UHGV virus genome: UHGV-0057547
DNA from: a virus
Length of the DNA stretch: 64,000 bases
Reading direction: 5' to 3' (one strand)
Part shown: positions 1 to 64,000 of the stretch, one piece after another
Position numbering within the stretch: the stretch's first letter is position 1
Layout: every line of letters begins with the position of its first letter
The notes under the pieces: generated by a model
Databases searched by the model: none
Seen by the model: only the letters and a program-made list of their open reading frames with translations
Told to the model about the DNA's origin: nothing
Program-made: the position numbers and the translations under genes

Positions 1-72
1 GTAAAGAAGAAAATAGTAAAATAATATTAGTAAATAACAAATTTACCTTCTAATTTGAAAGGAGGTGTAATT

Positions 73-629
73 ATGAATAACAAACTTAGATTACCTATTA
101 AAAGATTTGAAAGTACAGATGAAGTTTTAGTTAATACAAACTTTAAAAAAGTTAAAATATACATTATGCATACAGGTGAAAACCTTAATGGTTCTGTATT
201 TTCAGTAGATAGTATAAATGATTCAATAGATACACTTGCAAACATTCCAATATTGGCATTTGTTGAAAAAACTGATGGACAAGATAACAAAGATTTTGCA
301 GGACATGAAACTGATTTAGATATATTTACAGATGAAGATGGAACAATTAAAGTAAGAGAATACTATAAAGAAGTACCTATTGGAGTAATACCTGAAAGTA
401 ATGATTATTTCTTTGAAGAAAAAGATGGAGAAACATACTTAGGGTGTTATGGTTACATATGGAAATGTTATTCTAATGATGCTTATGACATATTAGAAGA
501 AGACCAAGAAAAAGAAGTCTCTATGGAAATTTATATAAATAATTGTTCTTATGATAGAAAACAAAGATGTAATATTAATAAATTTGAATTTCTTGGAGTT
601 ACAGTGTTAGGTGCTAAATACCCAGGAGT
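73..629 (+). CDS. Prohead protease/scaffold-like protein, exon 1. The ORF-track tail to 684 is intronic read-through.
   Basis: RBS GAAAGGAGGTG lies upstream of the ATG at 73. The exon ends at GGAGT, directly before the intron P1/P2 sequence GATTAGCTCCCTATATGG. Confidence 0.45.
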
Positions 630-1022
630 GATTAGCTCCCTATATGGAGTGATTCATATAGCAAACTCTCTGAATTGCTTGTAAATCCTAAAGCTAACTA
701 AACTACAACGTGATTGGAAACAATGGGCGTGAATGTGGCGAAAGCAGAAAAAATTAGTTAGATGGTATATGGTTAAATCCTAAGTACTTTTACAATGGAA
801 GTCTAGCAGGTAAGATTCTAAATTACTATAAGTGATATGAATAAACTTCAACGACTATTGAAATAATTGTAAGAACCTTATTACAATTAAAGTAAAGTAC
901 ATTCAAGTGAATGGAAGTAGAGAGTGTCTTATTTAATTAATGTAAGATAATGATATAGTCTCAACGTTTAGCGAAAGCTAAAGAAGTTCATAAGAGAACT
1001 GCATAAGAATAACGAACTTATG
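630..1022 (+). mobile_element. Group I intron A1, with no ORF
   Basis: P GAATTGCTTG lies near 690, Q GTCTAGCAGGTAAGATTCTAAATT near 815, R AACTTCAACGACTAT at 862 and S GATATAGTCTC near 945. The 3' end carries the shared ...CATAAGAGAAC...AACGAAC motif. Confidence 0.6.
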
Positions 1023-2238
1023 TGAAGATATTGCTATGGGGGAAGATTGTGTACTTAGTATGAATTTTTCTAAAGAAGATAGTGAATATAAAGAATATTT
1101 ATCTTCTGTTGAAAAATTAAATAAATTATTAAAATGTCAAAGAGAGGAGGGATTAAGTGTGGATGTAAATAAAGAAACTTCTACTGTTGAAAACAAAGAA
1201 GAATTTGCTGAAGAAAACAAAGATGAAGAAGTTTGTCCTGAATGTGGTGAAAATCCTTGTGTATGCAAAAAAGAAAATCATGCAGTTAATGATGATGAAG
1301 AAGATAAAGCAGATGACAAAAAAGATGATGATAAAGAAGACGATAAAGACAAAGAAGATGAATCTTGTAAAAAGAAAAATCATGCAACTGAAGATAAAGC
1401 AGATGATGATAAAAAAGACGATAAAGCAGATGACGAGGAAGACGACGACAAAGATGATGATAAATCAGATGAAGAAGATGACAAAGATAAAGACAAAGAA
1501 GATGAATCTTGCAAAAAGAAAAATCATACAGTAGAAGATGACAAAGCAGACTTTGGACTTTCTTTAAATAATACATTTAAAGCTATAAGAAAACAATTAG
1601 AATCTTACACTTATGAATATGTGAGCTATTGGGGTGACACTTATACTTGGAGAAAATATTACGTAGTAGAATTAATCCCTGAAGATTCTGTTGTTGTTAT
1701 AGAAGATGAAGAAGAAAATGAATTCTATGGAGTAACTTATTCTATAAATAATGATGATGTTACTTTAGATTTGGATAATAAAGCATTATATATTCAAGAA
1801 TGGAGACCTAAAGAAACTAGTTCTGCTAGATTTGAAAATACTGATAAAAAAGAAAAATATACTGCTAAAGATGAAATGTATCAAGCAGTTGGAAAAGAAT
1901 TAAAAGAACTTAGACAATTTAAAGCTGATATAGAAGCTCAAGAAGAAAAGGCTCAATTCGATGAAAAAGTTAATGCTATCTTATCACAATTTGAATTCAA
2001 TGAAGAAGAAACTTCTGATTTAGTAGAAAAAGTTTATAACAAATCAATTAATTTAGATATGTTTGAAACTTGCTTATTTGCTTTAGAAGCTAAAAAGAAT
2101 AGAGCAGAAAAAGAAAAATTTGCTAAAATGGAAAAAGAAAACAGTTTAAATATAGTTGATTCTAAAAAAGAAGAACCAGCAAAACCAAAATCAAGATTTG
2201 ATTATCTATTAAAAGAATTTGGAAACAAAAATAAATAA
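1023..2238 (+). CDS. Prohead protease/scaffold-like protein, exon 2 (acidic D/E/K repeat tract followed by coiled coil)
   Basis: The frame is open from the intron's 3' end through the annotated 400-aa ORF. The DDEEDKADDKKDD...ESCKKKNH motif repeats three times. The C-terminal coiled coil is typical of scaffolding proteins. Confidence 0.45.
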
Positions 2239-2257
2239 TAAAAGGAGCATGAAAAAC

Positions 2258-2782
2258 ATGGATGTAAAAAATATAGTTAGATTAGACATAATCGAAGGTA
2301 AACCAAGAACATTTGTTCATAGTGAAAACTTACAAAATGGACTTTTCCTAGAAATAGATGGAAAAGTTGAAAATGCTGTACTAGGAGTTGAAGCTGATTA
2401 TGAAGCTTATAAAGTTAAATTAGCTACTGCTGATACTAAAAGAGCTAATTTATTATTCCATTGCAGTGTTGCAAACCAATACGATGAAAGAAAATTACCT
2501 TGCGAATTTGAATTAGAAGCAGGTAGACCAGGAAGAGGATATCAACCAGTTTTAGGTGATATAGTTACAATACCTGAAGCATTAGTTGCTGATACAGTAG
2601 TTGAAAAAGACGAATTAAAATTAGGAGCAGATGGTAAATTAGCTAAAGCTACTACTGGTGACACTGTAATAGCTGTTGTTGAAGCTAAAGAAGACATAGT
2701 AATACCTATGTATAAATATGAATTTGGAAAACAAGGTGTAGACGATACAGTACAAAAATCATTAGTAATAAGATTTGTATAA
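2258..2782 (+). CDS. Hypothetical head protein, possibly a decoration or head-associated protein
   Basis: ATG at 2258 follows the RBS AAAAGGAGCATG. It sits between the scaffold and capsid genes. Confidence 0.35.
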   Translation: MDVKNIVRLDIIEGKPRTFVHSENLQNGLFLEIDGKVENAVLGVEADYEAYKVKLATADTKRANLLFHCSVANQYDERKLPCEFELEAGRPGRGYQPVLGDIVTIPEALVADTVVEKDELKLGADGKLAKATTGDTVIAVVEAKEDIVIPMYKYEFGKQGVDDTVQKSLVIRFV

Positions 2783-2827
2783 AATATAAAATAAATAAAA
2801 TATAAGATAAAAAGGAGAATGAGACGA

Positions 2828-3267
2828 ATGTCAGAATTAAATATAACTGATGTAAGAGATATGGCTTACAGTCTATATAAAGGTAAAACTGCTAATTTCG
2901 ATGCAGAATCTGCAAATGAAGCTATAAAAAATATAATACTTAAAACAGCTGGATGTGAAGATGGTTGGGATATGTATAAATTCATGGATAACAAATACAA
3001 AGTATTTGCTATAATGAGAGAAATATTAACTCCAGTTGTAGCTGAAAATGTTTTAGCTAGATTTGAATCTTGGGTAGACATAGAAGATATAGCTTTAGGT
3101 GATACTAAAGACTTTGAAGTTATGAACCAAGAATTATTTGAAATAGGATATGTAGCTGATGGTACTTCTGAATTAAGAAGACAAAACTTAACTCATGGTA
3201 AAATTACTATGACTGGTTTCCAATTAGGTGCTAAATTATATACTGAATTTGATGACTTTAGAAGGGG
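2828..3267 (+). CDS. Major capsid protein, exon 1
   Basis: RBS AAAGGAG at 2811-2817 lies 10 nt before the ATG at 2828. The ORF-track stop at 3283 is inside the intron. The 3' exon continues the same protein. Confidence 0.55.
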
Positions 3268-4604
3268 TAACTTAGTTTACTAGACAGCCCCCTATGTTTG
3301 TAAAAAGCATAGCAAATCCTTTTAATTGCTGGAAACTCCTAAAGCTCAATTCACTACAACGTAAGGTTAAATCCTAAGCGTGAATGTTACGAAAGTAGAA
3401 AAAAGTAATTGAGATTACCCAAGGTTAAATCCTAAAGGTGAATGAATGGACAATCAGCAGGGAAGATTTTAATTAACACTTAATTTTTTATAAGTTTATG
3501 AGTATAATATAAATAAGTGGAGGTGATGAAAATGACAAGAAAGATTTGGAATGAAATTACAATAAAAGAATTTATAGAAAATGAAACAAATTATAAATTC
3601 ATATCAATGGTTAAATTAAATGGAATGAAATCAATAGTGCTAGTATGGTGCGGTAATACTAATCATAAACCTTATAAAGTTCGATTTGATGCATTTAAAG
3701 GTACTTCTAAAAAAGAAGGAACGAGATGTGAACAATGTAGAAGAGAAAAGGATACTATTTGGACTAAAGATGAAATTATAAAATATGTAGAATCTCAAGA
3801 TTATAAATTTATAAGATTTGTAAAATTTAATAAATATGCAAGTATAATAGAAATTCAATGTAATAAAGGACACGAATCATATGAAACATACTTTAGTAAT
3901 TTCTATAATAATAGAAGATGTTTTCAATGTCATATAATATGGTCTAAAAAAGATATTATTAATTTTATAGAATCTCAAAATTATAAATTTATAAGATTTA
4001 TAACATATGAAAAAAATAATAGTTTAATAGAGATAAAGTGTCCTAAAGGACATATGAATCAAGTTAGATTTAGAAAATTTAAAGAAGGAACTAGATGCAC
4101 AGAATGTAATAAGTCTAAAGGTGAGGAAAAAGTAAAAGATATATTAAAAGAAATGTGTATAGATTTTAAATCACAATACAAATTCAAAGATTGTAAATGT
4201 AAAAAAGAGTTGCCATTTGATTTTTACATACCTTCATTAAATATTGCAATAGAATATGATGGAATACAACATTTTGAAATATTACCACATTGGGGTGGTA
4301 TTGATAAACTTATAGAAACTAAAATACATGATGAAATAAAAACACAATATTGTAAAAGAAAAAGAATAAAACTTATTAGAATTCCTTATTGGGAATTTAA
4401 AAATATAGAAAACATACTTATAAAAGAATTAGTGTTAAATTAGAATAACCTTCAACGACTAGAGCATAAGCTCGTACACTCAAGTGGGTGGAAATGGAGG
4501 ATACCTAGAAATAGGTAGTGATATAGTCTTGTCTCATGTGAAAGCATGAGCAGTTCATAAGAGAACGGATTAGGAGTAACGACCCTAGTCGAAAATAAAC
4601 GCAG
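3268..4604 (+). mobile_element. Group I intron A2 with an endonuclease ORF in P6
   Basis: P AATTGCTGGAAA at 3326, Q AATCAGCAGGG at 3452, R CTTCAACGACTAGAGC at 4452, S GATATAGTCTTGTCTCATGTGAAAGCATGAGCAGTT at 4530. Confidence 0.7.
3517..4443 (+). CDS. Intron-encoded endonuclease with tandem zinc-ribbon modules and a Vsr/DUF559-like PD-(D/E)XK domain
   Basis: Three modules of the form Y[KT][FL]I..........C..GH......F..G..C..C are followed by LPFDFYIPSLNIAIEYDGIQH...IKLIRIPYWEF. The ORF has its own promoter and RBS GTGGAGGTG. Confidence 0.7.
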   Translation: MEVMKMTRKIWNEITIKEFIENETNYKFISMVKLNGMKSIVLVWCGNTNHKPYKVRFDAFKGTSKKEGTRCEQCRREKDTIWTKDEIIKYVESQDYKFIRFVKFNKYASIIEIQCNKGHESYETYFSNFYNNRRCFQCHIIWSKKDIINFIESQNYKFIRFITYEKNNSLIEIKCPKGHMNQVRFRKFKEGTRCTECNKSKGEEKVKDILKEMCIDFKSQYKFKDCKCKKELPFDFYIPSLNIAIEYDGIQHFEILPHWGGIDKLIETKIHDEIKTQYCKRKRIKLIRIPYWEFKNIENILIKELVLN

Positions 4605-5169
4605 AACTGATTTTGCTGAATGGATAAGCAGATTAGGAAAATCATTTGAAGTTAAAATAGGTGAATATATAGTTAGAGGTATAGAAGATGCTTACTCTAG
4701 TTTAGGTGCTAAATTCGGTGTGACTGGTGCATACCAAGATGAAAAAATGGTTGAATTAATAGAAAGAGTTGAAGCTAAAACTGGACAAAAAGCTACTATA
4801 TACGGAACTAAAACTGCTTTAGCTAAATTAAGAACTGGTGCAGATGGTGCATTCCAAGCATACTTATCAGATAGCGACAAAGAAAACATAAGCAAAACTG
4901 GTAGAGTTGGAGATTACTACGGAACTCCTGTTGTTGAAATACCTCAATCAGTTAACAGAAAAGATGAATTTATGTTAAGTAATAAAATGCTTTATGTAAT
5001 ACCTAACGGAACTAAAATAATAAAATTATTATTTGAAGGCGATGTAGATGTTATAGAAGTATCTGACCCAGCAGTAAGAAAAGATATGCAATTTGAATAT
5101 ATGTTCATGAGAAGAATACAATTAGGTGTTTGTAAAGCTTCTGTTTATGGAATATACAAAATGAACTAA
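4605..5169 (+). CDS. Major capsid protein, exon 2
   Basis: The frame is open from 4561 and the ORF-track GTG start at 4720 is internal. Sequence ...TDFAEWISRLGKSF...VYGIYKMN. Confidence 0.55.
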
Positions 5170-5185
5170 TTTATAAATAGTAAAA

Positions 5186-5220
5186 AAGGGAGGATATAAT
5201 TTCTCCCTCGTATAATTATT
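5186..5220 (+). terminator. Putative intrinsic terminator after the capsid gene
   Basis: GGGAGG...TCTCCC hairpin followed by an A/T-rich tract. Confidence 0.35.
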
Positions 5221-5235
5221 TAAAGGAGAGATAAT

Positions 5236-5826
5236 ATGCGTGAAAGAAAAAAAGATAGATTAGATAAAAAAACAATCAGTGAGATGAAAAGAGATTTAAA
5301 GGATGCAGATATAACAATTAAAAATAATTCTATATTTGAAGTCGTTCTTAGAAGTGATAAAAATGGTGGAAGCTATATATCTTTAAAACCAACTGAAGAA
5401 GAAGATATAACTTTTAGTGATTTACAAAGTATAGTAAAAAAACAAAAGAGCTTATTTGAAGATTTCTCAGTATTAATAGAAGATGTATATTGTCCGAATA
5501 ATGAAAATATTGGTATAGAAGAATTAGAACAAATAGTAGGATTAGGAAGAATTAAAAAAGGCATGGAAGAAATCCCTGATGAAGAGTATTTTGATGATTT
5601 ACTTTCAGCTGACTGTAGTGTAGATGAGTTTTTCTATGAAGTAGATAAAATGAAAATCCAAGTAATTAATAGATTGATTGAAAGAGCTATTTATTTATAT
5701 AAAGAAAAAGAGTTTTCTAATAATTTCAAAATGTCATATTTAGAGAAAAAACTCGGTGTACAAAATGTTTTTGATGATATAGATAGAAGTATGAAGAAGA
5801 TACAATCAGATGTAGATAGATTATAA
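5236..5826 (+). CDS. Hypothetical protein, acidic
   Basis: ORF with RBS AAAGGAGAG upstream. Confidence 0.45.
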   Translation: MRERKKDRLDKKTISEMKRDLKDADITIKNNSIFEVVLRSDKNGGSYISLKPTEEEDITFSDLQSIVKKQKSLFEDFSVLIEDVYCPNNENIGIEELEQIVGLGRIKKGMEEIPDEEYFDDLLSADCSVDEFFYEVDKMKIQVINRLIERAIYLYKEKEFSNNFKMSYLEKKLGVQNVFDDIDRSMKKIQSDVDRL

Positions 5827-5842
5827 GAAGGAGGTGTTCATA

Positions 5843-6301
5843 ATGACACCTGTTTCAAACATATATGCAAGAATATCAGTTCTTATTGAGGATTCGAGAT
5901 ATTGCAAAATATCTGATGAAGAAATTGAGTTTATATTTGAAAAATATATAGAAACTGCAATTGTTCTTTTTAAAGAATTAAATAAAAAATATAAACCTAG
6001 AGTAGTTGAAGATGAATTTGGTGAAAAATTTATTAAGAAAACTATAAATTCTGATGATGAAGATTTAGATTTAGATGAAGAAGTTATATTGGCTCATGGT
6101 ATGATAATATCATGGCATAATAGTGTAGTTCTTAGAGATAGATTCTTAAAACAAAACCTTAATACAAGCGATTTCCAACAATTATCTAATGCTACAATGT
6201 TAGCTAATAATGAAGTTTTACATGAAAGAATTGAAAAAGATTTCATTAAAATGAGGATAAGATACAGAAATAGAGATTGGTCAGGTGATGGATTTGAATA
6301 A
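5843..6301 (+). CDS. Hypothetical protein in the head-tail connector region
   Basis: RBS GAAGGAGG lies 8 nt before the ATG at 5843. Confidence 0.45.
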   Translation: MTPVSNIYARISVLIEDSRYCKISDEEIEFIFEKYIETAIVLFKELNKKYKPRVVEDEFGEKFIKKTINSDDEDLDLDEEVILAHGMIISWHNSVVLRDRFLKQNLNTSDFQQLSNATMLANNEVLHERIEKDFIKMRIRYRNRDWSGDGFE

Positions 6302-7265
6302 TAAAGATTATCTTCAAATATTTAGAAGAAGAATGTATACTAATAGAGTTTGTAATCCATCAGAAGCAGGAACACAGGAAGCGAGAGAAACCTTCGATGA
6401 TTTAATAGATAATAAACTTGCACCAACTGTACATACAGTTCCTTATGTAAAAAGAGAGAATGTTGGAAAGAGTACTAAAGATTGTGAAATCAATGTTTTA
6501 GTTGAAGATACTTCTAAGAATGACCAAAAAACTAATGATGAAAAATATTTTAGCTTTAAATGGGATATGGATGTTAATAGTGGAGATATATTATTTTGGC
6601 ATGGACTATGGTGGGTAATGTATCATGAAGAAAAGAAAGCCGTATTATCACATAAAACTTTTACAGCTAAAAAATGTAATTTTTCATATGCATTTGATTT
6701 TCATGGAAAAAGATATATCATACCAATGTTAGTAACAAACTTAACACTATATAGTGATGGTTTAAAAGACAAGGTTTATATGTCTAATGAAGATGGTAAA
6801 AGAAGATTAACTTTTACAGATAATGAATTAACAAAACCACTTGATTGTGGTCTTAAAATAATGGTTAGTGGTAAAGTCTTTGAAATTACTCATATAGATG
6901 ATTTCAGTAGACCAGGTGTAAAAGATTGTATTGTCGGACAAATTTTTTCAACATCACTGGATGATAAAAAGAATAATCATGCTTATAATAAAGTAAATGA
7001 TGAAGTTGATGAAAGTGGAATTATAGGTCTTGATTATATATATTTAGGTGGTAATGAAGTTTATACAACAAATCATGAAGTTATCAGATGGGAAATAGAA
7101 GCCAAAGATAACTGTGTTTACATAGATACTAAATACAATGGTAAAGGTTGTAGGATAATTTGTACGGATGATATTGATTATATAGGCACTAAGGTTAAAT
7201 TAAAAATAATAAGAAGAAATCAAGAAGATATAGTTAAAGAAATTTTAGTGAAGGGGATGTTTTAG
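6288..7265 (+). CDS. Hypothetical structural protein
   Basis: 326-aa ORF that overlaps the previous stop. Confidence 0.45.
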   Translation: MDLNNKDYLQIFRRRMYTNRVCNPSEAGTQEARETFDDLIDNKLAPTVHTVPYVKRENVGKSTKDCEINVLVEDTSKNDQKTNDEKYFSFKWDMDVNSGDILFWHGLWWVMYHEEKKAVLSHKTFTAKKCNFSYAFDFHGKRYIIPMLVTNLTLYSDGLKDKVYMSNEDGKRRLTFTDNELTKPLDCGLKIMVSGKVFEITHIDDFSRPGVKDCIVGQIFSTSLDDKKNNHAYNKVNDEVDESGIIGLDYIYLGGNEVYTTNHEVIRWEIEAKDNCVYIDTKYNGKGCRIICTDDIDYIGTKVKLKIIRRNQEDIVKEILVKGMF

Positions 7266-7268
7266 AAT

Positions 7269-7769
7269 ATGGCATTATATGGTTATACGAATAAAGTGTT
7301 AGCTGAGATTCATGCACATTTATTAAAACACCCTGAGCTAACAAAATTCTTATATTATACTGATAATGAATATAAAGAAAAAGATATATTAGAACAAGAA
7401 AAACCAAAAGTTAGTGATATAGCAAATAAAAAGATATTCATGTATAAAAGAGTAGAAGAAACAGTTAAAGATGCTGGTGCTTATATGTTTATAGATGTAT
7501 ATAGAATTACTCCTACAACAATTGGGGGTAAAATTAGAGAAGTAACTTTTACAGTAGATATATTAGTTCATCAAGATTGTGTTGATACAATGCATGGTAA
7601 TAGAGCAATTTGTATATTAAGTGCCTTAGAAGAAGCATTAGGTGAATATGTGAAAAAACATTCCATTGGTTCTATTGATTTAATTAGGGTCGCTCCTATA
7701 TTAGGTATAATTAAACAATTCACCGGATACCAAATGCAATTCAGAGCCTATGGATTTAATGGAGATTAA
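7269..7769 (+). CDS. Hypothetical neck or tail-completion protein
   Basis: ORF tightly packed against its neighbours. Confidence 0.4.
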   Translation: MALYGYTNKVLAEIHAHLLKHPELTKFLYYTDNEYKEKDILEQEKPKVSDIANKKIFMYKRVEETVKDAGAYMFIDVYRITPTTIGGKIREVTFTVDILVHQDCVDTMHGNRAICILSALEEALGEYVKKHSIGSIDLIRVAPILGIIKQFTGYQMQFRAYGFNGD

Positions 7770-7772
7770 TAT

Positions 7773-8597
7773 ATGAAAAAGGTAAAGGAAGAAAAATTAT
7801 ATTTTGGTATACCTATAAAGTTTAATGATGAAGTTACTTTATATCAACCAACTTTAAAAGATATAATTTATAGTGACTTATCTTTTGAAGCTTTAGTAGA
7901 ACCATTTATGTCTTTAGATAAAAGAAATTTTGAATCAGAAGAAGAAAATAGTGAATTAGAAAATTTTGATATGTTTTTTATTCAAATATTTACTTCTTAT
8001 CTATCTGTGCTTAAAAATGGTGAAAGTATCACTTTGCAAGAATGGTTAGATTCAGAACTCTCTAAAGGCTTGGTACTTAATAGACTTGTAAAAGTTATTA
8101 AATTTTTGTTCAAGACTGATGATGTTCAAGTTTCAATGTGTGAAAATATCATTGATAAATTGGATGATAACTATATTTTAATCAATAAGTCTTATAAAAT
8201 AAATAGAAGTAACTATGAGGACTTTAAATGGATAATCTGTGATATATTTGATACAGATATGAAAGTAGAAAAGAAACGCCCTCAAACTGAAGAAGAAGAT
8301 GAACTTGCTAAAAGATTCGCTAAGAAGAAAGCAAGTTATGAGAAACAATATGGTAGAGAGGCTAGAGAAGGTAAAAATAAAGACCATTTAACAATTTATA
8401 CTCTAGTTAACTACATAGTAAATAATAAAAATTCTCAATATACTTATGAGAGTATACAAAATTTAACAATATATCAAATTAAAAACACTTTCAAATATTA
8501 TCAAAATCAAGAAAGTTATGATATAGATATCAGATATAGAACCAGTGGTAATTTTAAAGTAGATAAACAAAGTGAACATTGGTTCTTTGATAAATAA
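7773..8597 (+). CDS. Hypothetical protein
   Basis: 274-aa ORF. Confidence 0.4.
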   Translation: MKKVKEEKLYFGIPIKFNDEVTLYQPTLKDIIYSDLSFEALVEPFMSLDKRNFESEEENSELENFDMFFIQIFTSYLSVLKNGESITLQEWLDSELSKGLVLNRLVKVIKFLFKTDDVQVSMCENIIDKLDDNYILINKSYKINRSNYEDFKWIICDIFDTDMKVEKKRPQTEEEDELAKRFAKKKASYEKQYGREAREGKNKDHLTIYTLVNYIVNNKNSQYTYESIQNLTIYQIKNTFKYYQNQESYDIDIRYRTSGNFKVDKQSEHWFFDK

Positions 8598-8638
8598 AAT
8601 ATAAAATAATAAAATAATTAAAAGAAAGGTGATTACAA

Positions 8639-8783
8639 ATGGCTACACTATTTGCTATAAAAGATGCAATAGATTTAAAAATAACTAAAAAAGGTGAATC
8701 AGCAGTTTTCACTACAATAGACTACTTAAATGAATGTCAAATACAAATGGACTCAGAACAAGTATATGCTCTTAAAAAAGGAG
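8639..8783 (+). CDS. Major tail (tube) protein, exon 1
   Basis: RBS AAAGAAAGGTG precedes ATG 8639. The exon ends at AAAGGAG, directly before intron sequence TAATTTGCTCCCTATGTAAG. Confidence 0.45.
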
Positions 8784-10127
8784 TAATTTGCTCCCTATGT
8801 AAGTAAATTGCATAGCAAATCCTTTTAATTGCTGGAAACTCCTAAAGCCTTGCAAACCACAACGCAACTTGAAAAAGTAAACGTGATGGTGACGAAAGTA
8901 GAAAAAATTGTAAGGATTACCCAAGGTTAAATCCTAAAGGTGAATGAATGGACAATCAGCAGGTAAGATTTATATTTATTTTACTTTACTTTTAATAATT
9001 AATTTCGTATAATTTAAGTAAATGGAGGTGGTAGATATAAAATGGACAGAAGATAGAATTAAAGAATATGTTGAAAATCAAGGATATACTTATATAAAAA
9101 GAATTGAAGGAAAAGCAAGTATGTCGATTATAGAAGTTTGGTGTGGAAATCTTAATCATAAATCTTATAGGGTTATGTTTAAAAATTTTAAAGGTAATAA
9201 AGCAAAAAAACCAACAAGATGCCCATATTGTAGTAAAAATAAAAAATTAACCATTGAAGAAGTAAGAGTATTTGTTGAAAAATATGATTTTAGTTTATTA
9301 TCTGTAGAATATATTAATAATAGAACTCCATTAACACTACAATGTAAAAATGGACATATATTTTCAATAAGATTAGATAATTTTAAACAAAGTTTAAAAT
9401 GTCCAATGTGTTATAGACATTATGGTGCTTACACCGAAGATGAAGTTAAGCAATACCTTGAAAGTTTTGGTTATGAATTACTGAATAAATATATAGATAT
9501 ACATAAAAAAATAATAATTAAATGCCCTAAAGGTCATATTTATAAAACTTCATTTAATAGTTTTAAAAATAATGGAACTAGATGTTCTATTTGTAGAAAA
9601 TCAAAAGGTGAAGAAAAAATATCTAAAACATTAAAAGAATTAAAAATAAAATTCATAAGTCAATTTGTATTCGATGATTGTCAATATAAAACATATCTTC
9701 CATTTGATTTTTATTTACCTGAATATAATATATTAATTGAATACGATGGGATTCAACACTATGAACCTGTAGACTTTGGTGGTAAAGGAAATGAATGGGC
9801 AAATAAACAACTCGAATTAACAAAAATAAAAGACAATATAAAAACACAATATTGTGAAAATAATAATATAAAACTTATAAGAATATCTTATTGGGAATTT
9901 GATAGCATAGAAAATATATTAAGTAAAGAGTTAAAAGTAAGAAAATAAATATGAATAAACTTCAACGACTATTCCGTAAGGAAGTAAAGCCACAAGCTAT
10001 TGGTGGAAGAAATGGAGGATACCTAGAAATAGGTAGTGATATAGTCTGTTCTCATGTGAAAGCATGAGCAGTTTATATTGAATGAGTATAAACGATGTAT
10101 GTGTAGCGAACATATGTGAACACAAAG
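8784..10127 (+). mobile_element. Group I intron A3 with an endonuclease ORF
   Basis: P at 8826, Q at 8956 and R at 9963. S GATATAGTCTGTTCTCATGTGAAAGCATGAGCAGTT near 10043. The 3' end is GTGTAGCGAAC...CACAAAG. Confidence 0.65.
9022..9948 (+). CDS. Intron-encoded zinc-ribbon / Vsr-DUF559-like endonuclease (paralog)
   Basis: LPFDFYLPEYNILIEYDGIQHYE...IKLIRISYWEF, preceded by repeated C..C / GH..C modules. Confidence 0.7.
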   Translation: MEVVDIKWTEDRIKEYVENQGYTYIKRIEGKASMSIIEVWCGNLNHKSYRVMFKNFKGNKAKKPTRCPYCSKNKKLTIEEVRVFVEKYDFSLLSVEYINNRTPLTLQCKNGHIFSIRLDNFKQSLKCPMCYRHYGAYTEDEVKQYLESFGYELLNKYIDIHKKIIIKCPKGHIYKTSFNSFKNNGTRCSICRKSKGEEKISKTLKELKIKFISQFVFDDCQYKTYLPFDFYLPEYNILIEYDGIQHYEPVDFGGKGNEWANKQLELTKIKDNIKTQYCENNNIKLIRISYWEFDSIENILSKELKVRK

Positions 10128-10180
10128 ATAACTATATATCATTCTCAAGTGGTAGAACAGGAACATTAACAATGAACTGT
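10128..10180 (+). CDS. Putative mini-exon of the tail tube gene
   Basis: Open frame D-NYISFSSGRTGTLTMNCN lies between two intron cores. Both boundaries are uncertain. Confidence 0.25.
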
Positions 10181-10557
10181 AACTAGTACAGCGTATGTAA
10201 AGAAATTTACATAGGACACAACCTTAAAACCAGTAACTCCTAAAGCTCAACAACTACAACAAAGGATAGAATCAGAAACCTTTGTGAATGTGAGGAAACT
10301 CTGAAACAATAGTTGAGATGATATATGGCGAGAGCCTAAGTATTGTAACAATGGATGTTTGGTCGCCAAACTTAGAAATAAGAAGGTCAAACGACTATGA
10401 TTTGAAAGAATCATAAAGCCTCAAGCGAATGGAGGAAGAAATGGGTTGCCCCTAACAGATAATGCTGAGGGTGAAGAAATAGTCTAGTCACTCTAGGAAA
10501 CTAGGTGCTTAGAATTGACTAAGGTTTATAAGTTGCGATTATAAATAAATATTAACG
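10181..10557 (+). mobile_element. Group I intron A4 (divergent, no ORF)
   Basis: 5' region GTATGTAAAGAAATTTACATAGGACACAAC, R GGTCAAACGACTATGA at 10383, S GAAGAAATAGTCTAGTC. The 3' motif AAGGTTTATAAGTTGCGATTATAAATAAA matches the 3' end of intron A7. Confidence 0.5.
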
Positions 10558-10912
10558 TCAAGTAATGGATGAAGACTTCTTATGTATGATGCTTGGTGCT
10601 ACTAAAGGTGCAGATGGTAAAATATCTGTAACATCTTCAGTTCCAAACCAAAGTTATACAGCAGAAGGTACTTTCAGAACTACTTCATTAAATGGAGACC
10701 AATACAAAAAAATAAAATTCTACAACTTAAAAGCACAAGTTTCAGCTGACTTAACTTTATCTGCTTCTGATGTTTCTGAATTCTCATTAGTATTAGATAT
10801 AATGGCTGACGATGCTGGTAAAATATTAGATATAGAAAACACTGCTGGTGGAGTATCTGCTGGATTTAATGAACCTGAAATTGTTTCTATAAAAGCTAAA
10901 GCTGATAAATAA
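10558..10912 (+). CDS. Major tail (tube) protein, terminal exon
   Basis: ORF MDEDFLCMMLGATKGADGK... All three frames carry stop codons up to about 10555, so the exon must start after that point. Confidence 0.5.
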
Positions 10913-10933
10913 TTAAATATATACTTGATAAAT

Positions 10934-10970
10934 GGTGAGAGATAACTACTATCTCTTACCATTTTTTTTA
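10934..10970 (+). terminator. Rho-independent terminator after the tail tube gene
   Basis: GGTGAGAGATA-ACTAC-TATCTCTTACC forms an 11-bp stem and is followed by ATTTTTTTTA. Confidence 0.6.
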
Positions 10971-11015
10971 TGCCCCAATAGTCTTATTTTAGATATGTAA
11001 AATAAAAAGAAGGAG

Positions 11016-11570
11016 ATGATTTTTGTGGATAGATTAGCATTCACAAGCGATTTAATCGCAGATGATATAAGATGTAAATTAAAAGTTATAAGCAAAGAGG
11101 ATGGTGAACCTAGTTACATAACTATATGGAACATCAAAGGTGATAGAAGACAAGAAGTATTAAATGAATTAAACACTATTATGGAATTACATAATGAAGA
11201 TGATGAAAAATTATTTAATATGTTTTATACTAGTCTTATTTTAGAATTCACTGATTTAGTAATAGATACAGATGATGTATTATTTTTATTAAATGATAGC
11301 ACATTAACTGGAAAAATGTTAATGCAAGAATTTAATGATATGATATATGAAATACAATATGAAATAGCTATGGATAACTTACAACAAACTAGAAATTTAG
11401 CTATGGCTTTAATAGCTAAGTCTACAATAGATGAAATGAATTATGCACAAGAAAGAGTAGACCGTGCTAAAGATAAAAGAGATAAGAATATTTTTATAGA
11501 TTTAGAAAAAGAAAAAAGAGAAAAACATCTTGCCTGTAAAAGAAAAGGAAATAAAAAATATAGAAAATAG
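11016..11570 (+). CDS. Hypothetical protein, possibly a tail assembly chaperone
   Basis: Position immediately upstream of the TMP gene. RBS AAGAAGGAG. Confidence 0.4.
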   Translation: MIFVDRLAFTSDLIADDIRCKLKVISKEDGEPSYITIWNIKGDRRQEVLNELNTIMELHNEDDEKLFNMFYTSLILEFTDLVIDTDDVLFLLNDSTLTGKMLMQEFNDMIYEIQYEIAMDNLQQTRNLAMALIAKSTIDEMNYAQERVDRAKDKRDKNIFIDLEKEKREKHLACKRKGNKKYRK

Positions 11571-11573
11571 GAT

Positions 11574-11999
11574 GTGATTGAATTGGTTTTTGATTCAATG
11601 GAGCAACTAGAAGCATATGTATTAAAGGCAATGGATGATTGTGCTAAATTAAGTGCAAAAAAAATGTTAGACATAATGACAGATGAATTAGAAAATAGAA
11701 TTTATAATAATTATTCACCTAACCTATATGTAAGAACAGGTGATTTGATGAATACACCTCAAATAATTTCTGCTGATTCAACTGGAATGCATACTGAATT
11801 TGTAGATAATGGTGGTTGGTTTAGTTTAGTAAGTGCAACAAAAGGGCAACATTTCTTTGCTTTAGAAGGATTAGAAGGTGGTCATTCTTGGGGAAGAGAA
11901 GCAACAAATGCTTACCCATTTGCTTACACTAGATGTCTTTCTGAAATACCCGACTATTATAGAAGTTGTTTAGTGGCATTTGGGATACCAATAGTTTAA
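11574..11999 (+). CDS. Hypothetical protein in the same frame as the previous ORF, separated by a TAG and one codon
   Basis: Alternative GTG start. Could be a read-through extension or an independent gene. Confidence 0.35.
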   Translation: MIELVFDSMEQLEAYVLKAMDDCAKLSAKKMLDIMTDELENRIYNNYSPNLYVRTGDLMNTPQIISADSTGMHTEFVDNGGWFSLVSATKGQHFFALEGLEGGHSWGREATNAYPFAYTRCLSEIPDYYRSCLVAFGIPIV

Positions 12000-12033
12000 T
12001 CAATCTATTAATAAGAAAGAGTGGTGGTAATTT

Positions 12034-15000
12034 GTGAGTGAATTTGATATAAGAATTGGTACGCAACTAGATACTAGTAAAGCGTTACAACAATTGATGG
12101 AATTCGTCAAAAAATATGACAATAAAGAAAAGATAAATATAGACATAGGCCAAACAAAAGGTGCTAATAACATAAAAAACACAACCAAAGCTATGAAAGA
12201 AATGCAAAAGATAGCTAAGGCGTTAGGAAGCACAAAGATTGACATAGGTGGCAATATAGGTAAGGCTACTGGTGAAGCTACTAAATCATTAGAAAATAGT
12301 ATAGACAAACAAGCCAAATCTATTGCCAAAATAACTAGTAATGCACAAAGAGATTTAACTAAAGATGCTCAAAAAGGTATTGGGAATAGTCTTAAAGGTA
12401 TCAATGCAGAAATGAAAGATACCCAAAGAAATGTCGAGAGAATGATTAGTACTCTTGAACGAGCTAAGAAAGTTGAATTAATAGACCAAAAAGGTTTAGA
12501 TGAAGGGTTAGCTAAATTAAAAGATATGAAAGCTAATCTTAATATAGGTAATATTGACAATGTAGAAAAAAAATTAGGGGAAGTAGCAAGTGACTATAAG
12601 AAATTAATGACAGATGCAACTAAGGAAGCATTTAATAATGTTGAAGTATCAGGGTTATTAGAAGACTTAAAAGTTGTCAGAGAAGCTATGTCAGCTAAAA
12701 ACATGGATTTAAGTGGTGTTGATACTTTAATTTCTAAAGCTAAACAACTTACTTCTTTAAGTGTTGACCAAATGTTACAACAGTACAAAGAATTAAGACA
12801 AGTATTTAGTAAAGAATTAAAGATACCATTAGGTTTAAGTGGCATAATGAACGCTGAAACTGCAATTAAAAATGTTCTAGATTATAAAAACAAACTAACT
12901 GCTAAAGTTTCAGTTGAAACAAATTCAGAACAAATAGATATTTTAAAAGATAAAATAATAAGATGTGATGAAGTTGTTGAACAACTTAGAGGAGATTTAA
13001 ACTTAGTAGGTAGAAGTACAGCATTAAATTTAATGGAACAAGCTAATGAAAGAGAATTAGATACATTAAGCGCTAAATTAAAAAAATGTAAAAATGATTA
13101 TGCTAGTTTAGAAAAAGAAAGAGAAAGATTAAATAAAGATAGTAGATACCTTGGAACAGAAGATTTAAACAACATAGAGAAACAATCATTAGCCATAAAG
13201 AAAAACCTTGATAGTTTAAATGTTGGAAATTTAAATACTGATAAAATAAATAAAGTTACTGGTGACATAGATAATTTAAGAAAAACAATAGAATCAACTG
13301 GTAATTCAGCTAAAAAATTAGATATAGAAGCAACAGTTAAAGTAGATATGAAAAATGCTCAAGACCAATTAAATGGTATGTATTCTGCTTTAATAAAATC
13401 TAATAAATCTACCGTAATGGTTAAAAAATATAAAGATGAATTAGAAGGATTATTTGATTTATCTAAGACTAACCCAGGTGTAGCACTAGACAAAATAAGT
13501 GGTTTTATAGAAAAAGTAAATAAAGAAGCCAAGAATAAAGGTTTAGGTAAAATAACTGGTGGTTTAGACCAATACAAACAATACTTAAAAGATTATGAAT
13601 CATTAGTTAAAAAAGCTAGTGGTACTACTGATATTGGTTTTGCAAAAGCTTACAAATCAGAAGTTACACAAATAGAAAAAGCATTAGACCAATTAGAAAG
13701 TGGATTTAACCAAACTCAAAAATCTATGGCTAAATCTTTGAGATTAGAGTCAATTAATAAGAATACTCAAGAATTTATTAATCAAGTTGAGAAATCTATT
13801 AAGAAAACTCAAGAATATAAAAAAGAATTACAAACTCTTAATAATGATATAAATTTTGATGGTCTTACTTCTAAATTAGGTCAAAAAGTCAAAGAAGAAT
13901 TTGACGGAATGATTAATAAAACTAATCAATTAGAAAAAAGACTTGGCAATATGTTATCATCAGGTAACATAAATACTACTGAACTATCTAAGTTAAAATC
14001 AGAACTTGAAAGTACTTTTTCCGGACTTTCTAAACTTAAGGATACTAGTATAAAAATTAAAACTGATGAAACTGTATCAGGACTTAATAAAATCAAAAAA
14101 GATTTAGAAACATTAGGACAAGATACTAGTCAAATAGAAAGAGTTATTAACGCATTAAAAGAACTTAAAGCCAATTTCAATGGTGGTACAGCAGGTTATA
14201 AAGAATTAGCCAATGGAATAAAATCTATTGGAAAAGATAATAACTTAGAAAAACTAAATAGTTCTTTAGAAAAATCAGTTAAGAAATTTAATAACTTAGC
14301 TAAAGCTGTCGGAGAACTAAAGGTTAAAAATATAGGTAATATAGACCAAGGTGCTTTTCAATCTTTAGATAGTCAAGTTGCACGAATACAATCTCATATA
14401 GAAGGTTTAAATAAAAATGATATATCTTTAATAGATGTTAAAAAAGTTGAAGCAGAAGTAAATGAATTAAGCAACTGTGTAGAAAAAATGAGTAGTGAAT
14501 TAACTCAATATAGTAAATATTTGGAAGAATATAAAAGATTATCTAGTCAAGCAGGTAAAACAAATGATGTTAATTTAGCTACAAAATATCAACAAGAAGC
14601 AGAAGGTATAAAAGGTGTATTAACTCAATTAGAAAGTGAGTTTACACAAGCTCAAAAATCTATTGCTCAAGGATTAAAAACTGATGCTTTCTCTAATGCT
14701 AATGAAAAAATGTCTTCTGAAATTAATAAATCAATTAAAACAGTTGATAATCTTAAAGAAAAACTTAATACATTAGATAAAGATGTACATTTTGAAAATA
14801 TGACATCTGAATTAGGTAAAGAATTAAATAGTCAATTTGATACTTTAGCTAATAAAGGTGAAGAATTAAAAGATAAATTAAATAAAATATTAGCATCTGA
14901 TAACGTAGATATTTCTGCTTTAAGTAAAATTAAAAAAGAAATAAGCGAATTTGCAAGTGAAGTTAATAATTTAAAAAATTCTGCAATGGATAATGTTATT

Positions 15001-17166
15001 AGAGAATCTTTTGATAACATTAAAATACCTAATTTAAATAAACAACTAGAAGCCGTTAAAGATTTAATGTCACTTAAAAATATGGACACTAGTGGTATAG
15101 ATACTTTAATAGAAAGAACTAAAAAATTATCAAGTTTAAGCGTAGATAAAATAGGTCAAGAGTTTAAGGAAATACAAAATGCACTTGGTAAAGAAATTAA
15201 TTTACGTTTAGGTTCTAGTGGTATCAAAGATATAGAATCTGCATTAAAAGTTATATTACAATATAGAAATGAATTAAAAAATAAAATAGCAGTTGAAACA
15301 GATTCGTCAAAAGTAAAAGACCTTAATAACCAATTAGAAAAAACTGAGAATATAATAGAAAAGCTTAAAGGTCAAACTAGTGGTGGACTTGGTGCAAGTT
15401 TAATTAGCGATGCTAATAATAATAACTTAAAACAATTAGAAGATACTGCTAATGGATTAGAGAAAACATTCTCTAATTTAGAAAATGAAGTAAATAAATT
15501 AAACAGCGAAGCATTGAATAAGGTTGACATAAGTCAATTAAGGGAAATGAATGAAGTTGTTAATGATGTAAAGAAAAATTTAGCATCTATTGGAGAAGGA
15601 AATGTTAATGTTGATTCAATAAATAAAACAGCACAAGATATAGAAAAATTAAAAAGACTAATAGAAAACACTAAAAAGACAATTAGTGATATGAAATTAG
15701 AAGTTTCATTTAATATTAAATCAAATGAAGCAGAACAATATTTAGCAGGTTTTGAATCAGCTTTATTAAGATTAGGTAAATCAACTAGTGGAATAAATGA
15801 TTTAAAAAGTGAATTTGAAAGTATAAAAAATTCAGCTAACGGAAATTTAAGTAGTGCCATAAAAATGATTGATGACTTTATTAATAAATTAAAACAAATG
15901 GGTAGCAAACAAGGTCTAGGTAATATAAGTGGTACTATATCTCAATATAAACAATATGCTAAAGAATTACAACAAGCTATGAGTGGAGCATTGAAATCTA
16001 GTGGTTCTGATACAGCTAAAGGATTTGAACAACAAGCTGATAGAATAAAAAATGCTATGCAACGTTTAACTTCAAGTTTCAAAGAATCACAAAGAGAATC
16101 GGCTAATGCTTTTAACAGTAGTTCATTTAGTGGTTTTTCTTCTAAATATGAAGCTGAAATAAATAAAGTTGAAAAAAGTATAAACAGATTTAAATCATCA
16201 ATGCAAAATTTAGATAAAGCTGTAAACTTCAAAAGTTTCCAAAGTGATGTAGGTAGAGGTTTATCTGAACAATTTGACCAAATAATGGCGAAAGCCGAAC
16301 AATTAAGAGATAAACTAAAGAGTGCATTATCTTCAGGTACATTTGATATAAGTGAAATAAATAGAATAAAAGATGAATTAAAACAAGTTGAACAAGAAGC
16401 AGATTCATTAAAACAAAAATCTATTGTATTGAAATGTGCCGAAAGTATATCTGAATTAGAAAAGCTTAGTAGTAAACTAAGAGATATAGGTGGAGATACA
16501 TCACAAATAGACAGATTAAGAGATGAATTTGTTTCACTTGGTTCAGGTATAAAAGAGGGTACTGCTGGAATAGATGATGCAATTTCTAAACTGAAATCTT
16601 TATCTTCGGAAGCACAAAGAACTTTTAGTTCTTTTGAATCATCTACTGGTAAAATAGGTTCTTTTGGTTCTAAAATACAAGGTTTCTTTGGTTCTATTAA
16701 GGATTCATTTAGGAATTTTACTATTGGTGAATTAATGGCTGATGGTATAAATCAAGCTGTTTATCAAATAAAAGATACTATATCAGGTTTAGATGAAGCA
16801 ATGTCCGAATTTAAAAGGGTTGCTCCTGATAACTTTAGTTTAAACACATCTAACTTACAAAGTGTTGCTAATGAAGCAAGAGAAATAGGTATTAGTGTTG
16901 GGCAATCAGTAGAAGATGTTATCACTGGAATGAGTACTGCATTACAAGCTGGTGCAGGCGACATTAAAACAGCTTCTGAAATAGCTAAAAGTTCTGCTAT
17001 ATTCCAAAATGTTACAGATATGGATGCAAAAAGTGCCTCAAAAGCTATTTCTTCAATGGTTAACCAATATTATGATATGGATTCAGCATTAAATCAAGTT
17101 GACCACGGTGTAGGTAAATCTGTAAAAGGATACAATAACTTAACTGAAGCGATGGATTTGGTAATT
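12034..17166 (+). CDS. Tape measure protein (TMP), exon 1. The end is uncertain within 17166-17190.
   Basis: GTG start with RBS AAAGAGTGGTGG. Long coiled-coil repeats. TMP core motifs ...GISVGQSVEDVITGMSTALQAGAGDIKTASEIAKSSAIFQ... The stop at 17196 is followed by an HE cassette. Confidence 0.6.
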
Positions 17167-18205
17167 GATTTGCCGTTTATATTAGAAATAATATAAATTA
17201 TTAGAGGGCAAAATCGGTGAAGACTAAATATTTTAATTTATTTACTTTTAATAAAAAATATGGTATAATAATATAAAATAGGAGGGGATATAATGAGAAG
17301 ATTGAGTTATGAATATGTAAAAGAGTATATAGAAAATTTTGGTTATAAATTATTATCAAAAGAATATAAAAACAATAAAACTGAATTAGAAATACAATGT
17401 AATGATTGTGGGAATATATTCCATATGAGATTTAACAATTTTAAAGATGGTAAACATAGATGTGAATGTAAGAGCAAACCATTAGTTTTGACATATGAAT
17501 ATGTTAAAAATTATATTGAATCATGTGGATATAAATTATTATCAAAAGAATATAAAAATAATGCAACCTATTTATTGGTTTGGTGTGGAAATCCTAATCA
17601 CAAACCTTATAAAGTTAAATTTAATAATTTTAAAGATTGTAATAGTAGATGTCCTGAATGTAATACAACTTCAAAAGGTGAAGAAAAAATAAAAGAAATT
17701 CTAATAAAATATAATATAAAATTTAATCAACAATATTTATTTAATGATTGTAGAAATACAAGACCACTTCCATTTGATTTTTATTTACCACAGTATAATA
17801 TTACAATAGAATATGATGGGAGACAACATTATAAATTAGATTGTTTTAATATGAATTTATTAGATTTAATGAATTTGAAATATAATGATAATAAAAAAAC
17901 ACAATATTGCAATAATAATAATATAAAACTTATAAGAATACCATATTGGGATTTTAATAATATAGAAAAAATACTTAAAAAAGAATTAAAAGTAAATTGA
18001 ATAAAGTACAAGTTAATACCGAGATAACTTATTAGATTACGAAAAGGCTAATAAGTATTGTAGAGCATAGAGGATGAATAAATATAACTCCTCCAAGAGT
18101 GTCCTCCATCCTAACGTAAAGACGAGGATGAAAATATATGCCATACTGAATTGGAATAGACCAATTGATGAAAATGAGGGAAACCTCCAGAGCATAAGAT
18201 AAAAA
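17167..18205 (+). mobile_element. Type-B intron-like insertion B1 with a Vsr/DUF559-like endonuclease ORF
   Basis: 5' block TTAGAGGGCAAAATCGGTGAAGACTAA. After the ORF comes AATACCGAG...CCTCC...TAACGTAAAGACGAGG...GAAAATATATGC...AGATAAAAAG. This core is shared with B2 at 19883-20151. Confidence 0.5.
17293..18000 (+). CDS. Intron-encoded zinc-ribbon / Vsr-DUF559-like endonuclease (paralog, 2 modules)
   Basis: RPLPFDFYLPQYNITIEYDGRQHY...IKLIRIPYWDF. Promoter and RBS GGAGGGG lie upstream. Confidence 0.65.
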   Translation: MRRLSYEYVKEYIENFGYKLLSKEYKNNKTELEIQCNDCGNIFHMRFNNFKDGKHRCECKSKPLVLTYEYVKNYIESCGYKLLSKEYKNNATYLLVWCGNPNHKPYKVKFNNFKDCNSRCPECNTTSKGEEKIKEILIKYNIKFNQQYLFNDCRNTRPLPFDFYLPQYNITIEYDGRQHYKLDCFNMNLLDLMNLKYNDNKKTQYCNNNNIKLIRIPYWDFNNIEKILKKELKVN

Positions 18206-18238
18206 GCTTATGGATAATAACAATAGAAATTACGCTGG
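18206..18238 (+). CDS. TMP 33-nt mini-exon (LMDNNNRNYAG)
   Basis: Exactly 11 codons lie between the B1 3' G (AGATAAAAAG|) and the A5 5' splice site GCTGGT|. The putative P1 is CUGGU with AGCCAG, including a U-G pair. Confidence 0.4.
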
Positions 18239-18620
18239 TTAGAATTAGCCAGGCTATATGGAGACATATAGTACAAATCTCTTTTGAATTGCTGGAAAGG
18301 ACTTAGAGCCTATTGAACTACAACGTAGATGGAAACATCAAACGTGAATGTTAAAAAATCAATAGGATTGTTCAATCAGCAGGTAAAATTCTAAGTGATA
18401 ATTTATCATATGAATAAACTTCAACGACTATCCCTTGGATTTGCTAATTTAGTAAATCAATAGGAGTACGGCTCAAGCGATTGGAGTGGGTGAGAATCCC
18501 TTAAATGGAAGTGGAAGAGGACTTATAAAAGTTCAAGATATAGTCTACTCTCGTAGGAAATCTACGAGCAGTCCTTTTTTTGGACGGTATGTATATAGCG
18601 AATACATATGAATATTAAGG
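18239..18620 (+). mobile_element. Group I intron A5, no ORF
   Basis: P2 hairpin CTATATGGAGACATATAG, P AATTGCTGGAAAGG at 18287, Q AATCAGCAGGTAAAATTCTAAG at 18375, R at 18421, S AAGATATAGTCTACTC at 18541. The 3' end is ...ATGAATATTAAGG. Confidence 0.7.
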
Positions 18621-19004
18621 AATAACTTCGCAATTTCATCTGATGGTGTAACAGAAGCATTACAACGTGGTGGTTCTGTATTATCTAACTATGGAGTAGA
18701 TTTAAAAGATTCCATTGCAATGATAACTGGAGCAAATGAATCTTTACAAGACCCTGCTCGTATAGGTAATGGTTTAAAATCTATAGCAATTAACCTTTCA
18801 GGTATTAAAACAAATGCACAAACAGGTGCTCTTGAATTAAATAAAACAGCAAAAGCATTACAAGAAACTGCTAAAATAGATATATTTACTGATAAATCTA
18901 AAACACAAGTTAAAGATATTGTTAGTATACTAGATGAAGTAAAAGATAAATGGGCTTCTTTGACTGATGTTGAACAAAAAGGATTATCAGAAGCCATAGC
19001 AGGT
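18621..19004 (+). CDS. TMP exon 3
   Basis: In-frame NNFAISSDGVTEALQRGGSVLSNYGVDLKDSIAMITGANESLQDPARIGNGLKSIAINLSG..., which is the typical TMP core region. Confidence 0.55.
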
Positions 19005-20151
19005 AGTATGTAAGATTTTGTCTTATTAATTTATTGAATAGACATTATACAAAAATAGTAGTATAATATAAGTAATAAATTAATAAGGAGGGAACTTTCA
19101 TGGGGAAAAGTTCAAAAGATAAATATGAATTAGGTAAAGAAATGTTTTTACAAGGGAAAACAACAATGAATATAGCAAAAGAATTAAATATATCAAGAAG
19201 TAGATTTTCAAGATATTTAAGGGAGTGTGGAATAGATAGTCAACAATATCATAAATTTCCTATAGATGAAAATGTTTTTAATGTAATAGATACAGAAGAA
19301 AAAGCGTACTGGTTAGGATTTTGGTTTGCAGATGGATATGTAAGTTCAAATAGAAATACAGTAGGTATTGATTTAAAACCGAGCGATTTAAATCATCTAA
19401 ATAAATTAAAAACATTTTTAAAATGGAAAGGCGATATAAAAGTAGAAGAAACTAGATGTAGATTAAATTTTAGAAATGATAAAATTAAGAATGATTTAAT
19501 AAAATATGGATGTGTTCCAAATAAATCATTAACGTTAAAATTTCCAAAATCTATAAAAGAAAGTTTTATTCCAGCTTTTATAAGAGGTTATTTTGATGGC
19601 GATGGCTGTTTATGTTACACTGAAAAGACATTAGAAGTAAGCGTAATAAGCACTTATGAATTTCTTGAATCTATATGCGACATAATTAACATTGATAAAA
19701 AAAGAATATATGATTTAAATAAAAATAAAAAAACAAGTCGTATAGTTCTTAGTTCAAAAAAAGATATTAAAAACTTTCTTGAATATATTTATAAAGATGC
19801 TAATATTTACTTAGATAGAAAATATGAAAAATATAAAAATCTTAAAACTGCCGTCTTTGATAGAAATATTAAAGATAATTAGAGGGATGTATCGGTGAAG
19901 CCTAAGTCGAAAGATATGGTAATACCGAGGGTATCTTAACAGAGAATATCCGTAACGCATAGGGAGTGAGCGATATTGTTAGCAATAACCTCCCCACGAG
20001 CTTCCTCCACGATTATATATATAAGAATAATCACTTATAGATGTTGCTACTATAAGTTCTAACGTTAAACGAGAGTGAAAATATATGCTGGACTTATGAG
20101 AAATCATAAGAAGTGGATGTGTGAATTGACACACTATTAATAGATAAAAAG
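19005..20151 (+). mobile_element. Type-B intron-like insertion B2 with a LAGLIDADG ORF
   Basis: The ORF begins right after the 5' junction. The post-ORF core matches B1 (AGAGGGATGTATCGGTGAAG...AATACCGAG...TAACGTTAAACGAGAG...AGATAAAAAG). Confidence 0.5.
19100..19882 (+). CDS. LAGLIDADG homing endonuclease, double-motif
   Basis: The two LAGLIDADG-type motifs are YWLGFWFADGY and IRGYFDGDGC. RBS AAGGAGGG. Confidence 0.75.
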   Translation: MGKSSKDKYELGKEMFLQGKTTMNIAKELNISRSRFSRYLRECGIDSQQYHKFPIDENVFNVIDTEEKAYWLGFWFADGYVSSNRNTVGIDLKPSDLNHLNKLKTFLKWKGDIKVEETRCRLNFRNDKIKNDLIKYGCVPNKSLTLKFPKSIKESFIPAFIRGYFDGDGCLCYTEKTLEVSVISTYEFLESICDIINIDKKRIYDLNKNKKTSRIVLSSKKDIKNFLEYIYKDANIYLDRKYEKYKNLKTAVFDRNIKDN

Positions 20152-20286
20152 CTCCACGATAACAAATCGAAAACTCAAGCCGGTGTATTCCAAGCATTAA
20201 TGACAGGTTGGGAAAGAGTTCGTCAATATCAAAAAGAATACAATGAAGGTTGGATGATAGGTTCAGCTCAAAGAGAGAAACAACAT
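20152..20286 (+). CDS. TMP exon 4
   Basis: Open frame LHDNKSKTQAGVFQALMTGWERVRQYQKEYNEGWMIGSAQREKQH. It ends at a codon boundary on U, before intron sequence TCTCCGTATGTACAG. Confidence 0.4.
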
Positions 20287-20658
20287 TCTCCGTATGTACA
20301 GAAATGTGCATAGGACATAGATTTAATTGCAGGTAATCCCTAAAGCTCTACACCACAATATATCTGAAAAGAATATATGAAGGTACGAAAGTAGAAAAAA
20401 CGTAGAGATTCTCATATGGTTAAATCCTAAGTGAGAGTAACAATGGGTGTTCATGCAGGTAAGATTCTAAGTGATAATTTATCATATGAATAAACTTCAA
20501 CGACTAGAATGCAAATTCGTAGGGTGTAAGCGATTGACACTCGAAAAGGTCTACCCTTAATATTAAGGTGAAGAAATAGTCTACTCTTATAGGAAACTAT
20601 AAGCAGTTTTCATATAAAGAAAACGGATTAAGTGTAGCGAACTTAATTGAATAAATGG
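20287..20658 (+). mobile_element. Group I intron A6, no ORF
   Basis: P variant AATTGCAGGTAATCCC at 20327, Q GTTCATGCAGGTAAGATTCTAAG at 20460, R at 20497, S GAAGAAATAGTCTACTC. The 3' end is GTGTAGCGAACTTAATTGAATAAATGG. Confidence 0.65.
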
Positions 20659-23600
20659 AATGAAATCTATATGGATTCCATTGCTGGTAAATTTAATACT
20701 TTAAAAGAAAATCTTAAAGGAATATTAACTAGCAATGTTACAACAGATATGTTTAAAGGACTATTAGATGGTGCTAATAAAGTAGTAGAAGCAGTAGGAA
20801 AAATAAGTTCAAGCTTAGGTAAAATTGGTTCTGCTGGTGCATTAGTAGGTATTTCATCTTTTGTAAAAACTTTATCAAATTTAGATAAAGCTAAAACAAT
20901 AGGTGGTGGTTTTACAGGATTTGATAACCTATTAGAAGTAATACAAGGTACTGCTGTTACTTCTTCCGGTGAAATAAAAACACTAGGCGATAGTTTTAAA
21001 GAATTAGGTGTTAAGACAACTCTATCTAAAGTAGCATTAGGATTATTTAAAGGTGTATTAATGGGTATTGCATTTACTGCTGTTGTTAAAGGAATAGATG
21101 CTATGGTAAAAGCATGGGACAATTATATTCATGCAACAGAAAATGCAGTAAAGGCTTCTAAAGAAAGACAAGATGGATATAGAGACGAAGCACAAACATT
21201 AAGTACTAAAAAATCAAGTCTACAAGAAATAGCTAAAGAATATGATAATTTAAATAATAAATCTGATAAAACTGCTGAAGATTTAACTAGATTAAATGAA
21301 TTAAAACAACAAATAGGACAAATAGCTCCTGACCTTGTTAAAGGATATGATTCAGCAGGTAATCCAATATTAAATCTTACTACTAGTATGCAAGGTTATA
21401 TAGCTGAATTAGATAAAGCAATCGCTAAACAACGAGAACTATATAATTATGAAACTAAAAAACAAGCACGAGAATATATGAAGAAAAATGACACTAAAAA
21501 TGGTGCTCAAGACCCTGAAAGAAATTCTTATGAAACTGAATTAAATCATCTTCAAAATGCAAATGATAGAAAAACTAGAGAAGAAAAAAGATATACTGGT
21601 AGTTTAAAAAATATTATTAAAGATAGAAATAAATATAGAGAAGACCAAGAAAAAAGTATTAATGATAGATTAGAAAGAATTAGAAATGCACAAACAGAAG
21701 TTAATAATAGAGATACTACAATTGAAGATAATTATGTTAACGAATTTAATAAGAAAACTAAATTAGCCGAAAAAGAACAAAATAAATTTGCTACTTTTAT
21801 GAAAGGACTAAATTGGGGTACTTATGGTGAAGCAGAAGCCAATAGAATGGCTAAAGGTTTACAAACATTATCTGAAAAAACTGCGTTTACAACTCAAGAA
21901 ATGACAAAAGGATTATCAGGTAGTATGTCAAAAAAAGTTTCAGCAGAAATTGCTAAAGTAAATGCAGAATTCAAAAAGACAAATGCCATAAACGAATGGG
22001 GAAAAAATTTAAGAAATATAGCTAATGAAACAGGAAAATTTGATTTTTCAAATTGGAGTAATTACTTATCAGAAGTTCAAACTCGTTTTGAACAAGGAGT
22101 AAGTACTAATGAACAATATACACATTCATTAGGAATCATGGCTGATGCTATGGAAGATTTAACTGGTATAGATTCAGATGTATTCTTACCAGCTTTAAAA
22201 GGTGGAGCAGATTTAGAAGAAGCCTTTAAATCAGCAACTGAAGGTTTAAATGGTTTTATGAGTGCTTATGGTTCTTCTACTGCAAAATTACAACAAGGCG
22301 ATTCATTTGCTAAAAAGTTAGAGTCTCAATTTAAAGAACTTGAAAATTTTGAAACTGAATTTGAAGGTCAATATGAGATGGAAGGTAAAGTTAGGGTAGA
22401 CTGGTTAATAGAACAAAAAGATAATAAAGATTTACCTAAACAATTAAGAACTATAATAGATGCGGTAACAAAAGACAATGAAGTAACAGAAGTAGAAGAA
22501 AAATTAGTATTAGCCTGTGAAACAGAAATAAAAGATAAAGGTAAGTTGGAACAAAGTACAATAGATGCAATAAATCAAGTAATGGACGGAACATGGGATG
22601 TAAATAAAACTATTGAAATAGGTGGTATGGAATTTACATCATCTGAAATAAAAGAATTAATGTCATTAGCTGACCAATTAGGTATATCTTTAGAAGGCTT
22701 AAATATTGGTGATACAGGATTAGATGGAGAAGCTCAAAAAGCTCAAGCATTAAAAGATGCAATAGATTCAATCTCAGATAGAGAAATAAAAGTAGCAATA
22801 GAGGCTGAAGGATTTGAAAATTCCGACCAAGTTAACAATATAATGTCAGTTGTTGACCAAATAGATGGAAGACAAGCTAAAGTTGATTTTATAGCAGATG
22901 CTTCTCAATACTTTATGGAAAATGATAGTGTTGAATCAGCAATAGAAGCTATGCCTGATGAAATAAAACTTAAATATAATATTGGGGTTGAAGGTGATGA
23001 AAGACTAGAAGGAATACAAAGTAGACTTGAAAAATTACCAAAAGATATTAGAACTATGGTATATGCTCAAACATATGGTGTAGAAAATGTTGAAATGCTA
23101 GAAAAAATGGTAGATACTTTTGGTGGAAAAACTGCAACAGCAATATTACAAATAGAAGGTATACAAGATTCTCTTAAAAATGCTACTACATTTGAGGAAC
23201 AATTAAAAATAATTGGAGACTATGTATGTAAACCTGGAGTAGAAATAGAAGGTAAAGATAAAATACTTGACACAATTGATAGCATATTAAAGAAATTAAA
23301 AGAAACAGATGGTAAAGAAGGTAAAGCTAAAGTAGAAGTAGAAGGAGATACTTCAGGAGCTGAGAAAGTAGAGAAAAAAGTAGAAGAAGTAGATGGTAAG
23401 GAAGGTAAAGCTAAGGCAAAAGTTGATGGAGATACTTCAGGAGCAGATAAAGTAGAGAAAAAAGTTGATGAAGTGGACGGCAAGGAAGGGACTGCTAAAG
23501 TAAAAGTAGATGCTGATACTTCTGAAGCTGAAAAAGCTAAAAAAGAAGTAGACAATTTAGCTGTTAATAAAAATGGTACAGTTACTTTATTAGTAAATGG

Positions 23601-26600
23601 TCAAGAAAAAATAGCAGAAGCCAAAATCAATAAAGGTCAATTAGAAGTAGATGGTAAAGCAGTTACGACTATTTCTGTTAATGGTAAAGACCAATTGCCA
23701 GTTGCTATTAATGAAAAAGGTCAATTAGAAGTAAATGGTCAAGCTATAACTAATGTTAATGTTAATGGTAAAGACCAATTAACTTTGGCTAGAAATGAAA
23801 AAGGGCAATTAGAAGTAAATGGTAAAGCTATAACTAATATCGATGTAACAGGAAAAGAAAAAGTTTCTGATGCAAAAAAAGAAGTTGACGATTTAACTAA
23901 AGATAATAAAAATGTTAGTATTAATATTGATGTCTCATTAAAAGAAACTGTTGGTGAAATATTATCAAGATTTGGACTAAATAAGAAAACAGAAAATGTT
24001 GAAATTAACGTATCATGTAATGATAATGCAACTCCAGTATTAGAAAAAATAATGTCAAGACAAGATAAAACTATACATATAACAGTAGATTGTACAGACC
24101 ATGCAACTTCTAAAATAAACAATATAACTAAAATCGGAAATAAAACTGTAACAGTTACAATAAATTGTCAAGATAATGCTACTCCTAAAATAAATAGTGT
24201 GGCTAAGTTAGGAAATAAATCTGTAACAGTTACAATAAATTGTCAAGATAACGCAAGTTCTACGATAAACAGGGTTACAAGCGCACCTTCTTCTAAGTCA
24301 ATAAATGTTGTAGTAACTTGTTCAAATGGAGGAGCAGTTCTTAATACTCTTTCACAATTGGCTAGTAAAGTAATACCTAGCAAAAAATTTACTATAACTT
24401 GTGCAGATAGTGCTAGTAGTGTAGTAAGTAGAGTTAATGGTTTAAGAATATCTGATAAGAGATTTAAAATAGATTGTACAGATAATGCAACTGCTAAAGT
24501 AAATAGAGTTATTAGTAAAAAAATACCAAATAAATCATTTACTATAAGTTGTAACGATAACGCTAGTGGTAAGTTAAGCAGTATTATAAGCAAAATAAGT
24601 AATATCCATAGTAAATCAGTAACAATTACTACTAATCATGTAAGTAAAGGTGAAAAATCATCTGTTGGCGAACCAACAATTGTTGATTTACAACCTCAAC
24701 CATTTGGTAGTGCTCAAGCTTCTAATCCTCAAGTACAATCATTAGGCGAACAAGTTCAAGTATTAAGTGATAGTGTACAACAACAAACTGACAATAATAA
24801 TGAAGTTAGTGTAATGGCTAAGAAAACATATAAAGCCAATATTGATACTGGTTTAACAGTAAGTGCAGTTAAATATAATATTGATTTATTAACTAACATG
24901 AATAATCTACTTAAAAAATTAGGAACTCAAGTTGATATATTAAAAGCTAAACAAGAAAGAACTTGGGGTAATGCAAGTGCTAAATTACTTAGAAGTCAAA
25001 TTGCTTTACTAACTAAACAACAAAGTTTAACTAAAGTAAATATTAAGAACATGGAAGGCATGGCTAAAAAACTTAAGGGTAGTTTACAAAAACAAGGATT
25101 TAAGTTTAAAGATGATGGAACAATAAGTAATTACAATAGTAAACTTGTTAAAATGCAAAAAACTGTTGAAAGTTTAGAAAAAGCCGAAAAAGCATTAGAA
25201 GACCAAATAGATAAAACTGAGAAACAAATTTCAAAATCTGAAAAGAAATCTTCAAGCAAGAAAAAATCAACTAGTAAAAAGAAATCTTCAAGTAAGAAAA
25301 AGAGTACAAGCAAAAAGAAGAAAACTTCAAGTAAGAAAAAATCAACTAAGAAAAAGAGCACTACTAAGAAGAAATCAACTAGTAAGAAAAAGAGCTCTAG
25401 TAAGAGCAATAGAAAGACTACATCAAGTAAAGCTAGTAAAAAGAAAACTACTAAGAAGAAAAAATCAACTAGCAAGAAAAAGAGTACATCAACTAAGAAG
25501 AAAAGTACTAAGAAAAGCACTACTAAAAAGAAATCGACTAAGAAGAAGAGTACTAAGAAAAGCACTAAGAAGACAAGCACTAAATCAAAAGCAACTAAAG
25601 CATTAGAAAGTAAGAAGAGTGGATTAGAAAAGAAAAAAGATGCAATAAGCAAAAAATTAGAAAAAGCACAAAAAGAATTATCAGAAACTCAAAGCAAATT
25701 AAATGAATATTATAATCTACAATTTAGCGAAATTCCTGAAGCTCAACAACAATGGGAAGAATATGCTAATGCTATTGCAGAAGCTAAGGCAGAAATAATT
25801 AGATGTGAATTAGAAGCTAAAACATTCTTCAAGACAATTAAAATGGAAATGAAGGATGCTATGATTAGCAGAAATGAAACTTGGGCAGATACATTTATGT
25901 TAAAAGCTGATTTAAGTAGTTGGTCTAAGGCAGTAGGATACATTAAAGAAGCTAATAAATTATTAGAAAAAAATCAAAAACATCAACAATCAAAATTAGA
26001 AACTGCACAAGATAGAGCAAATGATAATAAAGCATTCTTAAAGAAACAAGGATTTAAATTTGATAAAAATGGATATGTAACAGGTGCTGAAAAAACTTTA
26101 GAAAAAATAAAAAAATCTAAATCTACTCAAGAATATGATGCTATAAAAGAAGCATTTGACCAATATGTTGAAGATATGTATGAAAACATTCCTAAAGCTG
26201 AAAATGAATGGTGGAAATTAGAACAAGAAATAAAGGAAAATGAAAGACAAATAAAAGAAACCACTAAGGCTATGAATGACTTAGTTAATTCAGCTAAGGT
26301 AGATAAATTAACTAGACAATTCGATGTACTTTCAAATAGTTTAGATATATTAGACCTTAAAATGGAACGTGCTTATGGAGCTAATAAAATAGACTATATG
26401 CAACAACAACTTGATATATTGACTAGTATGAAGAATAAGAATCAAGAAATTATTAATCAAAATACTGAGTTGTTAAATGATAGTAAGAAACAATTAGCTC
26501 AATATGGTATTACATTTGATGAAGATGGCAATATAGATAATTTATCAAGTGCATTGAAAAAATTAGATAATTTACAAGACATGGAAGATTTACAAGACTT

Positions 26601-27270
26601 AGTTGATGAATATAATGATTATAAAGATTCAATAGATGATGCTAGTAAATCAATTGAAGAAGAAACTAATAAACAACTTGAATTAAAAGATTCAATGATG
26701 GAAATTAGAGAAGAAATGAGAAAACTTAGAGATGATGCGTGGGTTAAAACTTATGAAAATGGTCTAAAAGTTATTCAAAATCGTATTGATACAATAGATT
26801 CTTTATTAGATTTGGAAGATGAAAATCAATTTGGTTTACTAAATCAAAAAATTGAAGAATATAAGAATTTAACTAAGGCAACTGAAGATAGTTTAGCTTA
26901 TCAAAAACATAGAAAAGTTACTATGCAAAAAACATTAATTGATTACGGATTCACTATTAATGATGATGGTACAATAGATGGAACTGCTAATAAATTAGAA
27001 CAACTTAAAAATACATTATCTGAAACTGAATTTGGTATAGTAAGTGATACATTAGAAGATTATTTTGATACTGCTTTAGATACAATTCCTGAATTAGAAA
27101 GAGAATTAATAAAATATCAAAAAGATTTAAAAGATATACAAAATACTAAACTAGAAAAAACTAAAACTATTGAAGAAAAAATTACAGAAATATATAATGA
27201 TGAAATAGATAAAAGAACTAAAAAGATACAAGAAGAAGCAGAAGCACAAACTAAAGCACTAAATAAGGCT
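20659..27270 (+). CDS. TMP exon 5, about 2,204 aa. It carries internal tandem repeats and a K/S/T-rich tract.
   Basis: In frame from the intron's 3' G. Sequence NEIYMDSIAGKF... The ORF-track TTG start at 20647 lies inside the intron's 3' end. Confidence 0.55.
23290..23560 (+). repeat. Three tandem coding repeats in the TMP of about 60 nt each
   Basis: The repeated peptide is (V/A)EGDTSGAEKVEKKV(E/D)EVDGKEGKAK. Confidence 0.6.
24090..24620 (+). repeat. About eight tandem coding repeats in the TMP
   Basis: The repeat is ...TVTINCQDNATPKIN.V.K.GNKS... with degenerate copies. Confidence 0.55.
25240..25610 (+). repeat. Low-complexity K/S/T-rich coding tract in the TMP
   Basis: KKSSSKKKSTSKKKSSSKKK... 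runs for about 120 aa. Confidence 0.6.
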
Positions 27271-27498
27271 AAATTTAGCCTGGTTGTCGAGTAATCGGCT
27301 TCAAAAATAATAGATTTAATTGCAGGTAATTCCTAAAGCCTTACACCACAAGCACAGAGAAATCATGTGTTGAAGGTACGAAAGTAGAAAAAACGTAAGG
27401 ATGGATATAAGGTTAAATCCTAAGTATCCAAACATATTTATATATGTTAAAATGGATGTTCATGCAGGTAAGATTCTAAATTAAATTATTTTAAATAT

Positions 27499-27541
27499 TT
27501 GACTTTTAATAAGATAAATTGTATAATATAAGTAAAGAGAG
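27499..27541 (+). promoter_or_regulatory. Sigma70-like promoter and RBS driving the intron-encoded HNH ORF
   Basis: TTGACT-17 nt-TATAAT with the TGTATAAT extended form, then AGAGAGGTGG as RBS. Confidence 0.5.
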
Positions 27542-28444
27542 GTGGAATATATGGGTCAAAAATTGAATAGAAAAAAAATAGAAAAATATATAAATCAATA
27601 TAATTATGAAGTTTTATATTGTAAACATGATAAAAATAAATATAAATGGAAACTCATTTTAATGTGCCCTAATTTTCATATTTTCAAAATGGATTTTGAT
27701 AAATTTCAAAATAATAGAAGATGCCCTTGTTGTAATGGTTCTAAGTATAATGAAGATTTTGTTAGAGAATATATGTTAAATAATGGAGATATACTTTTAT
27801 CTCATTATCATAATGGAAATGAAAAATTAAAAGTAATGTGTAAATATGGTCATATTTTTTATCCAATATTTAATAATTACTATAATAAAAATTCAAGATG
27901 TCCATATTGTAATGGGAATATAACTATGGAGCATAAAAGTTTTATTAATAGATTAAATACAATTAACCCTAACATAGAAATATTGGGTGAATATAAAAAT
28001 AGTCATACTAAAATTAAATGTAAGTGTAAAATAGATGGGCATGAATGGGAGGCAAAGCCTACTAATCTATTAGGAAGTAAAAATGCAAAACCAACTGGAT
28101 GTCCAAAGTGTTATAGACGAACTTATCGAGGTGAAACACATCCTTTATTTGACCATAGTAAAACAAAAGAAGATAGAGAAGATGATAGAAGTTATTTTGA
28201 ATATAATGAATGGAGAACTAAATGTTTTGAGAGAGATAAATATACTTGTCAAGTTACCGGACAACAAGGTGGAAGATTAGTAGTACATCATTTATATTCT
28301 TATAATAAATATTATTGTTTAAGAACGACATTGGAAAATGGTATAACAATATCAGAAGAAATACATAAAAAATTCCATTCTATTTATGGAAATGGAAATA
28401 ATACATTCGAACAATGGGAAGAATTTATTAAAAGTTTAAAATAA
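27542..28444 (+). CDS. Intron-encoded HNH endonuclease with N-terminal zinc-ribbon modules
   Basis: The zinc-ribbon modules resemble those of the Vsr-like family. The C-terminus carries CQVTGQQGGRLVVHHLYSYNKYYCLRTTLENGITISEEIHKKFH. Confidence 0.65.
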   Translation: MEYMGQKLNRKKIEKYINQYNYEVLYCKHDKNKYKWKLILMCPNFHIFKMDFDKFQNNRRCPCCNGSKYNEDFVREYMLNNGDILLSHYHNGNEKLKVMCKYGHIFYPIFNNYYNKNSRCPYCNGNITMEHKSFINRLNTINPNIEILGEYKNSHTKIKCKCKIDGHEWEAKPTNLLGSKNAKPTGCPKCYRRTYRGETHPLFDHSKTKEDREDDRSYFEYNEWRTKCFERDKYTCQVTGQQGGRLVVHHLYSYNKYYCLRTTLENGITISEEIHKKFHSIYGNGNNTFEQWEEFIKSLK

Positions 28445-28642
28445 TTTAACATGAATAAACTTCAACGACTATCCCTTGGATTTACTAATTTAGTAAATCA
28501 ATAGGAGTACGGCTCAAGTGATTGGAGTGGGTGAAATCCCCTTAAATGGAAAAGGTCTACTCCTACAATTGTAGGATGAAGAAATAGTCTTGACACGTTT
28601 TGAAAGAAAGTGCTTAGAATTAACTAAGGTTTATAAAATGCG

Positions 28643-29006
28643 ATTATAAATAAAATTTTTCGTAAAGAAGCTTATCAAAGATGGAGAGACGATGTTGACT
28701 ATAAAGATGATTATAACAAACAATTAAAAACTGTTGAAGATTTACAAAAGAAAATAGAAATAGCGAAACGTGATGATAGTTTAACTGGACAAAAACGTTT
28801 AGCAGATTTGATGAAAGAATTAAAAGAAGAACAAGAAAATCTTGAAGATATGGTTCAAGACAAAATTAACAGTGACGTGAATAATATGTTTGATGACCAA
28901 ATAGACAAAATAGAAGAAAATTCTGATGAAGAAGTTAAGAATTTGGAAAAAACATGGTCAGAAAGCAAAATAGCTGAAATGGTTAAACAAGCACTTGATA
29001 CTGGAG
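28643..29006 (+). CDS. TMP exon 6
   Basis: IINKIFRKEAYQRWRDDVDYKDD...KQALDTG. The frame is continuous with exon 5 when the intron ends at the G of ATGCG. Confidence 0.45.
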
Positions 29007-29217
29007 TAAATTAGCTCCTTTTACTAAGTAATTAGTATTAAAACTCATTGAATTGCTGGAACTTCCTAAAGCTAACTAAACTACAATATGGCTAGAAATG
29101 GCGAATATGAATGTGGCGAAAGCAGAAAAAATTAGTTAGATATTCATATGGTTAAATCCTAAGTGAATATAAATGGATAATCAGCAGGTAAGTGCCTAAA
29201 TTTATTTTATAAAATAA

Positions 29218-29268
29218 TTGACTTTTAATAAGATAAAACGTATAATATAAGTAAAGAAAGGGGTTGAG
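29218..29268 (+). promoter_or_regulatory. Sigma70-like promoter and RBS driving an intron-encoded endonuclease
   Basis: TTGACTTTTAATAAGATAAAACGTATAATATAAGTAAAGAAAGGGG is nearly identical to the cassette at 27499. Confidence 0.5.
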
Positions 29269-30360
29269 ATGATGAAAAAACATGATTATAAATTTATTAA
29301 AGAATATGTTGAAAGTTTTGGATATAAATTATTATCAACAGAATATAAAAATGCTAATACTAAATTAAAAATAGAATGTCAAGAAGGACATATGTTTGAA
29401 AGAACATTTAGTAAGTTTAAACAAACTCAAAATTGTCCATATTGCACTAATACTAGAAAATGGAATATTTTAGAAATAAAAGAGTATTTAAAAAACATAG
29501 GTTATACATTATTAAGTACAGAGTATAAAAATAATCAAACCAAATTAGATATGATTTGTTCAGAGGGACATAAAATACAAATGACTTTAGGAAATATCCA
29601 ACAAGGTAAAAGATGTCATATATGTTCAAGAAAAACAGCTTCAGAAAAAAGAAAACATGATTATGAATTCGTTAAGCAATATATTGAAAATGAAGGTTAT
29701 AAATTATTATCCAAAACATATATAAATCAAGATGAAAAATTAAAAATAAGATGTTCGAAAGGTCATATATTTTTAATGAGTTTTTGTAAATTTAAACAAG
29801 GTCAAAGATGTCCTCAATGTTGTAAAAATAAAAAAATGTCTCATAAAGAATTTTTAGAAAAATTCTATAATCAAAATTACAATACTGAAAATATAGAAAT
29901 ATTGAGTGAATATATAAATGCTAAGACGAAAATAAAATGTAAATGTCTAAAAGACGGTTGTATTTGGTATGTTATACCTAATAGTTTACTAAACGGAACT
30001 GGTTGTCCTCAATGTAACGAATCTAAAGGAGAAAAAAGAGTTGCTAAATATTTAGATAGTAGAAATATAGAATATGAAAGACAATATAAATTTAATGATT
30101 GTAAAAGTAACAAAGAGTTACCTTTTGATTTTTATATACATAGTTTAAATATAGCTATAGAATATGATGGTGGACAACATTATATGATAGTAAACCATTT
30201 TGGAGGACTTAATGGATTTATAACTACTAAAATACATGACACTATAAAAACACAATATTGCAAAAATAACAATATTCGTTTAATAAGAATACCATATTGG
30301 GATTTTGATAATATAGAAAATATACTAAGTCAATTATTAAATATAAATATGAATAAATAA
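29269..30360 (+). CDS. Intron-encoded zinc-ribbon / Vsr-DUF559-like endonuclease (paralog, 4 modules)
   Basis: ELPFDFYIHSLNIAIEYDGGQHY...IRLIRIPYWDF. Confidence 0.7.
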   Translation: MMKKHDYKFIKEYVESFGYKLLSTEYKNANTKLKIECQEGHMFERTFSKFKQTQNCPYCTNTRKWNILEIKEYLKNIGYTLLSTEYKNNQTKLDMICSEGHKIQMTLGNIQQGKRCHICSRKTASEKRKHDYEFVKQYIENEGYKLLSKTYINQDEKLKIRCSKGHIFLMSFCKFKQGQRCPQCCKNKKMSHKEFLEKFYNQNYNTENIEILSEYINAKTKIKCKCLKDGCIWYVIPNSLLNGTGCPQCNESKGEKRVAKYLDSRNIEYERQYKFNDCKSNKELPFDFYIHSLNIAIEYDGGQHYMIVNHFGGLNGFITTKIHDTIKTQYCKNNNIRLIRIPYWDFDNIENILSQLLNINMNK

Positions 30361-30508
30361 GGCAAAACTTCAACGACTATATATACTAGTAGTCTAGTTA
30401 GTGGTGAGCATCCTTATGGGATGATGATATAGTCTACTCTCATGTGAAAGCATGAGCAGTTCATAAGAGAACGGTATAAGGTTTAACGAACTTTATATGA
30501 ATATTAAG

Positions 30509-30910
30509 GTGTTTACAGATATTGATGGAAATATCAAAACTCTTCAAACAGCATTAATGGATTTTGCTAATACAAGTTCTGATTATTTTGGAGTTATGGG
30601 TGATTCATTAAAGAAAGAATTGTTAAATAATCTTAATGTAGCATTAGAGACTATGAAAGAACTTCAAAAAATGTCAGATAATTATACTGCTCCTAATATA
30701 GATTATAGCAATACAGTACTTCCAAAAGATAGTGGTATTAATACTTCTCCACAAGTTTCTAGTAATGTTGAAACTAATAATATTACAATTGGAGATACTA
30801 ATATTACAATTCAAGGTGGTGCAGATGATGTTACTTTAGGAAAAGTAGATGAAATGTTAAAAGATTACAAAGCAAGCATTTGTAAGGAAATTGTTAAAAA
30901 TATGAAATAA
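30509..30910 (+). CDS. TMP terminal exon
   Basis: VFTDIDGNIKTLQTALMDF... The ORF-track ATG at 30497 is intronic sequence ATGAATATTAAG. Confidence 0.45.
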   Translation: MFTDIDGNIKTLQTALMDFANTSSDYFGVMGDSLKKELLNNLNVALETMKELQKMSDNYTAPNIDYSNTVLPKDSGINTSPQVSSNVETNNITIGDTNITIQGGADDVTLGKVDEMLKDYKASICKEIVKNMK

Positions 30911-30916
30911 ATTTAC

Positions 30917-30958
30917 GAAGGAAGGGTTAAAATATAACTCTTCCTTCTTATTTTATAT
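30917..30958 (+). terminator. Putative terminator after the TMP gene
   Basis: GAAGGAAG...CTTCCTTC hairpin followed by TTATTTTAT. Confidence 0.45.
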
Positions 30959-30987
30959 ATGTAAGATAAAAGAAAGGAGAAAGGAAT

Positions 30988-31695
30988 ATGGCAAAGCCTT
31001 ATTATTTAAAATTTAAAATATGTAGTACTTGTAAAAATATATTACATATAAGTAAATTTAATAAAAATAAAAAATGTAAATATGGTGTGTCATCTCGATG
31101 CAGAGAGTGTGATAGAAAATATTATAAAAAATACTATGGGAGTAATAAAGAAAAAATAATAGAAACAAATAAAGAATATTATAAAAACAATAAAGAAAAA
31201 ATTTTAGAATACCATAAAGAATATTATGAAGACAATAAAGAAAAAATCTATAAAAAAACAAGACAATATGCAATTGATAATAAAGAGAAAACTAATGAAT
31301 ATAAAAGAAAATATAAAAAAAATAATCCTAATAAAACATTTAATAACAGTATAAAAAGAAGATTAAATGAAAAAACACAAGGTAATGGAATTACTAAAGA
31401 ACAATGGTATGAAATGATGGGATTTTTTGATTGGAAATGTGCTTATAGTGGAGAATACATAGGTGGAGATAATGATAATAGAACTATAGACCATATTGTA
31501 CCTTTAAACAATGATGGAGAACATGAAATTTGGAATTGTGTACCTATGTATCAACCTTACAACAGTGGTAAACGTGATAGAAATATGTTAGAATGGTATT
31601 TAAAACAAGAATATTTCTCAATAGAAAAATTAACTAAAATATATGAATGGAGAATATATGCATATAATAAATGGGGTGATATAAATGGCAAGTAG
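30988..31695 (+). CDS. Free-standing HNH endonuclease with an N-terminal NKEKI/EYY repeat domain
   Basis: RTIDHIVPLNNDGEHEIWNCVPM forms the HNH core. The K/Y-rich heptad-like repeats are NKEKIIETNKEYYKNNKEKILEYHKEYYEDNKEKIYKK. Confidence 0.6.
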   Translation: MAKPYYLKFKICSTCKNILHISKFNKNKKCKYGVSSRCRECDRKYYKKYYGSNKEKIIETNKEYYKNNKEKILEYHKEYYEDNKEKIYKKTRQYAIDNKEKTNEYKRKYKKNNPNKTFNNSIKRRLNEKTQGNGITKEQWYEMMGFFDWKCAYSGEYIGGDNDNRTIDHIVPLNNDGEHEIWNCVPMYQPYNSGKRDRNMLEWYLKQEYFSIEKLTKIYEWRIYAYNKWGDINGK

Positions 31696-32467
31696 TTTTT
31701 GGAATGGTAGCTTTTATTTCAACAATGTATATTCTGAAACTTTCAATGTTGTAATAATTGATTTTGATAGTTCGGATAGACTAAAACAAATAGGAAGTAC
31801 AATTAATATAGAATTAAATGAAGAAAATACACTTAATGGGAAAAAGAGTTATATTGAAGGAACTCGCACTTCTGAAAATATAGTCTTACAATTAATGAAA
31901 AAAGATGGTGACATATGGAGTGATGGAGATATAATCAATGTATACAATTGGTTATTTCAAAAAGATTTTAAAAAATTCCAAACAGTAGATTATTCTAGTG
32001 GATATAATCTATGTTATTATTTGAAAGCAGTAAGTTTTTCAAAATTTTTAACTCCTGATTTTAGGGGTTATTTAGAAGTAGAATTTATGAGTTATGCTCC
32101 TTATTGTTATTCTATACCAACAAATAGGCTTAATTTGAAAGCTAGTGGTCAATCAGGTGTTTTATTTAATTATAGTAATCTATATGAAACATATAAGCCA
32201 AAAATTAATGTAACAGCCTCAAATAGTGATAGTATTAAAATATTAAATAATACAAATGGTACTTTTGTAGAATTAAGTGGATTAAACAGTGGAGAAATGG
32301 TTACAATAGATTGTGCTATGGGAACTGTAATAAACAGTGGTGGAGCTAATAGATTTGAAACATTAAAAAATTATAATTTATTAGAATTAGATAAAGGAAA
32401 TAACAATATAACACTTACTGGAAGTGCAAATATAGAATTTATTTGCGAATTTCCTGTAATTATATAG
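31685..32467 (+). CDS. Putative distal tail protein (Dit-like)
   Basis: Position immediately downstream of the TMP gene. About 260 aa. Confidence 0.35.
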   Translation: MASSFWNGSFYFNNVYSETFNVVIIDFDSSDRLKQIGSTINIELNEENTLNGKKSYIEGTRTSENIVLQLMKKDGDIWSDGDIINVYNWLFQKDFKKFQTVDYSSGYNLCYYLKAVSFSKFLTPDFRGYLEVEFMSYAPYCYSIPTNRLNLKASGQSGVLFNYSNLYETYKPKINVTASNSDSIKILNNTNGTFVELSGLNSGEMVTIDCAMGTVINSGGANRFETLKNYNLLELDKGNNNITLTGSANIEFICEFPVII

Positions 32468-32478
32468 TAGGTGATTAA

Positions 32479-34164
32479 ATGAAAATAAGAGGTGCTAAAG
32501 ATTCATACAATTTAATATTAAGCAAAATGAATGGAAAAAAATTAGGTATTATACCTTGTTCCATTATAGAAAGTATGCAAAAAGGTGTTAAAACTGTTAG
32601 TGAATTTACATTTTCAGTTAATAAATATTATGGTGAAAATAATGAAATAAATCCCTTGTATGATGAACTTAAAACAGAAAGATTTATATTTTTAGATGAA
32701 GATGAATGTTATGTAATAAAAAATATAAGTGAAGAAAATGAGAAGAAAAAAACCATAACAGCTTATTCAAGAGAAAAAAAATTATTTAAAAATATAGCAG
32801 AATTTGAGGATATTACACTAACATTAAAAACTCCATATGCTGATATAGAAGGTTGCTTTAGCTTAGATGAATTGTTATATGATGCAACTGGTTGGCATGT
32901 TGGATATGTAAGTCCTAAAGTTTTATATAAATCAAAAGAAACAATATTAGACAATGTCACAGGTGAAATAATAGTAGAATTGACAAAAGAAGAAAAATTA
33001 AGATACCAAGAAAGTGTATCGTCAAATTGGTATGATTTTATTAATGATGATATATCAGAACAATTTGAATGTTTTCCTGTATTTAATAGCTATGATAAAA
33101 CAGTTGACTTATATGATGACGAAGAATTAGGTGATGACCCTAATTTAATATTATCTTATGATAATTATCTTAAGAGTATGGAAAAAGAAGATGACACAGA
33201 AGATATTACAACTGTATTAACATTATCAGGAAATGATGATTTAACTATAAGTGAAGTTAATCCTAGTGGTGATACTTATGTAGAAAATTTTTCATATTTT
33301 ATAGAAAATGAAGAAATGAGTACTGAATTAATAAATGCATTAAATAAATATTATCAAATGGTAAATGTAAGAGCAGTAACATGGAATCAATTGAGAACAG
33401 AAAAAGAAGAAAAAACTGCCACATTAACACAGAAGAAAAATAGATTATTAATAGTTTATGCACAAATGAAATCCATTGAGTTTACTATAGAACAAACTAC
33501 TGATGAAAAATTTAAAGCTCAACAACAAGAAAGATTAGTAAAGCTAAATGATGAAAAAGTATTATTAGAAAAAGAAGTAACAGAATTAGATGAGAACATT
33601 AGAAATATAGATGCTTCAATAGATAATATAAATAAATTATGTAAGAAAAAATATGCAACTGATGAAAATGGCGTATTGATATTTACCGAAAGTTTATTAA
33701 ATGAATTAAAAGATTTTATATATCAAGATACTTATAGCAATGATTCTATTACAGATGGTTTAACCTTAATGAGAATAGGTAAAAAACAATTAAAAGAAAG
33801 TTGTTATCCTACTAAAACTTGGACTATTGATTCTGTTAATTTTATTGAAAAATTAATTGATAATGGTTTTAGACAACATTGGAATGGAGAATTAGGCTTA
33901 GGAGATATGATAGTATTAAAAGGTGAAACAACTATTGAAGTTGTATATTTAATAAATTATACACAAAATTTTAAAGATAAAACAATTGAGTTACAATTAT
34001 CTAATAAAAAAGATGAGAATACATTTTCACTATCAATAGGTGAAAGATTAACACAAGGTAAAGAGGCTTATGAAATAGCTAAGAAAAGTAGAAGTACTAT
34101 TAATAGAGTAAATAAGAATAGAGTAGGACTTAATTATGACAAGATTAATAAAAAAATTTTATAG
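32479..34164 (+). CDS. Putative tail-associated protein (Tal-like)
   Basis: 561-aa ORF following the Dit-like gene, with a coiled-coil segment. Confidence 0.35.
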   Translation: MKIRGAKDSYNLILSKMNGKKLGIIPCSIIESMQKGVKTVSEFTFSVNKYYGENNEINPLYDELKTERFIFLDEDECYVIKNISEENEKKKTITAYSREKKLFKNIAEFEDITLTLKTPYADIEGCFSLDELLYDATGWHVGYVSPKVLYKSKETILDNVTGEIIVELTKEEKLRYQESVSSNWYDFINDDISEQFECFPVFNSYDKTVDLYDDEELGDDPNLILSYDNYLKSMEKEDDTEDITTVLTLSGNDDLTISEVNPSGDTYVENFSYFIENEEMSTELINALNKYYQMVNVRAVTWNQLRTEKEEKTATLTQKKNRLLIVYAQMKSIEFTIEQTTDEKFKAQQQERLVKLNDEKVLLEKEVTELDENIRNIDASIDNINKLCKKKYATDENGVLIFTESLLNELKDFIYQDTYSNDSITDGLTLMRIGKKQLKESCYPTKTWTIDSVNFIEKLIDNGFRQHWNGELGLGDMIVLKGETTIEVVYLINYTQNFKDKTIELQLSNKKDENTFSLSIGERLTQGKEAYEIAKKSRSTINRVNKNRVGLNYDKINKKIL

Positions 34165-34179
34165 GAAGGAGTTGGTTTA

Positions 34180-37100
34180 ATGTTATTACCTAACATTCCT
34201 GCAACGACATATATATCTTGGACTGGATTAGTAATAATTGATAAATCAGATAATACACCATACATAGTAAATGATGGTAAATCTTGTATGAAGTATATAT
34301 ATTGGGATATGAATGATAATCCATATGTTTTAAAAGAAAGCAATGAATGGATAAAAGAAACAGCAACTAAAAAAATGATATATATAAATGAAAATGGTAT
34401 AGGAACACAAGTTCCCCATGACGATTATGATATTTATTATAATGATACTGGTAATGGAGCTTCTTCTAAATTAACAGGTGAAGCATTAGGTAAATATGAT
34501 GAATTAAATGGAAAATATATGACAATAAAAGAAGATGTAGATGGAATTAAACAAGTATTAGGTTCTACTGAAAGTGGTTCAGGTTCTTTGGTCGAAAGAG
34601 TTAATAAAATAGAAAAAACAGCTGAAGAAACTAAAGAAACAATATCTACTGTTGAAAAAAACTTTAGTAATAACAAAGAATTAGAAGAATTAAGAAATAA
34701 TATAAATGTTTCAATGATAAATCTAGGTGAAACATTGGCTCAATACGAAGAATTAATAACAAAAGTATCAGAAGATATGGAAATTTCATCTGATGAAAAA
34801 ATAGACATATCAGCTATACAGAATCAATTACTAGATGATTATACTGTTATGTCACAATATCATCAAGTTTTAATTGAGAGATTAAAGAATTCAGAGGAAG
34901 ATAATACTGAGACAATAAATAATTTAAATAAAAATTTAGATGCATTAAATACTTCTATTAATAATTTAAACTCATTAGTTAATGATTCTATAAGTGATAA
35001 CACAATAGTCCCTAGTGAAATTACTGTTATGTTAAATGCAATAGCTAATGTATCTGTAAAAAATACTCAATATAAAAATGCAGTATCAGATGCAATACTA
35101 TTAGGTATAGGTGGTAAATTAGTAGAAAGTATTTTAGACATAAGAAAAACTTCTAATAATTTTAGTCAAACAATATCTAAAATGGAAGAAGATATTGATG
35201 GTAAAACTGGTTTAAAAGTTTTAGTTCAAAAAAATGCTACTGCAATTAAACAAACTGCTGATAATTTAATTTTGAATTATGTTAAGTACAATCAAACCAC
35301 TTCTCAATTAACTATTGGAGATAATGTAATTAAATTAGATGCTGGAAAAGTATTAATGACAGGAACATTAACTTGGGATAGCTTAGACGATTCAGCTAAA
35401 AAGAATTTAAAAGGTGAAGCAGGTTCTGCTCAATATGTAATGTTAGTTGGCGACCAAATATTTAAATATGATAAAGATGGAAATCCTAATGTTTCATCAA
35501 TAACTTTAAATGTTCAAGTATCCAATATACAAAATCCTGTATTCGACTGGTATTATAGAGATGCTAAAGTAACTAATGAATGGACAAATATACCTAGCAA
35601 TTCTAACTTAAGTTCATTTATATTAAAACATGATGACCCAATATGGGGAAATAATTCAAATTCTATCACTATAAAAGTAGTATGTGGTGAATATACTGAT
35701 GAAATGACTATTGTAAAATTGCATGATGGTGTAGTTGGTCAAGATGCTAAATCAGTATCAATTAATGGTAATCAATTATTTAGATATAAAGGTGGTTTTA
35801 CAGAAACTCCAAATCCAACTTCAATTACATTAACAGCTACTAGAAATAATATATCTGCTGATAGAACTTCAAGATGGTATTATAGAGTTTCTGAAAATGA
35901 TGATTGGACTGAAATAACTTCATCAAAAAATGCAAATACTTTAATAGTAAATCATGATAGCTATTTTGGTGATTCAAAAATATTAATGATAAGATATGAG
36001 ATAGACACTTATTATGATATTATGACATTAGCAAAAATTACTGATGGTTCAGATGGATATGCAGTGTTATTAACCAATGAAAATCATAGTGTTCCTTGTG
36101 ATGAAAATGGTAACTATACATTTGAAGCTATAAGTACTGCTTATACTTATGTAAAAGTTTATAAAGGATTATCTGAAATTACTTCATTTAACCTAGAGAG
36201 AATAGATGATGGTTGTACTTCTGTTTATAGTAGTGCAACAAGAAGATTAGATGTAACTTCATTATCTAAAAATATAGCTACTGTTACATTAAATATAACA
36301 GTAGATAAAAATACTTTCCAAAAAGTAATGACTATAACTAAATCAATAAAAGGGGAAAAAGGTGAAGAGGGTACAGGTGTTAATATAATTGGTAAATTAG
36401 AAAATAAAGACCAATTACCTACAACTGGTAAACCTGGAGATGCTTATGTTATAGACGGTTTATTATATGTTTGGTTAGAAGAAAATAATGGTTGGTCAGA
36501 TGGAGTACCTTTTAGAGGAGAACAAGGTATACCAGGTAAGAATGGTACTGACGGAAGAACTACTTATTTACATATAAAATACAGTAATGATGGCAAAACA
36601 TTTACAAATAACAACGGAGAAGACACTGGAGATTGGATAGGACAATATACAGATTATGTTGAAGCTGATTCAACTAATTTTGCTGATTATAAATGGAAAA
36701 AGATAAAAGGTGAAGATGGAGAAAAGGGTATAGTTGCAAATTTAACTAATGACACTCACATAGTACCTATTGAACCTGATGGTACTTTTGGAGAAGACTC
36801 TTTTAAAGATTGTTCTGCTAAGATAACTTTATCTTATGTTGGACAAGAATTAATTAATGGAGTTTCATATAGTGCTAAACCTAATAGTGATATAGAAGGT
36901 ACTTTAGATACAAAAACAGGAACTTATACAGTTACAAATTGGACAGGTGAAGCAAAAGGTACTTATGTTGATTTAATAGCTACTTATGATGGAGTATCAT
37001 ATACAAAAAGATTTTCAATCAATAGAGCAAAAAATCCTTTAGATGCATATACTGTTGTATTAACAAATGAAGCACATGTTTTTCCTGGTGATATTTCTAA

Positions 37101-40100
37101 TGCTTTAGCAAGTTTTACTACTTGTAATGTCTTAGTATATAGAGGAGACCAATTAGTTAAAGCTACTATTGGAACAATAGAAAATATACCTAAAGGAATG
37201 ACAATCACTATTGATAATAACAATACAATTACTCCTACTATGAATATAAATGTTAATACTAACTTAACTGAAAATGGTGAATTAAGTATACCTATTACAG
37301 TTGGATTATTAAAATTTACTAAAACATTTACTTATTCAATATCCTTTAAGGGTATGCAAGGAATTCCAGGTACTCCTGGTAAAGATGGTAAAGATGGGAA
37401 TTCAGTAAGAGTATTGGGAAGATATGATAGTAAAGAACAATTAGATTCTGCTCATCCTACTGGAAATGAAAATGGTGACGGATATATAATTAATAAAGAT
37501 TTATGGGTATGGACAGAAGATAAATTTATAAATGTTGGTCAGTTCCAAGGTGAAGATGGTACTTCTGCTTATGTACATATTAGATATTCTAATGACGGAG
37601 TAACCTTTACTGGTAGTGATGGTGAAGAAGTTGGTACTTGGATGGGTATGTATGTAGATAATATTGAAACAGATTCAACAGTGTTTTCAAAATATAAATG
37701 GAAAAAAATAGAAGGTTCAGATGCTAGATTATTATCACTATCTGCAAGTAGACAAACAATAGCTTTTAATAGCGATAATACATTAAAAGATAATTCTGAA
37801 ATAGTATTAACAGTTAATCAACAAAATTTTAATGATATTATAACATGGTCTACTTCACCAAATGTAGAATTAGGTAGTAGTGGTAATAATAGAACATTAA
37901 ATCCAACAATCTTTACAGATAATAACCAAATAAAAATAACAGTAACTGGTGGAGGTTTAACCGATAGTATTACAATAGTAAAAGTATTAGATGGACAAAA
38001 GGGTTCAGATGGTACTTCAGTTAAAATATTAGATTCTTATAATAGTAAAGAAGAATTAGACCAAGCTCATCCTAATGGAAATGAAAATGGTGACGGATAT
38101 ATAATTGATAAAGACTTATGGGTATGGAATGGTAATGAATTTATAAACGTTGGTCAAATAAAAGGAAATGATGGGCAAGATGGTCAAAATGGTTTAAATG
38201 GTACTTCTGCTTATGTACATATAAAATATTCTAACGATGGTGGTACAACATTCACTAATAATAATGGTGAAGACCCTGGTGATTATATGGGTGTATATAC
38301 AGATGAAATTAAAGCAGATAGTACAAATCCTTCTGATTACACTTGGAGTTTGACTAAAGGTAATGATGGTTGGGATGCTTATACTGTCTTACTAACAAAT
38401 GAATCTCATACATTTGCAGGTAATTCATCAACTGCTTTAGTTGGTTCTGCAAATTGTGGTATTATAGGTTACAAAGGTGGTACTCAAGTAGCTACAACAA
38501 TAGGTAATATTACAGGAATGCCAAATGGTATGAGTGTATCAATAACAAATAATGGTACGACAAATACTTATTTTATAGTTACAGTATCTAATAGTATGTC
38601 AACAAGAAATGGTACGTTAACAATTCCTATTACAGTTGATGGAATAACATTTACAAAAAAATTTACTTACGCTTTATCATTAAAAGGTGAAGATGGTACA
38701 GATGGTACTAATGGTTCAGATGCTAGATTGCTATCATTATCTGCAAATAGACAAGCAATAGCATTTGATAAAAATAATTCTCCTAAAGATTCAACAGTTA
38801 TAACTTTAACTGCTAATCAACAAAATTTTAATGATACTATAACATGGTCTACAAGTCCAAATGTTACTTTAAATGGTGAAGGAAACACAAGAACCTTATC
38901 AGTTAATGATTTTACTAATAATTTAAAAATATCTATTACTATTAAAGCAGGTGACTTAAGTGATACTATAACATTAGTTAAAGTAATTGATGGTGTAGAT
39001 GGGATAGATGGTTCTGATGGAACTGATGGTGTAGATGGATGTACTATTAACTTAACTAATGATAATCATAGCTTCGTAGCTAACGCAGAAGGACAAATTG
39101 AAATGCAACAAGCTGTCACTACAACAGTTATATCTTATAAAGGTAGTGAGATTGTAACACCTAGTTTTGGCACAATGCCAACTGTTAATGGTTTAAAAAT
39201 CACAAGAGATGGATTAACTATAACAATAGTTGCTTTGGTTGGAAGTACACTTGCTTCAAATGGCTCATTTAATATTCCTGTAATAATTGATGGAATAACT
39301 TTTAATAAAGCATTTAGCTATAGTAAAGTAAAATGTGGTGATGATGGAGCAGATGGATATACCATAATATTAACTAATGAAAACCATACATTTCCTTGTG
39401 AAAATAATGGAACTATAGAAACAGCTATTACTACAACAACACAAGTAAAAGTTTACCAAGGTACTAAAGAAATAACACCTACTATTGGTACTTTACCTAC
39501 TGTAGATGGATTAACATTGACTAAAAATGGAACAACTATAACTATTACGGCTATAACAGGTGACAAATTGGCTTCATCAGGTAATTTTAGTGTTCCGATT
39601 GTAATTAATGATGTTACTTATTATAAGGTATTTAGTTGGGCAAAAGCATTTAAAGGTAATGCAGGTCAAGATGGTAAAGCAGATTTACCAACTTGGATTA
39701 CTGAATGGGATACTGGTAAGACAACAATTAATGGTTCAACTGTATTAACTCCTAAAATATTTGCAGGTACAGTTAGTAATGGATTACCAACTGGTGTTGC
39801 TATGGGTAAAAATGTATTCGGAACTAGTGGTAGTTATAGTGGTGTTAATGGTATAGTTGGATATAAGAGTGGTACTAAAACTTATGAATTTAATACTAAT
39901 GGAGAAGTATTAATAGGTAATAAAAATGCTTCACATATTAGTTGGGATGGTAGTAATTTAGAAATAGTAAGTGGTAGTAGTCCAGTTGCTAGTAAATCTG
40001 ATATTGATAAAGTAAATCAAAAGATTAATGAAATAAAAGAAAATGTAGATGATTATACAATAGTTATAACTAAAGATACAATAGTAACTAAATGTGATAT

Positions 40101-40122
40101 AAATGGAAATATAATAGATTAA
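34180..40122 (+). CDS. Tail fibre protein with collagen-like G-X-Y stretches and a triplicated module of about 330 aa
   Basis: GIPGKNGTDG, GIPGTPGKDGKDG and GQDGQNGLNG. The repeated blocks are GEDGTSAYVHIRYSNDG.TFT...YKWKKI.G and DGY.V.LTNE.H.F. Confidence 0.55.
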   Translation: MLLPNIPATTYISWTGLVIIDKSDNTPYIVNDGKSCMKYIYWDMNDNPYVLKESNEWIKETATKKMIYINENGIGTQVPHDDYDIYYNDTGNGASSKLTGEALGKYDELNGKYMTIKEDVDGIKQVLGSTESGSGSLVERVNKIEKTAEETKETISTVEKNFSNNKELEELRNNINVSMINLGETLAQYEELITKVSEDMEISSDEKIDISAIQNQLLDDYTVMSQYHQVLIERLKNSEEDNTETINNLNKNLDALNTSINNLNSLVNDSISDNTIVPSEITVMLNAIANVSVKNTQYKNAVSDAILLGIGGKLVESILDIRKTSNNFSQTISKMEEDIDGKTGLKVLVQKNATAIKQTADNLILNYVKYNQTTSQLTIGDNVIKLDAGKVLMTGTLTWDSLDDSAKKNLKGEAGSAQYVMLVGDQIFKYDKDGNPNVSSITLNVQVSNIQNPVFDWYYRDAKVTNEWTNIPSNSNLSSFILKHDDPIWGNNSNSITIKVVCGEYTDEMTIVKLHDGVVGQDAKSVSINGNQLFRYKGGFTETPNPTSITLTATRNNISADRTSRWYYRVSENDDWTEITSSKNANTLIVNHDSYFGDSKILMIRYEIDTYYDIMTLAKITDGSDGYAVLLTNENHSVPCDENGNYTFEAISTAYTYVKVYKGLSEITSFNLERIDDGCTSVYSSATRRLDVTSLSKNIATVTLNITVDKNTFQKVMTITKSIKGEKGEEGTGVNIIGKLENKDQLPTTGKPGDAYVIDGLLYVWLEENNGWSDGVPFRGEQGIPGKNGTDGRTTYLHIKYSNDGKTFTNNNGEDTGDWIGQYTDYVEADSTNFADYKWKKIKGEDGEKGIVANLTNDTHIVPIEPDGTFGEDSFKDCSAKITLSYVGQELINGVSYSAKPNSDIEGTLDTKTGTYTVTNWTGEAKGTYVDLIATYDGVSYTKRFSINRAKNPLDAYTVVLTNEAHVFPGDISNALASFTTCNVLVYRGDQLVKATIGTIENIPKGMTITIDNNNTITPTMNINVNTNLTENGELSIPITVGLLKFTKTFTYSISFKGMQGIPGTPGKDGKDGNSVRVLGRYDSKEQLDSAHPTGNENGDGYIINKDLWVWTEDKFINVGQFQGEDGTSAYVHIRYSNDGVTFTGSDGEEVGTWMGMYVDNIETDSTVFSKYKWKKIEGSDARLLSLSASRQTIAFNSDNTLKDNSEIVLTVNQQNFNDIITWSTSPNVELGSSGNNRTLNPTIFTDNNQIKITVTGGGLTDSITIVKVLDGQKGSDGTSVKILDSYNSKEELDQAHPNGNENGDGYIIDKDLWVWNGNEFINVGQIKGNDGQDGQNGLNGTSAYVHIKYSNDGGTTFTNNNGEDPGDYMGVYTDEIKADSTNPSDYTWSLTKGNDGWDAYTVLLTNESHTFAGNSSTALVGSANCGIIGYKGGTQVATTIGNITGMPNGMSVSITNNGTTNTYFIVTVSNSMSTRNGTLTIPITVDGITFTKKFTYALSLKGEDGTDGTNGSDARLLSLSANRQAIAFDKNNSPKDSTVITLTANQQNFNDTITWSTSPNVTLNGEGNTRTLSVNDFTNNLKISITIKAGDLSDTITLVKVIDGVDGIDGSDGTDGVDGCTINLTNDNHSFVANAEGQIEMQQAVTTTVISYKGSEIVTPSFGTMPTVNGLKITRDGLTITIVALVGSTLASNGSFNIPVIIDGITFNKAFSYSKVKCGDDGADGYTIILTNENHTFPCENNGTIETAITTTTQVKVYQGTKEITPTIGTLPTVDGLTLTKNGTTITITAITGDKLASSGNFSVPIVINDVTYYKVFSWAKAFKGNAGQDGKADLPTWITEWDTGKTTINGSTVLTPKIFAGTVSNGLPTGVAMGKNVFGTSGSYSGVNGIVGYKSGTKTYEFNTNGEVLIGNKNASHISWDGSNLEIVSGSSPVASKSDIDKVNQKINEIKENVDDYTIVITKDTIVTKCDINGNIID

Positions 40123-40132
40123 GGAAGGTGAT

Positions 40133-42709
40133 ATGATGGCAAATCTTTCAATTATTGGTAGTCCTTCGACTACCAATAATAACCTTATAGTTAATTATAG
40201 TACGGATATTTCAGATATTACTAATATAGAAATTAGTAATAATGGAAGTAATTACATAAGTGCAACAACTTTTTCAAATAGTTCTGCAATTTTCGATGTA
40301 TCTAGTTGGAAAAATGGTACTTATAATTCATGTACTTTGAGAGTTACATATGGTAAAAATGGCGAAGAAACACAATTACTTATTAATAATATAGGAAATA
40401 TAACACAAACAGTAGGAAATTCATTCTATATTCAATATTCTACAAATAAAGCAGTAGTAAAACATGAAGTTTCATGGGATGGAGGAAACACATTCTATGA
40501 TAAAACAAGTGATGTAACATCTAGTGGTAATAATTATTCTTTTAAACACGATGATAAAACTAGTGCTGGAACTTATAGGATGGCTATAAGAGTTACAACT
40601 TCAAGTGGAGAAACAGTAACAAGTAATATATTTACTGTAACTATAAATTCAGGAGTATCAGTAGATACTTATTATACTGTTAAATATAACTTAAATAATG
40701 CTACTAGTTCTAATTCAAACACAACTGTTAAAAAGGGTTCTAGTTATTCTACAACTATCACTCCTACAAGTGGTTATAGAATAACTAAAATATATTGCGT
40801 AATGAATGGTGATGACATAAGTAATTCAACTGTTAATGGTAATAATATCAATATACCTAATGTTACAGGAGAAATTAATATTACTGTATATACAGAAGCA
40901 ACTGGTGGAAGTACAGATACTTATTATACTATAGCTTATAATTTAAATAATTCAGTAAGTAGCAATACTAGTACATCTATTAAAAAAGGCTCTAGTTATC
41001 ATACTGTTATTACTGCCAATGCAGGTCATAAAATAACTAGAATTCTATGTACAATGGGTGGTGTAAATATAATTGATAGAGATGGTACGAGTGGTGATAT
41101 CAGCATAGCCAATGTTTCAGGTGATATTACTATTTCTATTACAACAGAAGCAATTGGAGGAAGTACAGATACTTATTATACAATAAGATATTCTTTACAT
41201 GATGCTACTAGTTCTAATACAAGTACCTCTATTAAAAAAGGTTCTAGCTATTCTACTACTATTGCCCCTGAGAATGGTTATAGAATAACTCAAATATATT
41301 GTGTAATGGGTGGCACTGATATAAGTAGCTCAGCTGTTAATGGTAATAATGTCTACATAGGCAATGTTACAGGTGATGTGAGTATTTTAGTAAATACAGA
41401 AGCAACTGGTGGAAGTACAGATACTTATCCTGTAACTTATACTCTATTTGAATCAACAAGTACTAATTCAGCTACAACTGTTAAAAAAGGTTCTAGTTAT
41501 TCTACTACTGTTGCTCCAAAAAGTGGTTATAGAATAACTAAAATTTATTGTGTAATGGGTGGTACTGATGTAAGTAGTTCAACAGTTAGTGGAAACAATA
41601 TCAATATACCTAACGTTACTGGTGAAATTTATATTACAGTATATACAGAAGCGATTTCAGGCACTAAGGTTTATACAGTAACTAGAAATGTAACTAATTG
41701 TATATCAACAGGAAGTGATACTTTAGATACTTCAATAACTACAACATTCCAAAGCATAGTTGCACCTAATGAAGGATATACATTAAAAACTTTAACTGTA
41801 AGTATGGGTGGAGTTGATTATACTGATGGACTTGGTGTTATAACAGATGTGGAATGGGAAGGAAAATCTGCTAAACAAATAACTATTGAAAATGTACATG
41901 GAAATATAGTTATCAATGCAGTTGCTGAAAAAGAAACTACTAAACCTGATATACCTGATACACCAATTGTAGATGATACTTTAGAAATATTACCTTCATG
42001 CACATATATTGATATTGCTGAAGGTGGAAATAAAACAATATACTTTAAATTATCAAATAAACCTACATCAAGTACAACTATAAATATTACTTCATCATCT
42101 TCTTATTTGACACTTTCTACAAGTCAATTAACTTTTACTGCTGATAATTATCATATTGCTCAATCTGTAAACGTAACTTCTATTAGTGATAACAATAAAA
42201 CTGATGATGTATATAATATAACTGTATCAGCAAATGGCTTAACAAGTAAAACAATAACAGTAGATGTTATAGATAGTGCTAATAGTAATTTTGAAGTAAT
42301 TTATGACAATGGTACTTTAGTGGAAGGTGCTTCATTTACATTAAATAATGCAGTTAATTATGGAACTTATATAAGTACTAATCAAAATCAAGATGTTAGT
42401 GTTGCTATAAGTAATCATCCATTAAATCTTAATAAAAATGATAAAGTACACGTAGTTTTAGGATTAGGAACAAGTGACCCATCATCAATTTATTCTTTAC
42501 GTAGTTTGGTTTTAGGTGATGGTTCAGCTAATAACATAAGTAATTCTAACATGATTAATGAGGTGCAAATAAATGAAGCGTTATCTAGTGATGGTAAAGT
42601 AGATACTTATTGGACTATTGCTGGTAATTTATCAAATATAACATTGACATTCACATGTTATTTTGCACGAGTTAATATTTATAAAATTTATATAGAAAGA
42701 GGGAAATAA
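40133..42709 (+). CDS. Tail protein with five tandem Ig-like repeats of about 80 aa
   Basis: STDTYYT..Y.L....S.N....KKGSSY.T.I.P..GYRIT.IYCVMGG.D..... occurs five times. An N-terminal module is shared with the next gene. Confidence 0.5.
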   Translation: MMANLSIIGSPSTTNNNLIVNYSTDISDITNIEISNNGSNYISATTFSNSSAIFDVSSWKNGTYNSCTLRVTYGKNGEETQLLINNIGNITQTVGNSFYIQYSTNKAVVKHEVSWDGGNTFYDKTSDVTSSGNNYSFKHDDKTSAGTYRMAIRVTTSSGETVTSNIFTVTINSGVSVDTYYTVKYNLNNATSSNSNTTVKKGSSYSTTITPTSGYRITKIYCVMNGDDISNSTVNGNNINIPNVTGEINITVYTEATGGSTDTYYTIAYNLNNSVSSNTSTSIKKGSSYHTVITANAGHKITRILCTMGGVNIIDRDGTSGDISIANVSGDITISITTEAIGGSTDTYYTIRYSLHDATSSNTSTSIKKGSSYSTTIAPENGYRITQIYCVMGGTDISSSAVNGNNVYIGNVTGDVSILVNTEATGGSTDTYPVTYTLFESTSTNSATTVKKGSSYSTTVAPKSGYRITKIYCVMGGTDVSSSTVSGNNINIPNVTGEIYITVYTEAISGTKVYTVTRNVTNCISTGSDTLDTSITTTFQSIVAPNEGYTLKTLTVSMGGVDYTDGLGVITDVEWEGKSAKQITIENVHGNIVINAVAEKETTKPDIPDTPIVDDTLEILPSCTYIDIAEGGNKTIYFKLSNKPTSSTTINITSSSSYLTLSTSQLTFTADNYHIAQSVNVTSISDNNKTDDVYNITVSANGLTSKTITVDVIDSANSNFEVIYDNGTLVEGASFTLNNAVNYGTYISTNQNQDVSVAISNHPLNLNKNDKVHVVLGLGTSDPSSIYSLRSLVLGDGSANNISNSNMINEVQINEALSSDGKVDTYWTIAGNLSNITLTFTCYFARVNIYKIYIERGK
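40640..41650 (+). repeat. Five tandem coding repeats of about 240 nt (Ig-like)
   Basis: The repeated motif is GGSTDTYYT...KKGSSYSTT..P..GYRIT.IYCVMGG. Confidence 0.55.
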
Positions 42710-42711
42710 GT

Positions 42712-45700
42712 ATGGCAAATACAATAAATTCTACTAATAATCTCACATCCACAAAAATACCTGAATTATATATTAGATATTTCAATCCTAAACAAAAAAT
42801 TAATGAAACGATAAGTATTAAATATTATGTATCTGATAGTACTCAAGCTGAGTATTTAAATAAAGATGATAGTAAAAGTTTTACAACTATTGTTAAAATA
42901 AATGATAAGTCATATTCTAAAACCACTAAAGCAGGAGAATATTCAATAGATATAGGTTCAATTGCTATTACTGGAGAAACTTACTTTAGCATTCAAACCA
43001 TAGATGACAATGGTGTAGCGAGTATTGAACAATTTTTTGATATACTAATAGTTAATGATACATATAATCAAGTAAATAATTATAATATGACAACTGCTGA
43101 TTTATCTACATATAATATTACTGTTGGTGAAACTGCTAGTATATCACAAGCTAAAACAAATAATACAGGATTGAACAACTTGTTTAAAGCAGTTAAAAAT
43201 AATGGTCATAATAAGATTACTATGCTAAATAAAATTTATATGTTAGATTATCATTCTGATAAAGTAGTTTTACCTGACCATTTCACAGTAGATATGAATG
43301 GTGCTACATTTAAGGCAACACAATGTAATGACATTAATGTATCAAATCTAGTAGACTTAAGAGATTGCTTTGATTCTCATGTTAAAAATGGTAAATTAAT
43401 TGGTAACTATGATGGATTTGATTTTGAAGCAACGAAAACTAATACAAATTATAACATACCTGGTGAAGGTCTTGCAGTTGCTGAAATCAATGGTGCAAGA
43501 TATTCATCTTTTGAAGATATGGAAATGGGATATTCAGTTGGTTACAATTTAGGTGTATTTGGAGGTAAATTAGCAGGATATGTAGGAACTCCTGGTCAAT
43601 TAGCCTTCCCAAATGCATATTATATAAATGACCAAGGCAACACAGTTAGTAGTACTACTATGAGTACAACAGAATTAATTGATATTTCAACATTGTTAGA
43701 TAGAGGTGAAATACAATGTAATGTGTATTTAGGATATGGAGGATTGGCTTTAAACAAAGCAGAATTGTTTTTTCATTTTTATGATAGTCATTCTGCATAT
43801 AAAACAACAATAAAAACAAGACAGTATCAAGTAGTTAAAATACCAAGTGGTTCAAAATCTATGAGAATTACTAGTTTCACTTCAACTACAACATCATCAG
43901 GTATGACAATATGCCATACAGGTGGGGCTACAAATTGTGAACTAATTAATGTGAAATCACATAATACAAGAACATGTGCTATGCATCCTGGTATATACAA
44001 TCATTTGTTAATAAAGAATTGTTCATTCAACTATGTTGCTGATGAAAATGAATATAAAGTAACAAAGTTAGCTTTGGATTTTGAAGATGGATATGAGAAC
44101 GGTAAAAATTTATTTTTCATAAACAATGAAGTTTATAATGGAACATCTGCTTTGACAATCCAAAGAGGTTTCAATTGTAATGTTATTAATTGTAGAAATT
44201 TTGGATTAGACTTAAGAGGACATATAAAAGGAGCAAATATTAAAAATAATTTCTTCAATGATGGAAGTATTTATACTACTAATTTTGACTCTCAATCACA
44301 TTTAAAATTGGACAATAATACATTCTTTAAAATATTGAAATTCTTAAAATGGGATAATACTGGAAATTATTCTACTGTTGGATTAACTAAATTAGATTGT
44401 AAACAAAGTTATCAAAATAACTCTAATATCAATGTAATAATTGATAAAGCGGTTGAAAGTGGTGGTAGTGGAGGAGGAACTACTCCTGAAACATTAACTA
44501 TAAGTAATATATCAAACATAACACAATCAGAAAAAACAGAATTCTATATTGAATATTCCACAAATATAGCAGTAGTAAAACATGAAGTTTCATGGGATGG
44601 AGGAAATACATTCTACGATAAAACAAGTGATGTTGTAGTAAACGGAACATCATATAAATTTAAACATGATAATAAAGGTAATGCTGGAACTTATCAAATG
44701 GCTATAAGGGTAACAACAGCTAAAGGTACTACTAAGACAAGTAATGTATTTACTGTTACTTTAGTAGATAATAATCAATTAGCTTTCACTCAATACAAAC
44801 GACTTAATGAGGGTGTAATTACAGATACAACAGATGGTACATATTATAGTACATTAAATTATATAAGTGTAACTGCTGGTAAATCATATACTATCAATCT
44901 TAATAAAGCTAATTATGTATGTGTTTGTTATTACAATTCATCAAATTCTTATGTATCCTATGTCGAAGGCAATACAGATGACTGGTCAAATAAAGCTTTG
45001 TCATATACGTTTACTGTACCAGCAAATATAGCTAAAATATTAATATGTGCTACTGGTGATGCAAGTACTGCTATCACAGCTACATTAAAAGAAAATGGTT
45101 CAAGTTCAAGCTCATTACTAGATTCTACTGGTGCTTATGTAATAGATGATTTCTCAGGTAATAGTGTAGACTCAAATAAATGGGGATATGAATTGGGTTA
45201 TGTTAGAAATAATGAAACTCAAAGATATACAAACACTAATGCTGAAATCAACGATGGTATATTAGCATTAAGAGGTAAAAAAGCAAGTGATGGTTCTTGG
45301 ACATCAGCATCAATTATCTCTAAAGGTCATTTTGCTTTTATGTATGGTAAAATAGTAGCAAGAGTTAGACCATGTAATTGGAATGGTTCTTTTGGTGCAT
45401 TTTGGACTTTAGGAGACAGTTTTGAATTTGGATATAAAGAAAATGGTAGTCCTGATACATTAGGTGAATGGTGGGCTTATTGTGGTGAATTTGATGTAAT
45501 GGAATTTTACAATGGTAAACTAACTTGTGGTACGTTCTTTAATGAAAAAGAAGAAAGTGGTCGTGTATGGTATAATAATTATCCTACTGGTGATTGGCAT
45601 GAGTTTGCTATGGAATGGAATACAGATGGTAGTTTAGTTTTCTCTATTGATGGAAATGAATTAAGCAGAACAAGTGCTACTGATAACAGAGCATTCCATA

Positions 45701-48700
45701 TACCACACTTTATTTTACTTAATCAGGCAATTGGTGCTAGTGGTGGTACTCCTGATAGCAATACAACAGAAATAACTCAATATGTTGATTGGGTAAAATA
45801 TTATCCATTGAGTACTGATAACCTAGTGTTAAACTCTAATGACTTCTCTTTAAGTGCTATGGATTTTAATGATAGTTCACATAACTGCATGGTAAGACCT
45901 ACTTTTAATGATAATTGTATTAATAAATCACTAACATGGTCATCTAATAATTCTAGTCTAGTTTGGGTTCATAGTGGACTATGTTCTACTTATGCAGGAG
46001 CTAATGGTGAAGTAATAATTACAGGTACTTCACATTCAGGTGTATCAAAACAAATTACATTAACTGTATCAAATGGTACACTAAGAGCTAAAGATTCAGG
46101 TGGTACAACTCCTTCTCAAACTATAGGTAACATGACTTATGGAAAAGGTATAAATCAAAGTACACATGTTATAACTGATAATGCAGAATGTTGGGCAACA
46201 GTTAATGCAGTAACAGTTGAAAAAGGTGCAACTTATACACTACAAATGGATGCTACATGGACTTGGGCATATGCTTATGACGACAATGATAAATTTGTTA
46301 AAGAGTTATTCACTAGTACTGGTAATAATAACTATAAATACACATTCACTGCACCTACAAACAAAATAAGATATGGTTGTTATGACCCAGGTAAGTATTT
46401 AACATATTGTAATTTAACTAAAAATTCAACTGCATTAACTATAAGTAATATATCAAACATAACACAAACTGAAAAAACAGAATTTTACATTGAATATAGT
46501 ACAAATATAGCAGTAACAAAACATGAAGTATCATGGGATGGTGGAAATATGTTCTACGATAAAACAGAGGATGTAACTGCTAATGGGACAACTTATAAAT
46601 TTAAGCATGATAATTCAGGTAATGCAGGAACTTATAGAATGGCTATAAGAGTTACAGATTCAGATGGTAATACTAAGACAAGTAATGTATTTACTGTTAC
46701 TCTTACAAGCACATCTACTCCTACACCAGTATACGAATTAGCCGATACAGTATTTGACGGTTCTTCTAAATATATAGACACTGGAGTAAAACCATTCAAG
46801 ACTGCAAGTGATTACACTATATTCATTGACTTTGATGATTATGGAGCTAGTCAAGGGCAACAGCCATATTTATTCCACTGTGCATATGAGAATGCCGACG
46901 GTGACGGATTAAAAGTATATTATAATAACGAAGATAATCACTACTATATAATAGGAAATAGACAAAACGCTAGCGATGGTACTTATGAATCTAGTTGGAC
47001 ATTAGTTGGTGGTAAAAATAATAAAATTGCTATAGCAATCTCTAAAGGTGTGGTTAGCCAAATAGTAATAAATGGCTCAGCTGTTGCAGTTACTAAGAAT
47101 GCATACGACATGAACGACTATTCATTAATACTAGGAGCTTATCAAGATGCGGAATGCAATAAGAGTAAATATTGGAAAGGTACAATACATACTTTCAAAG
47201 TATGGAATTCAGCTTTCACAGTAGCTCAATTAAAAGAACTATGTAACTCATCTAGTGGAGGTGGTAGTAACCCAGGAGGTGGCGATAGTGGTTCAAGCGA
47301 TGCTTATAGACCAGGTAGAACCCTAATATGGGAGGATGACTTCACTGGTACAACTTTAAATACTGCTAACTGGGATTATGAAAACAACTATAGTAGACCG
47401 AATGAAGTTCAAAATTATGTGGCAGGAACAAATAACGTATGGGTAGAAAATAGTAACCTTGTTATAAAAGCTAAGAAGGAATGGTCAAATGGTAAAGAAT
47501 GGTCAAGTGGTTGTATCCATACAGACAACAAACGAGAATTTATGTATGGTAGATTTGAAGCTAAAATTAAGATACCACAAACAATAGGTTCATTCCCAGC
47601 ATTTTGGACATTAGGAGGTAACTACGAAGAAGGTGGAGGAATTACATGGCCATACTGTGGTGAAATCGACATCATGGAACACAAATATGGTTATGCTTGG
47701 ACTACAGCCGGTGCATTGTACAGAACAGACTTAGTATGGGACAACTGGGATGCGAAAGATTTAGGTAGGGTTGATTCAGGAAACATAGGAAGCTTCGATG
47801 ATTACCATATCTATGCTATGGAATGGACTCACGATAGACTAGATTACTATGTAGATGATAGACTTATAGGACATTCTGACATATCCGATGATAACACATG
47901 GTTCATGTTCCACCAACCACATTATATTCTACTAAATCAAGCTTTAGGTGCCGCCGGTGGTAGTGTTCCTAGTAATATGACTGAATACACTATGTATGTT
48001 GATTGGGTTAGAGTTTACGCTCCTCAAGAAGCACCGAGTGGTGGAGGTACTTCAAATCAAATTTGGTTTGAGGACACAAGTGCTAGACATATGAATAAAT
48101 GGTCTAAACTTGGATTAATACTTAAATTCAACGAAAGTTGGAATAATAAAGTAGTTACATGGAAATCTAATAATACAAACATAGCTACTGTATGTGGTGG
48201 TAGAGTAGACTCTAAAGGAGTTGACGGAACTTGTATTATAACTGCGACAACATTAGAAGGTAATTCAGCTAGCATAACTGTTAATGTAGGTTCAGGAGGA
48301 AGTAGTTCTGATAGTACTGAATATGAAACATCTATAGCATCTGATTACATTTTAGACAAGATGTACCCCATGCCACAAAATCATGAAGTTTTGCCCAGTG
48401 GAGTAACTGACACTTGGGCAACTCAATCACGTTGGGAAAATCAACAAAGACCTACTGCAATAGCTCACAATTGTGGTCAAGCAGGTTGTCCAGGAGCAGT
48501 ACAATTTAGAGCATTAGGTGCGTGGGCAAATGTATACAGAGTTAAAAATTCAGGTTTTAGTACAAATACTGGAGTGGAAATGAGAAATATAAAAGTTTAT
48601 GGATGGTATAATGGTCAATGGGAAAAAGTGCAAGATTTACCAGTTCCTAATGGAAACTTCTATGCTGAAAGTTTTTCAGGTGATAGTAATCAATATTTTA

Positions 48701-49074
48701 GTGACAGTATAAAAACTACAAGCACTAGTAAAACTATAATCTTACGAGAAACCAATAAGGTTAATGGTGAAAATTGTATGTATCACCCATTCTCTGATAT
48801 TAAAAACTTTGACACAAAATATGAATATGTATATACTTGCATAGATTTACGTAAGGTAAAATGGAATGAAAGTGGTACAGATGATAGAGATAGTTCTCAT
48901 TATTGTGCAAGTTGTGGTGGTGACTGGTGGTTAGCTGAAGGTTTAACATTTGATAGTAGTTGGCAACATAACAAAGGTATAGCTCAACCTAAGATAATAG
49001 AAATTACAAAAGAGTGGAGAAGATTCTCAATGACTACTGTTCCACAAAATTGGACTAACGGATTCCCAAAATAG
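42712..49074 (+). CDS. Tail-associated beta-helix protein with two GH16 (laminarinase-like) glucanase domains
   Basis: The GH16 ExDxxE motifs are GEFDVMEF near 45490 and GEIDIMEH near 47660. The beta-helix region is NCELINVKSHNTRTCAMHPG. Two copies of the module shared with the 40133 ORF are present. Confidence 0.55.
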   Translation: MANTINSTNNLTSTKIPELYIRYFNPKQKINETISIKYYVSDSTQAEYLNKDDSKSFTTIVKINDKSYSKTTKAGEYSIDIGSIAITGETYFSIQTIDDNGVASIEQFFDILIVNDTYNQVNNYNMTTADLSTYNITVGETASISQAKTNNTGLNNLFKAVKNNGHNKITMLNKIYMLDYHSDKVVLPDHFTVDMNGATFKATQCNDINVSNLVDLRDCFDSHVKNGKLIGNYDGFDFEATKTNTNYNIPGEGLAVAEINGARYSSFEDMEMGYSVGYNLGVFGGKLAGYVGTPGQLAFPNAYYINDQGNTVSSTTMSTTELIDISTLLDRGEIQCNVYLGYGGLALNKAELFFHFYDSHSAYKTTIKTRQYQVVKIPSGSKSMRITSFTSTTTSSGMTICHTGGATNCELINVKSHNTRTCAMHPGIYNHLLIKNCSFNYVADENEYKVTKLALDFEDGYENGKNLFFINNEVYNGTSALTIQRGFNCNVINCRNFGLDLRGHIKGANIKNNFFNDGSIYTTNFDSQSHLKLDNNTFFKILKFLKWDNTGNYSTVGLTKLDCKQSYQNNSNINVIIDKAVESGGSGGGTTPETLTISNISNITQSEKTEFYIEYSTNIAVVKHEVSWDGGNTFYDKTSDVVVNGTSYKFKHDNKGNAGTYQMAIRVTTAKGTTKTSNVFTVTLVDNNQLAFTQYKRLNEGVITDTTDGTYYSTLNYISVTAGKSYTINLNKANYVCVCYYNSSNSYVSYVEGNTDDWSNKALSYTFTVPANIAKILICATGDASTAITATLKENGSSSSSLLDSTGAYVIDDFSGNSVDSNKWGYELGYVRNNETQRYTNTNAEINDGILALRGKKASDGSWTSASIISKGHFAFMYGKIVARVRPCNWNGSFGAFWTLGDSFEFGYKENGSPDTLGEWWAYCGEFDVMEFYNGKLTCGTFFNEKEESGRVWYNNYPTGDWHEFAMEWNTDGSLVFSIDGNELSRTSATDNRAFHIPHFILLNQAIGASGGTPDSNTTEITQYVDWVKYYPLSTDNLVLNSNDFSLSAMDFNDSSHNCMVRPTFNDNCINKSLTWSSNNSSLVWVHSGLCSTYAGANGEVIITGTSHSGVSKQITLTVSNGTLRAKDSGGTTPSQTIGNMTYGKGINQSTHVITDNAECWATVNAVTVEKGATYTLQMDATWTWAYAYDDNDKFVKELFTSTGNNNYKYTFTAPTNKIRYGCYDPGKYLTYCNLTKNSTALTISNISNITQTEKTEFYIEYSTNIAVTKHEVSWDGGNMFYDKTEDVTANGTTYKFKHDNSGNAGTYRMAIRVTDSDGNTKTSNVFTVTLTSTSTPTPVYELADTVFDGSSKYIDTGVKPFKTASDYTIFIDFDDYGASQGQQPYLFHCAYENADGDGLKVYYNNEDNHYYIIGNRQNASDGTYESSWTLVGGKNNKIAIAISKGVVSQIVINGSAVAVTKNAYDMNDYSLILGAYQDAECNKSKYWKGTIHTFKVWNSAFTVAQLKELCNSSSGGGSNPGGGDSGSSDAYRPGRTLIWEDDFTGTTLNTANWDYENNYSRPNEVQNYVAGTNNVWVENSNLVIKAKKEWSNGKEWSSGCIHTDNKREFMYGRFEAKIKIPQTIGSFPAFWTLGGNYEEGGGITWPYCGEIDIMEHKYGYAWTTAGALYRTDLVWDNWDAKDLGRVDSGNIGSFDDYHIYAMEWTHDRLDYYVDDRLIGHSDISDDNTWFMFHQPHYILLNQALGAAGGSVPSNMTEYTMYVDWVRVYAPQEAPSGGGTSNQIWFEDTSARHMNKWSKLGLILKFNESWNNKVVTWKSNNTNIATVCGGRVDSKGVDGTCIITATTLEGNSASITVNVGSGGSSSDSTEYETSIASDYILDKMYPMPQNHEVLPSGVTDTWATQSRWENQQRPTAIAHNCGQAGCPGAVQFRALGAWANVYRVKNSGFSTNTGVEMRNIKVYGWYNGQWEKVQDLPVPNGNFYAESFSGDSNQYFSDSIKTTSTSKTIILRETNKVNGENCMYHPFSDIKNFDTKYEYVYTCIDLRKVKWNESGTDDRDSSHYCASCGGDWWLAEGLTFDSSWQHNKGIAQPKIIEITKEWRRFSMTTVPQNWTNGFPK

Positions 49075-49089
49075 GAGAGTGATTAAATA

Positions 49090-50928
49090 ATGAGTAGTTA
49101 TATAAGTAATTCGTTTTCAGTATCGGTCAATAGACCGACTACTGGAACAATTGAACCAGTATCAACAGTTAATATATATAAAAATGAAAAAATGTTACAA
49201 GCTGTAAATGGTACACCAGGAGATGGAGAATATAAAGTTATTATAACAAATACGACAAATTGTAGTGCTAGCATAAAATCTGATAATAAAACTATATTAT
49301 TAAATTCTGTATCAGGAAATAATGGTACAATAGAAATATCAGTAAATATTGAAAATAAAAAAACATATAGTAAAACTATTTCTGTTGCTAATGTTAATGA
49401 TACATCTGTTTTAAGTAGTAATTTTAGTAGAATTGAACAAACTGCTAATAAAATAAGTTGGTTAGTAAAAAGTGGTACTAGTTCAAGTAATATGACATTA
49501 ACAGATGAAGCACTGGATATTATTTCAAAAAATATTAATATTACAGGTAAGGTTACTTTTTCTAGTTTAGATAGTTATACTCAAAATAGAATAAATAATT
49601 CATATGATTTAACTTCATCTTGGAAATATGGAGGAACAACTACAATCAATGGTGCTAAAATACAAACAGGTACAATAACAGCCGACCAAATAAGTGCCAA
49701 TGCAATTACAGGTAAAAATATTACAGGTGGTACAATAAATATAGGTAGTGGTACTTTTATAGTTAATAAAAATGGTCAAATTGTTGCAAGTACAGAGCCT
49801 AACGAAAAAGGTCAATATTTGGAAATGAATAGTTCAAATTATAAAATTTTTAATGGTTCTAAAACTGTTGCTATGACAATGGGGTTTAGAGATTTAGACT
49901 TTGAAAATGGTAATATATCAACTTCATCACCATCAATATTTTTAGGTGCAAATGGTATAAATATTGACGGTGGCACTAGTTACTCAGCTGGAACAGGTAG
50001 ATATTATGGTAGAATATTTGCAACAGATAATAAAACATCTATGACAAATACTCATGTTGGTGTTCCTATGATGGAAATAAACTTTAATACAAAATATACT
50101 GATTATGATACCAATCATCCAATAGCAAGTCAATTTAGACTTTTTGGAGATGGAGATATAGTACTAGCTCCAGTTTGTGACTTCCAAATAAGAACCCATC
50201 AAAAAGATAATCAAGTAACAAAAGGAGGTTCAGAGTACGAAATAGCTTACTTTGCTTCAAGTTCATCTGAATGGTATCCATCATTTATGAGAGCTTATGC
50301 AATAACAAATAATTATAATAAAAAAGGTTTGTTTTTAGGAGATTATTACATGAGTGCTGATGGTAACGGTTATGATTCTAGTTTAGGTAGTTTTGTTAGT
50401 GCAGTTCTTGTAAAAGCTGGTGTAGCAAGTTCAGGAGCTAAAATGAGAACATTTAGACCTCATGCAGATAATGTTGCTATATTAGGTTCAGGTAGTTATA
50501 GATGGTCAAAACTTTATTGTGGTAGTAGTTCAATAAATACTTCAGATAGAAGATGTAAGACAAACATAAATTATCTTACTTCAGATAACGCAAGGGTCGC
50601 AAGTAAGCCATTATTTGATGAAAATGAAATATGGAATTTTGTAAAAGATATTGATTTTGCAACATATAACTTTATAGATAACGAAACAGGAGGAGCTAAA
50701 GAAGATAATCAAATAGGATTTATTTTACAAGATTTAATTCAGTCTTATCCTGATTTGACTAATTCTTTATTATTAGATAAAGGTAGTTATGATATAGAAG
50801 AAGGCGAAGATGATACAATAGTTCCTATGTTAGGATATAATAGTGGAAACTATGTTAATTTATTAGGTTGTGCTTTAAAACAAGCATTGCAAAGAATAGA
50901 AAAATTAGAAGAACAAATAAATAAATAG
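49090..50928 (+). CDS. Tail fibre with a C-terminal peptidase S74 intramolecular chaperone domain
   Basis: C-terminal ...NTSDRRCKTNINYL... followed by a coiled coil. Confidence 0.5.
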   Translation: MSSYISNSFSVSVNRPTTGTIEPVSTVNIYKNEKMLQAVNGTPGDGEYKVIITNTTNCSASIKSDNKTILLNSVSGNNGTIEISVNIENKKTYSKTISVANVNDTSVLSSNFSRIEQTANKISWLVKSGTSSSNMTLTDEALDIISKNINITGKVTFSSLDSYTQNRINNSYDLTSSWKYGGTTTINGAKIQTGTITADQISANAITGKNITGGTINIGSGTFIVNKNGQIVASTEPNEKGQYLEMNSSNYKIFNGSKTVAMTMGFRDLDFENGNISTSSPSIFLGANGINIDGGTSYSAGTGRYYGRIFATDNKTSMTNTHVGVPMMEINFNTKYTDYDTNHPIASQFRLFGDGDIVLAPVCDFQIRTHQKDNQVTKGGSEYEIAYFASSSSEWYPSFMRAYAITNNYNKKGLFLGDYYMSADGNGYDSSLGSFVSAVLVKAGVASSGAKMRTFRPHADNVAILGSGSYRWSKLYCGSSSINTSDRRCKTNINYLTSDNARVASKPLFDENEIWNFVKDIDFATYNFIDNETGGAKEDNQIGFILQDLIQSYPDLTNSLLLDKGSYDIEEGEDDTIVPMLGYNSGNYVNLLGCALKQALQRIEKLEEQINK

Positions 50929-50978
50929 ATTAAAGTCTTATAAATATAATGTAAAATAAAAATAAAGGAGAGATATTA

Positions 50979-51140
50979 ATGGATATAAAACTTGAAATTG
51001 CTTTTCAACAAGCAATGGAAGAAATAGCAAATTTAAATCAAAGAGTGATTCTTGAAAAAAGTTTAAGAATACAAGTAGAAGAAGAAAATAAAGAATTAAA
51101 GGAAAAAATAGCAAAATTAGAAAAAGATAATCCTCAATAA
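50979..51140 (+). CDS. Small coiled-coil protein
   Basis: RBS AAAGGAGAG. 53 aa. Not in the ORF track because it is under 60 aa. Confidence 0.35.
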   Translation: MDIKLEIAFQQAMEEIANLNQRVILEKSLRIQVEEENKELKEKIAKLEKDNPQ

Positions 51141-51164
51141 ATATAAATAAAAGAAGGTGATAGA

Positions 51165-51644
51165 ATGAGTGATAACTTAATAAAAAAACCTTTAACTATT
51201 ACTATTAATGGAAACACTGCTAGTTTAAATGAAACTATGTATTTTTATCAAGAGGATAGATGGATAGATTTTGAATTTACTATAGCAGATGTAAAATATA
51301 AATTTAATGAATATAGTGGTAACATATTAGTTGAATCCAATGCTTCTTATGCAGTAATTAAAGTATTAAAACCAAATGGTGATAGATTTATGACTGATAA
51401 ATTACCAATACAAAATAATACAGTTATACTTTCTATAACAGATGAATTCGCTGATGAATGTGAAGAATGTGGAACTCACACAATGCAGATACATTTATAT
51501 GATGATGAAAGAAATGATGCAACAGGAAAAAAAATACAAGGTAAAGTTACTATTCCACCTGTAAATTTTGAAGTATATGAACCTATATTTCATGATGATA
51601 AAAGTATGGCAACTGTTTCTTGTGTAAGAGCAGATGATGAATAA
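51165..51644 (+). CDS. BppU-N-like baseplate protein, paralog 1
   Basis: The N-terminal 140 aa are homologous to the next ORF: LTITINGNTASLNETMYFYQEDRWIDFEF against IVVTINGTTVQLDEPLYLYQRDKNIDVYF. Confidence 0.4.
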   Translation: MSDNLIKKPLTITINGNTASLNETMYFYQEDRWIDFEFTIADVKYKFNEYSGNILVESNASYAVIKVLKPNGDRFMTDKLPIQNNTVILSITDEFADECEECGTHTMQIHLYDDERNDATGKKIQGKVTIPPVNFEVYEPIFHDDKSMATVSCVRADDE

Positions 51645-53047
51645 TGGCTGAAAATTATATTACAAAAAATATTGTTGTTACTATAAATGGAACTACTGTG
51701 CAATTAGATGAGCCACTGTATTTATACCAACGTGATAAAAATATAGATGTATATTTTTTAATAAGAAATTTTAAATATGACTTTGCAAAAGGTACTCAAG
51801 AAGAAGTTAATGTTGTTGAAAAAACAAATGCTAGTTATGCAACAATAAGAGTATTAAAACCTGAAATCTATGCAACAAAAATTGGTGAAGATGGCAAACC
51901 ACTTGGAGAAGATGGTAGAAAATTTGTTAGTGATGAACCAATACCAGTTGTAGATGGAAAGGTTTTATTTACTGTTACAGAAACTTTTATAGATGAAGTA
52001 GAAGAAATAGGTAATTATCAACTTCAAATTTCTTTATGGGATGAAAATCAAGGTGGTAAAATTACAATACCACCTATTCCTTTTGAAGTTTTAAAACCCA
52101 TATTTCCTGATGAATATGTTGGAGATTTTACACCAGGGCAAATAGATATAACTAAAATAGGAATGTCAAGAATAGTCAATGATGATTATGTTATTAGTGG
52201 TAATAATGACAATGAAATTAGTGTTATGGCTTTGCGAGAAGATAGTGGTTTAGAGGAATGGAAATATGGACAAATAATTTCAGCCACAAGAATGAATGCT
52301 ATAACATCTAATTTAAATGATATATGGACTGAATTAAAAGAACTAGGTAAATCTATTGATATAAATGCTTCTAATGTAAAATATGACAATGCTTTATATC
52401 CAACAGTATCAAAAGCTTTAGATAAATTGTTATATATAAAATTAGCAATATCTAATTTTTCAGTAAAATTAGATGAAACTTATTCCAATAATATTATTTG
52501 GGAATTAGGAAAAACTTTTAATTCACCAATAACTATTAATTGGAGTTATAATAAAACAATGGAAGAAATAACAAATCAAACTCTAACACTTCCAAAAAGT
52601 GGAGTAATTAGCAATCTTGAAAAATCCTTAACATATACTTGCAATGATACAATAAATGGAAATGATAATTATTCTTTTAAAATAACGGCTACCGATGGTA
52701 AGGAGACTATAAGTAGAACAATAACACTTATTCATTATAATAAGGTTTATTGGGGCACTTCAAGTAGTACAACTTTTAATAATACTTTTATTGCTACTTT
52801 AAAAAATAGTACGTTAAGTAATAATATAAAAAGAATTATAAATGTTACTGCCACATCTAATGAATATATTTACTATGCATTTCCCACAAGATTAGGTACA
52901 CCTGTATTTAAAGTTGGAGGATTTGAAGGTGGATTTAATAAAGTTAGTACAATCTACTTTACTAATTCTTATAACTATGTTGAAAAATATGATATTTATA
53001 AAAGTACAAATGCAGGATTGGGAAATACAACTGTAGATATATCTTAG
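51644..53047 (+). CDS. BppU-like baseplate upper protein, paralog 2
   Basis: Shares its N-terminal domain with paralog 1. Confidence 0.4.
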   Translation: MAENYITKNIVVTINGTTVQLDEPLYLYQRDKNIDVYFLIRNFKYDFAKGTQEEVNVVEKTNASYATIRVLKPEIYATKIGEDGKPLGEDGRKFVSDEPIPVVDGKVLFTVTETFIDEVEEIGNYQLQISLWDENQGGKITIPPIPFEVLKPIFPDEYVGDFTPGQIDITKIGMSRIVNDDYVISGNNDNEISVMALREDSGLEEWKYGQIISATRMNAITSNLNDIWTELKELGKSIDINASNVKYDNALYPTVSKALDKLLYIKLAISNFSVKLDETYSNNIIWELGKTFNSPITINWSYNKTMEEITNQTLTLPKSGVISNLEKSLTYTCNDTINGNDNYSFKITATDGKETISRTITLIHYNKVYWGTSSSTTFNNTFIATLKNSTLSNNIKRIINVTATSNEYIYYAFPTRLGTPVFKVGGFEGGFNKVSTIYFTNSYNYVEKYDIYKSTNAGLGNTTVDIS

Positions 53048-53063
53048 TAAAGGTGGTGATTTT

Positions 53064-53735
53064 ATGGCTATAGAAATTATAGATACCTTAAAACAAAAGA
53101 ATAATGGTACTTTTGGTTTAGTAGATAGTAACGATATTATTGGTGGATTTTATCAAACTGATAATATAACTGAAAGAAATTCCATACCTTCAAATAGAAG
53201 AAAAGAAGGTATGTTTTGTTGGGTTAAAGAAGAAAAAAAGGTTTTTCAATTAGTAAACGGATTGACTAATGAATGTTGGATTGAATTTAAATCAGGTAGC
53301 TCGGATAGTGGAGGTACTATAATAGATGGATATGCACATATATGGATAGGTGATAAGCCACCAAAAGATAAAAATATGTTATGGTTAGATACTAATTCAG
53401 ATGGAATATTAGAAGATGAAACCGATATAGAAACAGTAAAAAAATTACTTAATAAAATATCTGATTTAGAAATAAAAATATCACAATTAACTAAAAGGGT
53501 TGCTTATTTAGAAGAACATGGAGTAGTTAATCCTGATAAACCTGATAAACCTGGCGTATTAACAAGTGTTGGCTTGTTACTTGAAGATGGAACACCTTTA
53601 TTACTTGAAGATGGAACTCCATTATTGTTAGAGGGAGAAAAAAGCGAAAGTAGTGGCAATGTAATAAATGGAATATTATTAGAAGATAAAACAAATATAT
53701 TATTAGAAGATAACACTCCATTGTTATTAGAATAA
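53064..53735 (+). CDS. Hypothetical protein with C-terminal LLEDGTPLLLE repeats
   Basis: LLEDGTPLLLEDGTPLLLEGEK...LLEDKTNILLEDNTPLLLE. Confidence 0.4.
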   Translation: MAIEIIDTLKQKNNGTFGLVDSNDIIGGFYQTDNITERNSIPSNRRKEGMFCWVKEEKKVFQLVNGLTNECWIEFKSGSSDSGGTIIDGYAHIWIGDKPPKDKNMLWLDTNSDGILEDETDIETVKKLLNKISDLEIKISQLTKRVAYLEEHGVVNPDKPDKPGVLTSVGLLLEDGTPLLLEDGTPLLLEGEKSESSGNVINGILLEDKTNILLEDNTPLLLE

Positions 53736-53755
53736 ATATAGGAGATGATAAATAA

Positions 53756-55138
53756 ATGGCAACAGAAGGTAAAAAAATAAGTCAATTAACAGAAGTGTTA
53801 AGTGTTGACAAAGAAAATGACTATATAATCGTACAACGTGGGACAGATAATAAAAAGTTAAAATTAGCCAATGTGATGACTACGGATAATATGGGCGACA
53901 ATTATGTTGATTTAAAATCATATGAAGATAAAAGTGAATTCAGATTAATTATAAATGATGATGGAAAAGTTCAAGTATTTCCAAAAGAATGCGTTGAAGG
54001 TCATACTTATGCTGAAAATGATAATTTACAAATGCCCTTAAAATTAGCTAGCTATATAGGTAATTCTCAAACTGCATTATCTACTGCTAATAATGGAGGT
54101 ATTGTTATAAATCAAATTTATGGTGGTGGAGATTTAATTCCTAGTTCAACTTTACAAGCACCTAGCGTTAGTCATAGTTTTGTTGAACTATATAATTGTA
54201 ATGTTGTAGATATTAATCTAAAGGGATTATATTTACATTATAAAGGTAATGATGAAACTGTTTGGAAAACATTAGCATTAAGAGGACTTTTACCAGCTCA
54301 TACTGCTTTTTTAATTAGAGGTAAACAACACGGAGATTTAATGAGTGACTTAGTAAGATGTAAAATATATGATTATGACCAAGAATGGATAGATGCTGAT
54401 AAAAATGAACCAATAGCATTTAGTAGAAATGGTATGTCAATGTATTTATCAACTAACTCAGTACCTCCTGAAGTAAATGAAAATCCAAATAGATATCTTA
54501 TAACTACTGATAGTACTGGTGTATCAACATTATCATATGTTGATGGATATTATGTAGATTTATTAGGTGTAGGTAGTGCTGATGGAACTAAGAACCCAGT
54601 TGCATATGAAAAATTCTATTGGACTTGTATGGATAAAGATACTGCAATAAGAAGAATAGATTTTTACAATAATAAGAATAACAAATATGATTCAAAAGCT
54701 ATAAATTATAAAACTTGCAATATAGAACATTATAGACCAAGAAGTTTAAGAGATGGAATTTGGGATAACTATTGTGATAAAGCAAGTATAAATGAAAATA
54801 TACCTAATCTTATAGATATAACTTTTGGTGAACAACCTACAACAAGACTTTTTACATGGCAATCTGTTTTAACAGATAATGGTTGTGTGAGACTTAGAAG
54901 AATAAAAGATAAAAGTGGAGTAGCAGTAACTGAAAATTGGAAAGAATATGAAAGTGAACGTGAAATAGTTAATAATCATGGTACATTTATGACAATACAT
55001 AGAACTAAAATAACTAATATAACACCTGGTTTATATGAATATCAATGTGGAAAAGAAGGTTATTGGTCAGATATACAAATGATAGAAATGAGAGAATATA
55101 CAGATACTAGCACTATTAAAATGCTATGGACTACGGAT
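53756..55138 (+). CDS. Lamin-tail-domain / purple acid phosphatase-like metallophosphoesterase, exon 1
   Basis: The lamin-tail-domain motif is SFVELYNCNVVDINLKGLYLHY. The PAP N-terminal domain motif is ...TPGLYEYQCG. Confidence 0.5.
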
Positions 55139-55463
55139 TAATTTTAGTCCCTATGTAAAGAAATTTATATAGCAAACCCTTTGAATTGCTGGAAAACCCT
55201 TAGAGCCTTAATACTACAATAGAGAGGAAACTACTCTATGAAAGTTTGAAAAGTTTAAGGATTGGGTAATCAGCAGGTAAGATTCTAAATTACTATAAGT
55301 AATATGAATAAACTTCAACGACTAAGTATCCTAGTAGTCTAGGTAGTGGAGGGCATCCCTTCATGGGATGATGATATAGTCTACTCTCATGTGAAAGCAT
55401 GAGCAGTTTTCTTTGAGTAAGAAAACGGATAGAATAATAGCGATATTCTATTGAATATAAAGG
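55139..55463 (+). mobile_element. Group I intron A9, no ORF
   Basis: P GAATTGCTGGAAAACCC at 55185, Q AATCAGCAGGTAAGATTCTAAATT at 55268, R at 55313, S GATGATATAGTCTACTCTCATGTGAAAGCATGAGCAGTT. The 3' end is ...GAATATAAAGG. Confidence 0.65.
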
Positions 55464-55586
55464 CAACAAGGATTCACACAACCTGAATATGAGGCTTGGA
55501 GAACTTGTGTTAAAGCTATGCAAACTAGAACTGATTTTTATAATAGTTATGGTTTGCCTGTATTTGATTTTCATTTGAATACTGGA
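55464..55586 (+). CDS. Metallophosphoesterase exon 2 (41 codons)
   Basis: QQGFTQPEYEAWRTCVKAMQTRTDFYNSYGLPVFDFHLNTG. Splicing onto DISQNA recreates a GDxxY-like motif. Confidence 0.45.
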
Positions 55587-56747
55587 GTAACAAATTAAGC
55601 TCCCTATGTAAGTAAATTGCATAGCAAACCCTTTGAATTGCTTGTAATCCCTAAAGTCAACTAAACTACAACGTGGCTAGAAATGGCGAACGTGAATGTG
55701 GCGAAAGCAGAAAAAATTAGTTGAATGGTATATGGTTAAACCCTAAGTACTTTTGTAATGGGTGTCTAGCAGGTAAGATTCTAAATTAAATTATAAAATT
55801 AAGTTTATTTTTTATAAAAATATAAGTATAATATAAATAGGGGGTGAATATTATGGGTAAACGTAAAATGAGTGAAGAACATAAAAGGAAACGATTAGAT
55901 ATAGTTAAAAAGAAATGTGATGAATTAGGCTATACATTATTGACAAAAGAGTATATTAACAATAAAACAAAATTAGAAATTGTATGTGATAAAGGACATT
56001 TATGGACACCAACTTTTGATAATTTCATTATGAAAGATAGAAGATGTAGAAAATGTGCTGATAAACAAAATGGTATAAATCAAAGGTTATCTTGGGAAGA
56101 AGTGCTAAATAGAGTAGAACCTTATGGATATAAAATGATTAGCAATAAAGAAGATTATATCAATCAAGATTCTAAACTCAAAGCCTTATGTCCAAATGGA
56201 CATATTTATAAATTTAGTATAAATAATTTTCAACGAGGTAAAAGATGTTCTCAATGTAAAATGTCCGGTGGCGAACAGGAAATATCAAGAATATTGAATA
56301 AATATTCTATAGAATATAAATTCAATTATAAATTCAATACGAATAATATAATAAAAACAAAGCCTTTTGATTTTAAAATATTAAATAAAAACATATGTAT
56401 TGAATATGATGGACAACAACATTATCATTTTCAATTTGATAATAATCTTTTAGATTTAATGAATAGAAAACATATAGATACTATAAAAACAAAATATTGC
56501 GAAGACAATAATATAAAACTTATTAGAATTCCTTATTGGGAATTTGATAATATAGAAAATATACTTATAAAAGAACTTAATTTAAAATAATTTAATATGA
56601 ATAAACTTCAACGACTATATATACTAGTAGTCTAGTTAGTGGAGGGCATCCCTTCATGGGATGATGATATAGTCTACTCTCATATGAAAGTATGAGCAGT
56701 TCATAAGAGAACGGTATAAAGTTTAACGAACTTTATATGAATATTAG
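55587..56747 (+). mobile_element. Group I intron A10 with an endonuclease ORF
   Basis: The 5' sequence is GTAACAAATTAAGCTCCCTATGTAAGTAAATTGCATAGC. P GAATTGCTTG at 55648, Q GTCTAGCAGGTAAGATTCTAAATT at 55768, R at 56603. The 3' end is ...ATGAATATTAG. Confidence 0.7.
55844..56590 (+). CDS. Intron-encoded zinc-ribbon / Vsr-DUF559-like endonuclease (paralog)
   Basis: KPFDFKILNKNICIEYDGQQHYH...IKLIRIPYWEF. Confidence 0.7.
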   Translation: MNIMGKRKMSEEHKRKRLDIVKKKCDELGYTLLTKEYINNKTKLEIVCDKGHLWTPTFDNFIMKDRRCRKCADKQNGINQRLSWEEVLNRVEPYGYKMISNKEDYINQDSKLKALCPNGHIYKFSINNFQRGKRCSQCKMSGGEQEISRILNKYSIEYKFNYKFNTNNIIKTKPFDFKILNKNICIEYDGQQHYHFQFDNNLLDLMNRKHIDTIKTKYCEDNNIKLIRIPYWEFDNIENILIKELNLK

Positions 56748-56846
56748 GACATTTCACAAAACGCCTCTAATTTATTTGAATGGTTATATTACACTGATTA
56801 TGCTAAAGAATTTTGTAGAAATATACCTCATTTAACAGCTTGTGGT
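56748..56846 (+). CDS. Metallophosphoesterase exon 3 (33 codons)
   Basis: DISQNASNLFEWLYYTDYAKEFCRNIPHLTACG ends in GUGGU. The putative IGS GCCAC lies in the intron and includes a U-G pair. Confidence 0.45.
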
Positions 56847-57161
56847 AAATGTTAGCCACCTTTACATAGTGATATGTAATGAAAAACTCATTGAATTGCT
56901 GGGAAGCCCTAACGTAAAGACGAGGGTAATCAGCAGGGAAGTCTCTTTAAAATGGGAAACCTTCAACGACTATCCCTTGGATGTTGAAATACATCAATAG
57001 GAGTACGGCTCAAGTGATTGGAGTGGGTGAAATTCCCTTAAATGGAAGTGGTGAGCATCTCAATGGAGATGAAGATATAGTCTACTCTCATATGAAAGTA
57101 TGAGCAGTTTTGTATATATACAAAACGGATTAAGTGTAGCGAACTTAATTGAATATAAAGG
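56847..57161 (+). mobile_element. Group I intron A11, no ORF, with a short P5
   Basis: P AATTGCTGGGAAGCC, Q AATCAGCAGGG, R at 56963, S GAAGATATAGTCTACTCTCATATGAAAGTATGAGCAGTT. The 3' end is GTGTAGCGAACTTAATTGAATATAAAGG. Confidence 0.65.
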
Positions 57162-57563
57162 AATAATGACCTTGTTGATAAAAAATATGGATTTGCTTAT
57201 GACCATTATGTAACATTTGAAAATCAACCAAGATTAAATGATTATCATAAAGAAGTTTTAGCAACAACAGATTTTCCTATGGTATCAACTTATTCATTTG
57301 ATTTAGGGTCTACTCATTTCATATGTTTAAATTCAAATCAAGAACAAATGTATGATGATTATGGTATAAATCAAACAGAATTCTTATTAAAACAAGCATA
57401 TTTCCTAGATAGAGATTTATGGAAAGTTAGTAAAAGAACTACAAAACCTAAATGGGTAATTGTATATGCACATTTAAGTCCATTTACTGTAACAAGAGCA
57501 AAAAGATTACAACATTGGATACCTATACTTGAAAAATATGGTGTAGATTTATTCTTATGTGGT
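57162..57563 (+). CDS. Metallophosphoesterase exon 4
   Basis: NNDLVDKKYGF... contains the GNHD/E-like motif. ...KWVIVYAHLSPF... and ...DLFLCG follow. Confidence 0.5.
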
Positions 57564-57936
57564 CAAGTTGACCTGGTTGTCGAGTAATCGGCTTCAAAAA
57601 TTACAGATTTAATTGCAGGTAATTCCTAAAGCCTTACACCACAATAGAGGGGGAAACTACTCTATGATGGTATGAAAGTAGAAAAAACGTAAGGATTCTT
57701 ATATGGTTAAACCCTAAGTAAGAGTTAACAATGGATGTTCATGCAGGTAAGATTCTAAGTTGCTATAAGCGATATGAATAAACTTCAACGACTAGAGCAT
57801 AAGCTCGTACACTCAAGCGAGTGGAAAAGGTCTGTCCCTATATAAATAGGGTAAAGAAATAGTCTAATATCCTAATGAAAGTTAGGGCTAGAGTAATTCT
57901 AGGCTTGTAAGTAGCGATTACAAGAACAATATAATG
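57564..57936 (+). mobile_element. Group I intron A12, no ORF. Its 5' 110 nt are nearly identical to A7.
   Basis: CAAGTTGACCTGGTTGTCGAGTAATCGGCTTCAAAAATTACAGATTTAATTGCAGGTAATTCC. R at 57783, S AAAGAAATAGTCTAAT. It ends at ...ATATAATG. Confidence 0.6.
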
Positions 57937-58548
57937 CACAATCACACATATTCAAGAAGTATACCAATCAAATGTGGATATGAAAAATCTGCATATGCAG
58001 ATATGATTAATGAAAAAAATTATAATACTTATGTACCAAAAGGTGGTAAAAATTATACTTTAGTGAATGAAACAAAATTAAATGGTAGTGAAATAACTAG
58101 AAGTGCTAATATATCTCAAGGTGTTTATTATGTTATGTTCCAAGCAGGTGGGGCTAAACAAAGTGGTAAAGAAAAAGCAATTGATATGAGTACTATAACA
58201 TTCTTAAATAGTACTGGTGGAACAGTAACAAGTGGTACTGAATATACTAAACATTTCCATAGTGGAACAAATAGACCTTGGTGGTATGAATACACTGGTG
58301 CTTTACCAGTACAACCTTGTTTTGCAACTTTGGATATTTCACCAACATCAATAAAAATAAGTATGAACTATGTTAAAGCAGTTGAAGCTATAGATAAAGA
58401 AACTGGTGTAATGACAGTAGATAAATATGACCCAAATAAACATACAATTGTTAACTTTGATAATTTAACAATAAATTATAGCGATAGAAATCCAGCTTAT
58501 AGAACTGGAGTATCTGCTCCTTATTATAATGAAAATAAAAATTATTAA
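57937..58548 (+). CDS. Metallophosphoesterase terminal exon
   Basis: Splicing ...LFLCG onto HNHTYSRS restores a GHxHxYxRS purple-acid-phosphatase motif. Confidence 0.5.
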   Translation, partial: HNHTYSRSIPIKCGYEKSAYADMINEKNYNTYVPKGGKNYTLVNETKLNGSEITRSANISQGVYYVMFQAGGAKQSGKEKAIDMSTITFLNSTGGTVTSGTEYTKHFHSGTNRPWWYEYTGALPVQPCFATLDISPTSIKISMNYVKAVEAIDKETGVMTVDKYDPNKHTIVNFDNLTINYSDRNPAYRTGVSAPYYNENKNY

Positions 58549-58561
58549 AGGGGATGGTTAA

Positions 58562-61282
58562 ATGTCTATTAAAAGATGTATTATTAAAGACGGAAAAGAA
58601 CAATGGATAGAAGTTGCTGGAGGAAGTAGTTCTATAAATACAGGTGAAGCAATAAATGTTAGTATAAGAGATAATGATAATCTATTTGAAAGTCAAAACG
58701 TAGAAGGGGCTTTAACAGAAATATCTTATGAAATACAAAATGTAGACAATGTTTTAACCAATCATATAAACAATTCTGCTATACATGGTGGAGGTGGAGG
58801 TGGTGGTAGTATGCCTACCATCACTTCTGATTTTACTATAAATAAATCAGATGGTATAACTGAAATAGAAATACCTATATTTTTTAATTCACCTAACTTA
58901 GGAGAAGGTTTAGCTTATGTATTAGTTAATAATGTTGAGGTAGGTACACAAACAGTTCAACAAGGTAATAATACAATTATAGTTCCTCCTTTGGGAGCTG
59001 GTAAAAATATAATTATATCAATCTATGTAAAAGATAGAGCAGGACTAATATCTAACCAAATAAACTGGACAGTAACAAGTGGTGGTATAACATTAACAAT
59101 GCTTACTGACACAAGTGCAGATTATGGTATTACAAGTAGAATAGTTTTATCATATACAATATCTTCTATGACTGGTGAAGATATTGAAGTTTTCTTTGAT
59201 GTAGATGGTACAACATATAAAACAAAAGGTACAAATGGATATAATACTTATGAAATTACAGGATTAGATATAGGAGTGCATGTTATAACTTATTGGGCAA
59301 TATCAGCTGAATATGAAACAAAACACAGCACATTCACATTAATAGTAGTAAGTAAAGACCAAGTAATAATATCAACTCAATTTGATTCAACTGTTGAATA
59401 TGAAAGTGGTATACCAATTAGTATACCATATAGATTATCAGTAGATAGAGATGAAGATTTTACTGTAAATTTATATATAAATAATGTTTTAGATAAAACT
59501 ATAGTAACTAGACCAGCTTCATTGTATTGGACTATATCATCATTAGATGCAGGTGATTATACTTTAAAAATAGAAGCGAAAAATGAATCTTTAGGAATGA
59601 GTAATTATATAGAATTTAAATGTAAAGTTATTCAAGGTGAATATACTAGAATACAACCAGTAATAGATAGTTCTTTAATAGCTTGGTTTGATGCAACAGA
59701 TAGAACTAATAATGATAATGATAGAGATGTTTGGACAGATAAAATAAAAGGTAATAAAGGTTATCTTCATAATTTCAACTATGGTTCTAATGGATGGTTA
59801 AAACAAACTGGTAAAGAAATTAGTGAACTTGTTATGAATGGTACTGCTTATGTTGAAATTGATATGACACCTTTTGCTGATAACTTTAAAAATGGTGGTG
59901 TAATTGAATTAGTATTTAAAACTAGAGATGTTGGTAATAGTAACGCTAGGGTTTTAGATATAACTGATACATTGTCACCATATAAAGGTGTTTATATAGA
60001 TACAAGAGAAGCATACTTATCTACTTCATCACAATCTATAAATGGTTCTATAGGTGAAGATGAATATATACAAGTGTTATATAATATAGATAGAATTAAT
60101 AAATATTGTCATATAGTTGTTAATGGAGTAATAATAAAATCTTGTAAATTAGCTGATAGTGGTAGTGGTACTTCTGCTATATTAGAATCATTGGCTCACA
60201 CTAAAAAGATTTATTTAAACTGCCAAAAAGGAACTGATAATTTTGGTTCTTGTGAAATAACACATTTAAGAATATATGATAGAAACTTTACTTTTGATGA
60301 AATATTACAAAACTTTTTATCAAATTATGATGACTTAAAAGTACAAAAAAGTAAATCGGATTTTAACAATCCATTAAAAAATATAATGCCTGTTATGAAT
60401 ATAACAGCTGACCAAAAACGTTTAGATGATATGACAGATACAAATAGAGTTGAAGTTGCTATGACATATACATCACCTAATGCTGATTTATATGGACAAA
60501 CTTTAACAAATGCTAGTAACTGCTTAATGTATTGGCAAGGTACATCTTCTATAGCATATAATATTAAAAACTATAATATATTACTTAGAGATGAAAATAG
60601 ACAACCAATAATGTATAGTCCTTTTAAAAATTGTATACCACAAGATTTATTTTGTTTAAAAGCAAACTTAATGGAATCTACTAATGCTCACAACGTAGGT
60701 ATAGCTGAATATGTTCATGATTACCTGTATACAACCTTAAATCCAGCACAAAAAATAGATAGTAAAGCTAGTAGAACAGTACAAGGTTTCCCTATATTGC
60801 TTTATATAAATGGTGAACTACAAGGAGTATATGACTTCAACTTAGATAGATATTCAACAAAAGCATTTGGATATGAATTAGATGAATATAAAGATACTTG
60901 TAGAGTATATGAAGTTTCAGCAAATACTAATAAAACTGCTGGTGCATTTATTCCTTGGACTAAAGAAACAGGTATGGATGAATGGACATGGTATAAAAAT
61001 GACTTTGTTGGTATATATCCTGAACGTATACAAAATTCAATTAATGATGATTTCTCTGCATTAAAAACACTAATATCATTTGTGCATGATTCTACCGATG
61101 AAGTTTTTACTACAAATTTTGCCACATATTTTGATAAGGAATCAGTAATAAGATATTATATTTTAGTAATGGTTTTGGGAATGGTAGACTCACTTGGTAA
61201 AAATGCTAAGTTAGTAACATTTGATGGTGTTAAATGGGAAATGCAATTCTATGACTGTGATACGGCTTTTGGGTTAAAATAA
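58562..61282 (+). CDS. CotH-like tail protein, exon 1. An N-terminal Ig-like domain follows a poly-Gly linker. The 3' boundary is uncertain.
   Basis: HGGGGGGGS linker. The C-terminal region ...VMVLGMVDSLGKNAKLVTFDGVKWEMQFYDCDTAFG resembles the CotH D.D..FG region. Confidence 0.4.
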   Translation: MSIKRCIIKDGKEQWIEVAGGSSSINTGEAINVSIRDNDNLFESQNVEGALTEISYEIQNVDNVLTNHINNSAIHGGGGGGGSMPTITSDFTINKSDGITEIEIPIFFNSPNLGEGLAYVLVNNVEVGTQTVQQGNNTIIVPPLGAGKNIIISIYVKDRAGLISNQINWTVTSGGITLTMLTDTSADYGITSRIVLSYTISSMTGEDIEVFFDVDGTTYKTKGTNGYNTYEITGLDIGVHVITYWAISAEYETKHSTFTLIVVSKDQVIISTQFDSTVEYESGIPISIPYRLSVDRDEDFTVNLYINNVLDKTIVTRPASLYWTISSLDAGDYTLKIEAKNESLGMSNYIEFKCKVIQGEYTRIQPVIDSSLIAWFDATDRTNNDNDRDVWTDKIKGNKGYLHNFNYGSNGWLKQTGKEISELVMNGTAYVEIDMTPFADNFKNGGVIELVFKTRDVGNSNARVLDITDTLSPYKGVYIDTREAYLSTSSQSINGSIGEDEYIQVLYNIDRINKYCHIVVNGVIIKSCKLADSGSGTSAILESLAHTKKIYLNCQKGTDNFGSCEITHLRIYDRNFTFDEILQNFLSNYDDLKVQKSKSDFNNPLKNIMPVMNITADQKRLDDMTDTNRVEVAMTYTSPNADLYGQTLTNASNCLMYWQGTSSIAYNIKNYNILLRDENRQPIMYSPFKNCIPQDLFCLKANLMESTNAHNVGIAEYVHDYLYTTLNPAQKIDSKASRTVQGFPILLYINGELQGVYDFNLDRYSTKAFGYELDEYKDTCRVYEVSANTNKTAGAFIPWTKETGMDEWTWYKNDFVGIYPERIQNSINDDFSALKTLISFVHDSTDEVFTTNFATYFDKESVIRYYILVMVLGMVDSLGKNAKLVTFDGVKWEMQFYDCDTAFGLK

Positions 61283-61354
61283 TAGCTCAAATAAAACCTT
61301 TTCTGATATACGGCGAAACTCCTGGAGAGGACAACGCCTTCCAACTATTATTTA

Positions 61355-61421
61355 TTGACAAATTATAAAAATATATGTATAATATAAATATAAAGAGAAT
61401 ATATATATAGGAGGTGATTAT
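61355..61421 (+). promoter_or_regulatory. Sigma70-like promoter and RBS for the C1 endonuclease
   Basis: TTGACA-17-TGTATAAT and GGAGGTG. Confidence 0.45.
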
Positions 61422-62279
61422 GTGTGTAAGAAAGAGAATAGTTTTGCACAATGGTTTATAAATGAATTTGGATTAGAAAAATTTAACACTGTTATAAATC
61501 ATGAAAAAAATAAATCATTAGGCATAGATATTTGGAACGTATCAAAGAGAAGTGGTTGTAAAATTTGGTTTAAATGTGAAAATAAAGATTATCACGAATA
61601 TCAACTTACAGCCGATAAATATTTTATTGGTAATAGATGTAAATATTGTGGTAGAACAAAATATGTTCATCCAAGAGATTCGTTAGGTCAATATATAATT
61701 GATAACTTTGGAGAAGATTTTTTAAATAGAGTATGGTCAACAAAAAATAAAAAATCGCCTTTTGAATATACTATTGGAACTGAGAAGAAAGTTTGGTTTA
61801 ATTGTATCAATGGTATTCATGAACCAAAATTAAGACAAATAAAAAATTCTGTTGCTAACGATTTTAAATGCCCATTTTGTTTAAAAAATTGCCATATTTC
61901 AAAATTAGAAAAGAAAGTGTTTTTATATTTAAAAAGCATTTTTAAAAACATAAATAGAGAAAGCAATTGTAATTTAATACCCAAAAATCCTAAAACTAAT
62001 AAAATAATGCCTTATGATAATGAGATAGTGGATATAAAATTAATAATAGAAGTACATGGAAAACAGCATTATGAATTATCAGGAGATACAAGTGCATGGT
62101 TACATGGATTATCACCAAAAGAGTATCTTCATAAAAGAAAATTGTATGATAGGTATAAAAGAATGTACGCAAAGTCCAATGGTTATTATTATTTAGAAAT
62201 ACCTTATTGGGCTGATGATTTAGAAGAAACTTGGAAAATTATGATTGATGATAAAATAAAAGAAATATTAAGTCAATAA
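61422..62279 (+). CDS. Divergent zinc-ribbon / PD-(D/E)XK-like endonuclease inside C1
   Basis: C..C modules and IIEVHGKQHYE...LEIPYW. Promoter TTGACA-17-TGTATAAT and RBS GGAGGTG lie upstream. Confidence 0.5.
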   Translation: MCKKENSFAQWFINEFGLEKFNTVINHEKNKSLGIDIWNVSKRSGCKIWFKCENKDYHEYQLTADKYFIGNRCKYCGRTKYVHPRDSLGQYIIDNFGEDFLNRVWSTKNKKSPFEYTIGTEKKVWFNCINGIHEPKLRQIKNSVANDFKCPFCLKNCHISKLEKKVFLYLKSIFKNINRESNCNLIPKNPKTNKIMPYDNEIVDIKLIIEVHGKQHYELSGDTSAWLHGLSPKEYLHKRKLYDRYKRMYAKSNGYYYLEIPYWADDLEETWKIMIDDKIKEILSQ

Positions 62280-62448
62280 ATAATAGGGGAACAACGACTA
62301 AGCGAAAAGGGCTTGTAAAACAAGTATGCAATAGTCTGAACTCACACTATAACTCAAAATATTAAGAAATGTGAGAAGAGGGGTCATCGGTAATCAGACC
62401 GATAGTTTAAAATTATTTCATATAAAATAAAAGAGGGGTGATAAAATA

Positions 62449-63201
62449 ATGAAGAAAAGAAATTATAATCATTTAATAGGTAAAAAAATTGGTTCAATAA
62501 TTGTACTTGGAATAAATGAAGAAGAAAGTGAAATAAAAAAAAGATGTATTTTAGATATAAAATGTGATTGTGGAGAATTAAAATGCGTTAGAGCAAGTGA
62601 TGTTGAAAGTGGAAATGTTAAGACTTGTGGAAAACGTAAAATTCATAAAATACAATATTATGATAATATAGAAGGTCAAAAATTTGGAAAATTAACAGCT
62701 ATTAAATATACATCTACTATAAATAAACATGCTTATTGGTTATGTGAATGTGAGTGTGGCAATTATTGTATTGTACAATCTTCAAACTTAAAAACAAATC
62801 ATACTACTTCATGTGGTTGTAATAAAATAACAAATACTAATGGAACATTTATAAAACATTTAAGAAATATCCTAAAACCAATAACACTTAAAAAGATAGA
62901 AGATGCTGATTATAAATGTGAAATTTTAAATAAAGAATGTGAAATACAAGTGCATCACATAATACCTTTTAAAGATTTATATGAAAAAACATTAGCTGAC
63001 TTGAATATTGACTTCAGAAAAGAATTAAGTCAATATAATATGGATGAAATAAAAAGAATAGATGATTATTTTTTAAAATTAAACTCGACAGATATTCTTA
63101 TTGTTATTTCTTCTGAACTCCACATGTCTTTTCATAAAAAATATGGATATAAAAATTTTAAAAAAGAAGATTTTGATGAATTTATAAATAGTGTGAAATA
63201 A
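62449..63201 (+). CDS. HNH endonuclease inside C1
   Basis: CEILNKECEIQVHHIIPF...SSELHMSFHKKYG, with cysteine-rich N-terminal modules. RBS AAGAGGGGTG. Confidence 0.55.
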   Translation: MKKRNYNHLIGKKIGSIIVLGINEEESEIKKRCILDIKCDCGELKCVRASDVESGNVKTCGKRKIHKIQYYDNIEGQKFGKLTAIKYTSTINKHAYWLCECECGNYCIVQSSNLKTNHTTSCGCNKITNTNGTFIKHLRNILKPITLKKIEDADYKCEILNKECEIQVHHIIPFKDLYEKTLADLNIDFRKELSQYNMDEIKRIDDYFLKLNSTDILIVISSELHMSFHKKYGYKNFKKEDFDEFINSVK

Positions 63202-63280
63202 TTTTAACAAGAAGAACCTCTCTCGCTAGACATATTATGTCTAGTCAGTAGCCTTATATGGTGAAAGTAACAGAATGTAG

Positions 63281-63738
63281 ATAATACAGGTGCGTTAAAA
63301 TATGATGTGGATATAGAAGTTGACCCTGAACATTTCAATACTGCTGATTCAGTATTATGGACTAGAATTAGAGATTTATTCCATAATGATATAGTTGCTG
63401 AATATAATAATATGAGAAATCAAAATTTAACACCTGAAAAAATATATGAAAGCGTATTTACAAATCAAATAGAAAAAATACCTGAAAGTCAATATAATCT
63501 TAGTACTCAAAAGAAATATCTTGATACAGGTGAATATATTATGATGTCTAATGGTAATAGATATTATAATTTAAAACGTTGGATAAAAGAAAGATTTATA
63601 TATTGTGATACTTTATTTGATTACACTCCTACAACTGCTAGTTATGTAACTGTACGTTCAGGAGTAGAAGGTAAGGCTTATTTGGATATAGAAACTTATT
63701 ATCCTATGTATATAACTATAGAGTGGAGGAAACAATAT
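63281..63738 (+). CDS. CotH-like protein, downstream exon. It ends at a conserved 5' splice site.
   Basis: Open frame NTGALKYDVDIEVDPEHFNT... The exon ends ...EWRKQY at AAACAATAT|TCCTCGTATGTAGAG, which matches the A6 junction. Confidence 0.4.
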
Positions 63739-64000
63739 TCCTCGTATGTAGAGAAATCTGCATAGGACACAACTTTAATTGCAGGTAATGGGTAAAGCTC
63801 TACACCACAAGCATAGAGAAATCATGTGTTGAAGGTACGAAAGTAGAAAAAACGTAGAGATTCTCATATGGTTAAATCCTAAGTGAGAAGTGATTAAATT
63901 CACACAATCCCTGTTCATGCAGGTAAGATTCTAAGTGATAATTTATCATATGAATAAACTTCAACGACTATCCTGGAAAGATAGGTTAAAATCCCTATCA
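63739..64000 (+). mobile_element. Group I intron A13, truncated by the window end
   Basis: P TTAATTGCAGGTAATGGG at 63785, Q GTTCATGCAGGTAAGATTCTAAG at 63915, R AACTTCAACGACTATCC at 63961. Confidence 0.6.

Follow-up and report, generated by a model that had tools for sequence, protein, structure and literature searches.

The stretch analysed here (the window, 64,000 nt) is part of a ~204.5-kb SPbeta-like siphovirus from the human gut that uses the standard genetic code. Six structural genes in the window, encoding a YonD-like head protein, the major capsid protein, a tube-like protein, a 4,330-aa tape measure, a metallophosphatase tail protein and a CotH-like protein, are cut into 22 pieces by 16 predicted group I introns, every one of them on the + strand. 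The introns add up to ~13.8 kb, about 22% of the window DNA. Six lie in the tape-measure gene, which includes a 13-nt exon, four lie in the metallophosphatase gene, each inside a conserved motif, and the wider region holds at least 21 introns in 73 kb. The first-pass annotation had counted about 16 insertions and named five interrupted genes. Its count agrees with ours, which comprises 13 members of one family (I1-I12 and B1), two of a second class (C1 and C2) and one 2-kb element (D); all five genes are interrupted, and the YonD-like head gene is a sixth. The introns are as follows, with ^ marking a splice junction here and below.

I1, 629..1033, + strand: family A, no ORF; YonD-like head gene, exons 55-628 and 1034-2238
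I2, 3268..4601, + strand: family A, endonuclease ORF 3517-4443 in the P6 loop; major capsid gene, exons 2819-3267 and 4602-5169
I3, 8784..10127, + strand: family A, ORF 9022-9948; tube-like virion gene, exon 1 8639-8783
B1, 10180..10557, + strand: divergent family member, no ORF; tube-like virion gene, between a 52-nt exon (10128-10179) and exon 10558-10912
C1, 17163..18226, + strand: class C, ORF 17293-18000 in the P5 region; tape-measure gene, after exon 12034-17162
I4, 18240..18620, + strand: family A, no ORF; tape-measure gene, separated from C1 by the 13-nt exon 18227-18239
C2, 19005..20169, + strand: class C, LAGLIDADG ORF 19100-19882; tape-measure gene, after exon 18621-19004
I5, 20278..20658, + strand: family A', no ORF; tape-measure gene, after exon 20170-20277
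I6, 27270..28662, + strand: family A', ORF 27542-28444; tape-measure gene, after exon 20659-27269
I7, 29007..30509, + strand: family A, ORF 29269-30360; tape-measure gene, exons 28663-29006 and 30510-30910
I8, 55139..55463, + strand: family A, no ORF; metallophosphatase tail protein gene, after exon 53756-55138
I9, 55588..56748, + strand: family A, ORF 55844-56590; metallophosphatase gene, splits the G^D metal-binding motif
I10, 56847..57161, + strand: family A, no ORF; metallophosphatase gene, splits G^NND
I11, 57564..57936, + strand: family A', no ORF; metallophosphatase gene, splits LCG^HNH
D, 61275..63277, + strand: divergent predicted group I intron, endonuclease ORFs 61422-62279 in P6 and 62449-63201 in P9; CotH-like gene, after exon 58562-61274
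I12, 63730..64000, + strand: family A', no ORF; cut by the window end, ends at 64192 in the same contig

The phage groups with the SPbeta-like and phiCD211-like siphoviruses by its capsid, tape measure, Dit and Yon/Yom proteins. The Clostridioides phage phiCD211 is among its closest cultured relatives, with a capsid protein 35-37% identical. A crAss-like origin, prompted by weak megablast matches to a tail-fibre segment, was dropped, as the protein affinities rule it out.

With the introns removed, all six genes are open and without stop codons, and every insert gives the reading frame of its upstream exon a stop codon. Support for each junction comes from an intron-less allele in a relative, from a phiCD211 homolog that lacks the interruption or from profile matches that continue across it. 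For ten introns there is an allele that lacks precisely the intron: I2 (L006 and L009, encoding the same RRG^RTD), I4 (L021), I5 (L015, L017, L019, L020, L021, L023 and L024, reading AGA GAA AAT GAA), I6 (L018 and L023, reading NKAKE), I8 (L011, L012 and L014, with the same WTTD^QQGF and synonymous differences beside the site), I9 (L031, where GGA GAC ATT is the G^...G^ ligation product), I10 (L030, the canonical U^...G^ product), I11 (L013, L014, L030 and L031), C1 (L021, reading MDLVNYAGNNF) and C2 (L023, reading SEAIAG^KTQAG). The phiCD211 homologs align ungapped over the junctions of I1 (PG^AMGEDC against KGAMGSNC), I2, I3, B1, C1, I4, C2 and I5. Continuous or single-stretch profile matches cross I1 (phrog_3313), I3 (phrog_2729), I6 and I7 (phrog_10871), I9 (Pfam Metallophos), D (Pfam CotH and phrog_14959) and I12 (phrog_14959), across which exon 63278-63729 continues into a 1,042-aa exon in a frame that stays open in the sequence taken from L001. 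The spliced capsid protein covers positions 4-331 of the 332 of phrog_4088 in a single stretch (294 bits), and uninterrupted capsid genes match it in one piece by tblastn. The exon ORFs are thus not independent genes, in line with the first reading of the sequence: the halves align to consecutive segments of one and the same profile, which the spliced proteins cover in one stretch. Most exon differences are synonymous, and this holds even for the exons of 41 codons (8:1) and 32 codons (8:2).

A terminal G fits frame closure in 16/16 introns and is confirmed by the intron-less alleles for ten of them; frame closure also supports I3 and I7, the frame of I1 closes only as GGA G^T...TTG^CT, and the alternative limits 18239-18619 for I4 give the same protein. 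Other placements were tried and rejected. Placing the 5' splice site behind the T of GGAGT while keeping the terminal G shifts the frame in I1, I2, I3, I7 and I9, and an upstream-U site (ACT^GGAGT) would delete residues present in the intron-less alleles. A 3' splice site one base beyond the G creates a stop codon in the L020 copy at site 28789, puts Val in place of a conserved Ala or Asp at three of the junctions, and conflicts with the I9-less allele.

The recurrence of core sequence blocks, put at 13 times or more in the first-pass annotation, is borne out by exact motif counts and by profile HMMs. TTCAACGACTA has 12 exact matches, on the + strand only, against 0.54 expected; AATTGCWGG has 10, all on +, GAWATAGTC has 12 on +, and the P2 hairpin CTATGTAAGTAAATTGCATAG occurs exactly twice. 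Searched with profile HMMs of its two halves (5' and 3'), the family has exactly 13 ordered pairs, all on +, and no further matches. Both halves of I1 are found by nhmmer, which also matches I3 and I4, and B1, with a P4 of ACCAG/TTGGT, is recovered at E-values of 7e-31 and 1.5e-15. Pairwise identity among the introns is only 50-91%, and some are mosaics. D has the CAACGACTA...ATAGTC P7 motif in common with family A.

A scan with the Rfam group I model upheld the group I reading of the first-pass annotation in part. RF00028 matches I8 (95 bits), I10 (98 bits) and I11 (53 bits) and, in relatives, the ORF-less I7 ortholog of L020 (82 bits) and an I5-like copy (60 bits), all of which reach or exceed the gathering score; the 3' half of I9 scores 30 bits. 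It gave no match to I1, I4, I5, B1, C1, C2, D or the ORF-bearing copies, nor to ORF-less C1 and D in sensitive mode, so that Rfam recovers 3/16 introns in the window and 0/5 of the further introns just upstream. The other family members are homologous to the Rfam-positive copies at nhmmer E-values of 1e-10 to 1e-50. Neither group II Rfam matches nor reverse transcriptase domains were found, there were no inteins or Hint domains, and the intron ORFs match endonuclease families only, without the IS200/IS605-type transposase genes that an IStron would have at its 3' end.

Folding provides a second line of evidence. The consensus fold of families A and B, in which B1 is included, recovers P3, P4, P5, P6, P8 and P9.2 with compensatory changes at 27/39 pairs. 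P3 pairing is specific to cognate strands (mean 7.15 bp, against 5.33 for non-cognate combinations, of which 6/150 reach the cognate mean); the same test is uninformative for P4, P6 and P1, given the high similarity and AT content of the family members. In class C, 27/56 pairs are compensatory, the guide changes to fit four different exon contexts, and GAGGGCA/TGCCCTC crosses GCATA/TATGC, an arrangement that we read as a likely P3/P7. For D, P3, P6, P7, P8 and P9 covary among three alleles; elsewhere P7 is invariant within each class and thus has no support from covariation. Taken together, the predicted cores have the group I helices P3-P9 with a P3/P7 pseudoknot and covariation, which supports group I identity for the insertions.

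Ten introns had been credited with endonuclease ORFs. We count nine such ORFs, spread over eight introns; a tenth endonuclease gene (30988-31695) stands alone between genes. The ORFs belong to the phrog_559/9084/7140 family, LAGLIDADG (LAGLIDADG_3 at 1.6e-12 in C2) and HNH, sit in peripheral loops (P6, the P5 region, P1/P2 or P9), and mostly have their own sigma-70-like promoter and ribosome-binding site. Presence of an intron is independent of presence of its ORF, and both ORF-only and whole-intron polymorphisms occur among strains. ORF-less versions are seen for C1 (L005, L007, L020 and L024), I7 (L020), I9 (L010-L014) and D (~270 nt, L010), and I10 has a 918-nt ORF insert in L011, L012 and L014. 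Across strains, ten intron sites are occupied in the tape measure, and synonymous differences cluster at the I2, I8 and I11 sites. The elements are mobile, since relatives differ in intron and ORF content, and their endonucleases are putative homing enzymes. The earlier suggestion of several subfamilies, repeated invasion and intragenomic spread gains backing from these presence/absence patterns among strains 93-99% identical, from mosaic introns and from a 94.5%-identical I5 copy with a re-targeted P1 elsewhere in the tape measure, at window position ~28789 in L020 and L015.

The best explanation, in which we have high confidence, is that these elements are group I introns spliced from the transcripts of their host genes and spread by homing and re-targeting. 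Each intron would be transcribed within its host gene and fold into a group I core, in which P1 contains an internal guide and P3-P9 include the P3/P7 pseudoknot. Its 5' splice site would be cut by an external guanosine, and the exon end released in this way would attack past the last G of the intron, leaving an uninterrupted mRNA. In mixed infections, the endonucleases would cut intron-less alleles and repair would copy the intron in (homing), and a new site could be colonised once a copy gains a P1 guide that matches the new exon. Catalysis, endonuclease activity and this route of spread are what we infer from the sequence comparisons described above.

The 5' splice sites deserve separate consideration. 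Characterised Twort introns follow U. A terminal exon U paired with a G of the guide is seen for I8, I10, C1 (TGGT/GCCG), C2 (AGGT/GTCT) and D (P1 TTTGGGT/GCTCAAA). C3 and the introns of phiCD211 have this pair too; in I11 it is U-A, and I4 is ambiguous. The last exon base is G or C in I1, I2, I3, I5, I6, I7, I9, B1 and I12, so about 9/13 family-A/B introns lack U at this position, which is regarded as critical for the choice of the 5' splice site; the core of family A is nevertheless clearly group I. Most of the introns thus appear to splice after a non-U base, against the usual rule, which could mean weak or protein-assisted splicing. Whether family A represents a group I lineage freed from the requirement for U before the 5' splice site is, in our judgement, an even call. 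Cleavage in such a lineage would occur at a fixed place in P1, directly before the TAA or AAA intron start, and would be indifferent to whether the last exon pair is G-C, C-G, G.U, U.G or U-A. A few changes of guide bases would then open almost any sequence to colonisation, which would explain the intron load of the 73-kb region and the ten tape-measure sites. The limited library of literature that we searched describes no class of group I introns that sits after G. Real non-U sites would run counter to a near-universal rule for how group I introns choose their splice sites and would be relevant to ribozyme engineering.

These non-U sites, together with the low or absent Rfam scores of most copies, could also suggest a decaying or defective phage in which many copies are relics that no longer splice and the interrupted genes are pseudogenes. 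We consider this very unlikely, since all six genes become perfect open frames, purifying selection acts on the exons, the cores are conserved and covarying, the genes hit are essential virion genes, and near-complete 173-204 kb contigs of the phage are present in many samples. Only slightly less improbable is that C1, C2 and D are insertions of another nature, such as endonuclease cassettes with unrelated flanking RNA, that are removed in some other way. This would fit the silence of RF00028 on even their ORF-less versions, but the guides of all three pair the exon end through U.G, all end in G, their helix order is that of P1-P9 with a crossing P3/P7 and covariation, the class C guide varies with its four exon contexts, intron-less alleles give exact excision points for C1 and C2, and the P7 motif of D is also that of family A.

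Repeats of this kind can mislead assemblers, as contig L003 demonstrates by jumping from I12 into I5 via common intron sequence, and mis-joins through intron-like repeats might in principle inflate the density. That the density is such an artefact is extremely improbable: the window is identical or 99.99% identical to the independent assemblies L001, L002 and L004 from different samples and sources, the introns are only 50-91% identical among themselves, and the frame is restored at every junction.

It is important to place this intron load among known systems. The usual one to three introns per phage genome, assumed in the first-pass annotation, is out of date. Zeta-group crAss-like phages have up to 14 introns per genome (Yutin et al. 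2021, PMC7886860), recognised via endonuclease domains; these phages belong to another virus order, are podovirus-like, infect Bacteroidetes and often recode stop codons, whereas the phage studied here has 16 in 64 kb, six of them in one gene. Jug jumbo gut phages (PMC12880540) have 18.5 introns on average in 360-402 kb, and 37/76 splicing predictions for them were borne out by metatranscriptome reads. Their essential genes are likewise broken up by group I introns and endonucleases, but at about one intron per 20 kb compared with about one per 4 kb here, in Bacteroides/Phocaeicola hosts and mostly in replication and packaging genes. Prophages of the B. cereus group carry IA1/IA2 introns in the genes for the tape measure (at three sites), the tail tube and the terminase (Tourasse and Kolsto 2008, PMC2504315). 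These introns begin with TAA or TAG, and P1 changes let homologs adapt to new sites. Those prophages carry one or a few introns each and insertion after U is stressed (PMC2504315), unlike most family-A copies here, which follow G or C.

Family A aligns to introns of Staphylococcus Twort/K-like and Bacillus AR9/PBS1 phages with 70-79% identity over the core, and AR9/PBS1-type records have 5-8 matching places; these myophages carry several introns per 130-250 kb genome rather than 16 per 64 kb. In phiCD211, the tape-measure gene is split at a site where L020 and L021 have introns, and a second, unannotated class-C intron lies directly upstream of the annotated one (LN681537, Intron_gpI). One annotated intron leaves its total load far below that of this phage, and class C is directly testable because it is also present, unannotated, in this cultured C. 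difficile phage. The strain set itself offers natural with/without pairs for nearly every site, useful for the study of homing, ORF gain and loss, and re-targeting. Standard annotation overlooks most of these introns, and genes in phages of this kind are mis-called as fragments as a result. The density found here is above any published phage case that we found, a new extreme and not a new kind, and it raises the known ceiling of viral intron load to about one per 4 kb and 22% of the DNA, with exons down to 13 nt.

The recurring core blocks reported in the first-pass annotation, in at least 13 copies, were recovered by independent counts in the window. For the R block TTCAACGACTA, 12 copies were counted, on the + strand only, where 0.54 are expected; + strand counts are 10 for the P block and 12 for the S block. 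Profile HMMs of both intron halves returned 13 ordered 5′/3′ half pairs (introns I1-I12 and the divergent B1) with no further matches. With the covariance model the outcome was divided: the Rfam group I intron model RF00028 passed its threshold for I8, I10 and I11, while the other window copies fell below it. In relatives lacking the ORF, an I7 ortholog (82 bits) and an I5-like copy (60 bits) also passed. Most Rfam misses are explained by the inability of the model to span the 0.7-1.1 kb ORFs in the P6 loop. For ten ORF-less family-A/B introns, the RNAalifold consensus recovered P3, P4, P5, P6/P6a, P8 and P9.2 with compensatory changes in 27 of 39 pairs; for P3, six or more distinct complementary pairs occur, and the pairing is cognate-specific. 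Together, introns account for 21.6% of the window (~13.8 kb).

Exon-intron boundaries were drawn from relatives 93-99% identical to the window, from IMG/VR and metagenomes, which differ from it mainly by clean indels coinciding with candidate introns or intron ORFs. Junctions of introns outside the following list were set by frame arithmetic.

Intron-less alleles in relatives (L numbers, fetched loci) and the sequence read across the junction
I2 (major capsid gene): absent in L006, L009; GGT AGA
I8 (metallophosphatase tail protein gene): absent in L011, L012, L014; ACT ACT GAC CAA CAG
I9 (same gene): absent in L031; GGA GAC ATT
I10 (same gene): absent in L030; GGT AAT AAT
I11 (same gene): absent in L013, L014; GGT CAT AAC CAT
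C1 and I4 (tape measure): absent in L021; MDLVNYAGNNF
C2 (tape measure): absent in L023; SEAIAGKTQAG
I5 (tape measure): absent in seven loci; AGA GAA AAT GAA
I6 (tape measure): absent in L018, L023; AAA GCC AAA GAA

The possibility that the exon ORFs are independent genes was not borne out, as profiles run across junctions and all six host genes are free of stop codons after splicing in silico. After splicing, the capsid protein gives a full-length match to phrog_4088 (294 bits; separate halves 109 and 137), and Pfam Metallophos exceeds its cutoff only after splicing, in a single stretch spanning three junctions. The phrog_10871 match spans the I6 and I7 junctions, Pfam CotH spans the 2-kb intron D, and phrog_14959 spans D and I12. 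Eight junctions align gap-free to uninterrupted genes of the Clostridioides phage phiCD211, and, read in the inferred frames, most exon differences between strains are synonymous, small internal exons included.

With the terminal G held fixed, frames and intron-less alleles unexpectedly place many 5′ splice sites at apparently non-U positions. Judged from sequence, the site appears to follow G in I1, I2, I3, I5, I7, I9, B1 and I12 and C in I6; it seems to follow U only in I8, I10, I11, C1, C2 and D, with I4 ambiguous. Five cases weigh most. The I9-less allele equals the G/...G/ product (slash, splice site) and is unlike both alternatives, and for an extra intron of L023 at window position ~17144 the Ala codon GCA is restored under the G/...G/ model only. 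Ala at the I1 junction is kept in phiCD211, and I5 has no T in the 9 nt upstream of its site. L020 has an I5 copy (94.5% identical, P1 different) at window position ~28789; there a cut after T would create a stop codon.

The class-C introns C1 and C2, representing a second class, adjoin tape-measure exons, with a third site, C3, in relatives and an unannotated copy in phiCD211. Their guide varies to fit four different exon ends, with U.G at the splice site in all four copies, and 27 of 56 pairs in the consensus fold of these copies are compensatory. A long-range helix (GAGGGCA with TGCCCTC) crosses an invariant GCATA-TATGC pairing; a P4-P6-like block lies between the crossing helices, and a P8 hairpin and a purine-rich joiner follow downstream. 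The modelled fold is thus consistent with group I P3/P7 topology. The phiCD211 copy (LN681537, 27253-27540) immediately precedes the annotated Intron_gpI; phiCD211, a cultured phage, thus has two tandem introns in its tape-measure gene. The true bounds of the annotated one appear to be ~27574-27842 (ATT GGT/TAAC...TTAAAG/ATA AAC). In intron D, P1 is 7 bp long and includes a U.G pair, the last base is G, and the P7 motif CAACGACTA...ATAGTC is present; P3, P6, P7, P8 and P9 covary among three alleles. L010 has an ORF-less form of ~270 nt; in the window, D carries two ORFs, each in a loop of its own.

Intron presence and ORF presence vary among strains independently of each other, and five further tape-measure sites are occupied in relatives and empty in the window. 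Introns are also mosaic: the 5′ half of I9 is nearest I1 (82%), its 3′ half nearest I7 (91%) and I8 (90%). Of the nine intron ORFs, seven fall into a single endonuclease family; the other two are a LAGLIDADG and an HNH type. A conserved TTGAC-N17-TGTATAATATAA promoter and a ribosome-binding site precede eight of them. Since the promoter and leader (TTGAC-N17-TGTATAATATAAGTAA followed by a Shine-Dalgarno sequence) are near-identical before eight ORFs, the ORF is suggested to travel as a cassette with its own expression signals.

Shared promoter/leader copies
3480-3516
8990-9021
17240-17292
19050-19099
27495-27541
29225-29268
55800-55843
61355-61421

A free-standing HNH/endonuclease VII gene at 30988-31695, between the tape-measure and Dit genes, is missing from all five relatives by a clean ~690-nt deletion and is therefore a putative mobile endonuclease outside any intron.

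The tape measure is encoded in seven exons, a 13-nt one lying between C1 and I4. At 4,330 aa and an estimated ~0.15 nm per residue, it would correspond to a tail roughly 0.6 micrometres long. Spliced (12034-30910), it has a long Lys/Ser/Thr-rich low-complexity tract. At the start of its gene (~12030), L009 and L023 have an extra ~600-nt insertion that resembles a small additional gene more than an intron. The four introns of the metallophosphatase tail protein lie at conserved domain motifs (TTD/QQ, G/D, G/NND, G/HNH), and such targeting of conserved sequence is known for homing endonucleases. In exon 2 of the YonD-like gene, 1700-2000 encodes a long, repetitive acidic insert rich in Asp, Glu and Lys, in which CKKKNH motifs recur; the phiCD211 homolog alignment lacks it. 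L010 lacks a 260-aa in-frame segment (48288-49069) of the 2,120-aa Big_13/GH16 tail protein, close to the C-terminal end.

Five more introns lie just outside the window, in the part of the same contig that immediately precedes position 1 (L028, 1-8965). Four of them are in tandem and separated by very short exons; Rfam matched none of the five.

Introns in L028
126 (5′ half) and 1323 (3′ half): family A, ORF inside
2823 and 4191: family A, ORF inside
6862 and 8008: family A, ORF inside
2565; 4656: two class-C signatures (GTAACGCATAG), one of them with a LAGLIDADG ORF

In a 36-kb contig (L003; ENA ERZ501597 NODE_2), window 57064-63970 is joined to 20277-27818 via sequence common to I12 and I5. 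This is a chimeric assembly or else a true recombinant, and illustrates that introns of this phage can mislead assemblers.

The window belongs to a ~204.5-kb contig recovered in many human-gut samples; GC is ~28% and all genes are on the + strand. Because contig genes carry the Pfam labels YonD_N, YonB, YomX, YomW, YomV and YomN and the capsid protein is 35-37% identical to those of the Clostridioides phages phiCD211 and LIBA2945, the phage is assigned to the SPbeta-like siphoviruses. Nucleotide matches to crAss-like phages are weak and confined to a 150-nt tail-fibre segment.

Zeta crAss-like phages have up to 14 introns per genome (PMC7886860) and Jug phages 18.5 (PMC12880540), and in B. cereus prophages introns are known from tape-measure, tube and terminase genes (PMC2504315). 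The tape-measure gene of phiCD211 has an annotated intron. Given these records, the kind of element is already known, and gut phages with high intron density have been described before. What is new is the density here, the second class missed by Rfam, the intron with two ORFs, the micro-exons and the splice sites that appear not to follow U.

Follow-up and report, generated by a model that had tools for sequence, protein, structure and literature searches.

Group I introns in a phage structural module with 5' splice sites predicted one nucleotide upstream of the P1 U·G pair

Introduction

Must the 5' exon of a group I intron end in the U of a U·G pair? A 64,000-nucleotide stretch of viral DNA (UHGV-0057547; hereafter, the window) raises this question: an initial annotation gave three of its introns, A2, A8 and A10, a G rather than a U at the last exon position (−1), and proposed that either the P1 helix is shifted or otherwise atypical, or the 3' ends depart from the consensus. 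Few features of group I introns are as conserved as the exon-terminal U held in a U·G pair, which annotation tools and curators use to place splice sites. If applied here, this rule would introduce frame shifts into the capsid, tape-measure and phosphatase genes of an abundant metagenomic phage clade.

The 5' exon end of group I introns has been described as ‘virtually always a U, exceptionally a C’ (PMC4227781). An exception is provided by the group B IStrons, comprising BcISt1 of Bacillus cereus and relatives in Lysinibacillus, Selenomonas, and Clostridium botulinum and its phages, which insert after AGGG, TGGG or GAGG, and in which the first base of the element is a U (Tourasse, Stabell & Kolstø 2014; PMC4227781). 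For BcISt1, RT-PCR shows splicing after the G, with the U-G pair ‘shifted by one bp’ (PMC4227781). A literature search for natural group I introns lacking a U at −1 returned this IStron paper only; later IStron papers, from 2023 and 2026, also came up, and a term search of the 2026 paper revealed no treatment of the 5' shift.

Here, we use uninterrupted homologues, intron-less alleles and predicted P1 folds to place the splice sites of the window's introns. We consider it likely (at a probability of roughly 85%) that A1, A2, A3, A8 and A10 are group I introns of the IA2 type in which the 5' splice site is displaced by one nucleotide to the upstream side of the P1 U·G pair.

Results

Mobile IA2 introns in a phage structural module

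The window is a structural module of an SPbeta-like phage, and contains 13 related IA2 group I introns (a count of ∼13, obtained by self-blast of the window with the ends of intron A2 as query). It is AT-rich (∼28% G+C), and its long ORFs are all located on the + strand. Proteins of the capsid module match Pfam families named after SPbeta, including YonB (capsid protein) and, for the neighboring genes, YomV, YomW and YomX. The nearest GenBank relatives are large phiCD211-like and Sundance-like phages at ∼35% identity; megablast of the window against GenBank phages did not find a close relative. Near-identical genomes of 147–198 kb are present in IMG/VR, and additional contigs, of at most ∼200 kb, in ENA and Logan. 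The same intron junction sequences recur in these independent IMG/VR, ENA and Logan assemblies, ruling out chance or assembly error as their source.

Scores against the Rfam group I model RF00028 are 98 bits for A11, 95 for A9, 53 for A12, and 30 for the 3' half of A10. Scanning the whole window with Rfam recovers three to four of the 13 introns, and just three reach the RF00028 threshold, the others falling below it because ORF-containing copies are broken up. By blastn, A2, A8 and A10 share the core blocks of the introns that score against RF00028. In a check for P7.1/P7.2 and an extended P9 (P9.0-P9.2), the Rfam alignments show insertions between J6/7 and P3', and hairpins can be seen by eye after P9. 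The Rfam alignment of P1 was unreliable; P1 was assigned manually and with RNAfold.

Several of the introns contain no ORF; where present, ORFs are placed between P6 and J6/7 (the P6 loop). Those of A3, A7, A8 and A10 match DUF4379/CapR zinc fingers in Pfam, and matches below the Pfam cut-off were obtained to PvuRts1I-like (PvuRts1I-N), HNH_2 and DUF559 domains in A3, A7 and A10, respectively. Pfam yielded no match for the A2 ORF, and IS607 TnpA/TnpB are absent from all five intron ORFs. By these weak nuclease-domain matches, the ORF products may be nuclease-like rather than transposase-like.

Occupied and intron-less alleles were both found at the A2, A3, A4, A6, A7, A8, A9 and A12 sites, accompanied by synonymous differences in the flanking sequence. 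Sites that are occupied in one genome and empty in a near-identical one, and that have co-converted flanks, are a feature of homing-type mobile introns. No intron-less allele of A1, A10 or A11 was found in IMG/VR, and the A1 and A10 junctions were judged by protein conservation instead. Coordinates are provided in Table 1.

Table 1. Positions of introns and intron elements discussed in the text (numbered from the first nucleotide of the window; / marks a splice junction)
Feature	Position	Strand	Description
Intron A1, scaffold/protease-like gene	629..1033	+	GGAG/UGAUUAGCUCC ... AUAUUG/CU
Intron A2, major capsid gene	3268..4601	+	Starts UAAC, ends AAACG; exons 2819..3267 and 4602..5169
A2 P1, 5' strand	3264..3268	+	Exon GGGG (3264-3267) plus intron U3268; predicted 5' splice site 3267/3268
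A2 internal guide sequence GCCCC	3287..3291	+	Adjoins P2 (CUAUG... from 3292); from sequence and fold
A2 internal ORF, 308 aa	3517..4443	+	In P6 loop; putatively homing-endonuclease-like, not transposase
A2 terminal G (predicted)	4601..4601	+	3' splice site 4601/4602
Intron A3, virion gene 3' of capsid gene	8784..10127	+	Gene exons 8639..8783, 10128..10179 and 10558..10912; decisive additional case of G at −1
Intron A6, near 5' end of tape-measure gene	20278..20658	+	−1 is G20277 (or A20276); P1 without U·G pair
Intron A8, tape-measure gene	29007..30509	+	Starts UAAA, ends UUAAGG; internal ORF 29269..30360
A8 P1 hairpin	29003..29018	+	Exon GGAG plus U29007, loop AAAUUA, guide sequence G29014-C29018; 5-bp stem, U29007·G29014 closes loop (fold)
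Intron A9, metallophosphatase gene	55139..55463	+	Canonical control, same gene as A10; U55138·G55147 at splice site; ends AAAGG
Intron A10, metallophosphatase gene	55588..56748	+	Starts UAAC, ends UUAGG; internal ORF 55844..56590
A10 P1 hairpin	55584..55603	+	Exon GGAG plus U55588, loop, guide sequence G55599-C55603 adjoining P2; from fold and sequence

Exon junctions from homologues and intron-less alleles

Splicing out A9–A12 produces a clean 872-aa protein with Metallophos and Pur_ac_phosph_N (purple-acid-phosphatase N-terminal) domains. The four introns insert at short, near-invariant blocks of the homologue alignment (TTD/QQG, NTG/D, ACG/NND and LCG/HNH), which we take to be similar to motifs that bind metal in this enzyme family, with A10 positioned at the GD metal-binding motif. 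The window reads ACT GGA G/TA ACA at the A10 site, with GGAG ending at 55587 (junction 55587/55588), and NTGD(I/V)SQN is found here, without any additional residue, in each of ∼50 uninterrupted homologues (identities as low as 37%). Given the invariant Gly-Asp following NTG, the codon after GGA must be GAY and the mRNA GGA G/AC, which an exon ending in GGAGU cannot provide: a U at −1 demands an intron ending in A, and yields Gly-Val in place of Gly-Asp. The frame works only as 55588..56748, or as the equivalent 55587..56747. In five relatives carrying A10, GGAG is followed by the intron (UAAC...UUAGG) and AU, the resulting GAU being synonymous with the GAC of the window.

A9, located in the same gene, requires the Asp codon GAU (TTD/QQG is invariant), and its intron-less alleles read ACT GAC immediately before CAA. 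As judged from these sequences, A9 is unambiguously assignable as canonical, with the U at −1 in a U·G pair. Between the 3' side of P6 and P9, it is ∼97% identical to an ORF-less intron occupying the A10 site of a relative (L029).

Intron-less DNA and distant homologues permit the same comparison elsewhere in the module. At A3, four intron-less alleles (L026, L027, L023 and L021) read AAAAAAGGAGATAACTAT, while the window reads AAAAAAGGAG, the intron (TAATTTGCTCC...CACAAAG) and ATAACTAT. Aligned at the junction itself, near-identical intron-less alleles read AAAAAAGGAGATAAC (GGAGAT, with no T), against ...GGAG, the intron (UAAUUUGCUCC...CACAAAG) and AUAAC in the window. As the intron-less alleles lack the T, the U must be intronic in A3; other readings of this intron need a terminal A. 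At A1, the phiCD211 and Sundance homologues align as ...G---AMG, and the conserved Ala specifies the codon G/CU; with a U at −1, the residue would become Val and the intron would end in C. At A6, intron-less alleles (L042-L045) read AGA GAA AAT GAA, and the window reads AGA GAG, an intron that starts AAAC (AAACAACAUUCUC...AAAUGG), and AAT GAA, making a U at −1 impossible.

Relatives also carry introns at two sites that are empty in the window, S7b (GGG/U) and L026x (GGAA/U). The former reads ACUGGG, the intron (UAAUGUUGCCC...AAACG) and CAAAAACG, with G at −1; the latter reads ACAGGAA, the intron (UAACUUAUU...GUUCC...GUUAAGG) and CAUUG, with A at −1. Set against the intron-less sequence of the window, both unambiguously exclude a U at −1.

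The A2 intron is present in some and absent in other near-identical genomes. The site reads AGA AGG GG/T AAC at 3267/3268, and the spliced ORF (...DDFRRG/RTDFAEW...) agrees with 25 aligned uninterrupted homologues reading DDFRRG/R(T/V)DF, one of them at 98% identity. Intron-less alleles (n=5) have AGA AGA GGT AGA; intron-carrying alleles (n=4) have AGA AGG GG, the intron (U...ACG), and C AGA. The exon change from AGA to AGG in the latter is synonymous, and lengthens the P1 pairing. A2 works in frame as 3268..4601, and G4601 is the only G 3' of the P9.1 hairpin that yields RRG/RTDF; a U at −1 would need an intron ending in ...ACGC. Given a terminal G, the A2 exon would end at G3267.

The A8 site reads ACT GGA G/TA AAT at 29006/29007. 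The product, ...QALDTG/VFTDIDG, agrees with 198-aa uninterrupted relatives reading QALDTG(V/I)FTDIDG; intron-less DNA has GGA GTA TTT or GGA ATT TTT, and A8-carrying relatives have G/UG, G/UA or G/UC across the junction, all encoding Val. With a terminal G, A8 is in frame only as 29007..30509, barring the equivalent placement with A at −1 (see below), so that its exon is predicted to end at G29006. A first exon ending at U29007 needs an intron end at A30507, at U30510, or at G30474/G30480 within the P9.1 hairpin. The last of these was rejected, as it adds 10–12 residues and is ruled out by the intron-less alleles. An exon end at U29007 combined with an intron end at U30510 gives the same mRNA as the placement in Table 1, an observation that runs against our preferred explanation.

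Overall, these comparisons exclude a U at −1 in A10, A3, A1, A6, S7b and L026x, and in A2 and A8 if their terminal base is G. The G at −1 originally proposed for A2, A8 and A10 is thus upheld, for A10 by the invariant Gly-Asp, and for A2 and A8 by intron-less alleles in conjunction with a terminal G. The junctions first given for A2 (3267/8) and A8 (29006/7) stand; that for A10 (55586/7) was one base too low. The initial list of introns without a U was correct for its three members, and omitted A1, A3 and A6, which share this property.

A U follows both junctions of A4, A7 and A8, which makes these introns formally ambiguous; with a terminal G, the −1 base is G in A4, C in A7 and G in A8. Intron-less alleles at A7 read GC(N)/AAA, placing at −1 either a C, with terminal G28662, or a U, with a terminal U. 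A5 and A11 are ambiguous owing to a GGN junction codon and a GG tail. A12 has a U at −1, paired with A rather than G. The ‘unambiguous U’ once assigned to A12, A7 and A11 accordingly holds for A12 alone.

Terminal G and competing placements

The placement of the A2 and A8 junctions depends on the terminal base. P7 forms the guanosine pocket that binds the terminal G, and neither of its strands, CAACGACUA and AUAGUC, differs between shifted and canonical introns. In addition, the tail of A9 (UGAAUAUAAAGG) is homologous to those of A8 (UGAAUAUUAAGG) and A10 (UGAAUAUUAGG), and A9 ends at the second G of ...AAAGG. Both features support the assumption of a terminal G. The last intron base is G in every in-frame junction consistent with homologues (unambiguously so for A3, A9, A10, A12 and A6), and the terminal base of A2 and A8 is presumably also G. 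The 3' ends are ...AUAUUAAGG in A8 and ...AUAUUAGG in A10; the 3' consensus ...TTAAG suggested previously was one G short for both.

Three alternatives to a G at −1 were weighed. The first retains a canonical 5' site, the exon ending with the wobble U, and moves the 3' site one nucleotide past the conserved G, such that the last intron base would be C in A2, U in A8 and A in A10. This yields an identical mRNA for A8, and remakes the GGT codon found in the five intron-less A2 alleles; as all five have GGT, ending A2 in ...ACGC needs one substitution fewer than ending it in G (which gives GGC). However, it converts the invariant Gly-Asp-Ile at A10 into Gly-Val-Ile, fails to regenerate the intron-less sequence or conserved residue at A3, A1, S7b and L026x, and demands three different terminal nucleotides despite an unchanged P7 pocket and a canonical A9 that ends at the homologous G. 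We regard this explanation as improbable: it is impossible for A10, A3, A1 and the two sites in relatives; in A2 and A8, where it is formally equivalent, it is mechanistically disfavoured. Of the two options originally offered, the altered 3' end thus gives way to the shifted or atypical P1, which is supported by protein conservation at A10 and A1 and by intron-less DNA at A3, A6, S7b and L026x.

The second alternative, which we consider no more probable than the first, places the exon ends of A8 and A10 one base further upstream (GGA/GUAA, with A at −1) and makes the first G of the GG tail terminal. Because a G is repeated at both junctions, the mRNAs of A8 and A10 would be the same. The equivalent placement in A3, however, needs a terminal A, and A2 has no such alternative; moreover, A9 has the second G of the homologous tail as its last base, and its P1 register puts the site after the fourth base pair. 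The third, in which fully canonical splicing leaves an extra U in the mRNA and ribosomal frameshifting restores the frame (or the genes are defective), is very improbable, for although the core is indistinguishable from that of canonical relatives and the U·G pair is present, it would require efficient +1 correction at at least 8 unrelated contexts in essential genes (capsid, tape measure), the downstream exons are intact and conserved with synonymous variation only, the same arrangement is kept in many independent assemblies, and the BcISt1 cDNA lacks the U (PMC4227781).

P1 geometry

In the folds, pairing of GGAGU with GCUCC, or of GGGGU with GCCCC, puts the U·G pair at intron position +1, in keeping with the initial suggestion that P1 would carry this wobble one nucleotide into the intron. 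The P1 of A2 is a 5-bp stem in which 3264..3268 pairs with G3287-C3291, topped by U3268·G3287, and its guide-sequence register is the same as in A3, A10, A1 and canonical A9. Read toward P2, the pairs are A-U(+1), G·U(−1), U-A, C-G and C-G in A9, and G·U(+1), C-G(−1), U-A, C-G and C-G in A10. Counted upward from the P1/P2 junction, A10, A3, A1 and A2 have C-G, C-G, U-A or C-G, and C-G(−1), followed by the splice site and G·U(+1). In A9, A10, A3, A1 and A2 alike, four base pairs thus separate P2 from the predicted splice site; A12 and A7 likewise share a predicted splice position, after the third pair. Synonymous exon changes in intron-carrying alleles support this P1, as both the AGA to AGG change at A2 and an ACT GAC to ACG GAT change at A9 strengthen the pairing.

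The predicted cleavage position is occupied by U·G in A9, by G-C in A1, A2, A3, A8 and A10, by A-U in the intron of L026, by C-G in A7 and by U-A in A12; the P1 of A4 and that of A6 lack a wobble altogether. A ruler counted from P2 fits A9/A10/A3/A1/A2 and A12/A7, and misfits A5 unless G18253 is assigned to P2. A11, if canonical, would be the sole intron without an intron base pair above the splice site, which does not favor our explanation.

Inspection by eye of J4/5, the wobble receptor, revealed no correlation with shifted versus canonical sites: GCUGGAAA occurs in A2, A3 and A8, and equally in canonical A9 and A5. In a canonical core, one would expect a U·G pair adjoining the cleavage site to draw cleavage after the U, a further consideration on the opposing side. 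P10 pairing was also inspected by eye as a possible chooser of 3' sites, and set aside, as the AU-rich sequence gives too many chance matches.

Discussion

The splice sites preferred here suggest the following mechanism. The guide sequence (GCUCC or GCCCC) would pair with four exon nucleotides, GGAG or GGGG, and its 5' G would wobble with the first intron nucleotide, U+1, leaving G−1-C as the cleavage-site pair. Exogenous guanosine would attack the phosphodiester between G−1 and U+1, and the 5' exon (...GGAG-OH) would remain held on the guide sequence after cleavage; the terminal G (G4601, G30509 or G56748) would then enter the unchanged P7 pocket, and the exons would be joined in frame. Cleavage would be set by a fixed helical position, comprising four base pairs above P1/P2 followed by one or two intron base pairs. 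Canonical A9 would be cut at this same position, where the pair happens to be U·G, with the wobble moved up by one in A10. As far as sequence can tell, these introns probably self-splice, and we infer the fixed-position (‘ruler’) mechanism from the shared registers.

A broader proposal, which we advance tentatively and at somewhat less than even odds, is that ribozymes of this IA2 lineage cut at a fixed helical position above P1/P2 whatever pair is found there, rather than reading U·G. If so, the shift of group B IStrons would be inherited from a phage intron lineage, as opposed to being an effect of IS607 targeting, and the near-isogenic A9/A10 pair (∼97% in the 3' core) would offer a natural system for studying wobble-independent splice-site choice. 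Mutants of the Tetrahymena ribozyme at the cleavage site, reportedly described by Knitt, Narlikar and Herschlag in 1994, Pyle et al. in 1994, and Doudna, Cormack and Szostak in 1989, are said to react still when the pair is Watson-Crick, with helix position aiding site choice. Those mutants are engineered and reduced in rate and fidelity, in contrast to the arrangement in the window, which is natural, recurrent and under selection.

The resemblance to group B IStrons is considerable. Both have an IA2 ribozyme (in the IStrons, with P7.1/P7.2 and an extended P9), and in both IStrons and shifted window introns, the exon ends in G after a G-rich site, with the U of UAA... forming its wobble one pair past the splice site, below the P1 loop. 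The IStron of the C. botulinum plasmid p1BKT015925 (L041) reads AAGAUGGG/UAAUUAAAC ... GUAUCGG/UUGUGAA, corresponding to UGGG/UAAU...CGG/; its core blocks are 75–92% identical to those of the window introns, and IS607 TnpA and TnpB are annotated in it. A long AU-rich inverted-repeat stem around the ORFs is a further hallmark of group B IStrons. Unlike group B IStrons, the window introns do not encode IS607 TnpA/TnpB, hold their ORFs within the P6 loop and not 3' of P9.2, end in AAGG, UAGG, AACG or AAAG instead of CGG, include family members with A or C at −1, and occupy conserved sites in virion-module genes, where they display the presence/absence polymorphism typical of homing. The window introns are therefore non-IStron cases of a known, rare, one-base-shift exception.

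The one-base shift is thus not unprecedented, although the initial annotation did not mention the IStron precedent; what is new is its occurrence in homing-type phage introns, with G, A or C at −1, and in natural canonical/shifted pairs. An exception documented for IS607-associated IStrons now extends to ordinary mobile phage introns in structural genes, with nuclease-like ORFs or none, and occurs at many independent sites, with canonical siblings in the same gene. The natural pairs make testable a question dating from 2014: what picks the 5' splice site when the wobble is displaced?

Canonical phage IA2 introns (T4 td/nrdB/sunY, Twort orf142/nrdE, SPbeta bnrdE/F) belong to the same RF00028 fold class as those of the window, and like them start with UAA or UAG, have a terminal G, and harbor mobile ORFs in peripheral loops. 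The classical U at −1 is present in A9 (in a U·G pair) and in A12 (paired with A) as well. In the canonical phage introns, the exon ends with the wobble U; in A1, A2, A3, A8 and A10, this U is instead the first nucleotide of the intron, and A6 has no U·G pair. A blastn comparison shows similarity of the window introns to the Twort nrdE-region intron, and also to sequences lacking annotation in the genomes of other Staphylococcus phages.

Group I introns of the window and their host genes

The window carries 13 related group I introns (A1-A13, numbered along it) within 64 kb (629-63999), an exceptional density; only three of the 13 reach the Rfam gathering score. The introns interrupt a scaffold/protease-like gene and the capsid gene; two more lie in the virion gene at 8639, four in the long tape-measure-region ORFs and four in a metallophosphatase gene. 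Alignment of homologues shows that each of the four phosphatase introns interrupts a short, nearly invariant block (TTD|QQG, NTG|D, ACG|NND and LCG|HNH), blocks that we take to be the metal-binding motifs of the phosphatase family. The subset of these four introns that is present differs among relatives.

Coordinates of introns, intron ORFs and related features (window positions unless a locus is named)
Feature	Position	Details
Introns A1-A7	starts 629, 3268, 8784, 10180, 18240, 20278, 27270	group I
Introns A8-A13	starts 29007, 55139, 55588, 56847, 57564, ~63740	group I
Purple-acid-phosphatase-like gene	53756-58548	single gene, 872 aa, four introns
Intron ORFs	3517-4443, 9022-9948, 27542-28444, 29269-30360, 55844-56590
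A2 flank	3263-3265	AGA to AGG
A9 flank	55133-55138	ACT GAC to ACG GAT
S7b flank (site intron-less in the window)	L004 (IMG/VR relative) 2624-2626	GGA to GGG
Extra sites in relatives, tape-measure gene		after ACTGG(G/A); after ATGGG
Extra site in relatives, virion gene at 8639		after ACAGGAA
PMBT8 P1 helices	L034 locus 1740-1790, 3000-3050	AGAGU/GCUCU, GGAGU/GCUCU

Splice sites lacking the U·G pair

[quoted passage not shown] A6 (20273-20290), A4 (10177-10191) and A13 (63725-63748) form a sub-family sharing the P2 element GUAUGUA.AGAAAU.U.CAUAGG, in which the guide sequences begin with U (UUCUC, UACAG and UUCCUC) and P1 contains no U·G pair. Pairing A6 in another register yields a reversed G-1·U wobble, and it is at this G-1 position that GAA is replaced by GAG in the intron-carrying allele. 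The splice site is likewise without a wobble pair in A12 (57561-57573), where the U at -1 pairs with A (GGUC/GACC), and in its close relative A7 (27267-27280), where C-G occupies the corresponding position in the helix.

The 3' consensus ATATGAATATTAAG, proposed in the initial annotation, occurs in exactly two copies, in A5 (18606-18620) and A8 (30495-30509), and in each case another G comes next; in A8 this second G is the terminal nucleotide that keeps the reading frame, and in A5 either G of the tail could be the terminus.

Through synonymous changes, the exon flanks of intron-carrying alleles pair better with the guide sequence than those of intron-less alleles do (A2, A9 and S7b in the table), which suggests co-conversion or selection on P1.

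Intron ORFs and related introns

The five intron ORFs belong to one family, characterized by repeated treble-clef zinc fingers (DUF4379/CapR) and a C-terminal region with weak matches to DUF559, PvuRts1I-N or HNH_2; a Pfam search with the A2 ORF returned no match. Within the P6 loop, an AT-rich stretch and a ribosome-binding site resembling GGAGG lie upstream of each ORF.

Three sites that lack an intron in the window are occupied in IMG/VR relatives (L003-L007, L026-L027), and both ORF-less and ORF-containing versions occur there. The cultured Staphylococcus phage PMBT8 (MK893987.1, 8408-12120) also harbours relatives of these introns, with ORFs of the same type, in an unannotated region, and would offer an accessible experimental system. 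The sole organism-named relative of the tape-measure C-terminus (protein P0324) is encoded in a Sarcina sp. MAG, which may hint at the host of this low-G+C phage clade.

Follow-up and report, generated by a model that had tools for sequence, protein, structure and literature searches.

A 64,000-nucleotide stretch of the viral genome UHGV-0057547, referred to here as the window, carries six ORFs (HEG1 to HEG6) that are very probably intact homing endonuclease genes (HEGs) of one family, joining a CapR-like zinc-finger array to an EDxHD/Vsr-like nuclease, borne by introns and equipped with their own expression cassette. A preliminary description of this DNA had singled out these ORFs as paralogs, and all six are present, lie on the + strand, and can be aligned end to end (Table 1). 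In the full-length alignment, four of the paralogs are 38 to 45% identical to HEG1, and HEG6 is 24% identical. The C-terminal core motif that the description had read appears as the alignment consensus LPFDFYIPxxNIxIEYDGxQHYE...KTQYCKNNNIKLIRIPYWEFDNIENIL, and the N-terminal module signature (CxxGH...F..G.RCxxC) is likewise seen in the alignment. In a search of all window ORFs ≥80 aa long, a profile of the C-terminal domain matched exactly HEG1 to HEG6 (E 4e-27 to 5e-53). A tblastn search with HEG4 found no further family fragments in the window; its sole extra match fell within the zinc modules of a seventh ORF (27542-28444), the CapR-HNH ORF, in which an HNH-type C terminus takes the place of the Vsr-like domain. 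Judged from their sequences, the six ORFs look intact, being full length with catalytic positions kept or conservatively replaced, and conservation across the paralogs is highest in the nuclease domain. A recent in-genome duplication of the six copies was considered and rejected; relatives of HEG1 elsewhere are 58 to 77% identical to it, whereas paralogs within the window are 24 to 45% identical.

Table 1. Coordinates of the six homing endonuclease ORFs, their introns, and their promoter-like sites in the window
Feature	Position	Strand	Description
HEG1	3517-4443	+	Three zinc modules and Vsr-like nuclease domain (~4099-4440)
HEG2	9022-9948	+	Three zinc modules and nuclease domain
HEG3	17293-18000	+	Two zinc modules and nuclease domain
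HEG4	29269-30360	+	Four zinc modules and nuclease domain
HEG5	55844-56590	+	Two zinc modules and nuclease domain
HEG6 (divergent paralog)	61422-62279	+	Two zinc modules and nuclease domain
Group I intron 1	3269-4602 (boundaries ±1 nt)	+	HEG1 in P6 loop
HEG2 intron (group I)	~8785 to ~10100 (3' end not fixed)	+	HEG2 in P6 loop; virion structural gene
HEG3 intron	~17190-18611 (core ~18278-18600)	+	HEG3 5' of P3; between two tape-measure exons
HEG4 intron (group I)	~29008 to ~30500	+	HEG4 in P6 loop; tape-measure gene
HEG5 intron (group I)	~55589-56748	+	HEG5 in P6 loop; metallophosphatase-like gene
HEG6 intervening sequence	61283-63270	+	Splits CotH-like gene; core-like motifs
HEG1 promoter-like site (TTDAYW-N17-TATAAT)	3480-3508	+	Upstream of HEG1; followed by GGAGG RBS
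HEG2 promoter-like site	8985-9013	+	Pattern match
HEG3 promoter-like site	17241-17269	+	Pattern match
HEG4 promoter-like site	29218-29246	+	Pattern match
HEG5 promoter-like site	55804-55832	+	Pattern match
HEG6 promoter-like site	61355-61383	+	Pattern match
CapR-HNH ORF promoter-like site	27499-27527	+	Pattern match

The carrier is an uncultured low-GC phage of ~198 kb. The window is AT-rich (26-33% G+C), and nearly all of its sizeable ORFs, several with products of ~2,000 aa, lie on the + strand. Megablast of the first 20 kb of the window found no close relative among cultured phages, only ~120-nt pieces of ~77-88% identity in Bacillus (AR9/PBS1) and Staphylococcus phages. Relatives in IMG/VR are 146-198 kb contigs that are 92-99% identical to the window across long stretches, and most of the close contigs with differing sets of elements derive from metagenome 3300045988. 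A 198,912-bp metagenomic contig encodes a protein nearly identical to HEG1 (97% identity); because this protein is 303 aa long, the most probable start of HEG1 is ATG 3532, slightly downstream of the ORF start in Table 1. The most likely start of HEG5, ATG 55853, is also slightly downstream.

The nuclease domain resembles Vsr

The C-terminal domain is 113-135 aa long, and in an AlphaFold2 model of HEG1 (117 homologs; pLDDT 94.1) it shows a Vsr-like fold, a divergent form of PD-(D/E)XK. A Vsr/DUF559 fold had been proposed for this domain, and the Vsr part of that proposal is supported by the structure model together with a weak hhalign match to I-Bth0305I (E 0.002; 35% identity over 40 columns, in the right register). 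The match to Vsr is in the same register with E 0.19. The DUF559 part fared less well: the best score against the Pfam DUF559 profile (PF04480) was 16.9 bits (E 0.006, HEG5) against a gathering threshold of 20.6, and the other HEGs scored 13-13.5 bits or were unlisted. A Pfam match to PvuRts1I-N was likewise subthreshold. None of the six HEGs had a Pfam HNH match, the fold being Vsr-like instead, and none had an NCBIfam model.

We compared the active sites by taking residue roles from the I-Bth0305I paper and recovering the Vsr and 3R3P sequences from PDB search output. By hhalign and by eye on the 3r3p sequence, D196, E206, N208, H213, and D222 of I-Bth0305I correspond to D235, E246, D248, H252, and D272 of HEG1, and the Vsr equivalents of these five positions are D51, F62, H64, H69, and D97. 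All 117 homologs have D235, E246, H252, D272, and K275, and more than 90% have D248. The six paralogs keep all of these residues except for HEG6, which has a His at the D248 position (compare H64 of Vsr). The fold and active-site residues of a Vsr-like domain are thus shown by the predicted structure and the alignments; by analogy, the domain would also share the nuclease chemistry. Of the enzymes described experimentally, I-Bth0305I had been named the closest, and this proved correct, with catalytic positions that correspond. HMM searches of PDB sequences did not retrieve 3r3p, whether started from the full-length alignments (A1 and A2) or from the C-terminal alignment (A3), and in these searches no profile link between the HEGs and I-Bth0305I reached database-wide significance. 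Kti11, CcmH, and G-alpha came up in the PDB-chain profile searches and were dismissed as chance matches.

The N-terminal arms are mosaics of CapR-like modules

The number of N-terminal modules is indeed two to four, as claimed from inspection (3, 3, 2, 4, 2, and 2 in HEG1 to HEG6), and each module is 59-77 aa long. Pfam matched them to the CapR homology domain (PF21817) with E values down to 8e-15, including four stretches in HEG4, and to DUF4379 (PF14311, "probable treble clef zinc finger") with E values down to 1e-11. Precomputed domains on the homologs are PF21817, PF14311, and PF05265, DUF723 included. There was no Pfam match to NUMOD or helix-turn-helix domains in the N-terminal region of any of the six HEGs. 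In the HEG1 model, a module consists of one helix and three strands, with the C-x3-4-H pair at a hairpin turn and a short helix that begins at the CxxC. The modules had been called zinc ribbons, a label that does not fit this predicted ligand layout, in which the knuckle formed by C-x3-4-H, together with a CxxC where a helix begins, points to a treble clef.

The modules are also mosaic. In HEG3, the first halves of modules 1 and 2 share 70% identity, and the second half of its module 2 is like module 1 of HEG1 and HEG2; the last modules of HEG4 and the neighboring HNH-type ORF are 53% identical. The idea that these are modular arms of variable copy number is consistent with both the CapR/DUF4379 matches and the mosaic modules, and DNA binding is predicted from these domain assignments.

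The ORFs reside in introns and carry their own cassette

Intron 1 interrupts a major-capsid-like gene with exons at 2819-3268 and 4603-5169. The joined exons align in one piece to uninterrupted Clostridioides difficile phage genes and match PHROG 4088 across 328 of 332 positions; the capsid-like protein resembles counterparts in phiCD211-type C. difficile phage, Brevibacillus phage Sundance, and the Lactococcus 949 group. Two 197-kb relatives (L002 and L003) lack intron 1, and their capsid gene is continuous, with 3269 joined to 4603; the L002 junction reads ...GATTTCAGAAGAGGT|AGAACTGACTTTGCT... Because of these intronless alleles, the limits of intron 1 are known to ±1 nt.

Three ORF-less introns in the window reached the gathering score of the Rfam group I model (RF00028), at 55130-55403, 56841-57104, and 57553-57887 (95.4, 98.4, and 53.4 bits, respectively), and weak Rfam matches to 3' halves follow HEG1 (31.4 bits) and HEG5 (30.2 bits). 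The flanks of intron 1 are homologous to Rfam-confirmed introns, and self-comparison of the window and flank alignments place HEG1, HEG2, HEG4, and HEG5 where the confirmed introns, to which their flanks align on both sides, have the P6 loop. The CapR-HNH ORF likewise sits in the P6 loop of an intron of the same family (~27271-28663). Upstream of each P6-loop ORF are P1 to P5 and the 5' strand of P6, followed by the cassette, and the stop codon adjoins P6' and the CTTCAACGACTA junction. Even at permissive thresholds, Rfam gave no match around HEG3 and a LAGLIDADG ORF (17100-20700), around HEG6 (61200-64000), or in the ORF-less HEG6 element of a relative (L026). The core of the HEG3 intron was identified through homology to confirmed group I introns. 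The HEG6 element is likely an intron, given its core-like motifs, the split CotH-like gene, and the fold of the ORF-less RNA at this site (~270 nt), which is far better than that of shuffles (z = -4.26). The claim that these endonucleases are intron-encoded therefore holds for HEG1 to HEG5, and for HEG6 it is likely.

The tape-measure gene is interrupted at least five times and the metallophosphatase-like gene four times, with three of the latter four breaks at the GD, GNxD, and GHxH motifs. We attempted to derive exact splice junctions from the reading frame and the canonical rules (a U before the 5' splice site and a terminal G), an approach that we abandoned when the rules clashed in several introns; because both rules cannot hold in frame, the boundaries in question carry an uncertainty of 1 nt. 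Continuous homologs support the joined reading frame; the introns would self-splice, which would keep the structural genes functional.

All six HEGs are preceded by a conserved cassette consisting of a TTGACT-like -35 element, 17 nt, TATAAT, GGAGG, and the start codon. The promoter-like pattern occurs 10 times in total against 2.96 expected, a number reached in none of 100 shuffles, and all seven of its + strand matches lie directly upstream of HEG1 to HEG6 or the CapR-HNH ORF.

Near-identical genomes differ in which sites are filled

Besides the intronless capsid alleles, the relatives carry ORF-less alleles at four other sites. At the HEG3 site, two contigs (L009 and L010) are without 17281-17988 and keep the intron and a promoter remnant; from its sequence, the L009 allele looks like a deletion. 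At the HEG4 site, the cassette (29193-30364) is missing in three relatives (L014, L015, and L017), which have a closed P6 hairpin instead, and at the HEG5 site, the cassette (55788-56593) is missing in all five relatives compared (L019-L023). The HEG6 site is ORF-less (~270 nt) in two relatives (L025 and L026), two others (L027 and L028) carry HEG6 alone, and further relatives hold a different insert. No ORF-less or intronless allele was found at the HEG2 site, where relatives hold a divergent family member. Conversely, some sites without a family member in the window are occupied by one in relatives. Whole ORF-less introns are also polymorphic (55139-55463, 57564-57936, and ~20278-20658), as is the intron of the CapR-HNH ORF. 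These presence/absence differences between contigs that are otherwise 92-99% identical show rapid gain and loss of elements within this phage lineage. The direction of this turnover and its drive by cleavage are inferred, and differences that affect only the ORF may have arisen by deletion instead of gain.

The family is large and poorly annotated

The preliminary description had called the family much rarer than the established homing endonuclease families, which is not what we found: 45,268 cluster representatives (50% identity) match at E≤1e-3. Relatives occur in 584 cultured-phage records, 225 of them from Staphylococcus, and some lie in intron-like positions. A PBS1-like (Takahashivirus) phage has a family member between the two halves of its RNA polymerase beta gene (tblastn E 5e-16; 30.8% identity over 94% of HEG1); it is through this PBS1-like ORF that homology to the AR9/PBS1 group is seen. 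An Enterococcus phage has two members within its terminase gene. Homologs are mostly annotated as hypothetical or as HNH (RefSeq, PHROG 559, and Lactococcus phage homologs), and for PHROG 559 and the homologs in Lactococcus phages this designation is apparently mistaken.

Discussion

The six HEGs fit an architecture already described in 2025, and known there from sequence alone, in an NAR study of phage group II introns that reported CapR-like plus EDxHD/Vsr-like HEGs in phage introns (PMC12350094). Those proteins have three to five ~60-aa CapR/DUF4379/DUF723-like domains followed by a ~100-aa C-terminal EDxHD/Vsr-like domain, and their description is bioinformatic only. They share with HEG1 to HEG6 the architecture, residence in phage introns, and the presence of several paralogs per genome (six in the window). 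The HEGs described here differ in having two to four modules rather than three to five, in residing in structural genes rather than RNA polymerase genes, and in being inserted in group I introns, where the P6 loop is their commonest location.

The prototype of the EDxHD homing endonucleases is I-Bth0305I, from the recA group I intron of Bacillus phage 0305phi8-36 (PDB 3R3P), a homodimer whose cuts lie beside the site of intron insertion and have 2-nt 5' overhangs (PMC3239194). The HEGs resemble it in fold, active site, domain order, and intron residence. The N-terminal region is NUMOD/helix-turn-helix in I-Bth0305I and a zinc-module array in the HEGs, N208 of I-Bth0305I is an Asp in the HEGs (His in HEG6), the spacing from the catalytic His to the last Asp is 20 residues rather than 9, and the I-Bth0305I ORF interrupts P5 whereas the HEG ORFs are mostly in P6. 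Escherichia coli Vsr (PDB 1CW0/1VSR), to which the similarity is marginal, works by itself in DNA repair, introducing nicks at T:G mismatches; it possesses a structural zinc site as well as Trp residues intercalating at the mismatched pair (PMC3239194), and its Phe62 corresponds to the invariant Glu246 of the HEGs. With respect to the arms, Barth et al. described T5orf172 (GIY-YIG-type) endonucleases with modular "beads on a string" CapR/DUF723/DUF4379 DNA-binding arms (PMC10055350). The tandem zinc-finger array, its variable copy number, and the mosaic, recombined repeats are common to both groups; the nucleases are unrelated (GIY-YIG there, Vsr fold here), and most of the T5orf172 enzymes are free-standing whereas HEG1 to HEG6 are intron-borne. 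The CapR of PLE derives from the DNA-binding domain of an HEG (PMC8096241, PMC10055350).

Drawing on work with I-Bth0305I, Vsr, and CapR-type HEGs, we propose the following mechanism. Each ORF would be transcribed from the promoter-like site inside its intron and then translated. The array of two to four treble-clef modules would align the protein along the DNA that flanks the insertion site in an element-free related phage, and the domain with the Vsr fold and its active-site residues would cut near this site, probably as a dimer. Within it, D235, E246, D248, and D272 would form an acidic cluster and H252 would serve as the general base, with Mg2+. Repair by recombination from the element-bearing genome would then copy the intron and/or the ORF. 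Self-splicing of the introns would leave the structural genes functional, and elements would be gained and lost fast within the lineage, as the presence/absence differences show.

The same cleavage could have a competitive effect, the endonucleases acting as weapons that cut co-infecting element-free phage genomes and lower the yield of the competitor, with homing as a by-product. The targets are essential structural genes, and co-infection is plausible given that the close contigs differing in elements come mostly from one metagenome. We regard this role as possible, if doubtful; because the mechanism is the same as that of homing, the structural evidence applies equally to both, the data fit ordinary homing just as well, and one does not exclude the other.

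It is improbable that some or all of the copies are inactive nucleases, either decaying relics or domesticated DNA-binding regulators or maturases. CapR is a precedent for co-opted zinc modules (PMC8096241, PMC10055350), HEG life cycles include degeneration, and the HEG3-site allele of L009 and L010 appears to be a deletion remnant. However, all six ORFs in the window are full length with catalytic positions intact or conservatively replaced, each keeps its promoter-like/RBS cassette, and it is the nuclease domain that is best conserved. Finally, we give almost no credence to the idea that these are ordinary DUF559/Vsr-type repair or restriction-like nucleases lying between gene fragments rather than mobile-element genes, which would accord with the subthreshold DUF559 and PvuRts1I-N matches and with homologs named "very-short-patch-repair endonuclease" and "restriction enzyme" in two metagenome sources, but is contradicted by ORFs that take the place of the P6 loop in bona fide group I introns, by site-specific presence and absence among near-identical genomes, and by a match to Vsr at no better than E 0.19.

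If HEG1 to HEG6 are homing endonucleases, as we favor, their arms raise a more speculative idea, one that we consider unlikely as it stands: that the tandem CapR-like modules constitute a combinatorial, roughly additive DNA-recognition code. Under this reading, module reshuffling could let one nuclease family colonize many unrelated sites, and at least 10 intron sites are occupied across the phage lineage. Because near-identical contigs carry alleles with and without the elements, target sequences for two-, three-, and four-module enzymes can be read from natural data, and if the reading is true, the recognition code would be decipherable and perhaps programmable.

By the number of its members, this family is among the most abundant phage homing endonuclease architectures, yet it has no NCBIfam model, and its nuclease domain falls below Pfam cutoffs. 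The window and its relatives together provide six intact paralogs of differing module number along with matching empty sites, namely the intronless capsid allele and the ORF-less introns at four other sites. This natural panel is a set of substrates for the first biochemistry on the family, including whether the module arrays set target specificity, and would also make it possible to ask whether the endonuclease ORFs are mobile apart from their introns.

Intron load and interrupted genes

Intron density is very high, with about 15 intervening sequences in 64 kb of structural genes, the majority of which belong to one group I intron family (see table). Many of them are polymorphic, being found in some related contigs that are 92-99% identical to the window and missing from others. 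A single gene at 53756-58548, with a metallophosphatase-like C-terminal part, contains four introns, and all but one of the four junctions coincide with recognizable catalytic motifs of the enzyme (GD, GNxD, and GHxH). At the start of the window, ORF 34-684 matches positions 18-177 of the 480 in PHROG 3313 and ORF 1036-2238 matches positions 211-466; the intron between them has no ORF and belongs to the prevailing group I family. Because they match two parts of one protein family with an intron in between, these ORFs probably represent one spliced gene.

Features of the window (positions in window coordinates)
Feature	Position	Remark
Intervening sequence	about 630-1035	
Intervening sequence	3269-4602	
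Intervening sequence	about 8785-10100	
Intervening sequence	about 10190-10556	
Intervening sequence	about 17190-18611	
Intervening sequence	about 19015-20125	
Intervening sequence	20278-20658	
Intervening sequence	about 27271-28663	
Intervening sequence	about 29008-30500	
Intervening sequence	55139-55463	metallophosphatase-like gene
Intervening sequence	about 55589-56748	metallophosphatase-like gene
Intervening sequence	about 56841-57164	metallophosphatase-like gene
Intervening sequence	57564-57936	metallophosphatase-like gene
Intervening sequence	61283-63270	two endonuclease ORFs
Intervening sequence	63729 to window end	
HEG6, Vsr-like	61422-62279	in 61283-63270
Second ORF	62449-63201	in 61283-63270; matches PHROG 374, labelled 'HNH endonuclease'
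Rule-conflicting junction	3266-3270 / 4600-4604	
Rule-conflicting junction	20275-20280 / 20655-20661	
Rule-conflicting junction	27268-27274 / 28660-28664	
Rule-conflicting junction	55586-55589 / 56746-56749	
Phage-matching stretch	658-789	
Phage-matching stretch	3322-3435	
Phage-matching stretch	18105-18228	
Phage-matching stretch	18447-18572	

Splice junctions and the canonical group I rules

In four introns, intron-less alleles or a catalytic motif fix the in-frame exon junction at a point where the two canonical group I rules cannot hold together. When the U that closes P1 (GGGGU/GCCCC, GGAGU/GCUCC) is taken as the last exon base, the final intron base is not G; keeping the terminal G of the intron leaves G or C at the end of the exon. 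Both rules are satisfied in two sister introns, 55139-55463 and 57564-57936.

Endonuclease ORFs and their gain and loss

One intervening sequence, 61283-63270, holds two different endonuclease ORFs, the divergent Vsr-like paralog HEG6 and an HNH-labelled ORF. Relatives have neither ORF at this site, HEG6 alone, or a different insert, so the two are gained and lost independently.

ORF 27542-28444 encodes three CapR/DUF4379 zinc modules and an HNH-type C terminus, the HNH match being subthreshold. The intron that carries it, in the P6 loop, is related to those bearing HEGs as a member of one family, and the promoter-like cassette 5' of the ORF is the same as at the HEGs. Its last zinc module is similar to that of HEG4, a Vsr-like ORF in the tape-measure gene, so one DNA-binding array is paired with two different nucleases. 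Three related contigs (L014, L016, and L018) instead carry a Vsr-like family member directly upstream of the HEG4-site intron. The tape-measure gene is interrupted or adjoined by two more endonuclease ORFs, 19100-19882 and 30988-31695; the first encodes a LAGLIDADG_3 protein that has an HTH at its N terminus, and the second is HNH-like (subthreshold) and apparently free-standing, with segment 30995-31684 missing in four relatives and found in one.

The nuclease domain of ORF1 (HEG1) has two cysteines that more than 90% of 117 homologs share: residue 226, in 'DCK' (nt about 4192), and residue 279, in 'QYC' (nt about 4351). They match no listed catalytic residue and may form a disulfide or metal site.

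Matches to distant phages

Stretches of ∼120 nt in or overlapping introns are ∼77-88% identical to segments of Bacillus phages AR9/PBS1 and of Staphylococcus phages; one of the AR9/PBS1 segments underlies an AR9 gene annotated as DNA gyrase A/topoisomerase II. By megablast against cultured phages, the remainder of the first 20 kb of the window had no DNA match. This pattern suggests that the introns have spread horizontally across distant phages.

Follow-up and report, generated by a model that had tools for sequence, protein, structure and literature searches.

Positions 12034–30910 on the + strand of the window, a 64,000-nt stretch of viral DNA (UHGV-0057547), very probably constitute one tape-measure protein (TMP) gene of a large siphovirus, colonised by six mobile group I introns. 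The introns form two tandem pairs, each with a class-B member ahead of its class-A partner as the earlier note had proposed, and two singles; four of the six carry a homing-endonuclease gene (HEG). The exon/intron boundaries, the intron family membership and the presence/absence polymorphism are established here, the exons having been fixed by intron-less alleles in metagenomic relatives (53–97% identical) and by intron structure; every junction is set by alleles with 53–95% protein identity. Upon late transcription, each intron would fold with its internal guide sequence (IGS) pairing the flanking exons (P1 and P10), and self-excision would be expected to restore a 12,990-nt ORF for a 4,329-aa TMP.

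Exons and predicted product

All features described below lie on the + strand, and ^ marks a junction. E1 (12034..17162, 5129 nt) opens with a GTG codon preceded by AAGAGUGGUGG and ends in GAU UUG GU^, an end fixed by L010 and P0011, which read ..GAU UUG GUC AAU UAU GCU GGU (..AMDLV^NYAG^). E2 (18227..18239) is a mini-exon of 13 nt, AAAUUACGCUGGU, supplying the third base of a Val codon and then Asn-Tyr-Ala-Gly. The NYAG peptide is conserved in phiCD211, P0010, P0011 and L018, where it adjoins both neighbouring exons without a break. Moreover, nearly all of E2 is guide-paired, bases 1–5 forming P10 of the first intron (I1) and bases 9–13 forming P1 of the second (I2). E3 (18621..19004, 384 nt) encodes the C-terminal half of PF10145 and is colinear with homologues. 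E4 (20170..20277, 108 nt) encodes 36 aa, KTQAGVF...SAQRE, which are contiguous in P0001, P0002, P0004 and L011; these relatives read AIAG^KTQAGVF and SAQ(R/K)E^NE(V/I)YMDS across its two borders.

E5 (20659..27269, 6611 nt) is an uninterrupted ORF containing K/S/T low-complexity stretches and repeated non-helical-looking modules. Its join to E6 is set by P0033, L009 and L011, which read ALNKA^KE(A/S)YQRW. E6 (28663..29006, 344 nt) is colinear with P0033–P0038 and with phiCD211/LIBA2945, and homologues run on through its junction with E7 (30510..30910, 401 nt including the stop codon), reading TG^VFTDIDG in P0034, P0036 and P0038. E7 is in frame with E6 only via 29006^30510 or equivalent joins. 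An intrinsic-terminator-like hairpin (30917..30947; 13-pair stem, then UUAUUUUAUA) lies just 3' of the stop codon, and Dit and Tal-like genes downstream place the gene in a tail module.

Together, the exons (5129+13+384+108+6611+344+401 nt) make up 12,990 nt with no internal stop. That one TMP frame comprises seven exons and six introns, as the earlier note claimed, is borne out by alignment to uninterrupted TMPs, in which none of the junctions of the predicted product shows an insertion or a deletion. TMPs aligning over all six junctions include those of Bacillus PK-3, Thrax2 and Sundance, SPbeta YomI, phiCD211/LIBA2945 and dozens of metagenomic proteins. On this splice, PF10145 scores 73.6 bits (model positions 2–201 of 201), and TIGR01760 scores 77.9 bits, spanning J1–J4 and passing through E4. 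The map predicts the RNA UUGGU^AAAUUACGCUGGU^AAUAAC over the E1–E2 and E2–E3 junctions, and the junction peptides AMDLVNYAGNNFAISSDGVTEALQR, GLSEAIAGK, EYNEGWMIGSAQRENEIYMDSIAGK, ALNKAK and QALDTGVFTDIDGNIK.

The product would specify a tail of ~650 nm (4,329 x 0.15 nm), assuming an extended helical TMP, though E5 is partly non-helical-looking. The very long product and the implied tail of several hundred nm thus stand, at 4,329 aa rather than the ~4,370 aa first given. For a siphovirus this length may fairly be called extreme, though not unprecedented: annotated relatives have TMPs of 3,031–3,080 aa, and the tail of Thermus phage P74-26 reaches nearly 1 µm, with a TMP of about 5,000 aa.

Intron families, mobility and homing endonucleases

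Among near-identical genomes, each intron is independently present or absent, and population-wide the TMP gene has at least 10 insertion sites. Relatives with 96–100% identity in the C-terminal part of the TMP are IMG/VR contigs of 147–198 kb; the nearest named phages are phiCD211-like Clostridioides phages.

Two introns belong to class B. I1 (17163..18226, 1064 nt), with its HEG in the P5 loop, is absent in L010/P0011 and P0010, while L018 carries I1 without I2. Its IGS GAUUUGCCG (17167–17175) pairs the ligated exons UGGU^AAAUU over 9 bp, with a U17162.G17172 wobble at the splice site that supports the E1 3' end; its own 3' end, GAUAAUAACAAUAG, is conserved, and P6–P9 are supported by covariation. 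I3 (19005..20169, 1165 nt), whose HEG lies close to the 5' end, in the P1/P2 region, is missing in P0001/P0002/P0003, which read AIAG^KTQA, and is present with the ORF deleted in L011. Its IGS UUUUGUCU (19016–19023) pairs AGGU^AAAA over 8 bp, and it ends in CGAUAACAAAUCG. RNAalifold on 10 class-B homologues recovered P6, P7, P7.1, P8 and P9, and 25 of the 39 pairs show compensatory changes. Class B is an IA-like group I family with a P7.1 extension, as indicated by topology, covariation and what we take to be the IA-type architecture; RF00028 did not recognise these introns even at E≤10.

The true 3' ends of I1 and I3 are G18226 and G20169, where all 10 class-B homologues end in GAUAACAAnnnG. 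G18206, which had been taken as the 3' terminal G bounding the mini-exon, is not an intron terminus; it sits in a conserved class-B hairpin loop, AUAAAAAGC, and the matching base in L018 is A. As a terminus of I3, G20151 was likewise rejected, as it sits in the same conserved loop.

I2, I4, I5 and I6 are class-A introns and match the Rfam family RF00028. I2 (18240..18620, 381 nt, no ORF) scores 72.7 bits (E 1.1e-18, 461-nt slice), occurs in L010 at 98% identity and is absent in L018, P0010 and phiCD211. The pairing between mini-exon and I2 reported earlier is real: exon CUGGU plus an intron U pairs AGCCAG (18247–18252), placing a U18239.G18248 wobble at the 5' splice site. I4 (20278..20658, 381 nt, no ORF) scores 50.6 bits (E 4.8e-12) and is absent in L011 and L019–L022; its IGS CAUUCUC (20284–20290) pairs the ligated exons GAG^AAUG perfectly (7 bp), and the base preceding its splice site is G, not U. 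I5 (27270..28662, 1393 nt), with its HEG in the P6 loop, is absent in L009, L011 and L019. Its 5' part shares 74–80% identity with I4 and with an Rfam match at 57553–57887, and its 3' part shares 93% with I2. The I5 IGS UUUAGCCU pairs AGGC^UAAA over 8 bp; the boundary is ambiguous inside UAAA, and 27269^28663 was chosen by the terminal-G rule. I6 (29007..30509, 1503 nt) also has its HEG in the P6 loop; L021 carries an ORF-less allele that reaches 91.8 bits with RF00028. I6 and I2 have the same 3' tail, UGAAUAUUAAGG, and the I6 boundary is ambiguous inside GU. It should be noted that P10 is weak in I2 and I6, and that, if a terminal G is required of the intron, I4, I5 and I6 are without the canonical U.G at their cleavage sites and appear to be cut after G or C. 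This non-U base could entail reduced or factor-dependent splicing.

All four intron ORFs match homing-endonuclease families, and each has a promoter-like site upstream. The I1 HEG (17293..18000, 235 aa; site at 17241–17269, TTTACT-17-TATAAT with upstream TG) matches phrog_559 'HNH endonuclease' (3.8e-57), phrog_9084 'homing endonuclease' and phrog_7140 'intron encoded nuclease'. That of I3 (19100..19882, 260 aa; site at 19039–19067, TAGACA-17-TATAAT) is a LAGLIDADG HEG (PF14528 LAGLIDADG_3, 1.6e-12; phrog_4645, 1.9e-56). The I5 HEG (27542..28444, 300 aa; site at 27499–27527, TTGACT-17-TATAAT) matches phrog_559 (2.4e-28), several HNH phrogs and Pfam DUF4379, CapR and HNH_2, and the I6 HEG (29269..30360, 363 aa; site at 29218–29246, TTGACT-17-TATAAT) matches phrog_559 (4.3e-91), CapR (8e-15) and DUF4379. 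Each of these ORFs occupies a peripheral loop, follows a sigma-70-like promoter of its own and would drive homing. The ORF-less I2 and I4 are separated by 13 and 108 nt from the HEG-bearing class-B introns upstream of them, and we speculate that they could spread by co-conversion when the class-B HEGs cut.

Alternative readings of the locus

It is rather unlikely that splicing is partly alternative or inefficient, giving shorter isoforms beside the full-length TMP. Skipping of the 13-nt exon would cause a frameshift and truncation at about 1,720 aa, and skipping of the 108-nt exon an in-frame loss of 36 aa. There are precedents, as skipping is documented in Twort orf142 (a 23-nt exon) and in Coxiella 23S rRNA (a 34-nt exon; PMC10136302), and in Bacillus phage SIOphi internal-exon skipping gives the dominant variant of one gene (PMC11878797); the non-canonical bases before the I4, I5 and I6 splice sites also make poor splicing possible. 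However, exon skipping has been proposed to occur via two highly similar introns acting as one large ribozyme (PMC10136302), and here the introns of each pair differ in class, so they are less likely to cooperate in this way. Moreover, the TMP is essential and tail length reads out TMP length, so selection should favour accurate inclusion, and the arrangement is kept in several near-identical genomes. Nevertheless, given that short exons between group I introns can be skipped (PMC10136302), not every transcript need yield the full protein.

That no splicing occurs is very improbable. The locus would then encode separate tail proteins, from a 1,720-aa ORF (12034–17196), a 2,215-aa ORF (20647–27294) and small ORFs, with free-standing endonuclease genes and spacers between them, and would yield two products, of ~190 kDa and ~245 kDa, with no peptide spanning a junction. 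Public annotation leans this way, since homologues in phiCD211, LIBA2945 and 6ec are annotated as split ('minor tail protein' or 'ATPase' plus 'tape measure'), and an AUG at 30497 is in frame with E7. Yet the spacers consist of genuine group I ribozyme sequence, and the same segments are precisely missing in close relatives with continuous ORFs. E2, E3, E4 and E6 are without credible starts, the ORF list giving only internal ATG 18720 and TTG 28808. Furthermore, a single conserved domain (PF10145/TIGR01760) extends over E1–E4 and is complete only once these are joined; the unspliced ORFs give 27.7 bits or no match on PF10145.

The exon coordinates first listed fared poorly, seven of the 12 being wrong, and as written they translate with 24 stop codons. 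The 33-nt exon LMDNNNRNYAG was one base off (it corresponds to 18207–18239) and only its NYAG is exonic; the 135-nt exon is the 108-nt E4 by intron-less alleles; the E6/E7 join was out of frame by one through a one-base slip at the I6 3' boundary; and splice sites were misplaced at the I1 5' end, the I1 and I3 3' ends, the I4 5' end and both ends of I5. Once repaired by +/-1, that map also keeps one open frame, with ...AUAAAAAG at the proposed 3' ends of both class-B introns, E4 ending in ...KQH, E6 starting with IINKIFR..., a product of ~4,353–4,370 aa and the first-junction RNA GUAAUU^CUUAUGGAU. We find it scarcely credible: the repaired ORF still holds 25 residues from intron sequence, each extra segment shows up against every homologue as an insertion placed precisely at a junction and is missing from intron-less alleles at 82–95% identity, the homology of I1 and I3, shared with eight other class-B introns, extends to GAUAACAAnnnG, the proposed terminal G corresponds to the A in L018, and PF10145 falls to 54.8 bits.

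Comparison with known systems

Thermus phage P74-26 is likewise a siphovirus with an extremely long tail, the longest known at nearly 1 µm (PMC10034513), but it is an unrelated phage, and the excerpted text of that paper describes no introns for it. The closest named TMP homologues, about 36–41% identical, are those of the C. difficile large siphoviruses phiCD211, phiCDIF1296T and LIBA2945. LIBA2945 carries an ORF-less class-B I1 homologue at exactly the I1 codon, and phiCD211 has a class-B intron, a ~30-nt exon and then an annotated Intron_gpI. In contrast to UHGV-0057547, this group carries one intron or two, which lack HEGs in the cases examined; its TMPs total ~2,500–2,700 aa (annotated CDS pairs summed), and the records leave its class-B introns unannotated. 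Staphylococcus phage 6ec (Sextaecvirus) and Streptococcus phage Javan355 have a class-B 3' domain directly upstream of the 'tapemeasure' CDS, adjoined by an HNH/homing endonuclease ORF, but only one intron each, unannotated as such.

[quoted passage not shown] As summarised in PMC10136302 and PMC11878797 (Landthaler and Shub 1999), it has three introns, with a 23-nt exon between two highly similar IA2 introns, and undergoes exon skipping; here, six introns are present, the 13-nt exon lies between introns of two classes, and splicing is predicted. In Bacillus cereus-group prophages, the TMP-IVS1, IVS2 and IVS3a/b introns occupy TMP genes (Tourasse and Kolsto 2008, PMC2504315). They are group I introns of types IA1/IA2 that splice themselves out from several TMP sites; some carry HEGs, related introns have P1/P10 adapted to the different sites, and presence or absence varies among related phages. 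That study found three sites and no more than two introns in any one gene, with TMPs exceeding 1,200 aa, whereas the UHGV-0057547 TMP gene has six introns, two classes in tandem, a 13-nt exon and a 4,329-aa product. Given that TMP introns, multi-intron phage genes and exons of 23–34 nt have already been published, the six-intron TMP gene is an extreme variant of a known arrangement rather than a new kind.

A tape-measure gene in seven exons

The region is AT-rich (~28% G+C) and its + strand holds all long ORFs. Two of these are very long, at 12034-17196 (+; 1,720 aa) and 20647-27294 (+; 2,215 aa), and several short ORFs are found between and beyond them, four of 235-363 aa lying in between. 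To evaluate the tape-measure protein (TMP) gene proposed at 12034-30910, with seven exons (E1 to E7) and six introns (I1 to I6), a chimeric query across the proposed junctions was run by tblastn and matched 120 phage records. Single-piece matches corresponded to TMPs of Bacillus and Brevibacillus, and two- to four-piece matches to phiCD211-like Clostridioides phages. The spliced product aligns without a break to the annotated full-length homologues SPbeta YomI and those of Sundance, Thrax2 and PK-3 (2,285-3,080 aa) in two blocks, covering junctions 1-4 and junctions 5-6; phiCD211 and LIBA2945 align likewise, with their own interruptions, partly at other places.

Unspliced, the ORF of E1 has no Pfam match and that of E3 matches PF10145 with 27.7 bits, under the cut-off of 33.2. 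Joined exons 1-4 match this model over its full length with 73.6 bits, and TIGR01760 with 77.9 bits (cut-off 28.8). On the downstream side are an HNH/EndoVII gene standing on its own and genes of Dit (phrog_33) and Tal-like type; phrog_6211 (minor tail protein) was likewise matched there. A terminator-like hairpin lies right after the TMP stop codon. The scores above model cut-offs, the position beside Dit and Tal and the homologues annotated as TMPs all point to the TMP family and, judged from sequence, 12034-30910 is best read as one TMP gene, not several.

The exons as listed in the earlier note gave 24 stop codons on translation, because its E2 was off by one (the LMDNNNRNYAG exon lies at 18207-18239, not 18206-18238) and its E6/E7 join was one base out of frame. 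Repair of these slips yields a single ORF. Compared with every homologue, however, the repaired joins leave extra amino acids exactly at the junctions: 8 at E1/E2, 6 at E3/E4, 3 at E4/E5 and 7 at E5/E6.

Relatives without individual introns came from searches of a 5.8-billion-protein collection. Among these metagenomic proteins, P0011 (90%) reads ..AMDLVNYAG with I2 directly after, and P0010 reads ..IDMINYAGNNWAIS.. without I1 and without I2. AIAGKTQAGVF and SAQ(R/K)ENE(V/I)(F/Y)MDS are uninterrupted in P0001, P0002 and P0004 (82-91%), as are ALNKAKESYQRW in P0033 (95%) and TG(V/I)F(T/E)DIDG in P0034, P0036 and P0038. In related contigs the joins are visible at the DNA level, from 17162-64 to 18227-29 (L010), from 20277-79 to 20659-61 (L011) and from 27269-73 to 28663-67 (L009 and L011). 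The contig L018 (64% identical) has I1 with its endonuclease and lacks I2, its exon reading GU/A AAU UUU GCG GGA AAU AAU (slashes mark splice junctions); its base equivalent to G18206, previously taken as the terminal G of I1, is an A. Small repeat ambiguities at the junctions were settled by requiring an intron-terminal G. With junctions fixed by intron-less alleles, such a solution is available for all six introns (G18226, G18620, G20169, G20658, G28662 and G30509).

The revised exons, all on the + strand, are E1 12034-17162 (5129 nt), E2 18227-18239 (13 nt), E3 18621-19004 (384 nt), E4 20170-20277 (108 nt), E5 20659-27269 (6611 nt), E6 28663-29006 (344 nt) and E7 30510-30910 (401 nt). Their sum of 12,990 nt encodes 4,329 aa, instead of the ~4,370 aa first predicted, and contains no internal stop; the predicted product would have a mass near 480 kDa. 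The ligated exons are predicted to read ..UUGGU/AAAUUACGCUGGU/AAUAAC.. for E1-E2-E3, ..GCAGGU/AAAACUCAA.. for E3-E4, ..AGAGAG/AAUGAAAUC.. for E4-E5, ..AAGGC/UAAAGAAGC.. for E5-E6 and ..CUGGAG/UGUUUACA.. for E6-E7. PF10145 gains 19 bits over the former joins. The initial finding was thus real and broadly right in its reading of six introns in one gene; most of its exon coordinates were wrong, as indicated by homologue alignments and intron-less alleles.

E2 had been proposed as a 33-nt mini-exon, which the intron-less alleles reduce to 13 nt. This exon, AAAUUACGCUGGU, completes a Val codon (third base) and then encodes Asn-Tyr-Ala-Gly; phiCD211, LIBA2945 and metagenomic relatives share the conserved NYAG. 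The other reading frame of the mini-exon (..DLVLWIITIEITLVNNF..) was rejected on account of this conservation. I1 and I2 occur in nature in every possible combination: both introns in the window, I1 alone in L018, I2 alone in L010 and neither in P0010 and phiCD211, so that two independent insertions, 13 nt apart, took place. Skipping of E2 would shift the frame, and skipping of E4 would remove 36 aa in frame. Among group I introns of bacteria and phages, the short intervening exons that PMC10136302 names measure 23 nt (Twort orf142) and 34 nt (Coxiella 23S rRNA), both longer than the 13-nt exon of the window, and exon skipping occurs with both.

In length the TMP exceeds the largest annotated homologues found by ~40%. 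By chunked blastp self-comparison, aa 168-790 are similar to aa 957-1555, as are aa 506-744 to both 818-1062 and 1298-1525. Large internal duplications account for part of the protein, its N-terminal 1,550 residues consisting of diverged copies. Within exon 5 (aa ~3250-3500) there are several modules of short tandem repeats and a stretch of low complexity rich in K/S/T. The classical rule is 0.15 nm of tail per TMP residue; the resulting estimate of ~650 nm is an upper bound because of the low-complexity and repeat modules of exon 5. A TMP of 4,329 aa would stretch the size range of ruler proteins at its upper end.

Two classes of intron

Four introns, I2, I4, I5 and I6 (class A), share the landmarks AAUUGCNGG, CAACGACUA and AUAGUCU. 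For membership of RF00028, a covariance-model score of 50 bits (the gathering threshold) or more was required. On ~450-nt slices, I2 scored 72.7 bits and I4 50.6 bits, and the ORF-less I6 allele of the IMG/VR relative L021 scored 91.8 bits. I5 carries an ORF insert and was placed by identity, not by its own score: its two halves share 74-93% identity with I4, I2 and the Rfam-positive intron at 57553-57887. By score or by identity, I2, I4, I5 and I6 belong to the group I introns of RF00028. Rfam cmscan of the whole window gave no match in the TMP region, and scans of 15-57-kb slices (window 16500-31500; L001, that is phiCD211, L002 and L009-L011), at the gathering threshold and at E<=10, reported no group I intron. 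The same introns score 50-92 bits in ~450-nt slices, and the annotated phiCD211 intron was missed too; the misses in long slices are due to speed filters, not to intron absence.

The window has 13 copies of the class-A P7 motif CAACGACUA (849, 4453, 9963, 18422, 20498, 28463, 30371, 55316, 56609, 56964, 57786, 62292 and 63962). When the two class-B introns are counted as well, the 64 kb contain at least 15 group I introns, which for a phage is an unusually heavy load.

Outside the TMP gene, a second multi-intron gene lies at 53756-58548 and encodes a protein with a purple-acid-phosphatase N-terminal domain. Four class-A introns (~55130, 55592, 56841 and 57553) appear to interrupt it, the one at ~55592 containing an ORF (55844-56590). 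Three of these four were the only Rfam matches of the whole-window scan. Moreover, a 183-aa structural (tail-tube-like) gene at 8639-10912 has two class-A introns, at 8784-10127 (with an ORF at 9022-9948) and ~10180-10557, around a middle exon of 52 nt.

The other two TMP introns, I1 and I3, form class B, a widespread phage intron family. RF00028 did not match an ORF-less class-B intron, and comparative folding was therefore used. Ten homologues were aligned, namely I1, I3 and those of LIBA2945, phiCD211, Bacillus PJN02, the Staphylococcus phages 6ec, PG-2021_4 and PT1-1, Streptococcus Javan355 and the crAss-like cr128. RNAalifold returned P6, P7 (invariant, GCAUA/UAUGC), P7.1 with strong covariation, P8 and P9; of 39 pairs, 25 show compensatory changes. 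P3 and P4 were picked out only by eye. The core fits the order P3-P4-P5-P6-P7-(P7.1)-P3'-P8-P7'-P9, with covariation in the P6-P9 part. Every homologue (10/10) ends in GAUAACAAnnnG at its 3' side, and the AAAAAG formerly proposed as the intron end falls within the last hairpin's loop. The assignment of class B to an IA-like subgroup of group I is made by analogy, from phage TMP introns in the literature and from the general architecture of IA introns.

Guide pairing and the last exon base at the 5' splice site

The internal guide sequences (IGS) of all six introns pair with both exons (P1 and P10), most weakly in I2 and I6. Contiguous pairing with the ligated exons was found for I1 (GAUUUGCCG with UGGU/AAAUU, 9 bp), I3 (UUUUGUCU with AGGU/AAAA, 8 bp), I4 (CAUUCUC with GAG/AAUG, 7 bp) and I5 (UUUAGCCU with AGGC/UAAA, 8 bp). 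For I2, the P1 pairing of the earlier note is borne out; it has 5 bp with a U.G wobble, and P10 is weak; P1 of I6 has 4 bp plus 1. An alternative IGS for I5, GGCUU, was rejected, as it belongs to a P2 hairpin conserved with the 57553 intron, whose exons differ.

The canonical 5' exon of a group I intron ends in a U paired with a G of the IGS. This U.G pair is present in I1 (U17162.G17172), I2 (U18239.G18248) and I3 (U19004.G19020). If the introns end in G, it is absent from I4 (G20277-C20288), I5 (C27269-G27278) and I6 (G29006-C29015), where the pair is Watson-Crick; the RF00028 alignment of I4 puts G20277 and C20288 on the consensus U and G. Junctions with a canonical U were rejected for these three introns: U27270/U28663 for I5 creates an in-frame UAA, U29007/U30510 for I6 shifts the frame, and in I4 such a U is not available.

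The sister class-A intron at 8784-10127 reads GGAG/UAAUUUGCUCC ... CAAAG/AUAACU in the window, and intron-less alleles of this site (L031 and L026; 97% and 79% identity) read GGA GAU AAC. This puts the exon end at G8783, and the intron therefore begins with the U of the U.G pair. At the level of sequence, this comparison settles that in the 8784-10127 lineage the predicted exon end is unambiguously G, not U.

A joint reading, which we put forward tentatively and hold somewhat short of an even chance, is that the class-A lineage cleaves after a Watson-Crick-paired G or C, one base 5' of the intron-initial U; that with a class-B partner it would tolerate a 13-nt exon, the ends of which serve as P10 of one ribozyme and P1 of the next; and that ORF-less class-A introns may hitch-hike on the adjacent class-B endonuclease. 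Our literature search found no report of non-U group I splice sites in phages, which is not proof of absence. If confirmed, the apparent non-U sites would bear on cleavage-site recognition by group I ribozymes.

Intron mobility and known systems

Homing-endonuclease families match all four intron ORFs, that of I3 being a LAGLIDADG member (PF14528) and those of I1, I5 and I6 members of phrog_559/9084/7140. A high-scoring sigma-70-like site lies upstream of each; since the overall count of such sites is not above that of shuffled sequence, they are only suggestive. Homing-endonuclease ORFs combined with precise presence or absence mark these introns as mobile: relatives differ individually in having or lacking I1, I2, I4 and I5, and some have lost the endonuclease gene of I3 or I6 (that of I6 in L019 and L021). 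IMG/VR contigs of 147-198 kb are 96-100% identical over the C-terminal part of the TMP, and several IMG/VR relatives lack I4 and I5. Relatives also carry extra introns at sites empty in the window (CDS ~5104-14, ~5294, 12371 and 12684), which brings the TMP insertion sites across the population to at least ten. With this many alternative sites in one gene, the population is a good system for studies of homing and co-conversion.

Shared DNA of the IMG/VR and ENA relatives L019-L024, L009 and L011 is 88-99% identical, yet the filled TMP intron sites and endonuclease ORFs vary. The free-standing HNH gene (30988-31695) is absent from L019, L020, L022 and L023. Introns of relatives at sites empty in the window also include a class-A intron in L031 (3170-3258), after ..GGUAGAACAGG in the tail-tube-like gene, and a class-B intron 3' end in L011 (1-37), just before ..KSIAINLSG in the TMP and near the phiCD211 class-A intron site.

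Public annotation systematically misses such introns; the homologous TMPs of phiCD211, LIBA2945, 6ec and Javan355 appear there in pieces, as false separate genes. Exactly at the I1 codon, LIBA2945 carries a class-B intron, and class-B introns adjoin the TMP CDS in 6ec and Javan355. In the TMP gene of phiCD211, the stretch at ~9843-10417 of LN681537.2 comprises an unannotated class-B intron (~9843-10128), an exon of ~30 nt and then the annotated Intron_gpI. This tandem is the same arrangement as in the window, and the CDSs on either side of it are annotated as different proteins.

Group I introns have been reported at three sites in TMP genes of Bacillus cereus-group prophages (PMC2504315), and phage P74-26 has a tail of nearly 1 µm (PMC10034513). 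TMP group I introns, multi-intron phage genes, short exons and tails of nearly 1 µm are already described. Our literature search found no report of a TMP with six introns, which is not proof of absence. Beyond the published reports found are the six introns, from two classes, of a single gene, its 13-nt exon, the group I intron load of the 64-kb window (at least 15) and the TMP length of 4,329 aa. Six ribozymes of two classes on one 19-kb pre-mRNA, all needing accuracy, including at a 13-nt exon, offer an extreme natural test case, and the six-intron TMP gene is an extreme variant of known elements.

Follow-up and report, generated by a model that had tools for sequence, protein, structure and literature searches.

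Two probable mobile group I introns of a single IA-type lineage in the tape-measure gene of an uncultured phage

The tape-measure (TMP) gene in the window, the whole stretch of 64,000 nucleotides analysed from virus genome UHGV-0057547, carries two long insertions, B1 and B2, which share sequence blocks and hold different endonuclease ORFs. The locus raises the question of what these insertions are, where they begin and end, and whether one protein can be read across them. An earlier note had proposed a second intron class, distinct from the type-A introns of the window, in which a common ribozyme core hosts ORFs at different sites. This proposal is borne out by a full helix set, by covariation and by restoration of the reading frame. 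B1 and B2 are very probably mobile group I introns in TMP, belonging to one phage IA-type lineage with the helix layout of the DNA polymerase intron of Bacillus phage Bastille and a re-wired P4 and P7.

The following exons and introns were delimited in the region.

12034..17162, plus strand: TMP exon upstream of B1, from the ORF list, 3' end ...GAUUUGGU
17163..18226, plus strand: B1, predicted group I intron of 1064 nt, delimited by the intron-less L054 allele and protein homologues
18227..18239, plus strand: mini-exon of 13 nt, AAAUUACGCUGGU, between B1 and the type-A intron A1
18240..18620, plus strand: A1, type-A group I intron with classical P/Q/R/S elements, missing together with B1 in L054
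18621..19004, plus strand: TMP exon between A1 and B2, 3' end ...GCAGGU
19005..20169, plus strand: B2, predicted group I intron of 1165 nt, junction aligned to TMP homologues
20170..20277, plus strand: TMP exon of 108 nt between B2 and A2, from homologue and relative alignments
20278..20658, plus strand: A2, type-A group I intron, precisely missing in L007, L011 and L014

Excision of B1 and B2 exactly restores the TMP reading frame, and the spliced translation runs gap-free over all four junctions when aligned to the uninterrupted TMPs of phiCD211, AR1086-1 and Sundance. Upstream of B1 it reads ...AMDLVNYAGNNFAISS, ungapped against Clostridioides phage TMPs. The mini-exon finishes a Val codon and then codes for NYAG, which is ungapped in phiCD211 and AR1086-1, and the B2 junction (AIAG|KTQAGVFQALM) is ungapped against phiCD211 and Sundance. 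In the relative L054, with 99% exon identity, both B1 and A1 are missing and the 13-nt exon is contiguous (GATTTAGTGAATTATGCTGGCAATAAT). At the A2 site the exons of L007, L011 and L014 read CAAAGAGAAAATGAAATC; the register there has a 2-nt ambiguity, and 20278..20658, which retains the terminal G, was chosen. A1 has a P1 in which 18235-18239 (CUGGU) pairs with GCCAG at 18248-18252, and it shares the R/S repeat families D9, D14 and D19. The close succession of a type-A intron after each B intron, remarked on previously, amounts to 13 nt for B1 and 108 nt for B2. From these alignments we infer that the TMP transcript is probably spliced at the B1 and B2 junctions.

As delimited here, the TMP gene of this uncultured phage of ~204 kb comprises five exons and four introns, of two ribozyme lineages, within about 3.5 kb.

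The bounds first given for the two elements, 17167-18205 and 19005-20151, stood at the 5' end of B2 (19005) and were shifted elsewhere, since the homologues and the intron-less allele give 17163-18226 and 19005-20169. The 5' end of B1 was 4 nt off, and the 3' ends were 21 nt (B1) and 18 nt (B2) too short. The string AGATAAAAAG, found at 18197-18206 in B1 and 20142-20151 in B2, had been read as closing the intron; it forms the loop of the P9a hairpin, with 18-20 more intron bases downstream, and a 3' boundary placed there would insert LHDNKS, which is absent from homologues. B1 ends ...AACAAUAG with terminal G18226 and B2 ends ...ACAAAUCG with terminal G20169. In both, a U stands at position -1 and a G is the final intron base, and the terminal G is also found in 13 homologues (endings ...UUG, ...AUG and ...UAG).

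Other kinds of insertion were considered. The exon frame is closed by one stop at 17194-17196 and by another past 19004, so that an in-frame insertion of the intein type is not at hand. No Rfam group II intron match was obtained at E <= 10, and the RNA that remains in ORF-less copies is only ~300-350 nt. It is extremely improbable that B1 and B2 are unspliced, free-standing endonuclease cassettes which split TMP into separately translated polypeptides. Gene callers on public contigs do report the TMP pieces as separate genes (1720, 97 and more residues), and Rfam has no intron match at the B1 and B2 sites, but the pieces join in frame and without gaps against intact TMPs, and the gene is uninterrupted in the 99%-identical relative. 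Moreover, the 13-nt exon is without its own start codon, yet its NYAG is conserved in homologues, and ORF-less copies keep ~350 nt of conserved, covarying RNA.

The blocks listed earlier as common to the two elements are all present in both, and together they make up a conserved group I intron core, mapping to P3, P4, P5, P4', P7.1/P3', P8 and J8/7-P7'. AGAGGG....ATCGGTGAAG.CTAA lies at 17203-17226 (B1) and 19881-19904 (B2), AATACCGAG at 18015-18023 and 19921-19929, and TAACGT..ACGAG plus GAAAATATATGC at 18112-18141 and 20060-20088, respectively, and two CCTCC blocks occur in both. The same blocks were found in 9 and 49 IMG/VR loci, far above chance. A nhmmer profile of 15 homologues matches only B1 and B2 in the window (E 4e-51 and 1e-36) and detects no third type-B copy there. 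The helices were assigned as follows.

17159-17162 with 17172-17175, plus strand: B1 P1, UGGU|/GCCG, by sequence inspection
17168-17171 with 18227-18230, plus strand: B1 P10 candidate
17176-17197, plus strand: B1 P2, GAAA loop
17204-17209 with 18101-18106, plus strand: B1 P3
17214-17219 with 18017-18022, plus strand: B1 P4
18024-18058, plus strand: B1 P6
18065-18069 with 18137-18141, plus strand: B1 P7
18070-18093, plus strand: B1 P7.1
18107-18130, plus strand: B1 P8
18146-18190, plus strand: B1 P9 domain
18193-18212, plus strand: B1 P9a, followed by the tail to terminal G 18226
19002-19007 (GGU|AGU) with 19847-19852 (ACUGCC), plus strand: B2 P1, by sequence inspection
19855-19874, plus strand: B2 P2, GAAA loop
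19882-19887 with 20002-20007, plus strand: B2 P3
19892-19897 with 19923-19928, plus strand: B2 P4
19901-19919, plus strand: B2 P5, 11-nt GAAA receptor (CCUAAG...UAUGG)
19930-19951, plus strand: B2 P6
19957-19961 with 20084-20088, plus strand: B2 P7
19962-19994, plus strand: B2 P7.1
20008-20077, plus strand: B2 P8, three hairpins
20093-20110, plus strand: B2 P9, GAAA loop
20113-20157, plus strand: B2 P9a, followed by the tail to terminal G 20169

The conserved fold of B1 and B2 is supported by covariation. Across the 15 homologues 86.8% of the paired cells were complementary, against 33-46% with slid partners, and the covariation score was 0.49 against 0.08-0.14; the observed values were reached in none of 500 shuffles. 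Changes on both sides occurred in 39 of the 56 pairs in these 15 sequences. The covarying helices are P2, P3, P5, P7.1, P8, P9 and P9a, with both-side changes in every pair of P2 (7/7) and P3 (6/6), in 4/5 pairs of P7.1 and in 2/3 of P8. The 5-bp stem of P7.1, an extra helix between P7 and P3' as in phage IA2-type introns, is paired in 100% of cells; P6, poorly aligned by MAFFT, is paired in 41%. As they do not vary, P7 and most of P4 contribute no covariation evidence; P7 opens with a G-C pair in 15/15 sequences. The secondary-structure prediction suggested in the earlier note, carried out on the B2 core, gave a minimum-energy fold that recovers P2, P4-P5, P6 and P9 (z = -3.0).

At the 5' splice sites, the final four bases of the exon upstream of B1 (UGGU) are complementary to the B1 guide sequence, and by sequence inspection the splice-site U is paired with a guide-sequence G in P1 of B1 and B2, and likewise in AR9 and L030. 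P1 of B2 has only three exon base pairs, and a P10 was looked for in B2 and not found. A proximal B2 guide, GUCU at 19020-19023, was discarded in favour of ACUGCC at 19847-19852, which yields a 6-bp P1 and lies beside P2, the position of the guide in B1, AR9 and further homologues.

The covariance-model search that had been recommended as a check did not recover the elements: Rfam RF00028 finds neither B1 nor B2, and it gave no match at B1, B2, A1 or A2 either at the gathering score (50 bits) or at E <= 10. At the gathering score it reports nothing in 10 genuine B-type genome loci, at E <= 1 it has no match in the AR9 introns, and Rfam returns nothing in the Staphylococcus phage F1 locus either. 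Comparison with homologues was needed to establish the class. The model does align over its full length (positions 1-253) to the ORF-less homologue L008, at 31.4 bits and E 3e-6, below threshold, and in this alignment P3, P4, P5, P4', R, P3', S and P9 fall on the blocks shared by B1 and B2. The R/S elements of type B are ACGCAUA / AUAUGC in 15/15 sequences and not the classical ..ACGACUA.. / ..AUAGUC.., the form found in the type-A introns of the window.

The sub-threshold scores of the general model could also be taken as a sign of decay, with self-splicing of B1 and/or B2 either lost, leaving a broken TMP, or dependent on a protein helper, for instance the LAGLIDADG protein acting as a maturase; proteins of this family act as maturases in some organellar introns. 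The receptor motif in P5 of B1 is degraded at the point of ORF insertion, and B2 has a short P1, no evident P10 and an ORF that overlaps its guide sequence and P2. We nevertheless regard decay as highly improbable, as neither intron has lost any core helix or any of the invariant J8/7-P7 bases, and the exact B1 ORF protein is found on at least 31 contigs, of up to 204 kb, which argues that the arrangement persists in viable phages that need TMP expression.

The ORFs lie where they had been placed relative to the AGAGGG block, after it in B1 and before it in B2, and both endonuclease calls made at first reading agree with the searches.

17293..18000, plus strand: putative homing-endonuclease ORF of B1 in loop L5, 235 aa, with a pair of candidate CapR-like zinc-ribbon repeats ahead of a predicted C-terminal Vsr-like nuclease
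17241-17269: promoter-like site of the B1 ORF, with Shine-Dalgarno AGGAGGGG at 17280-17287
19100..19882, plus strand: B2 putative homing-endonuclease ORF, 260 aa, in loop L1, N-terminal helix-turn-helix and LAGLIDADG domain
19039-19067: promoter-like site of the B2 ORF, with Shine-Dalgarno AAGGAGGG at 19085-19092

The B1 ORF matches PHROG 559, 9084 and 7140, which are homing or intron-encoded endonucleases, the best E being 4e-57. The protein shows two internal repeats, its match to Pfam CapR is under the cutoff (E 0.002; 18.5 bits, cutoff 24.2), and PF21817, PF14311 and PF05265 are present in many of the homologues listed. Searched by sequence against the PDB, the B1 ORF and a profile of six paralogues gave insignificant matches only (for the profile 3hrl alone, E 1.2), and a fold search was therefore needed. 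An AlphaFold model (pLDDT 91.3) has Vsr (1cw0, 1vsr), AbaSI and 3hrl as top PDB folds, at probabilities of 0.96-1.0 and with weak E-values (>= 0.012); Vsr endonuclease is the best structural match, and the C-terminus of the protein is predicted to adopt a Vsr-like nuclease fold. The B2 ORF matches LAGLIDADG_3 (PF14528) in two stretches (E 1.6e-12; 48 bits, cutoff 22.5), has weak HTH_23/HTH_7 matches and matches PHROG 4645 endonuclease (E 2e-56). Its 3' end crosses the guide sequence and P2, and the stop codon abuts the first P3 base. Both proteins may be active endonucleases with their own target sites. Promoter-like sites are no commoner than in shuffled sequence (20 vs 22.2).

A family of intron endonucleases with domains resembling CapR and EDxHD/Vsr has been described (PMC12350094). 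Like its members, the B1 ORF is intron-encoded and has apparent ~60-aa CapR/DUF4379/DUF723-like repeats followed by a predicted ~100-aa Vsr-like nuclease, but it has two repeats instead of three to five, as judged from the description of published members. The B2 ORF resembles the LAGLIDADG enzymes of group I introns in exceeding the Pfam LAGLIDADG_3 cutoff over two stretches and in sitting in an intron loop, and differs in its extra N-terminal helix-turn-helix and in the overlap of its 3' end with the guide sequence and P2. It was also observed that one Vsr-like endonuclease family occupies different loops in two ribozyme lineages.

Among near-identical relatives, the introns and their ORFs are polymorphic for presence and absence. 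In relatives with 96-99% identity B1 occurs with its ORF, without it, or is missing as a whole. The ORF is cleanly missing in L013 and L014, and the ORF-less form lacks 708 nt, the deletion sparing the promoter-like site and ~12 nt at the ORF's 3' end. A2 is missing in some relatives, and some have a third B-type intron elsewhere in the TMP gene. The locus thereby serves as a natural, compact series of homing-cycle states, with the intron and its endonuclease gene, the intron without it, or no intron.

Other members of the type-B lineage occur in the gyrA genes of AR9/PBS1, in genomes of Firmicutes, and in many metagenomic phages, where they sit in TerL and tape-measure genes. In a genome-wide pattern scan ~23 of 81 matches, including those in Nocardia, Sphingomonadaceae and Saccharibacteria, were without flanking B motifs and were dismissed as chance, the expectation being on the order of 100 chance matches by a rough estimate from pattern length and database size. 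The range of type B is therefore claimed no wider than mostly Firmicutes. Type B may form a coherent phage IA-type sub-lineage that is not separately catalogued, is re-wired in the guanosine-binding helix P7 (GCAUA/UAUGC) and in P4, escapes the single Rfam group I model at the curated threshold, and occupies conserved motifs in genes for TerL (Walker A and B), tape-measure, GyrA and tail proteins in many Firmicutes phages and prophages; we offer this tentatively, as a reading that falls slightly short of an even chance. If it is true, the intron load, and hence phage gene fragmentation in annotation, is systematically underestimated.

The relation of type B to type A was raised by a block that the two classes share.

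56905..56927, plus strand: P5 hairpin of the type-A intron A11, carrying the CCUAACGUAAAGACGAGG module used as P8 in B1

As had been pointed out, A11 too contains the TAACGTAAAGACGAGG block, at 56908-56925, between its P and Q elements; the hairpin lies between AATTGCTGGGAA (P) and AATCAGCAGG (Q), inside the Rfam match 56841-57104. The hint of kinship or chimerism drawn from it stands as regards the common block and speaks but weakly for an A/B chimera, the block being a self-contained hairpin in different helices. An origin of type B by recombination of type-A introns with another lineage, with the A11 block as its footprint, appears unlikely. P8 of B1 and P5 of A11 are identical over 18 nt, and in B1 a P3-P8 core resembling that of B2 is joined to a P9 domain resembling that of AR9 (80-85% identity) while the P4-P6 of AR9 differs, which suggests domain swapping within the lineage. 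However, the shared block is a complete hairpin module (CC-UAA-CG...CG-A-GG) found in different helices and in dozens of B-type introns, and convergent or modular re-use accounts for it without A/B recombination. Beyond the A11 block and J8/7-P9, similarity between the types is marginal (E 0.08-2.7). The block fits re-use of an RNA module, a self-contained receptor-like hairpin that type B employs as P8 and A11 as P5.

With B1 and B2 taken as group I introns, a course of splicing and homing can be proposed, in which catalysis and tertiary contacts are modelled on characterised group I introns. The late transcript would fold so that the guide sequence beside P2 pairs with the last exon bases, the splice-site U forming a U.G wobble in P1, and the GAAA loops of P2 and P9 may dock into the receptor modules of P8 and P5. 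Free guanosine would attack the 5' splice site, after which P7 would take up the terminal G (18226 or 20169) at its invariant G-C site, and ligation of the exons would follow. Splicing of the B introns and the two type-A introns would yield a single continuous tape-measure mRNA that includes the 13-nt exon. Each endonuclease gene has its own ribosome-binding site and a promoter-like sequence, and during co-infection the endonucleases would cut intron-less alleles, into which repair would copy the intron.

The locus is a good but ordinary case of known biology, and the current view of group I introns is unchanged by it. Its practical value lies in annotation: gene callers give TMP fragments, Rfam does not flag type-B introns, and a dedicated type-B model would, in phage metagenomes, rejoin many TerL and tape-measure genes now called in pieces.

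Among known introns, that of the Bastille DNA polymerase gene (I-BasI, AY256517) shares with type B the order P3, J3/4, P4, GAA, P5 receptor CCUAAG...UAUGG, P4', P6, P7 and P7.1 insertion, followed by CACGAG and then P3', P8, J8/7, P7', UGAAC and then P9 (GAAA loop), P9a and a GGUAACAUAAUUG tail ending in G. Over 49 nt of P4-P5 it has 84% identity to B2, and it likewise has a homing-endonuclease ORF in a peripheral loop. The R/S elements are classical in Bastille (ACGACUA / AUAGUC) and ACGCAUA / AUAUGC in type B, a double compensatory swap in P7 (GACUA/UAGUC versus GCAUA/UAUGC), and P4 is UUCAGAG/UUCUGAG in the former and UCGGUG/UACCGA in the latter. In Bastille the ORF sits in P8 and encodes an HNH enzyme, and the host gene is not TMP. 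The SPO1 and SP82 DNA polymerase introns are known relatives of the Bastille intron.

The two insertions in gyrA (DNA topoisomerase II) of the Bacillus jumbo phages AR9/PBS1 share P7 GCAUA/UAUGC, P7.1, P3', P8 and the P9/P9a/tail domain with type B; their 3' 150 nt are 80-85% identical to B1, and their splice sites are U|...G|. They differ in having no ORF, a length of ~330-350 nt, another P4-P6 sequence, and another host gene and host genus. In AR9 the homologous insertions are annotated as a joined gyrA CDS.

Group I introns in TMP genes have precedent in prophages of the Bacillus cereus group, where TMP-IVS1 to IVS3, of subclasses IA1 and IA2, occupy different conserved TMP sites, vary in presence by strain and have guide sequences fitted to each site (Tourasse and Kolsto 2008, PMC2504315). 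Likened by description, those introns differ from the present ones in host clade and insertion sites, and here four introns lie in ~3.5 kb with one exon of 13 nt.

The window segment is AT-rich phage DNA in which two long ORFs (12034-17196 and 20647-27294) are parts of a single tail tape-measure gene (TMP); by protein its nearest named relatives, about 45% identical, are three 130-kb phages of Clostridioides difficile (phiCD211, phiCDIF1296T and AR1086-1). Exons were joined by the rule that U precedes each intron and G is its last base. Their translation (...AMDLVNYAGNNFAISSDG..., ...SEAIAGKTQAGVFQALM..., ...GSAQRENEIYMDS...) matched by tblastn, without gaps, the TMPs of phiCD211, AR1086-1 and Brevibacillus phage Sundance, which have no interruption at these sites. 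The type-B insertions B1 and B2 are therefore placed as follows, beside the type-A group I intron A1.

17163-18226, B1, bounded by exon joining and tblastn against uninterrupted TMPs
18240-18620, A1, the type-A intron following B1
19005-20169, B2, bounded by exon joining and tblastn against uninterrupted TMPs

These homologues correct the boundaries proposed in the earlier note: the sequence AGATAAAAAG, taken there as the intron ending, lies 18-20 nt inside the intron and is a hairpin loop (in B1, CAUAAG-AUAAAAAG-CUUAUG). A real exon of 13 nt, AAAUUACGCUGGU, separates B1 from A1 and supplies the residues NYAG; the relative L054, with exons 99% identical, has neither B1 nor A1 and reads continuously as GATTTAGTGAATTATGCTGGCAATAAT. 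Further along the TMP gene, at 25196-25550, an 18-nt tandem repeat in about 12 or more copies codes for a Lys/Ser/Thr-rich stretch.

The type-B observation is real, and all the shared blocks listed from the sequence occur in both B1 and B2. A profile built from 15 homologues matches the window only at these two insertions (E 4e-51 and 1e-36), which sets the number of type-B copies in the window at exactly two, and motif searches found type-B motifs at 9 and 49 IMG/VR loci. The proposed covariance-model check recovers neither insertion, since the Rfam group I model RF00028 has no match in 16800-21000 even at E <= 10; elsewhere in the window it finds three type-A introns. The last 120-150 nt of B1 are 80-85% identical to two gyrA insertions of Bacillus phages AR9 and PBS1; the annotation of AR9 gives its gyrA CDS as a join of three parts, and the insertions fit the same U|...G| rule. 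In L008, an ORF-less type-B copy among the nine IMG/VR loci, RF00028 aligns over its whole length at 31.4 bits, under the 50-bit threshold. This alignment assigns AGAGGGC to P3, AAA to J3/4, AUCGGUG to P4, CCUAAG...UAUGG to P5, AAUACCGAG to P4', ACGCAUAG to the R element, GUCCUCC to P3' and GAAAAUAUAUGC to the S element, with P9 as a hairpin capped by GAAA. The blocks map to group I elements, and the earlier interpretation is essentially right once the boundaries are corrected. We infer that both splice and that their endonucleases are active.

The fold was assessed by writing the helices on an alignment of the 15 ORF-less homologues and counting pairs. As drawn, 86.8% of the cells are paired, versus 33-46% with slid partners, and the covariation score is 0.49 versus 0.08-0.14; both sides change in 39 of the 56 pairs, and none of 500 shuffles attains the observed values. 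P3 covaries in all six pairs (GAGGGC/GUCCUC, CCGGGG/CUCCGG, UAAACC/GGUUUA, UCGAGC/GUUCGA), as do P7.1, P8, P2, P9, P9a and the closing pair of P5, while P7 (GCAUA/UAUGC) and most of P4 show no variation among these homologues. Secondary-structure prediction, also suggested earlier, recovers P2, P4-P5, P6 and P9 of the B2 core from energy alone (z = -3.0). P5 of B2 is the canonical 11-nt receptor and, judging from motif identity, the tertiary design of type B appears to set the GAAA loops of P2 and P9 opposite modules of receptor type in P8 and P5.

Other type-B introns split TerL at its Walker A and Walker B motifs, and further tape-measure genes. The Walker A introns are those of loci L016, L006, L052 and L038; L016 and its homologues carry them immediately ahead of QGKTFL, and Pfam Terminase_6N matches the flank of L016. 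The Walker B intron, that of L055, is immediately ahead of IDESR in a flank with no Pfam match, and resemblance to the IIDEFR motif of L016 suggests TerL as the host gene. Scanned for the type-B pattern, bacterial genomes yielded 81 matches, 58 of them with flanking type-B motifs and mostly in Bacilli and Clostridia; the others, without such motifs, were set aside as chance. Ten genuine type-B genome loci were tested, and none reached the Rfam threshold. Over all searches, more than 100 loci were collected. On a Levilactobacillus acidifarinae contig (L130:4056-5299), presumably in a prophage, three tRNAs and a ROOL RNA (115.7 bits) are found at a distance of about 1.7 kb from a type-B signature.

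The endonuclease families named from the sequence, Vsr-like in B1 and LAGLIDADG in B2, were confirmed by structure and domain matches, respectively. The B1 ORF (17293-18000, 235 aa), located in the P5 loop, contains two internal repeats and, at its C-terminal end, the conserved motif PFDFY...IEYDGxQH. Its PHROG matches carry the labels homing endonuclease or intron-encoded endonuclease, and Pfam CapR is matched weakly; its more than 2000 database homologues include many with CapR, DUF4379 or DUF723. The identical protein was found on at least 31 metagenomic contigs of up to 204 kb, so the source of the window is an uncultured phage of roughly that size. The best PDB match of its AlphaFold model (45 sequences, pLDDT 91) is E. 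coli Vsr, and its architecture appears to be that of the large outgroup of EDxHD/Vsr homing endonucleases described in 2025 from phage introns of groups I and II (PMC12350094). The B2 ORF (19100-19882), in the P1 loop, belongs to the LAGLIDADG family and has an N-terminal helix-turn-helix; its 3' end takes in both the P2 hairpin and ACUGCC (19847-19852), the guide sequence, and its stop codon ends one base ahead of P3. Both ORFs have strong Shine-Dalgarno sequences and promoter-like sites, the latter no commoner than in shuffled sequence.

The B1 ORF has five paralogues in the window. Four type-A intron ORFs finish within 5 nt of an R element and so sit in the P6 loop:

3517-4443, R starting at 4439, paralogue of the B1 endonuclease by alignment
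9022-9948, R starting at 9949, paralogue of the B1 endonuclease by alignment
27542-28444, R starting at 28449
55844-56590, R starting at 56595, paralogue of the B1 endonuclease by alignment

A single endonuclease family has thus invaded two lineages of ribozyme, at a different loop in each.

Relatives with exons 96-99% identical to the window differ in their introns:

L009: B1 with its ORF
L013, L014: B1 after a clean 708-nt deletion of the ORF, with the promoter-like site and the final ~12 nt of the ORF still in place
L054: without B1 and A1
L007, L011, L014: B2 with its ORF, without the type-A intron A2
L011, L014, L054: a third type-B intron at GNGLK|S, absent from the window

The third intron follows ...QDPARIGNGLK in the TMP (about 610-1355 in L054), a site uninterrupted in the window (18765-18800); in L011 and L014, P4 and P7' are about 1.2 kb apart, which implies that the intron holds an ORF. 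The empty sites are surrounded by clusters of synonymous differences; together with the intron and ORF states, these form the pattern expected of a cycle of homing, decay and loss.

A2 (20278-20658) was bounded through intron-less alleles (window 20270-20290 and 20650-20662). Group I introns are expected to follow a U, and the last 5'-exon base of A2 is G or A in all possible registers, never U. With the terminal G at 20658 a candidate P1, GAG|AA/UUCUC, would put G opposite C at the splice site, and a homologous intron near 63752 (about 63745-63775) shares this design (GGAGG|AAACAAUAUUCCUC). RF00028 misses both A1 and A2 even at E <= 10, though their P/Q/R/S elements are classical; its three calls in the window (55130-55403, 56841-57104 and 57553-57887) compare with about ten R elements recognized by repeat families. 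Introns have repeatedly targeted the part of the TMP around the B2 site. In the AR1086-1 TMP a type-A group I intron (L004:2284-2580) lies 7 nt upstream of the B2-equivalent site, and phiCD211 has one, annotated Intron_gpI, at yet another TMP site. Elsewhere, the ORF at 40133-42709 holds four tandem copies (40663-41677; 69-81% identical) of a unit of about 252 nt, probably a repeated domain of a tail or fibre protein.

A block common to B1 and the type-A intron A11 had been read as a hint of relatedness or chimerism between the classes. The block is present, as TAACGTAAAGACGAGG at 56908-56925, where it makes up the whole P5 hairpin of A11, and P8 of B1 is the same module; re-use of a self-contained hairpin explains it without A/B chimerism. 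Within the type-B lineage, the combination in B1 of a B2-like core and an AR9-like P9 domain hints at domain exchange.

I-BasI is encoded in the intron of the Bastille DNA polymerase gene, an intron that is 84% identical to B2 over P4-P5 and as a whole has the element order and 3' tail style of type B, but its R and S are the classical ACGACUA/AUAGUC of the type-A introns in the window. This suggests that type B is a sub-lineage of the phage IA-type introns, marked by the swap of two adjacent P7 base pairs and by a different P4. In 2008 a single prophage TMP gene of the Bacillus cereus group was reported to hold several group I introns belonging to two subclasses (PMC2504315), and B1 and B2 are further members of a kind of element already well known, within which they may form a recognisable sub-lineage.
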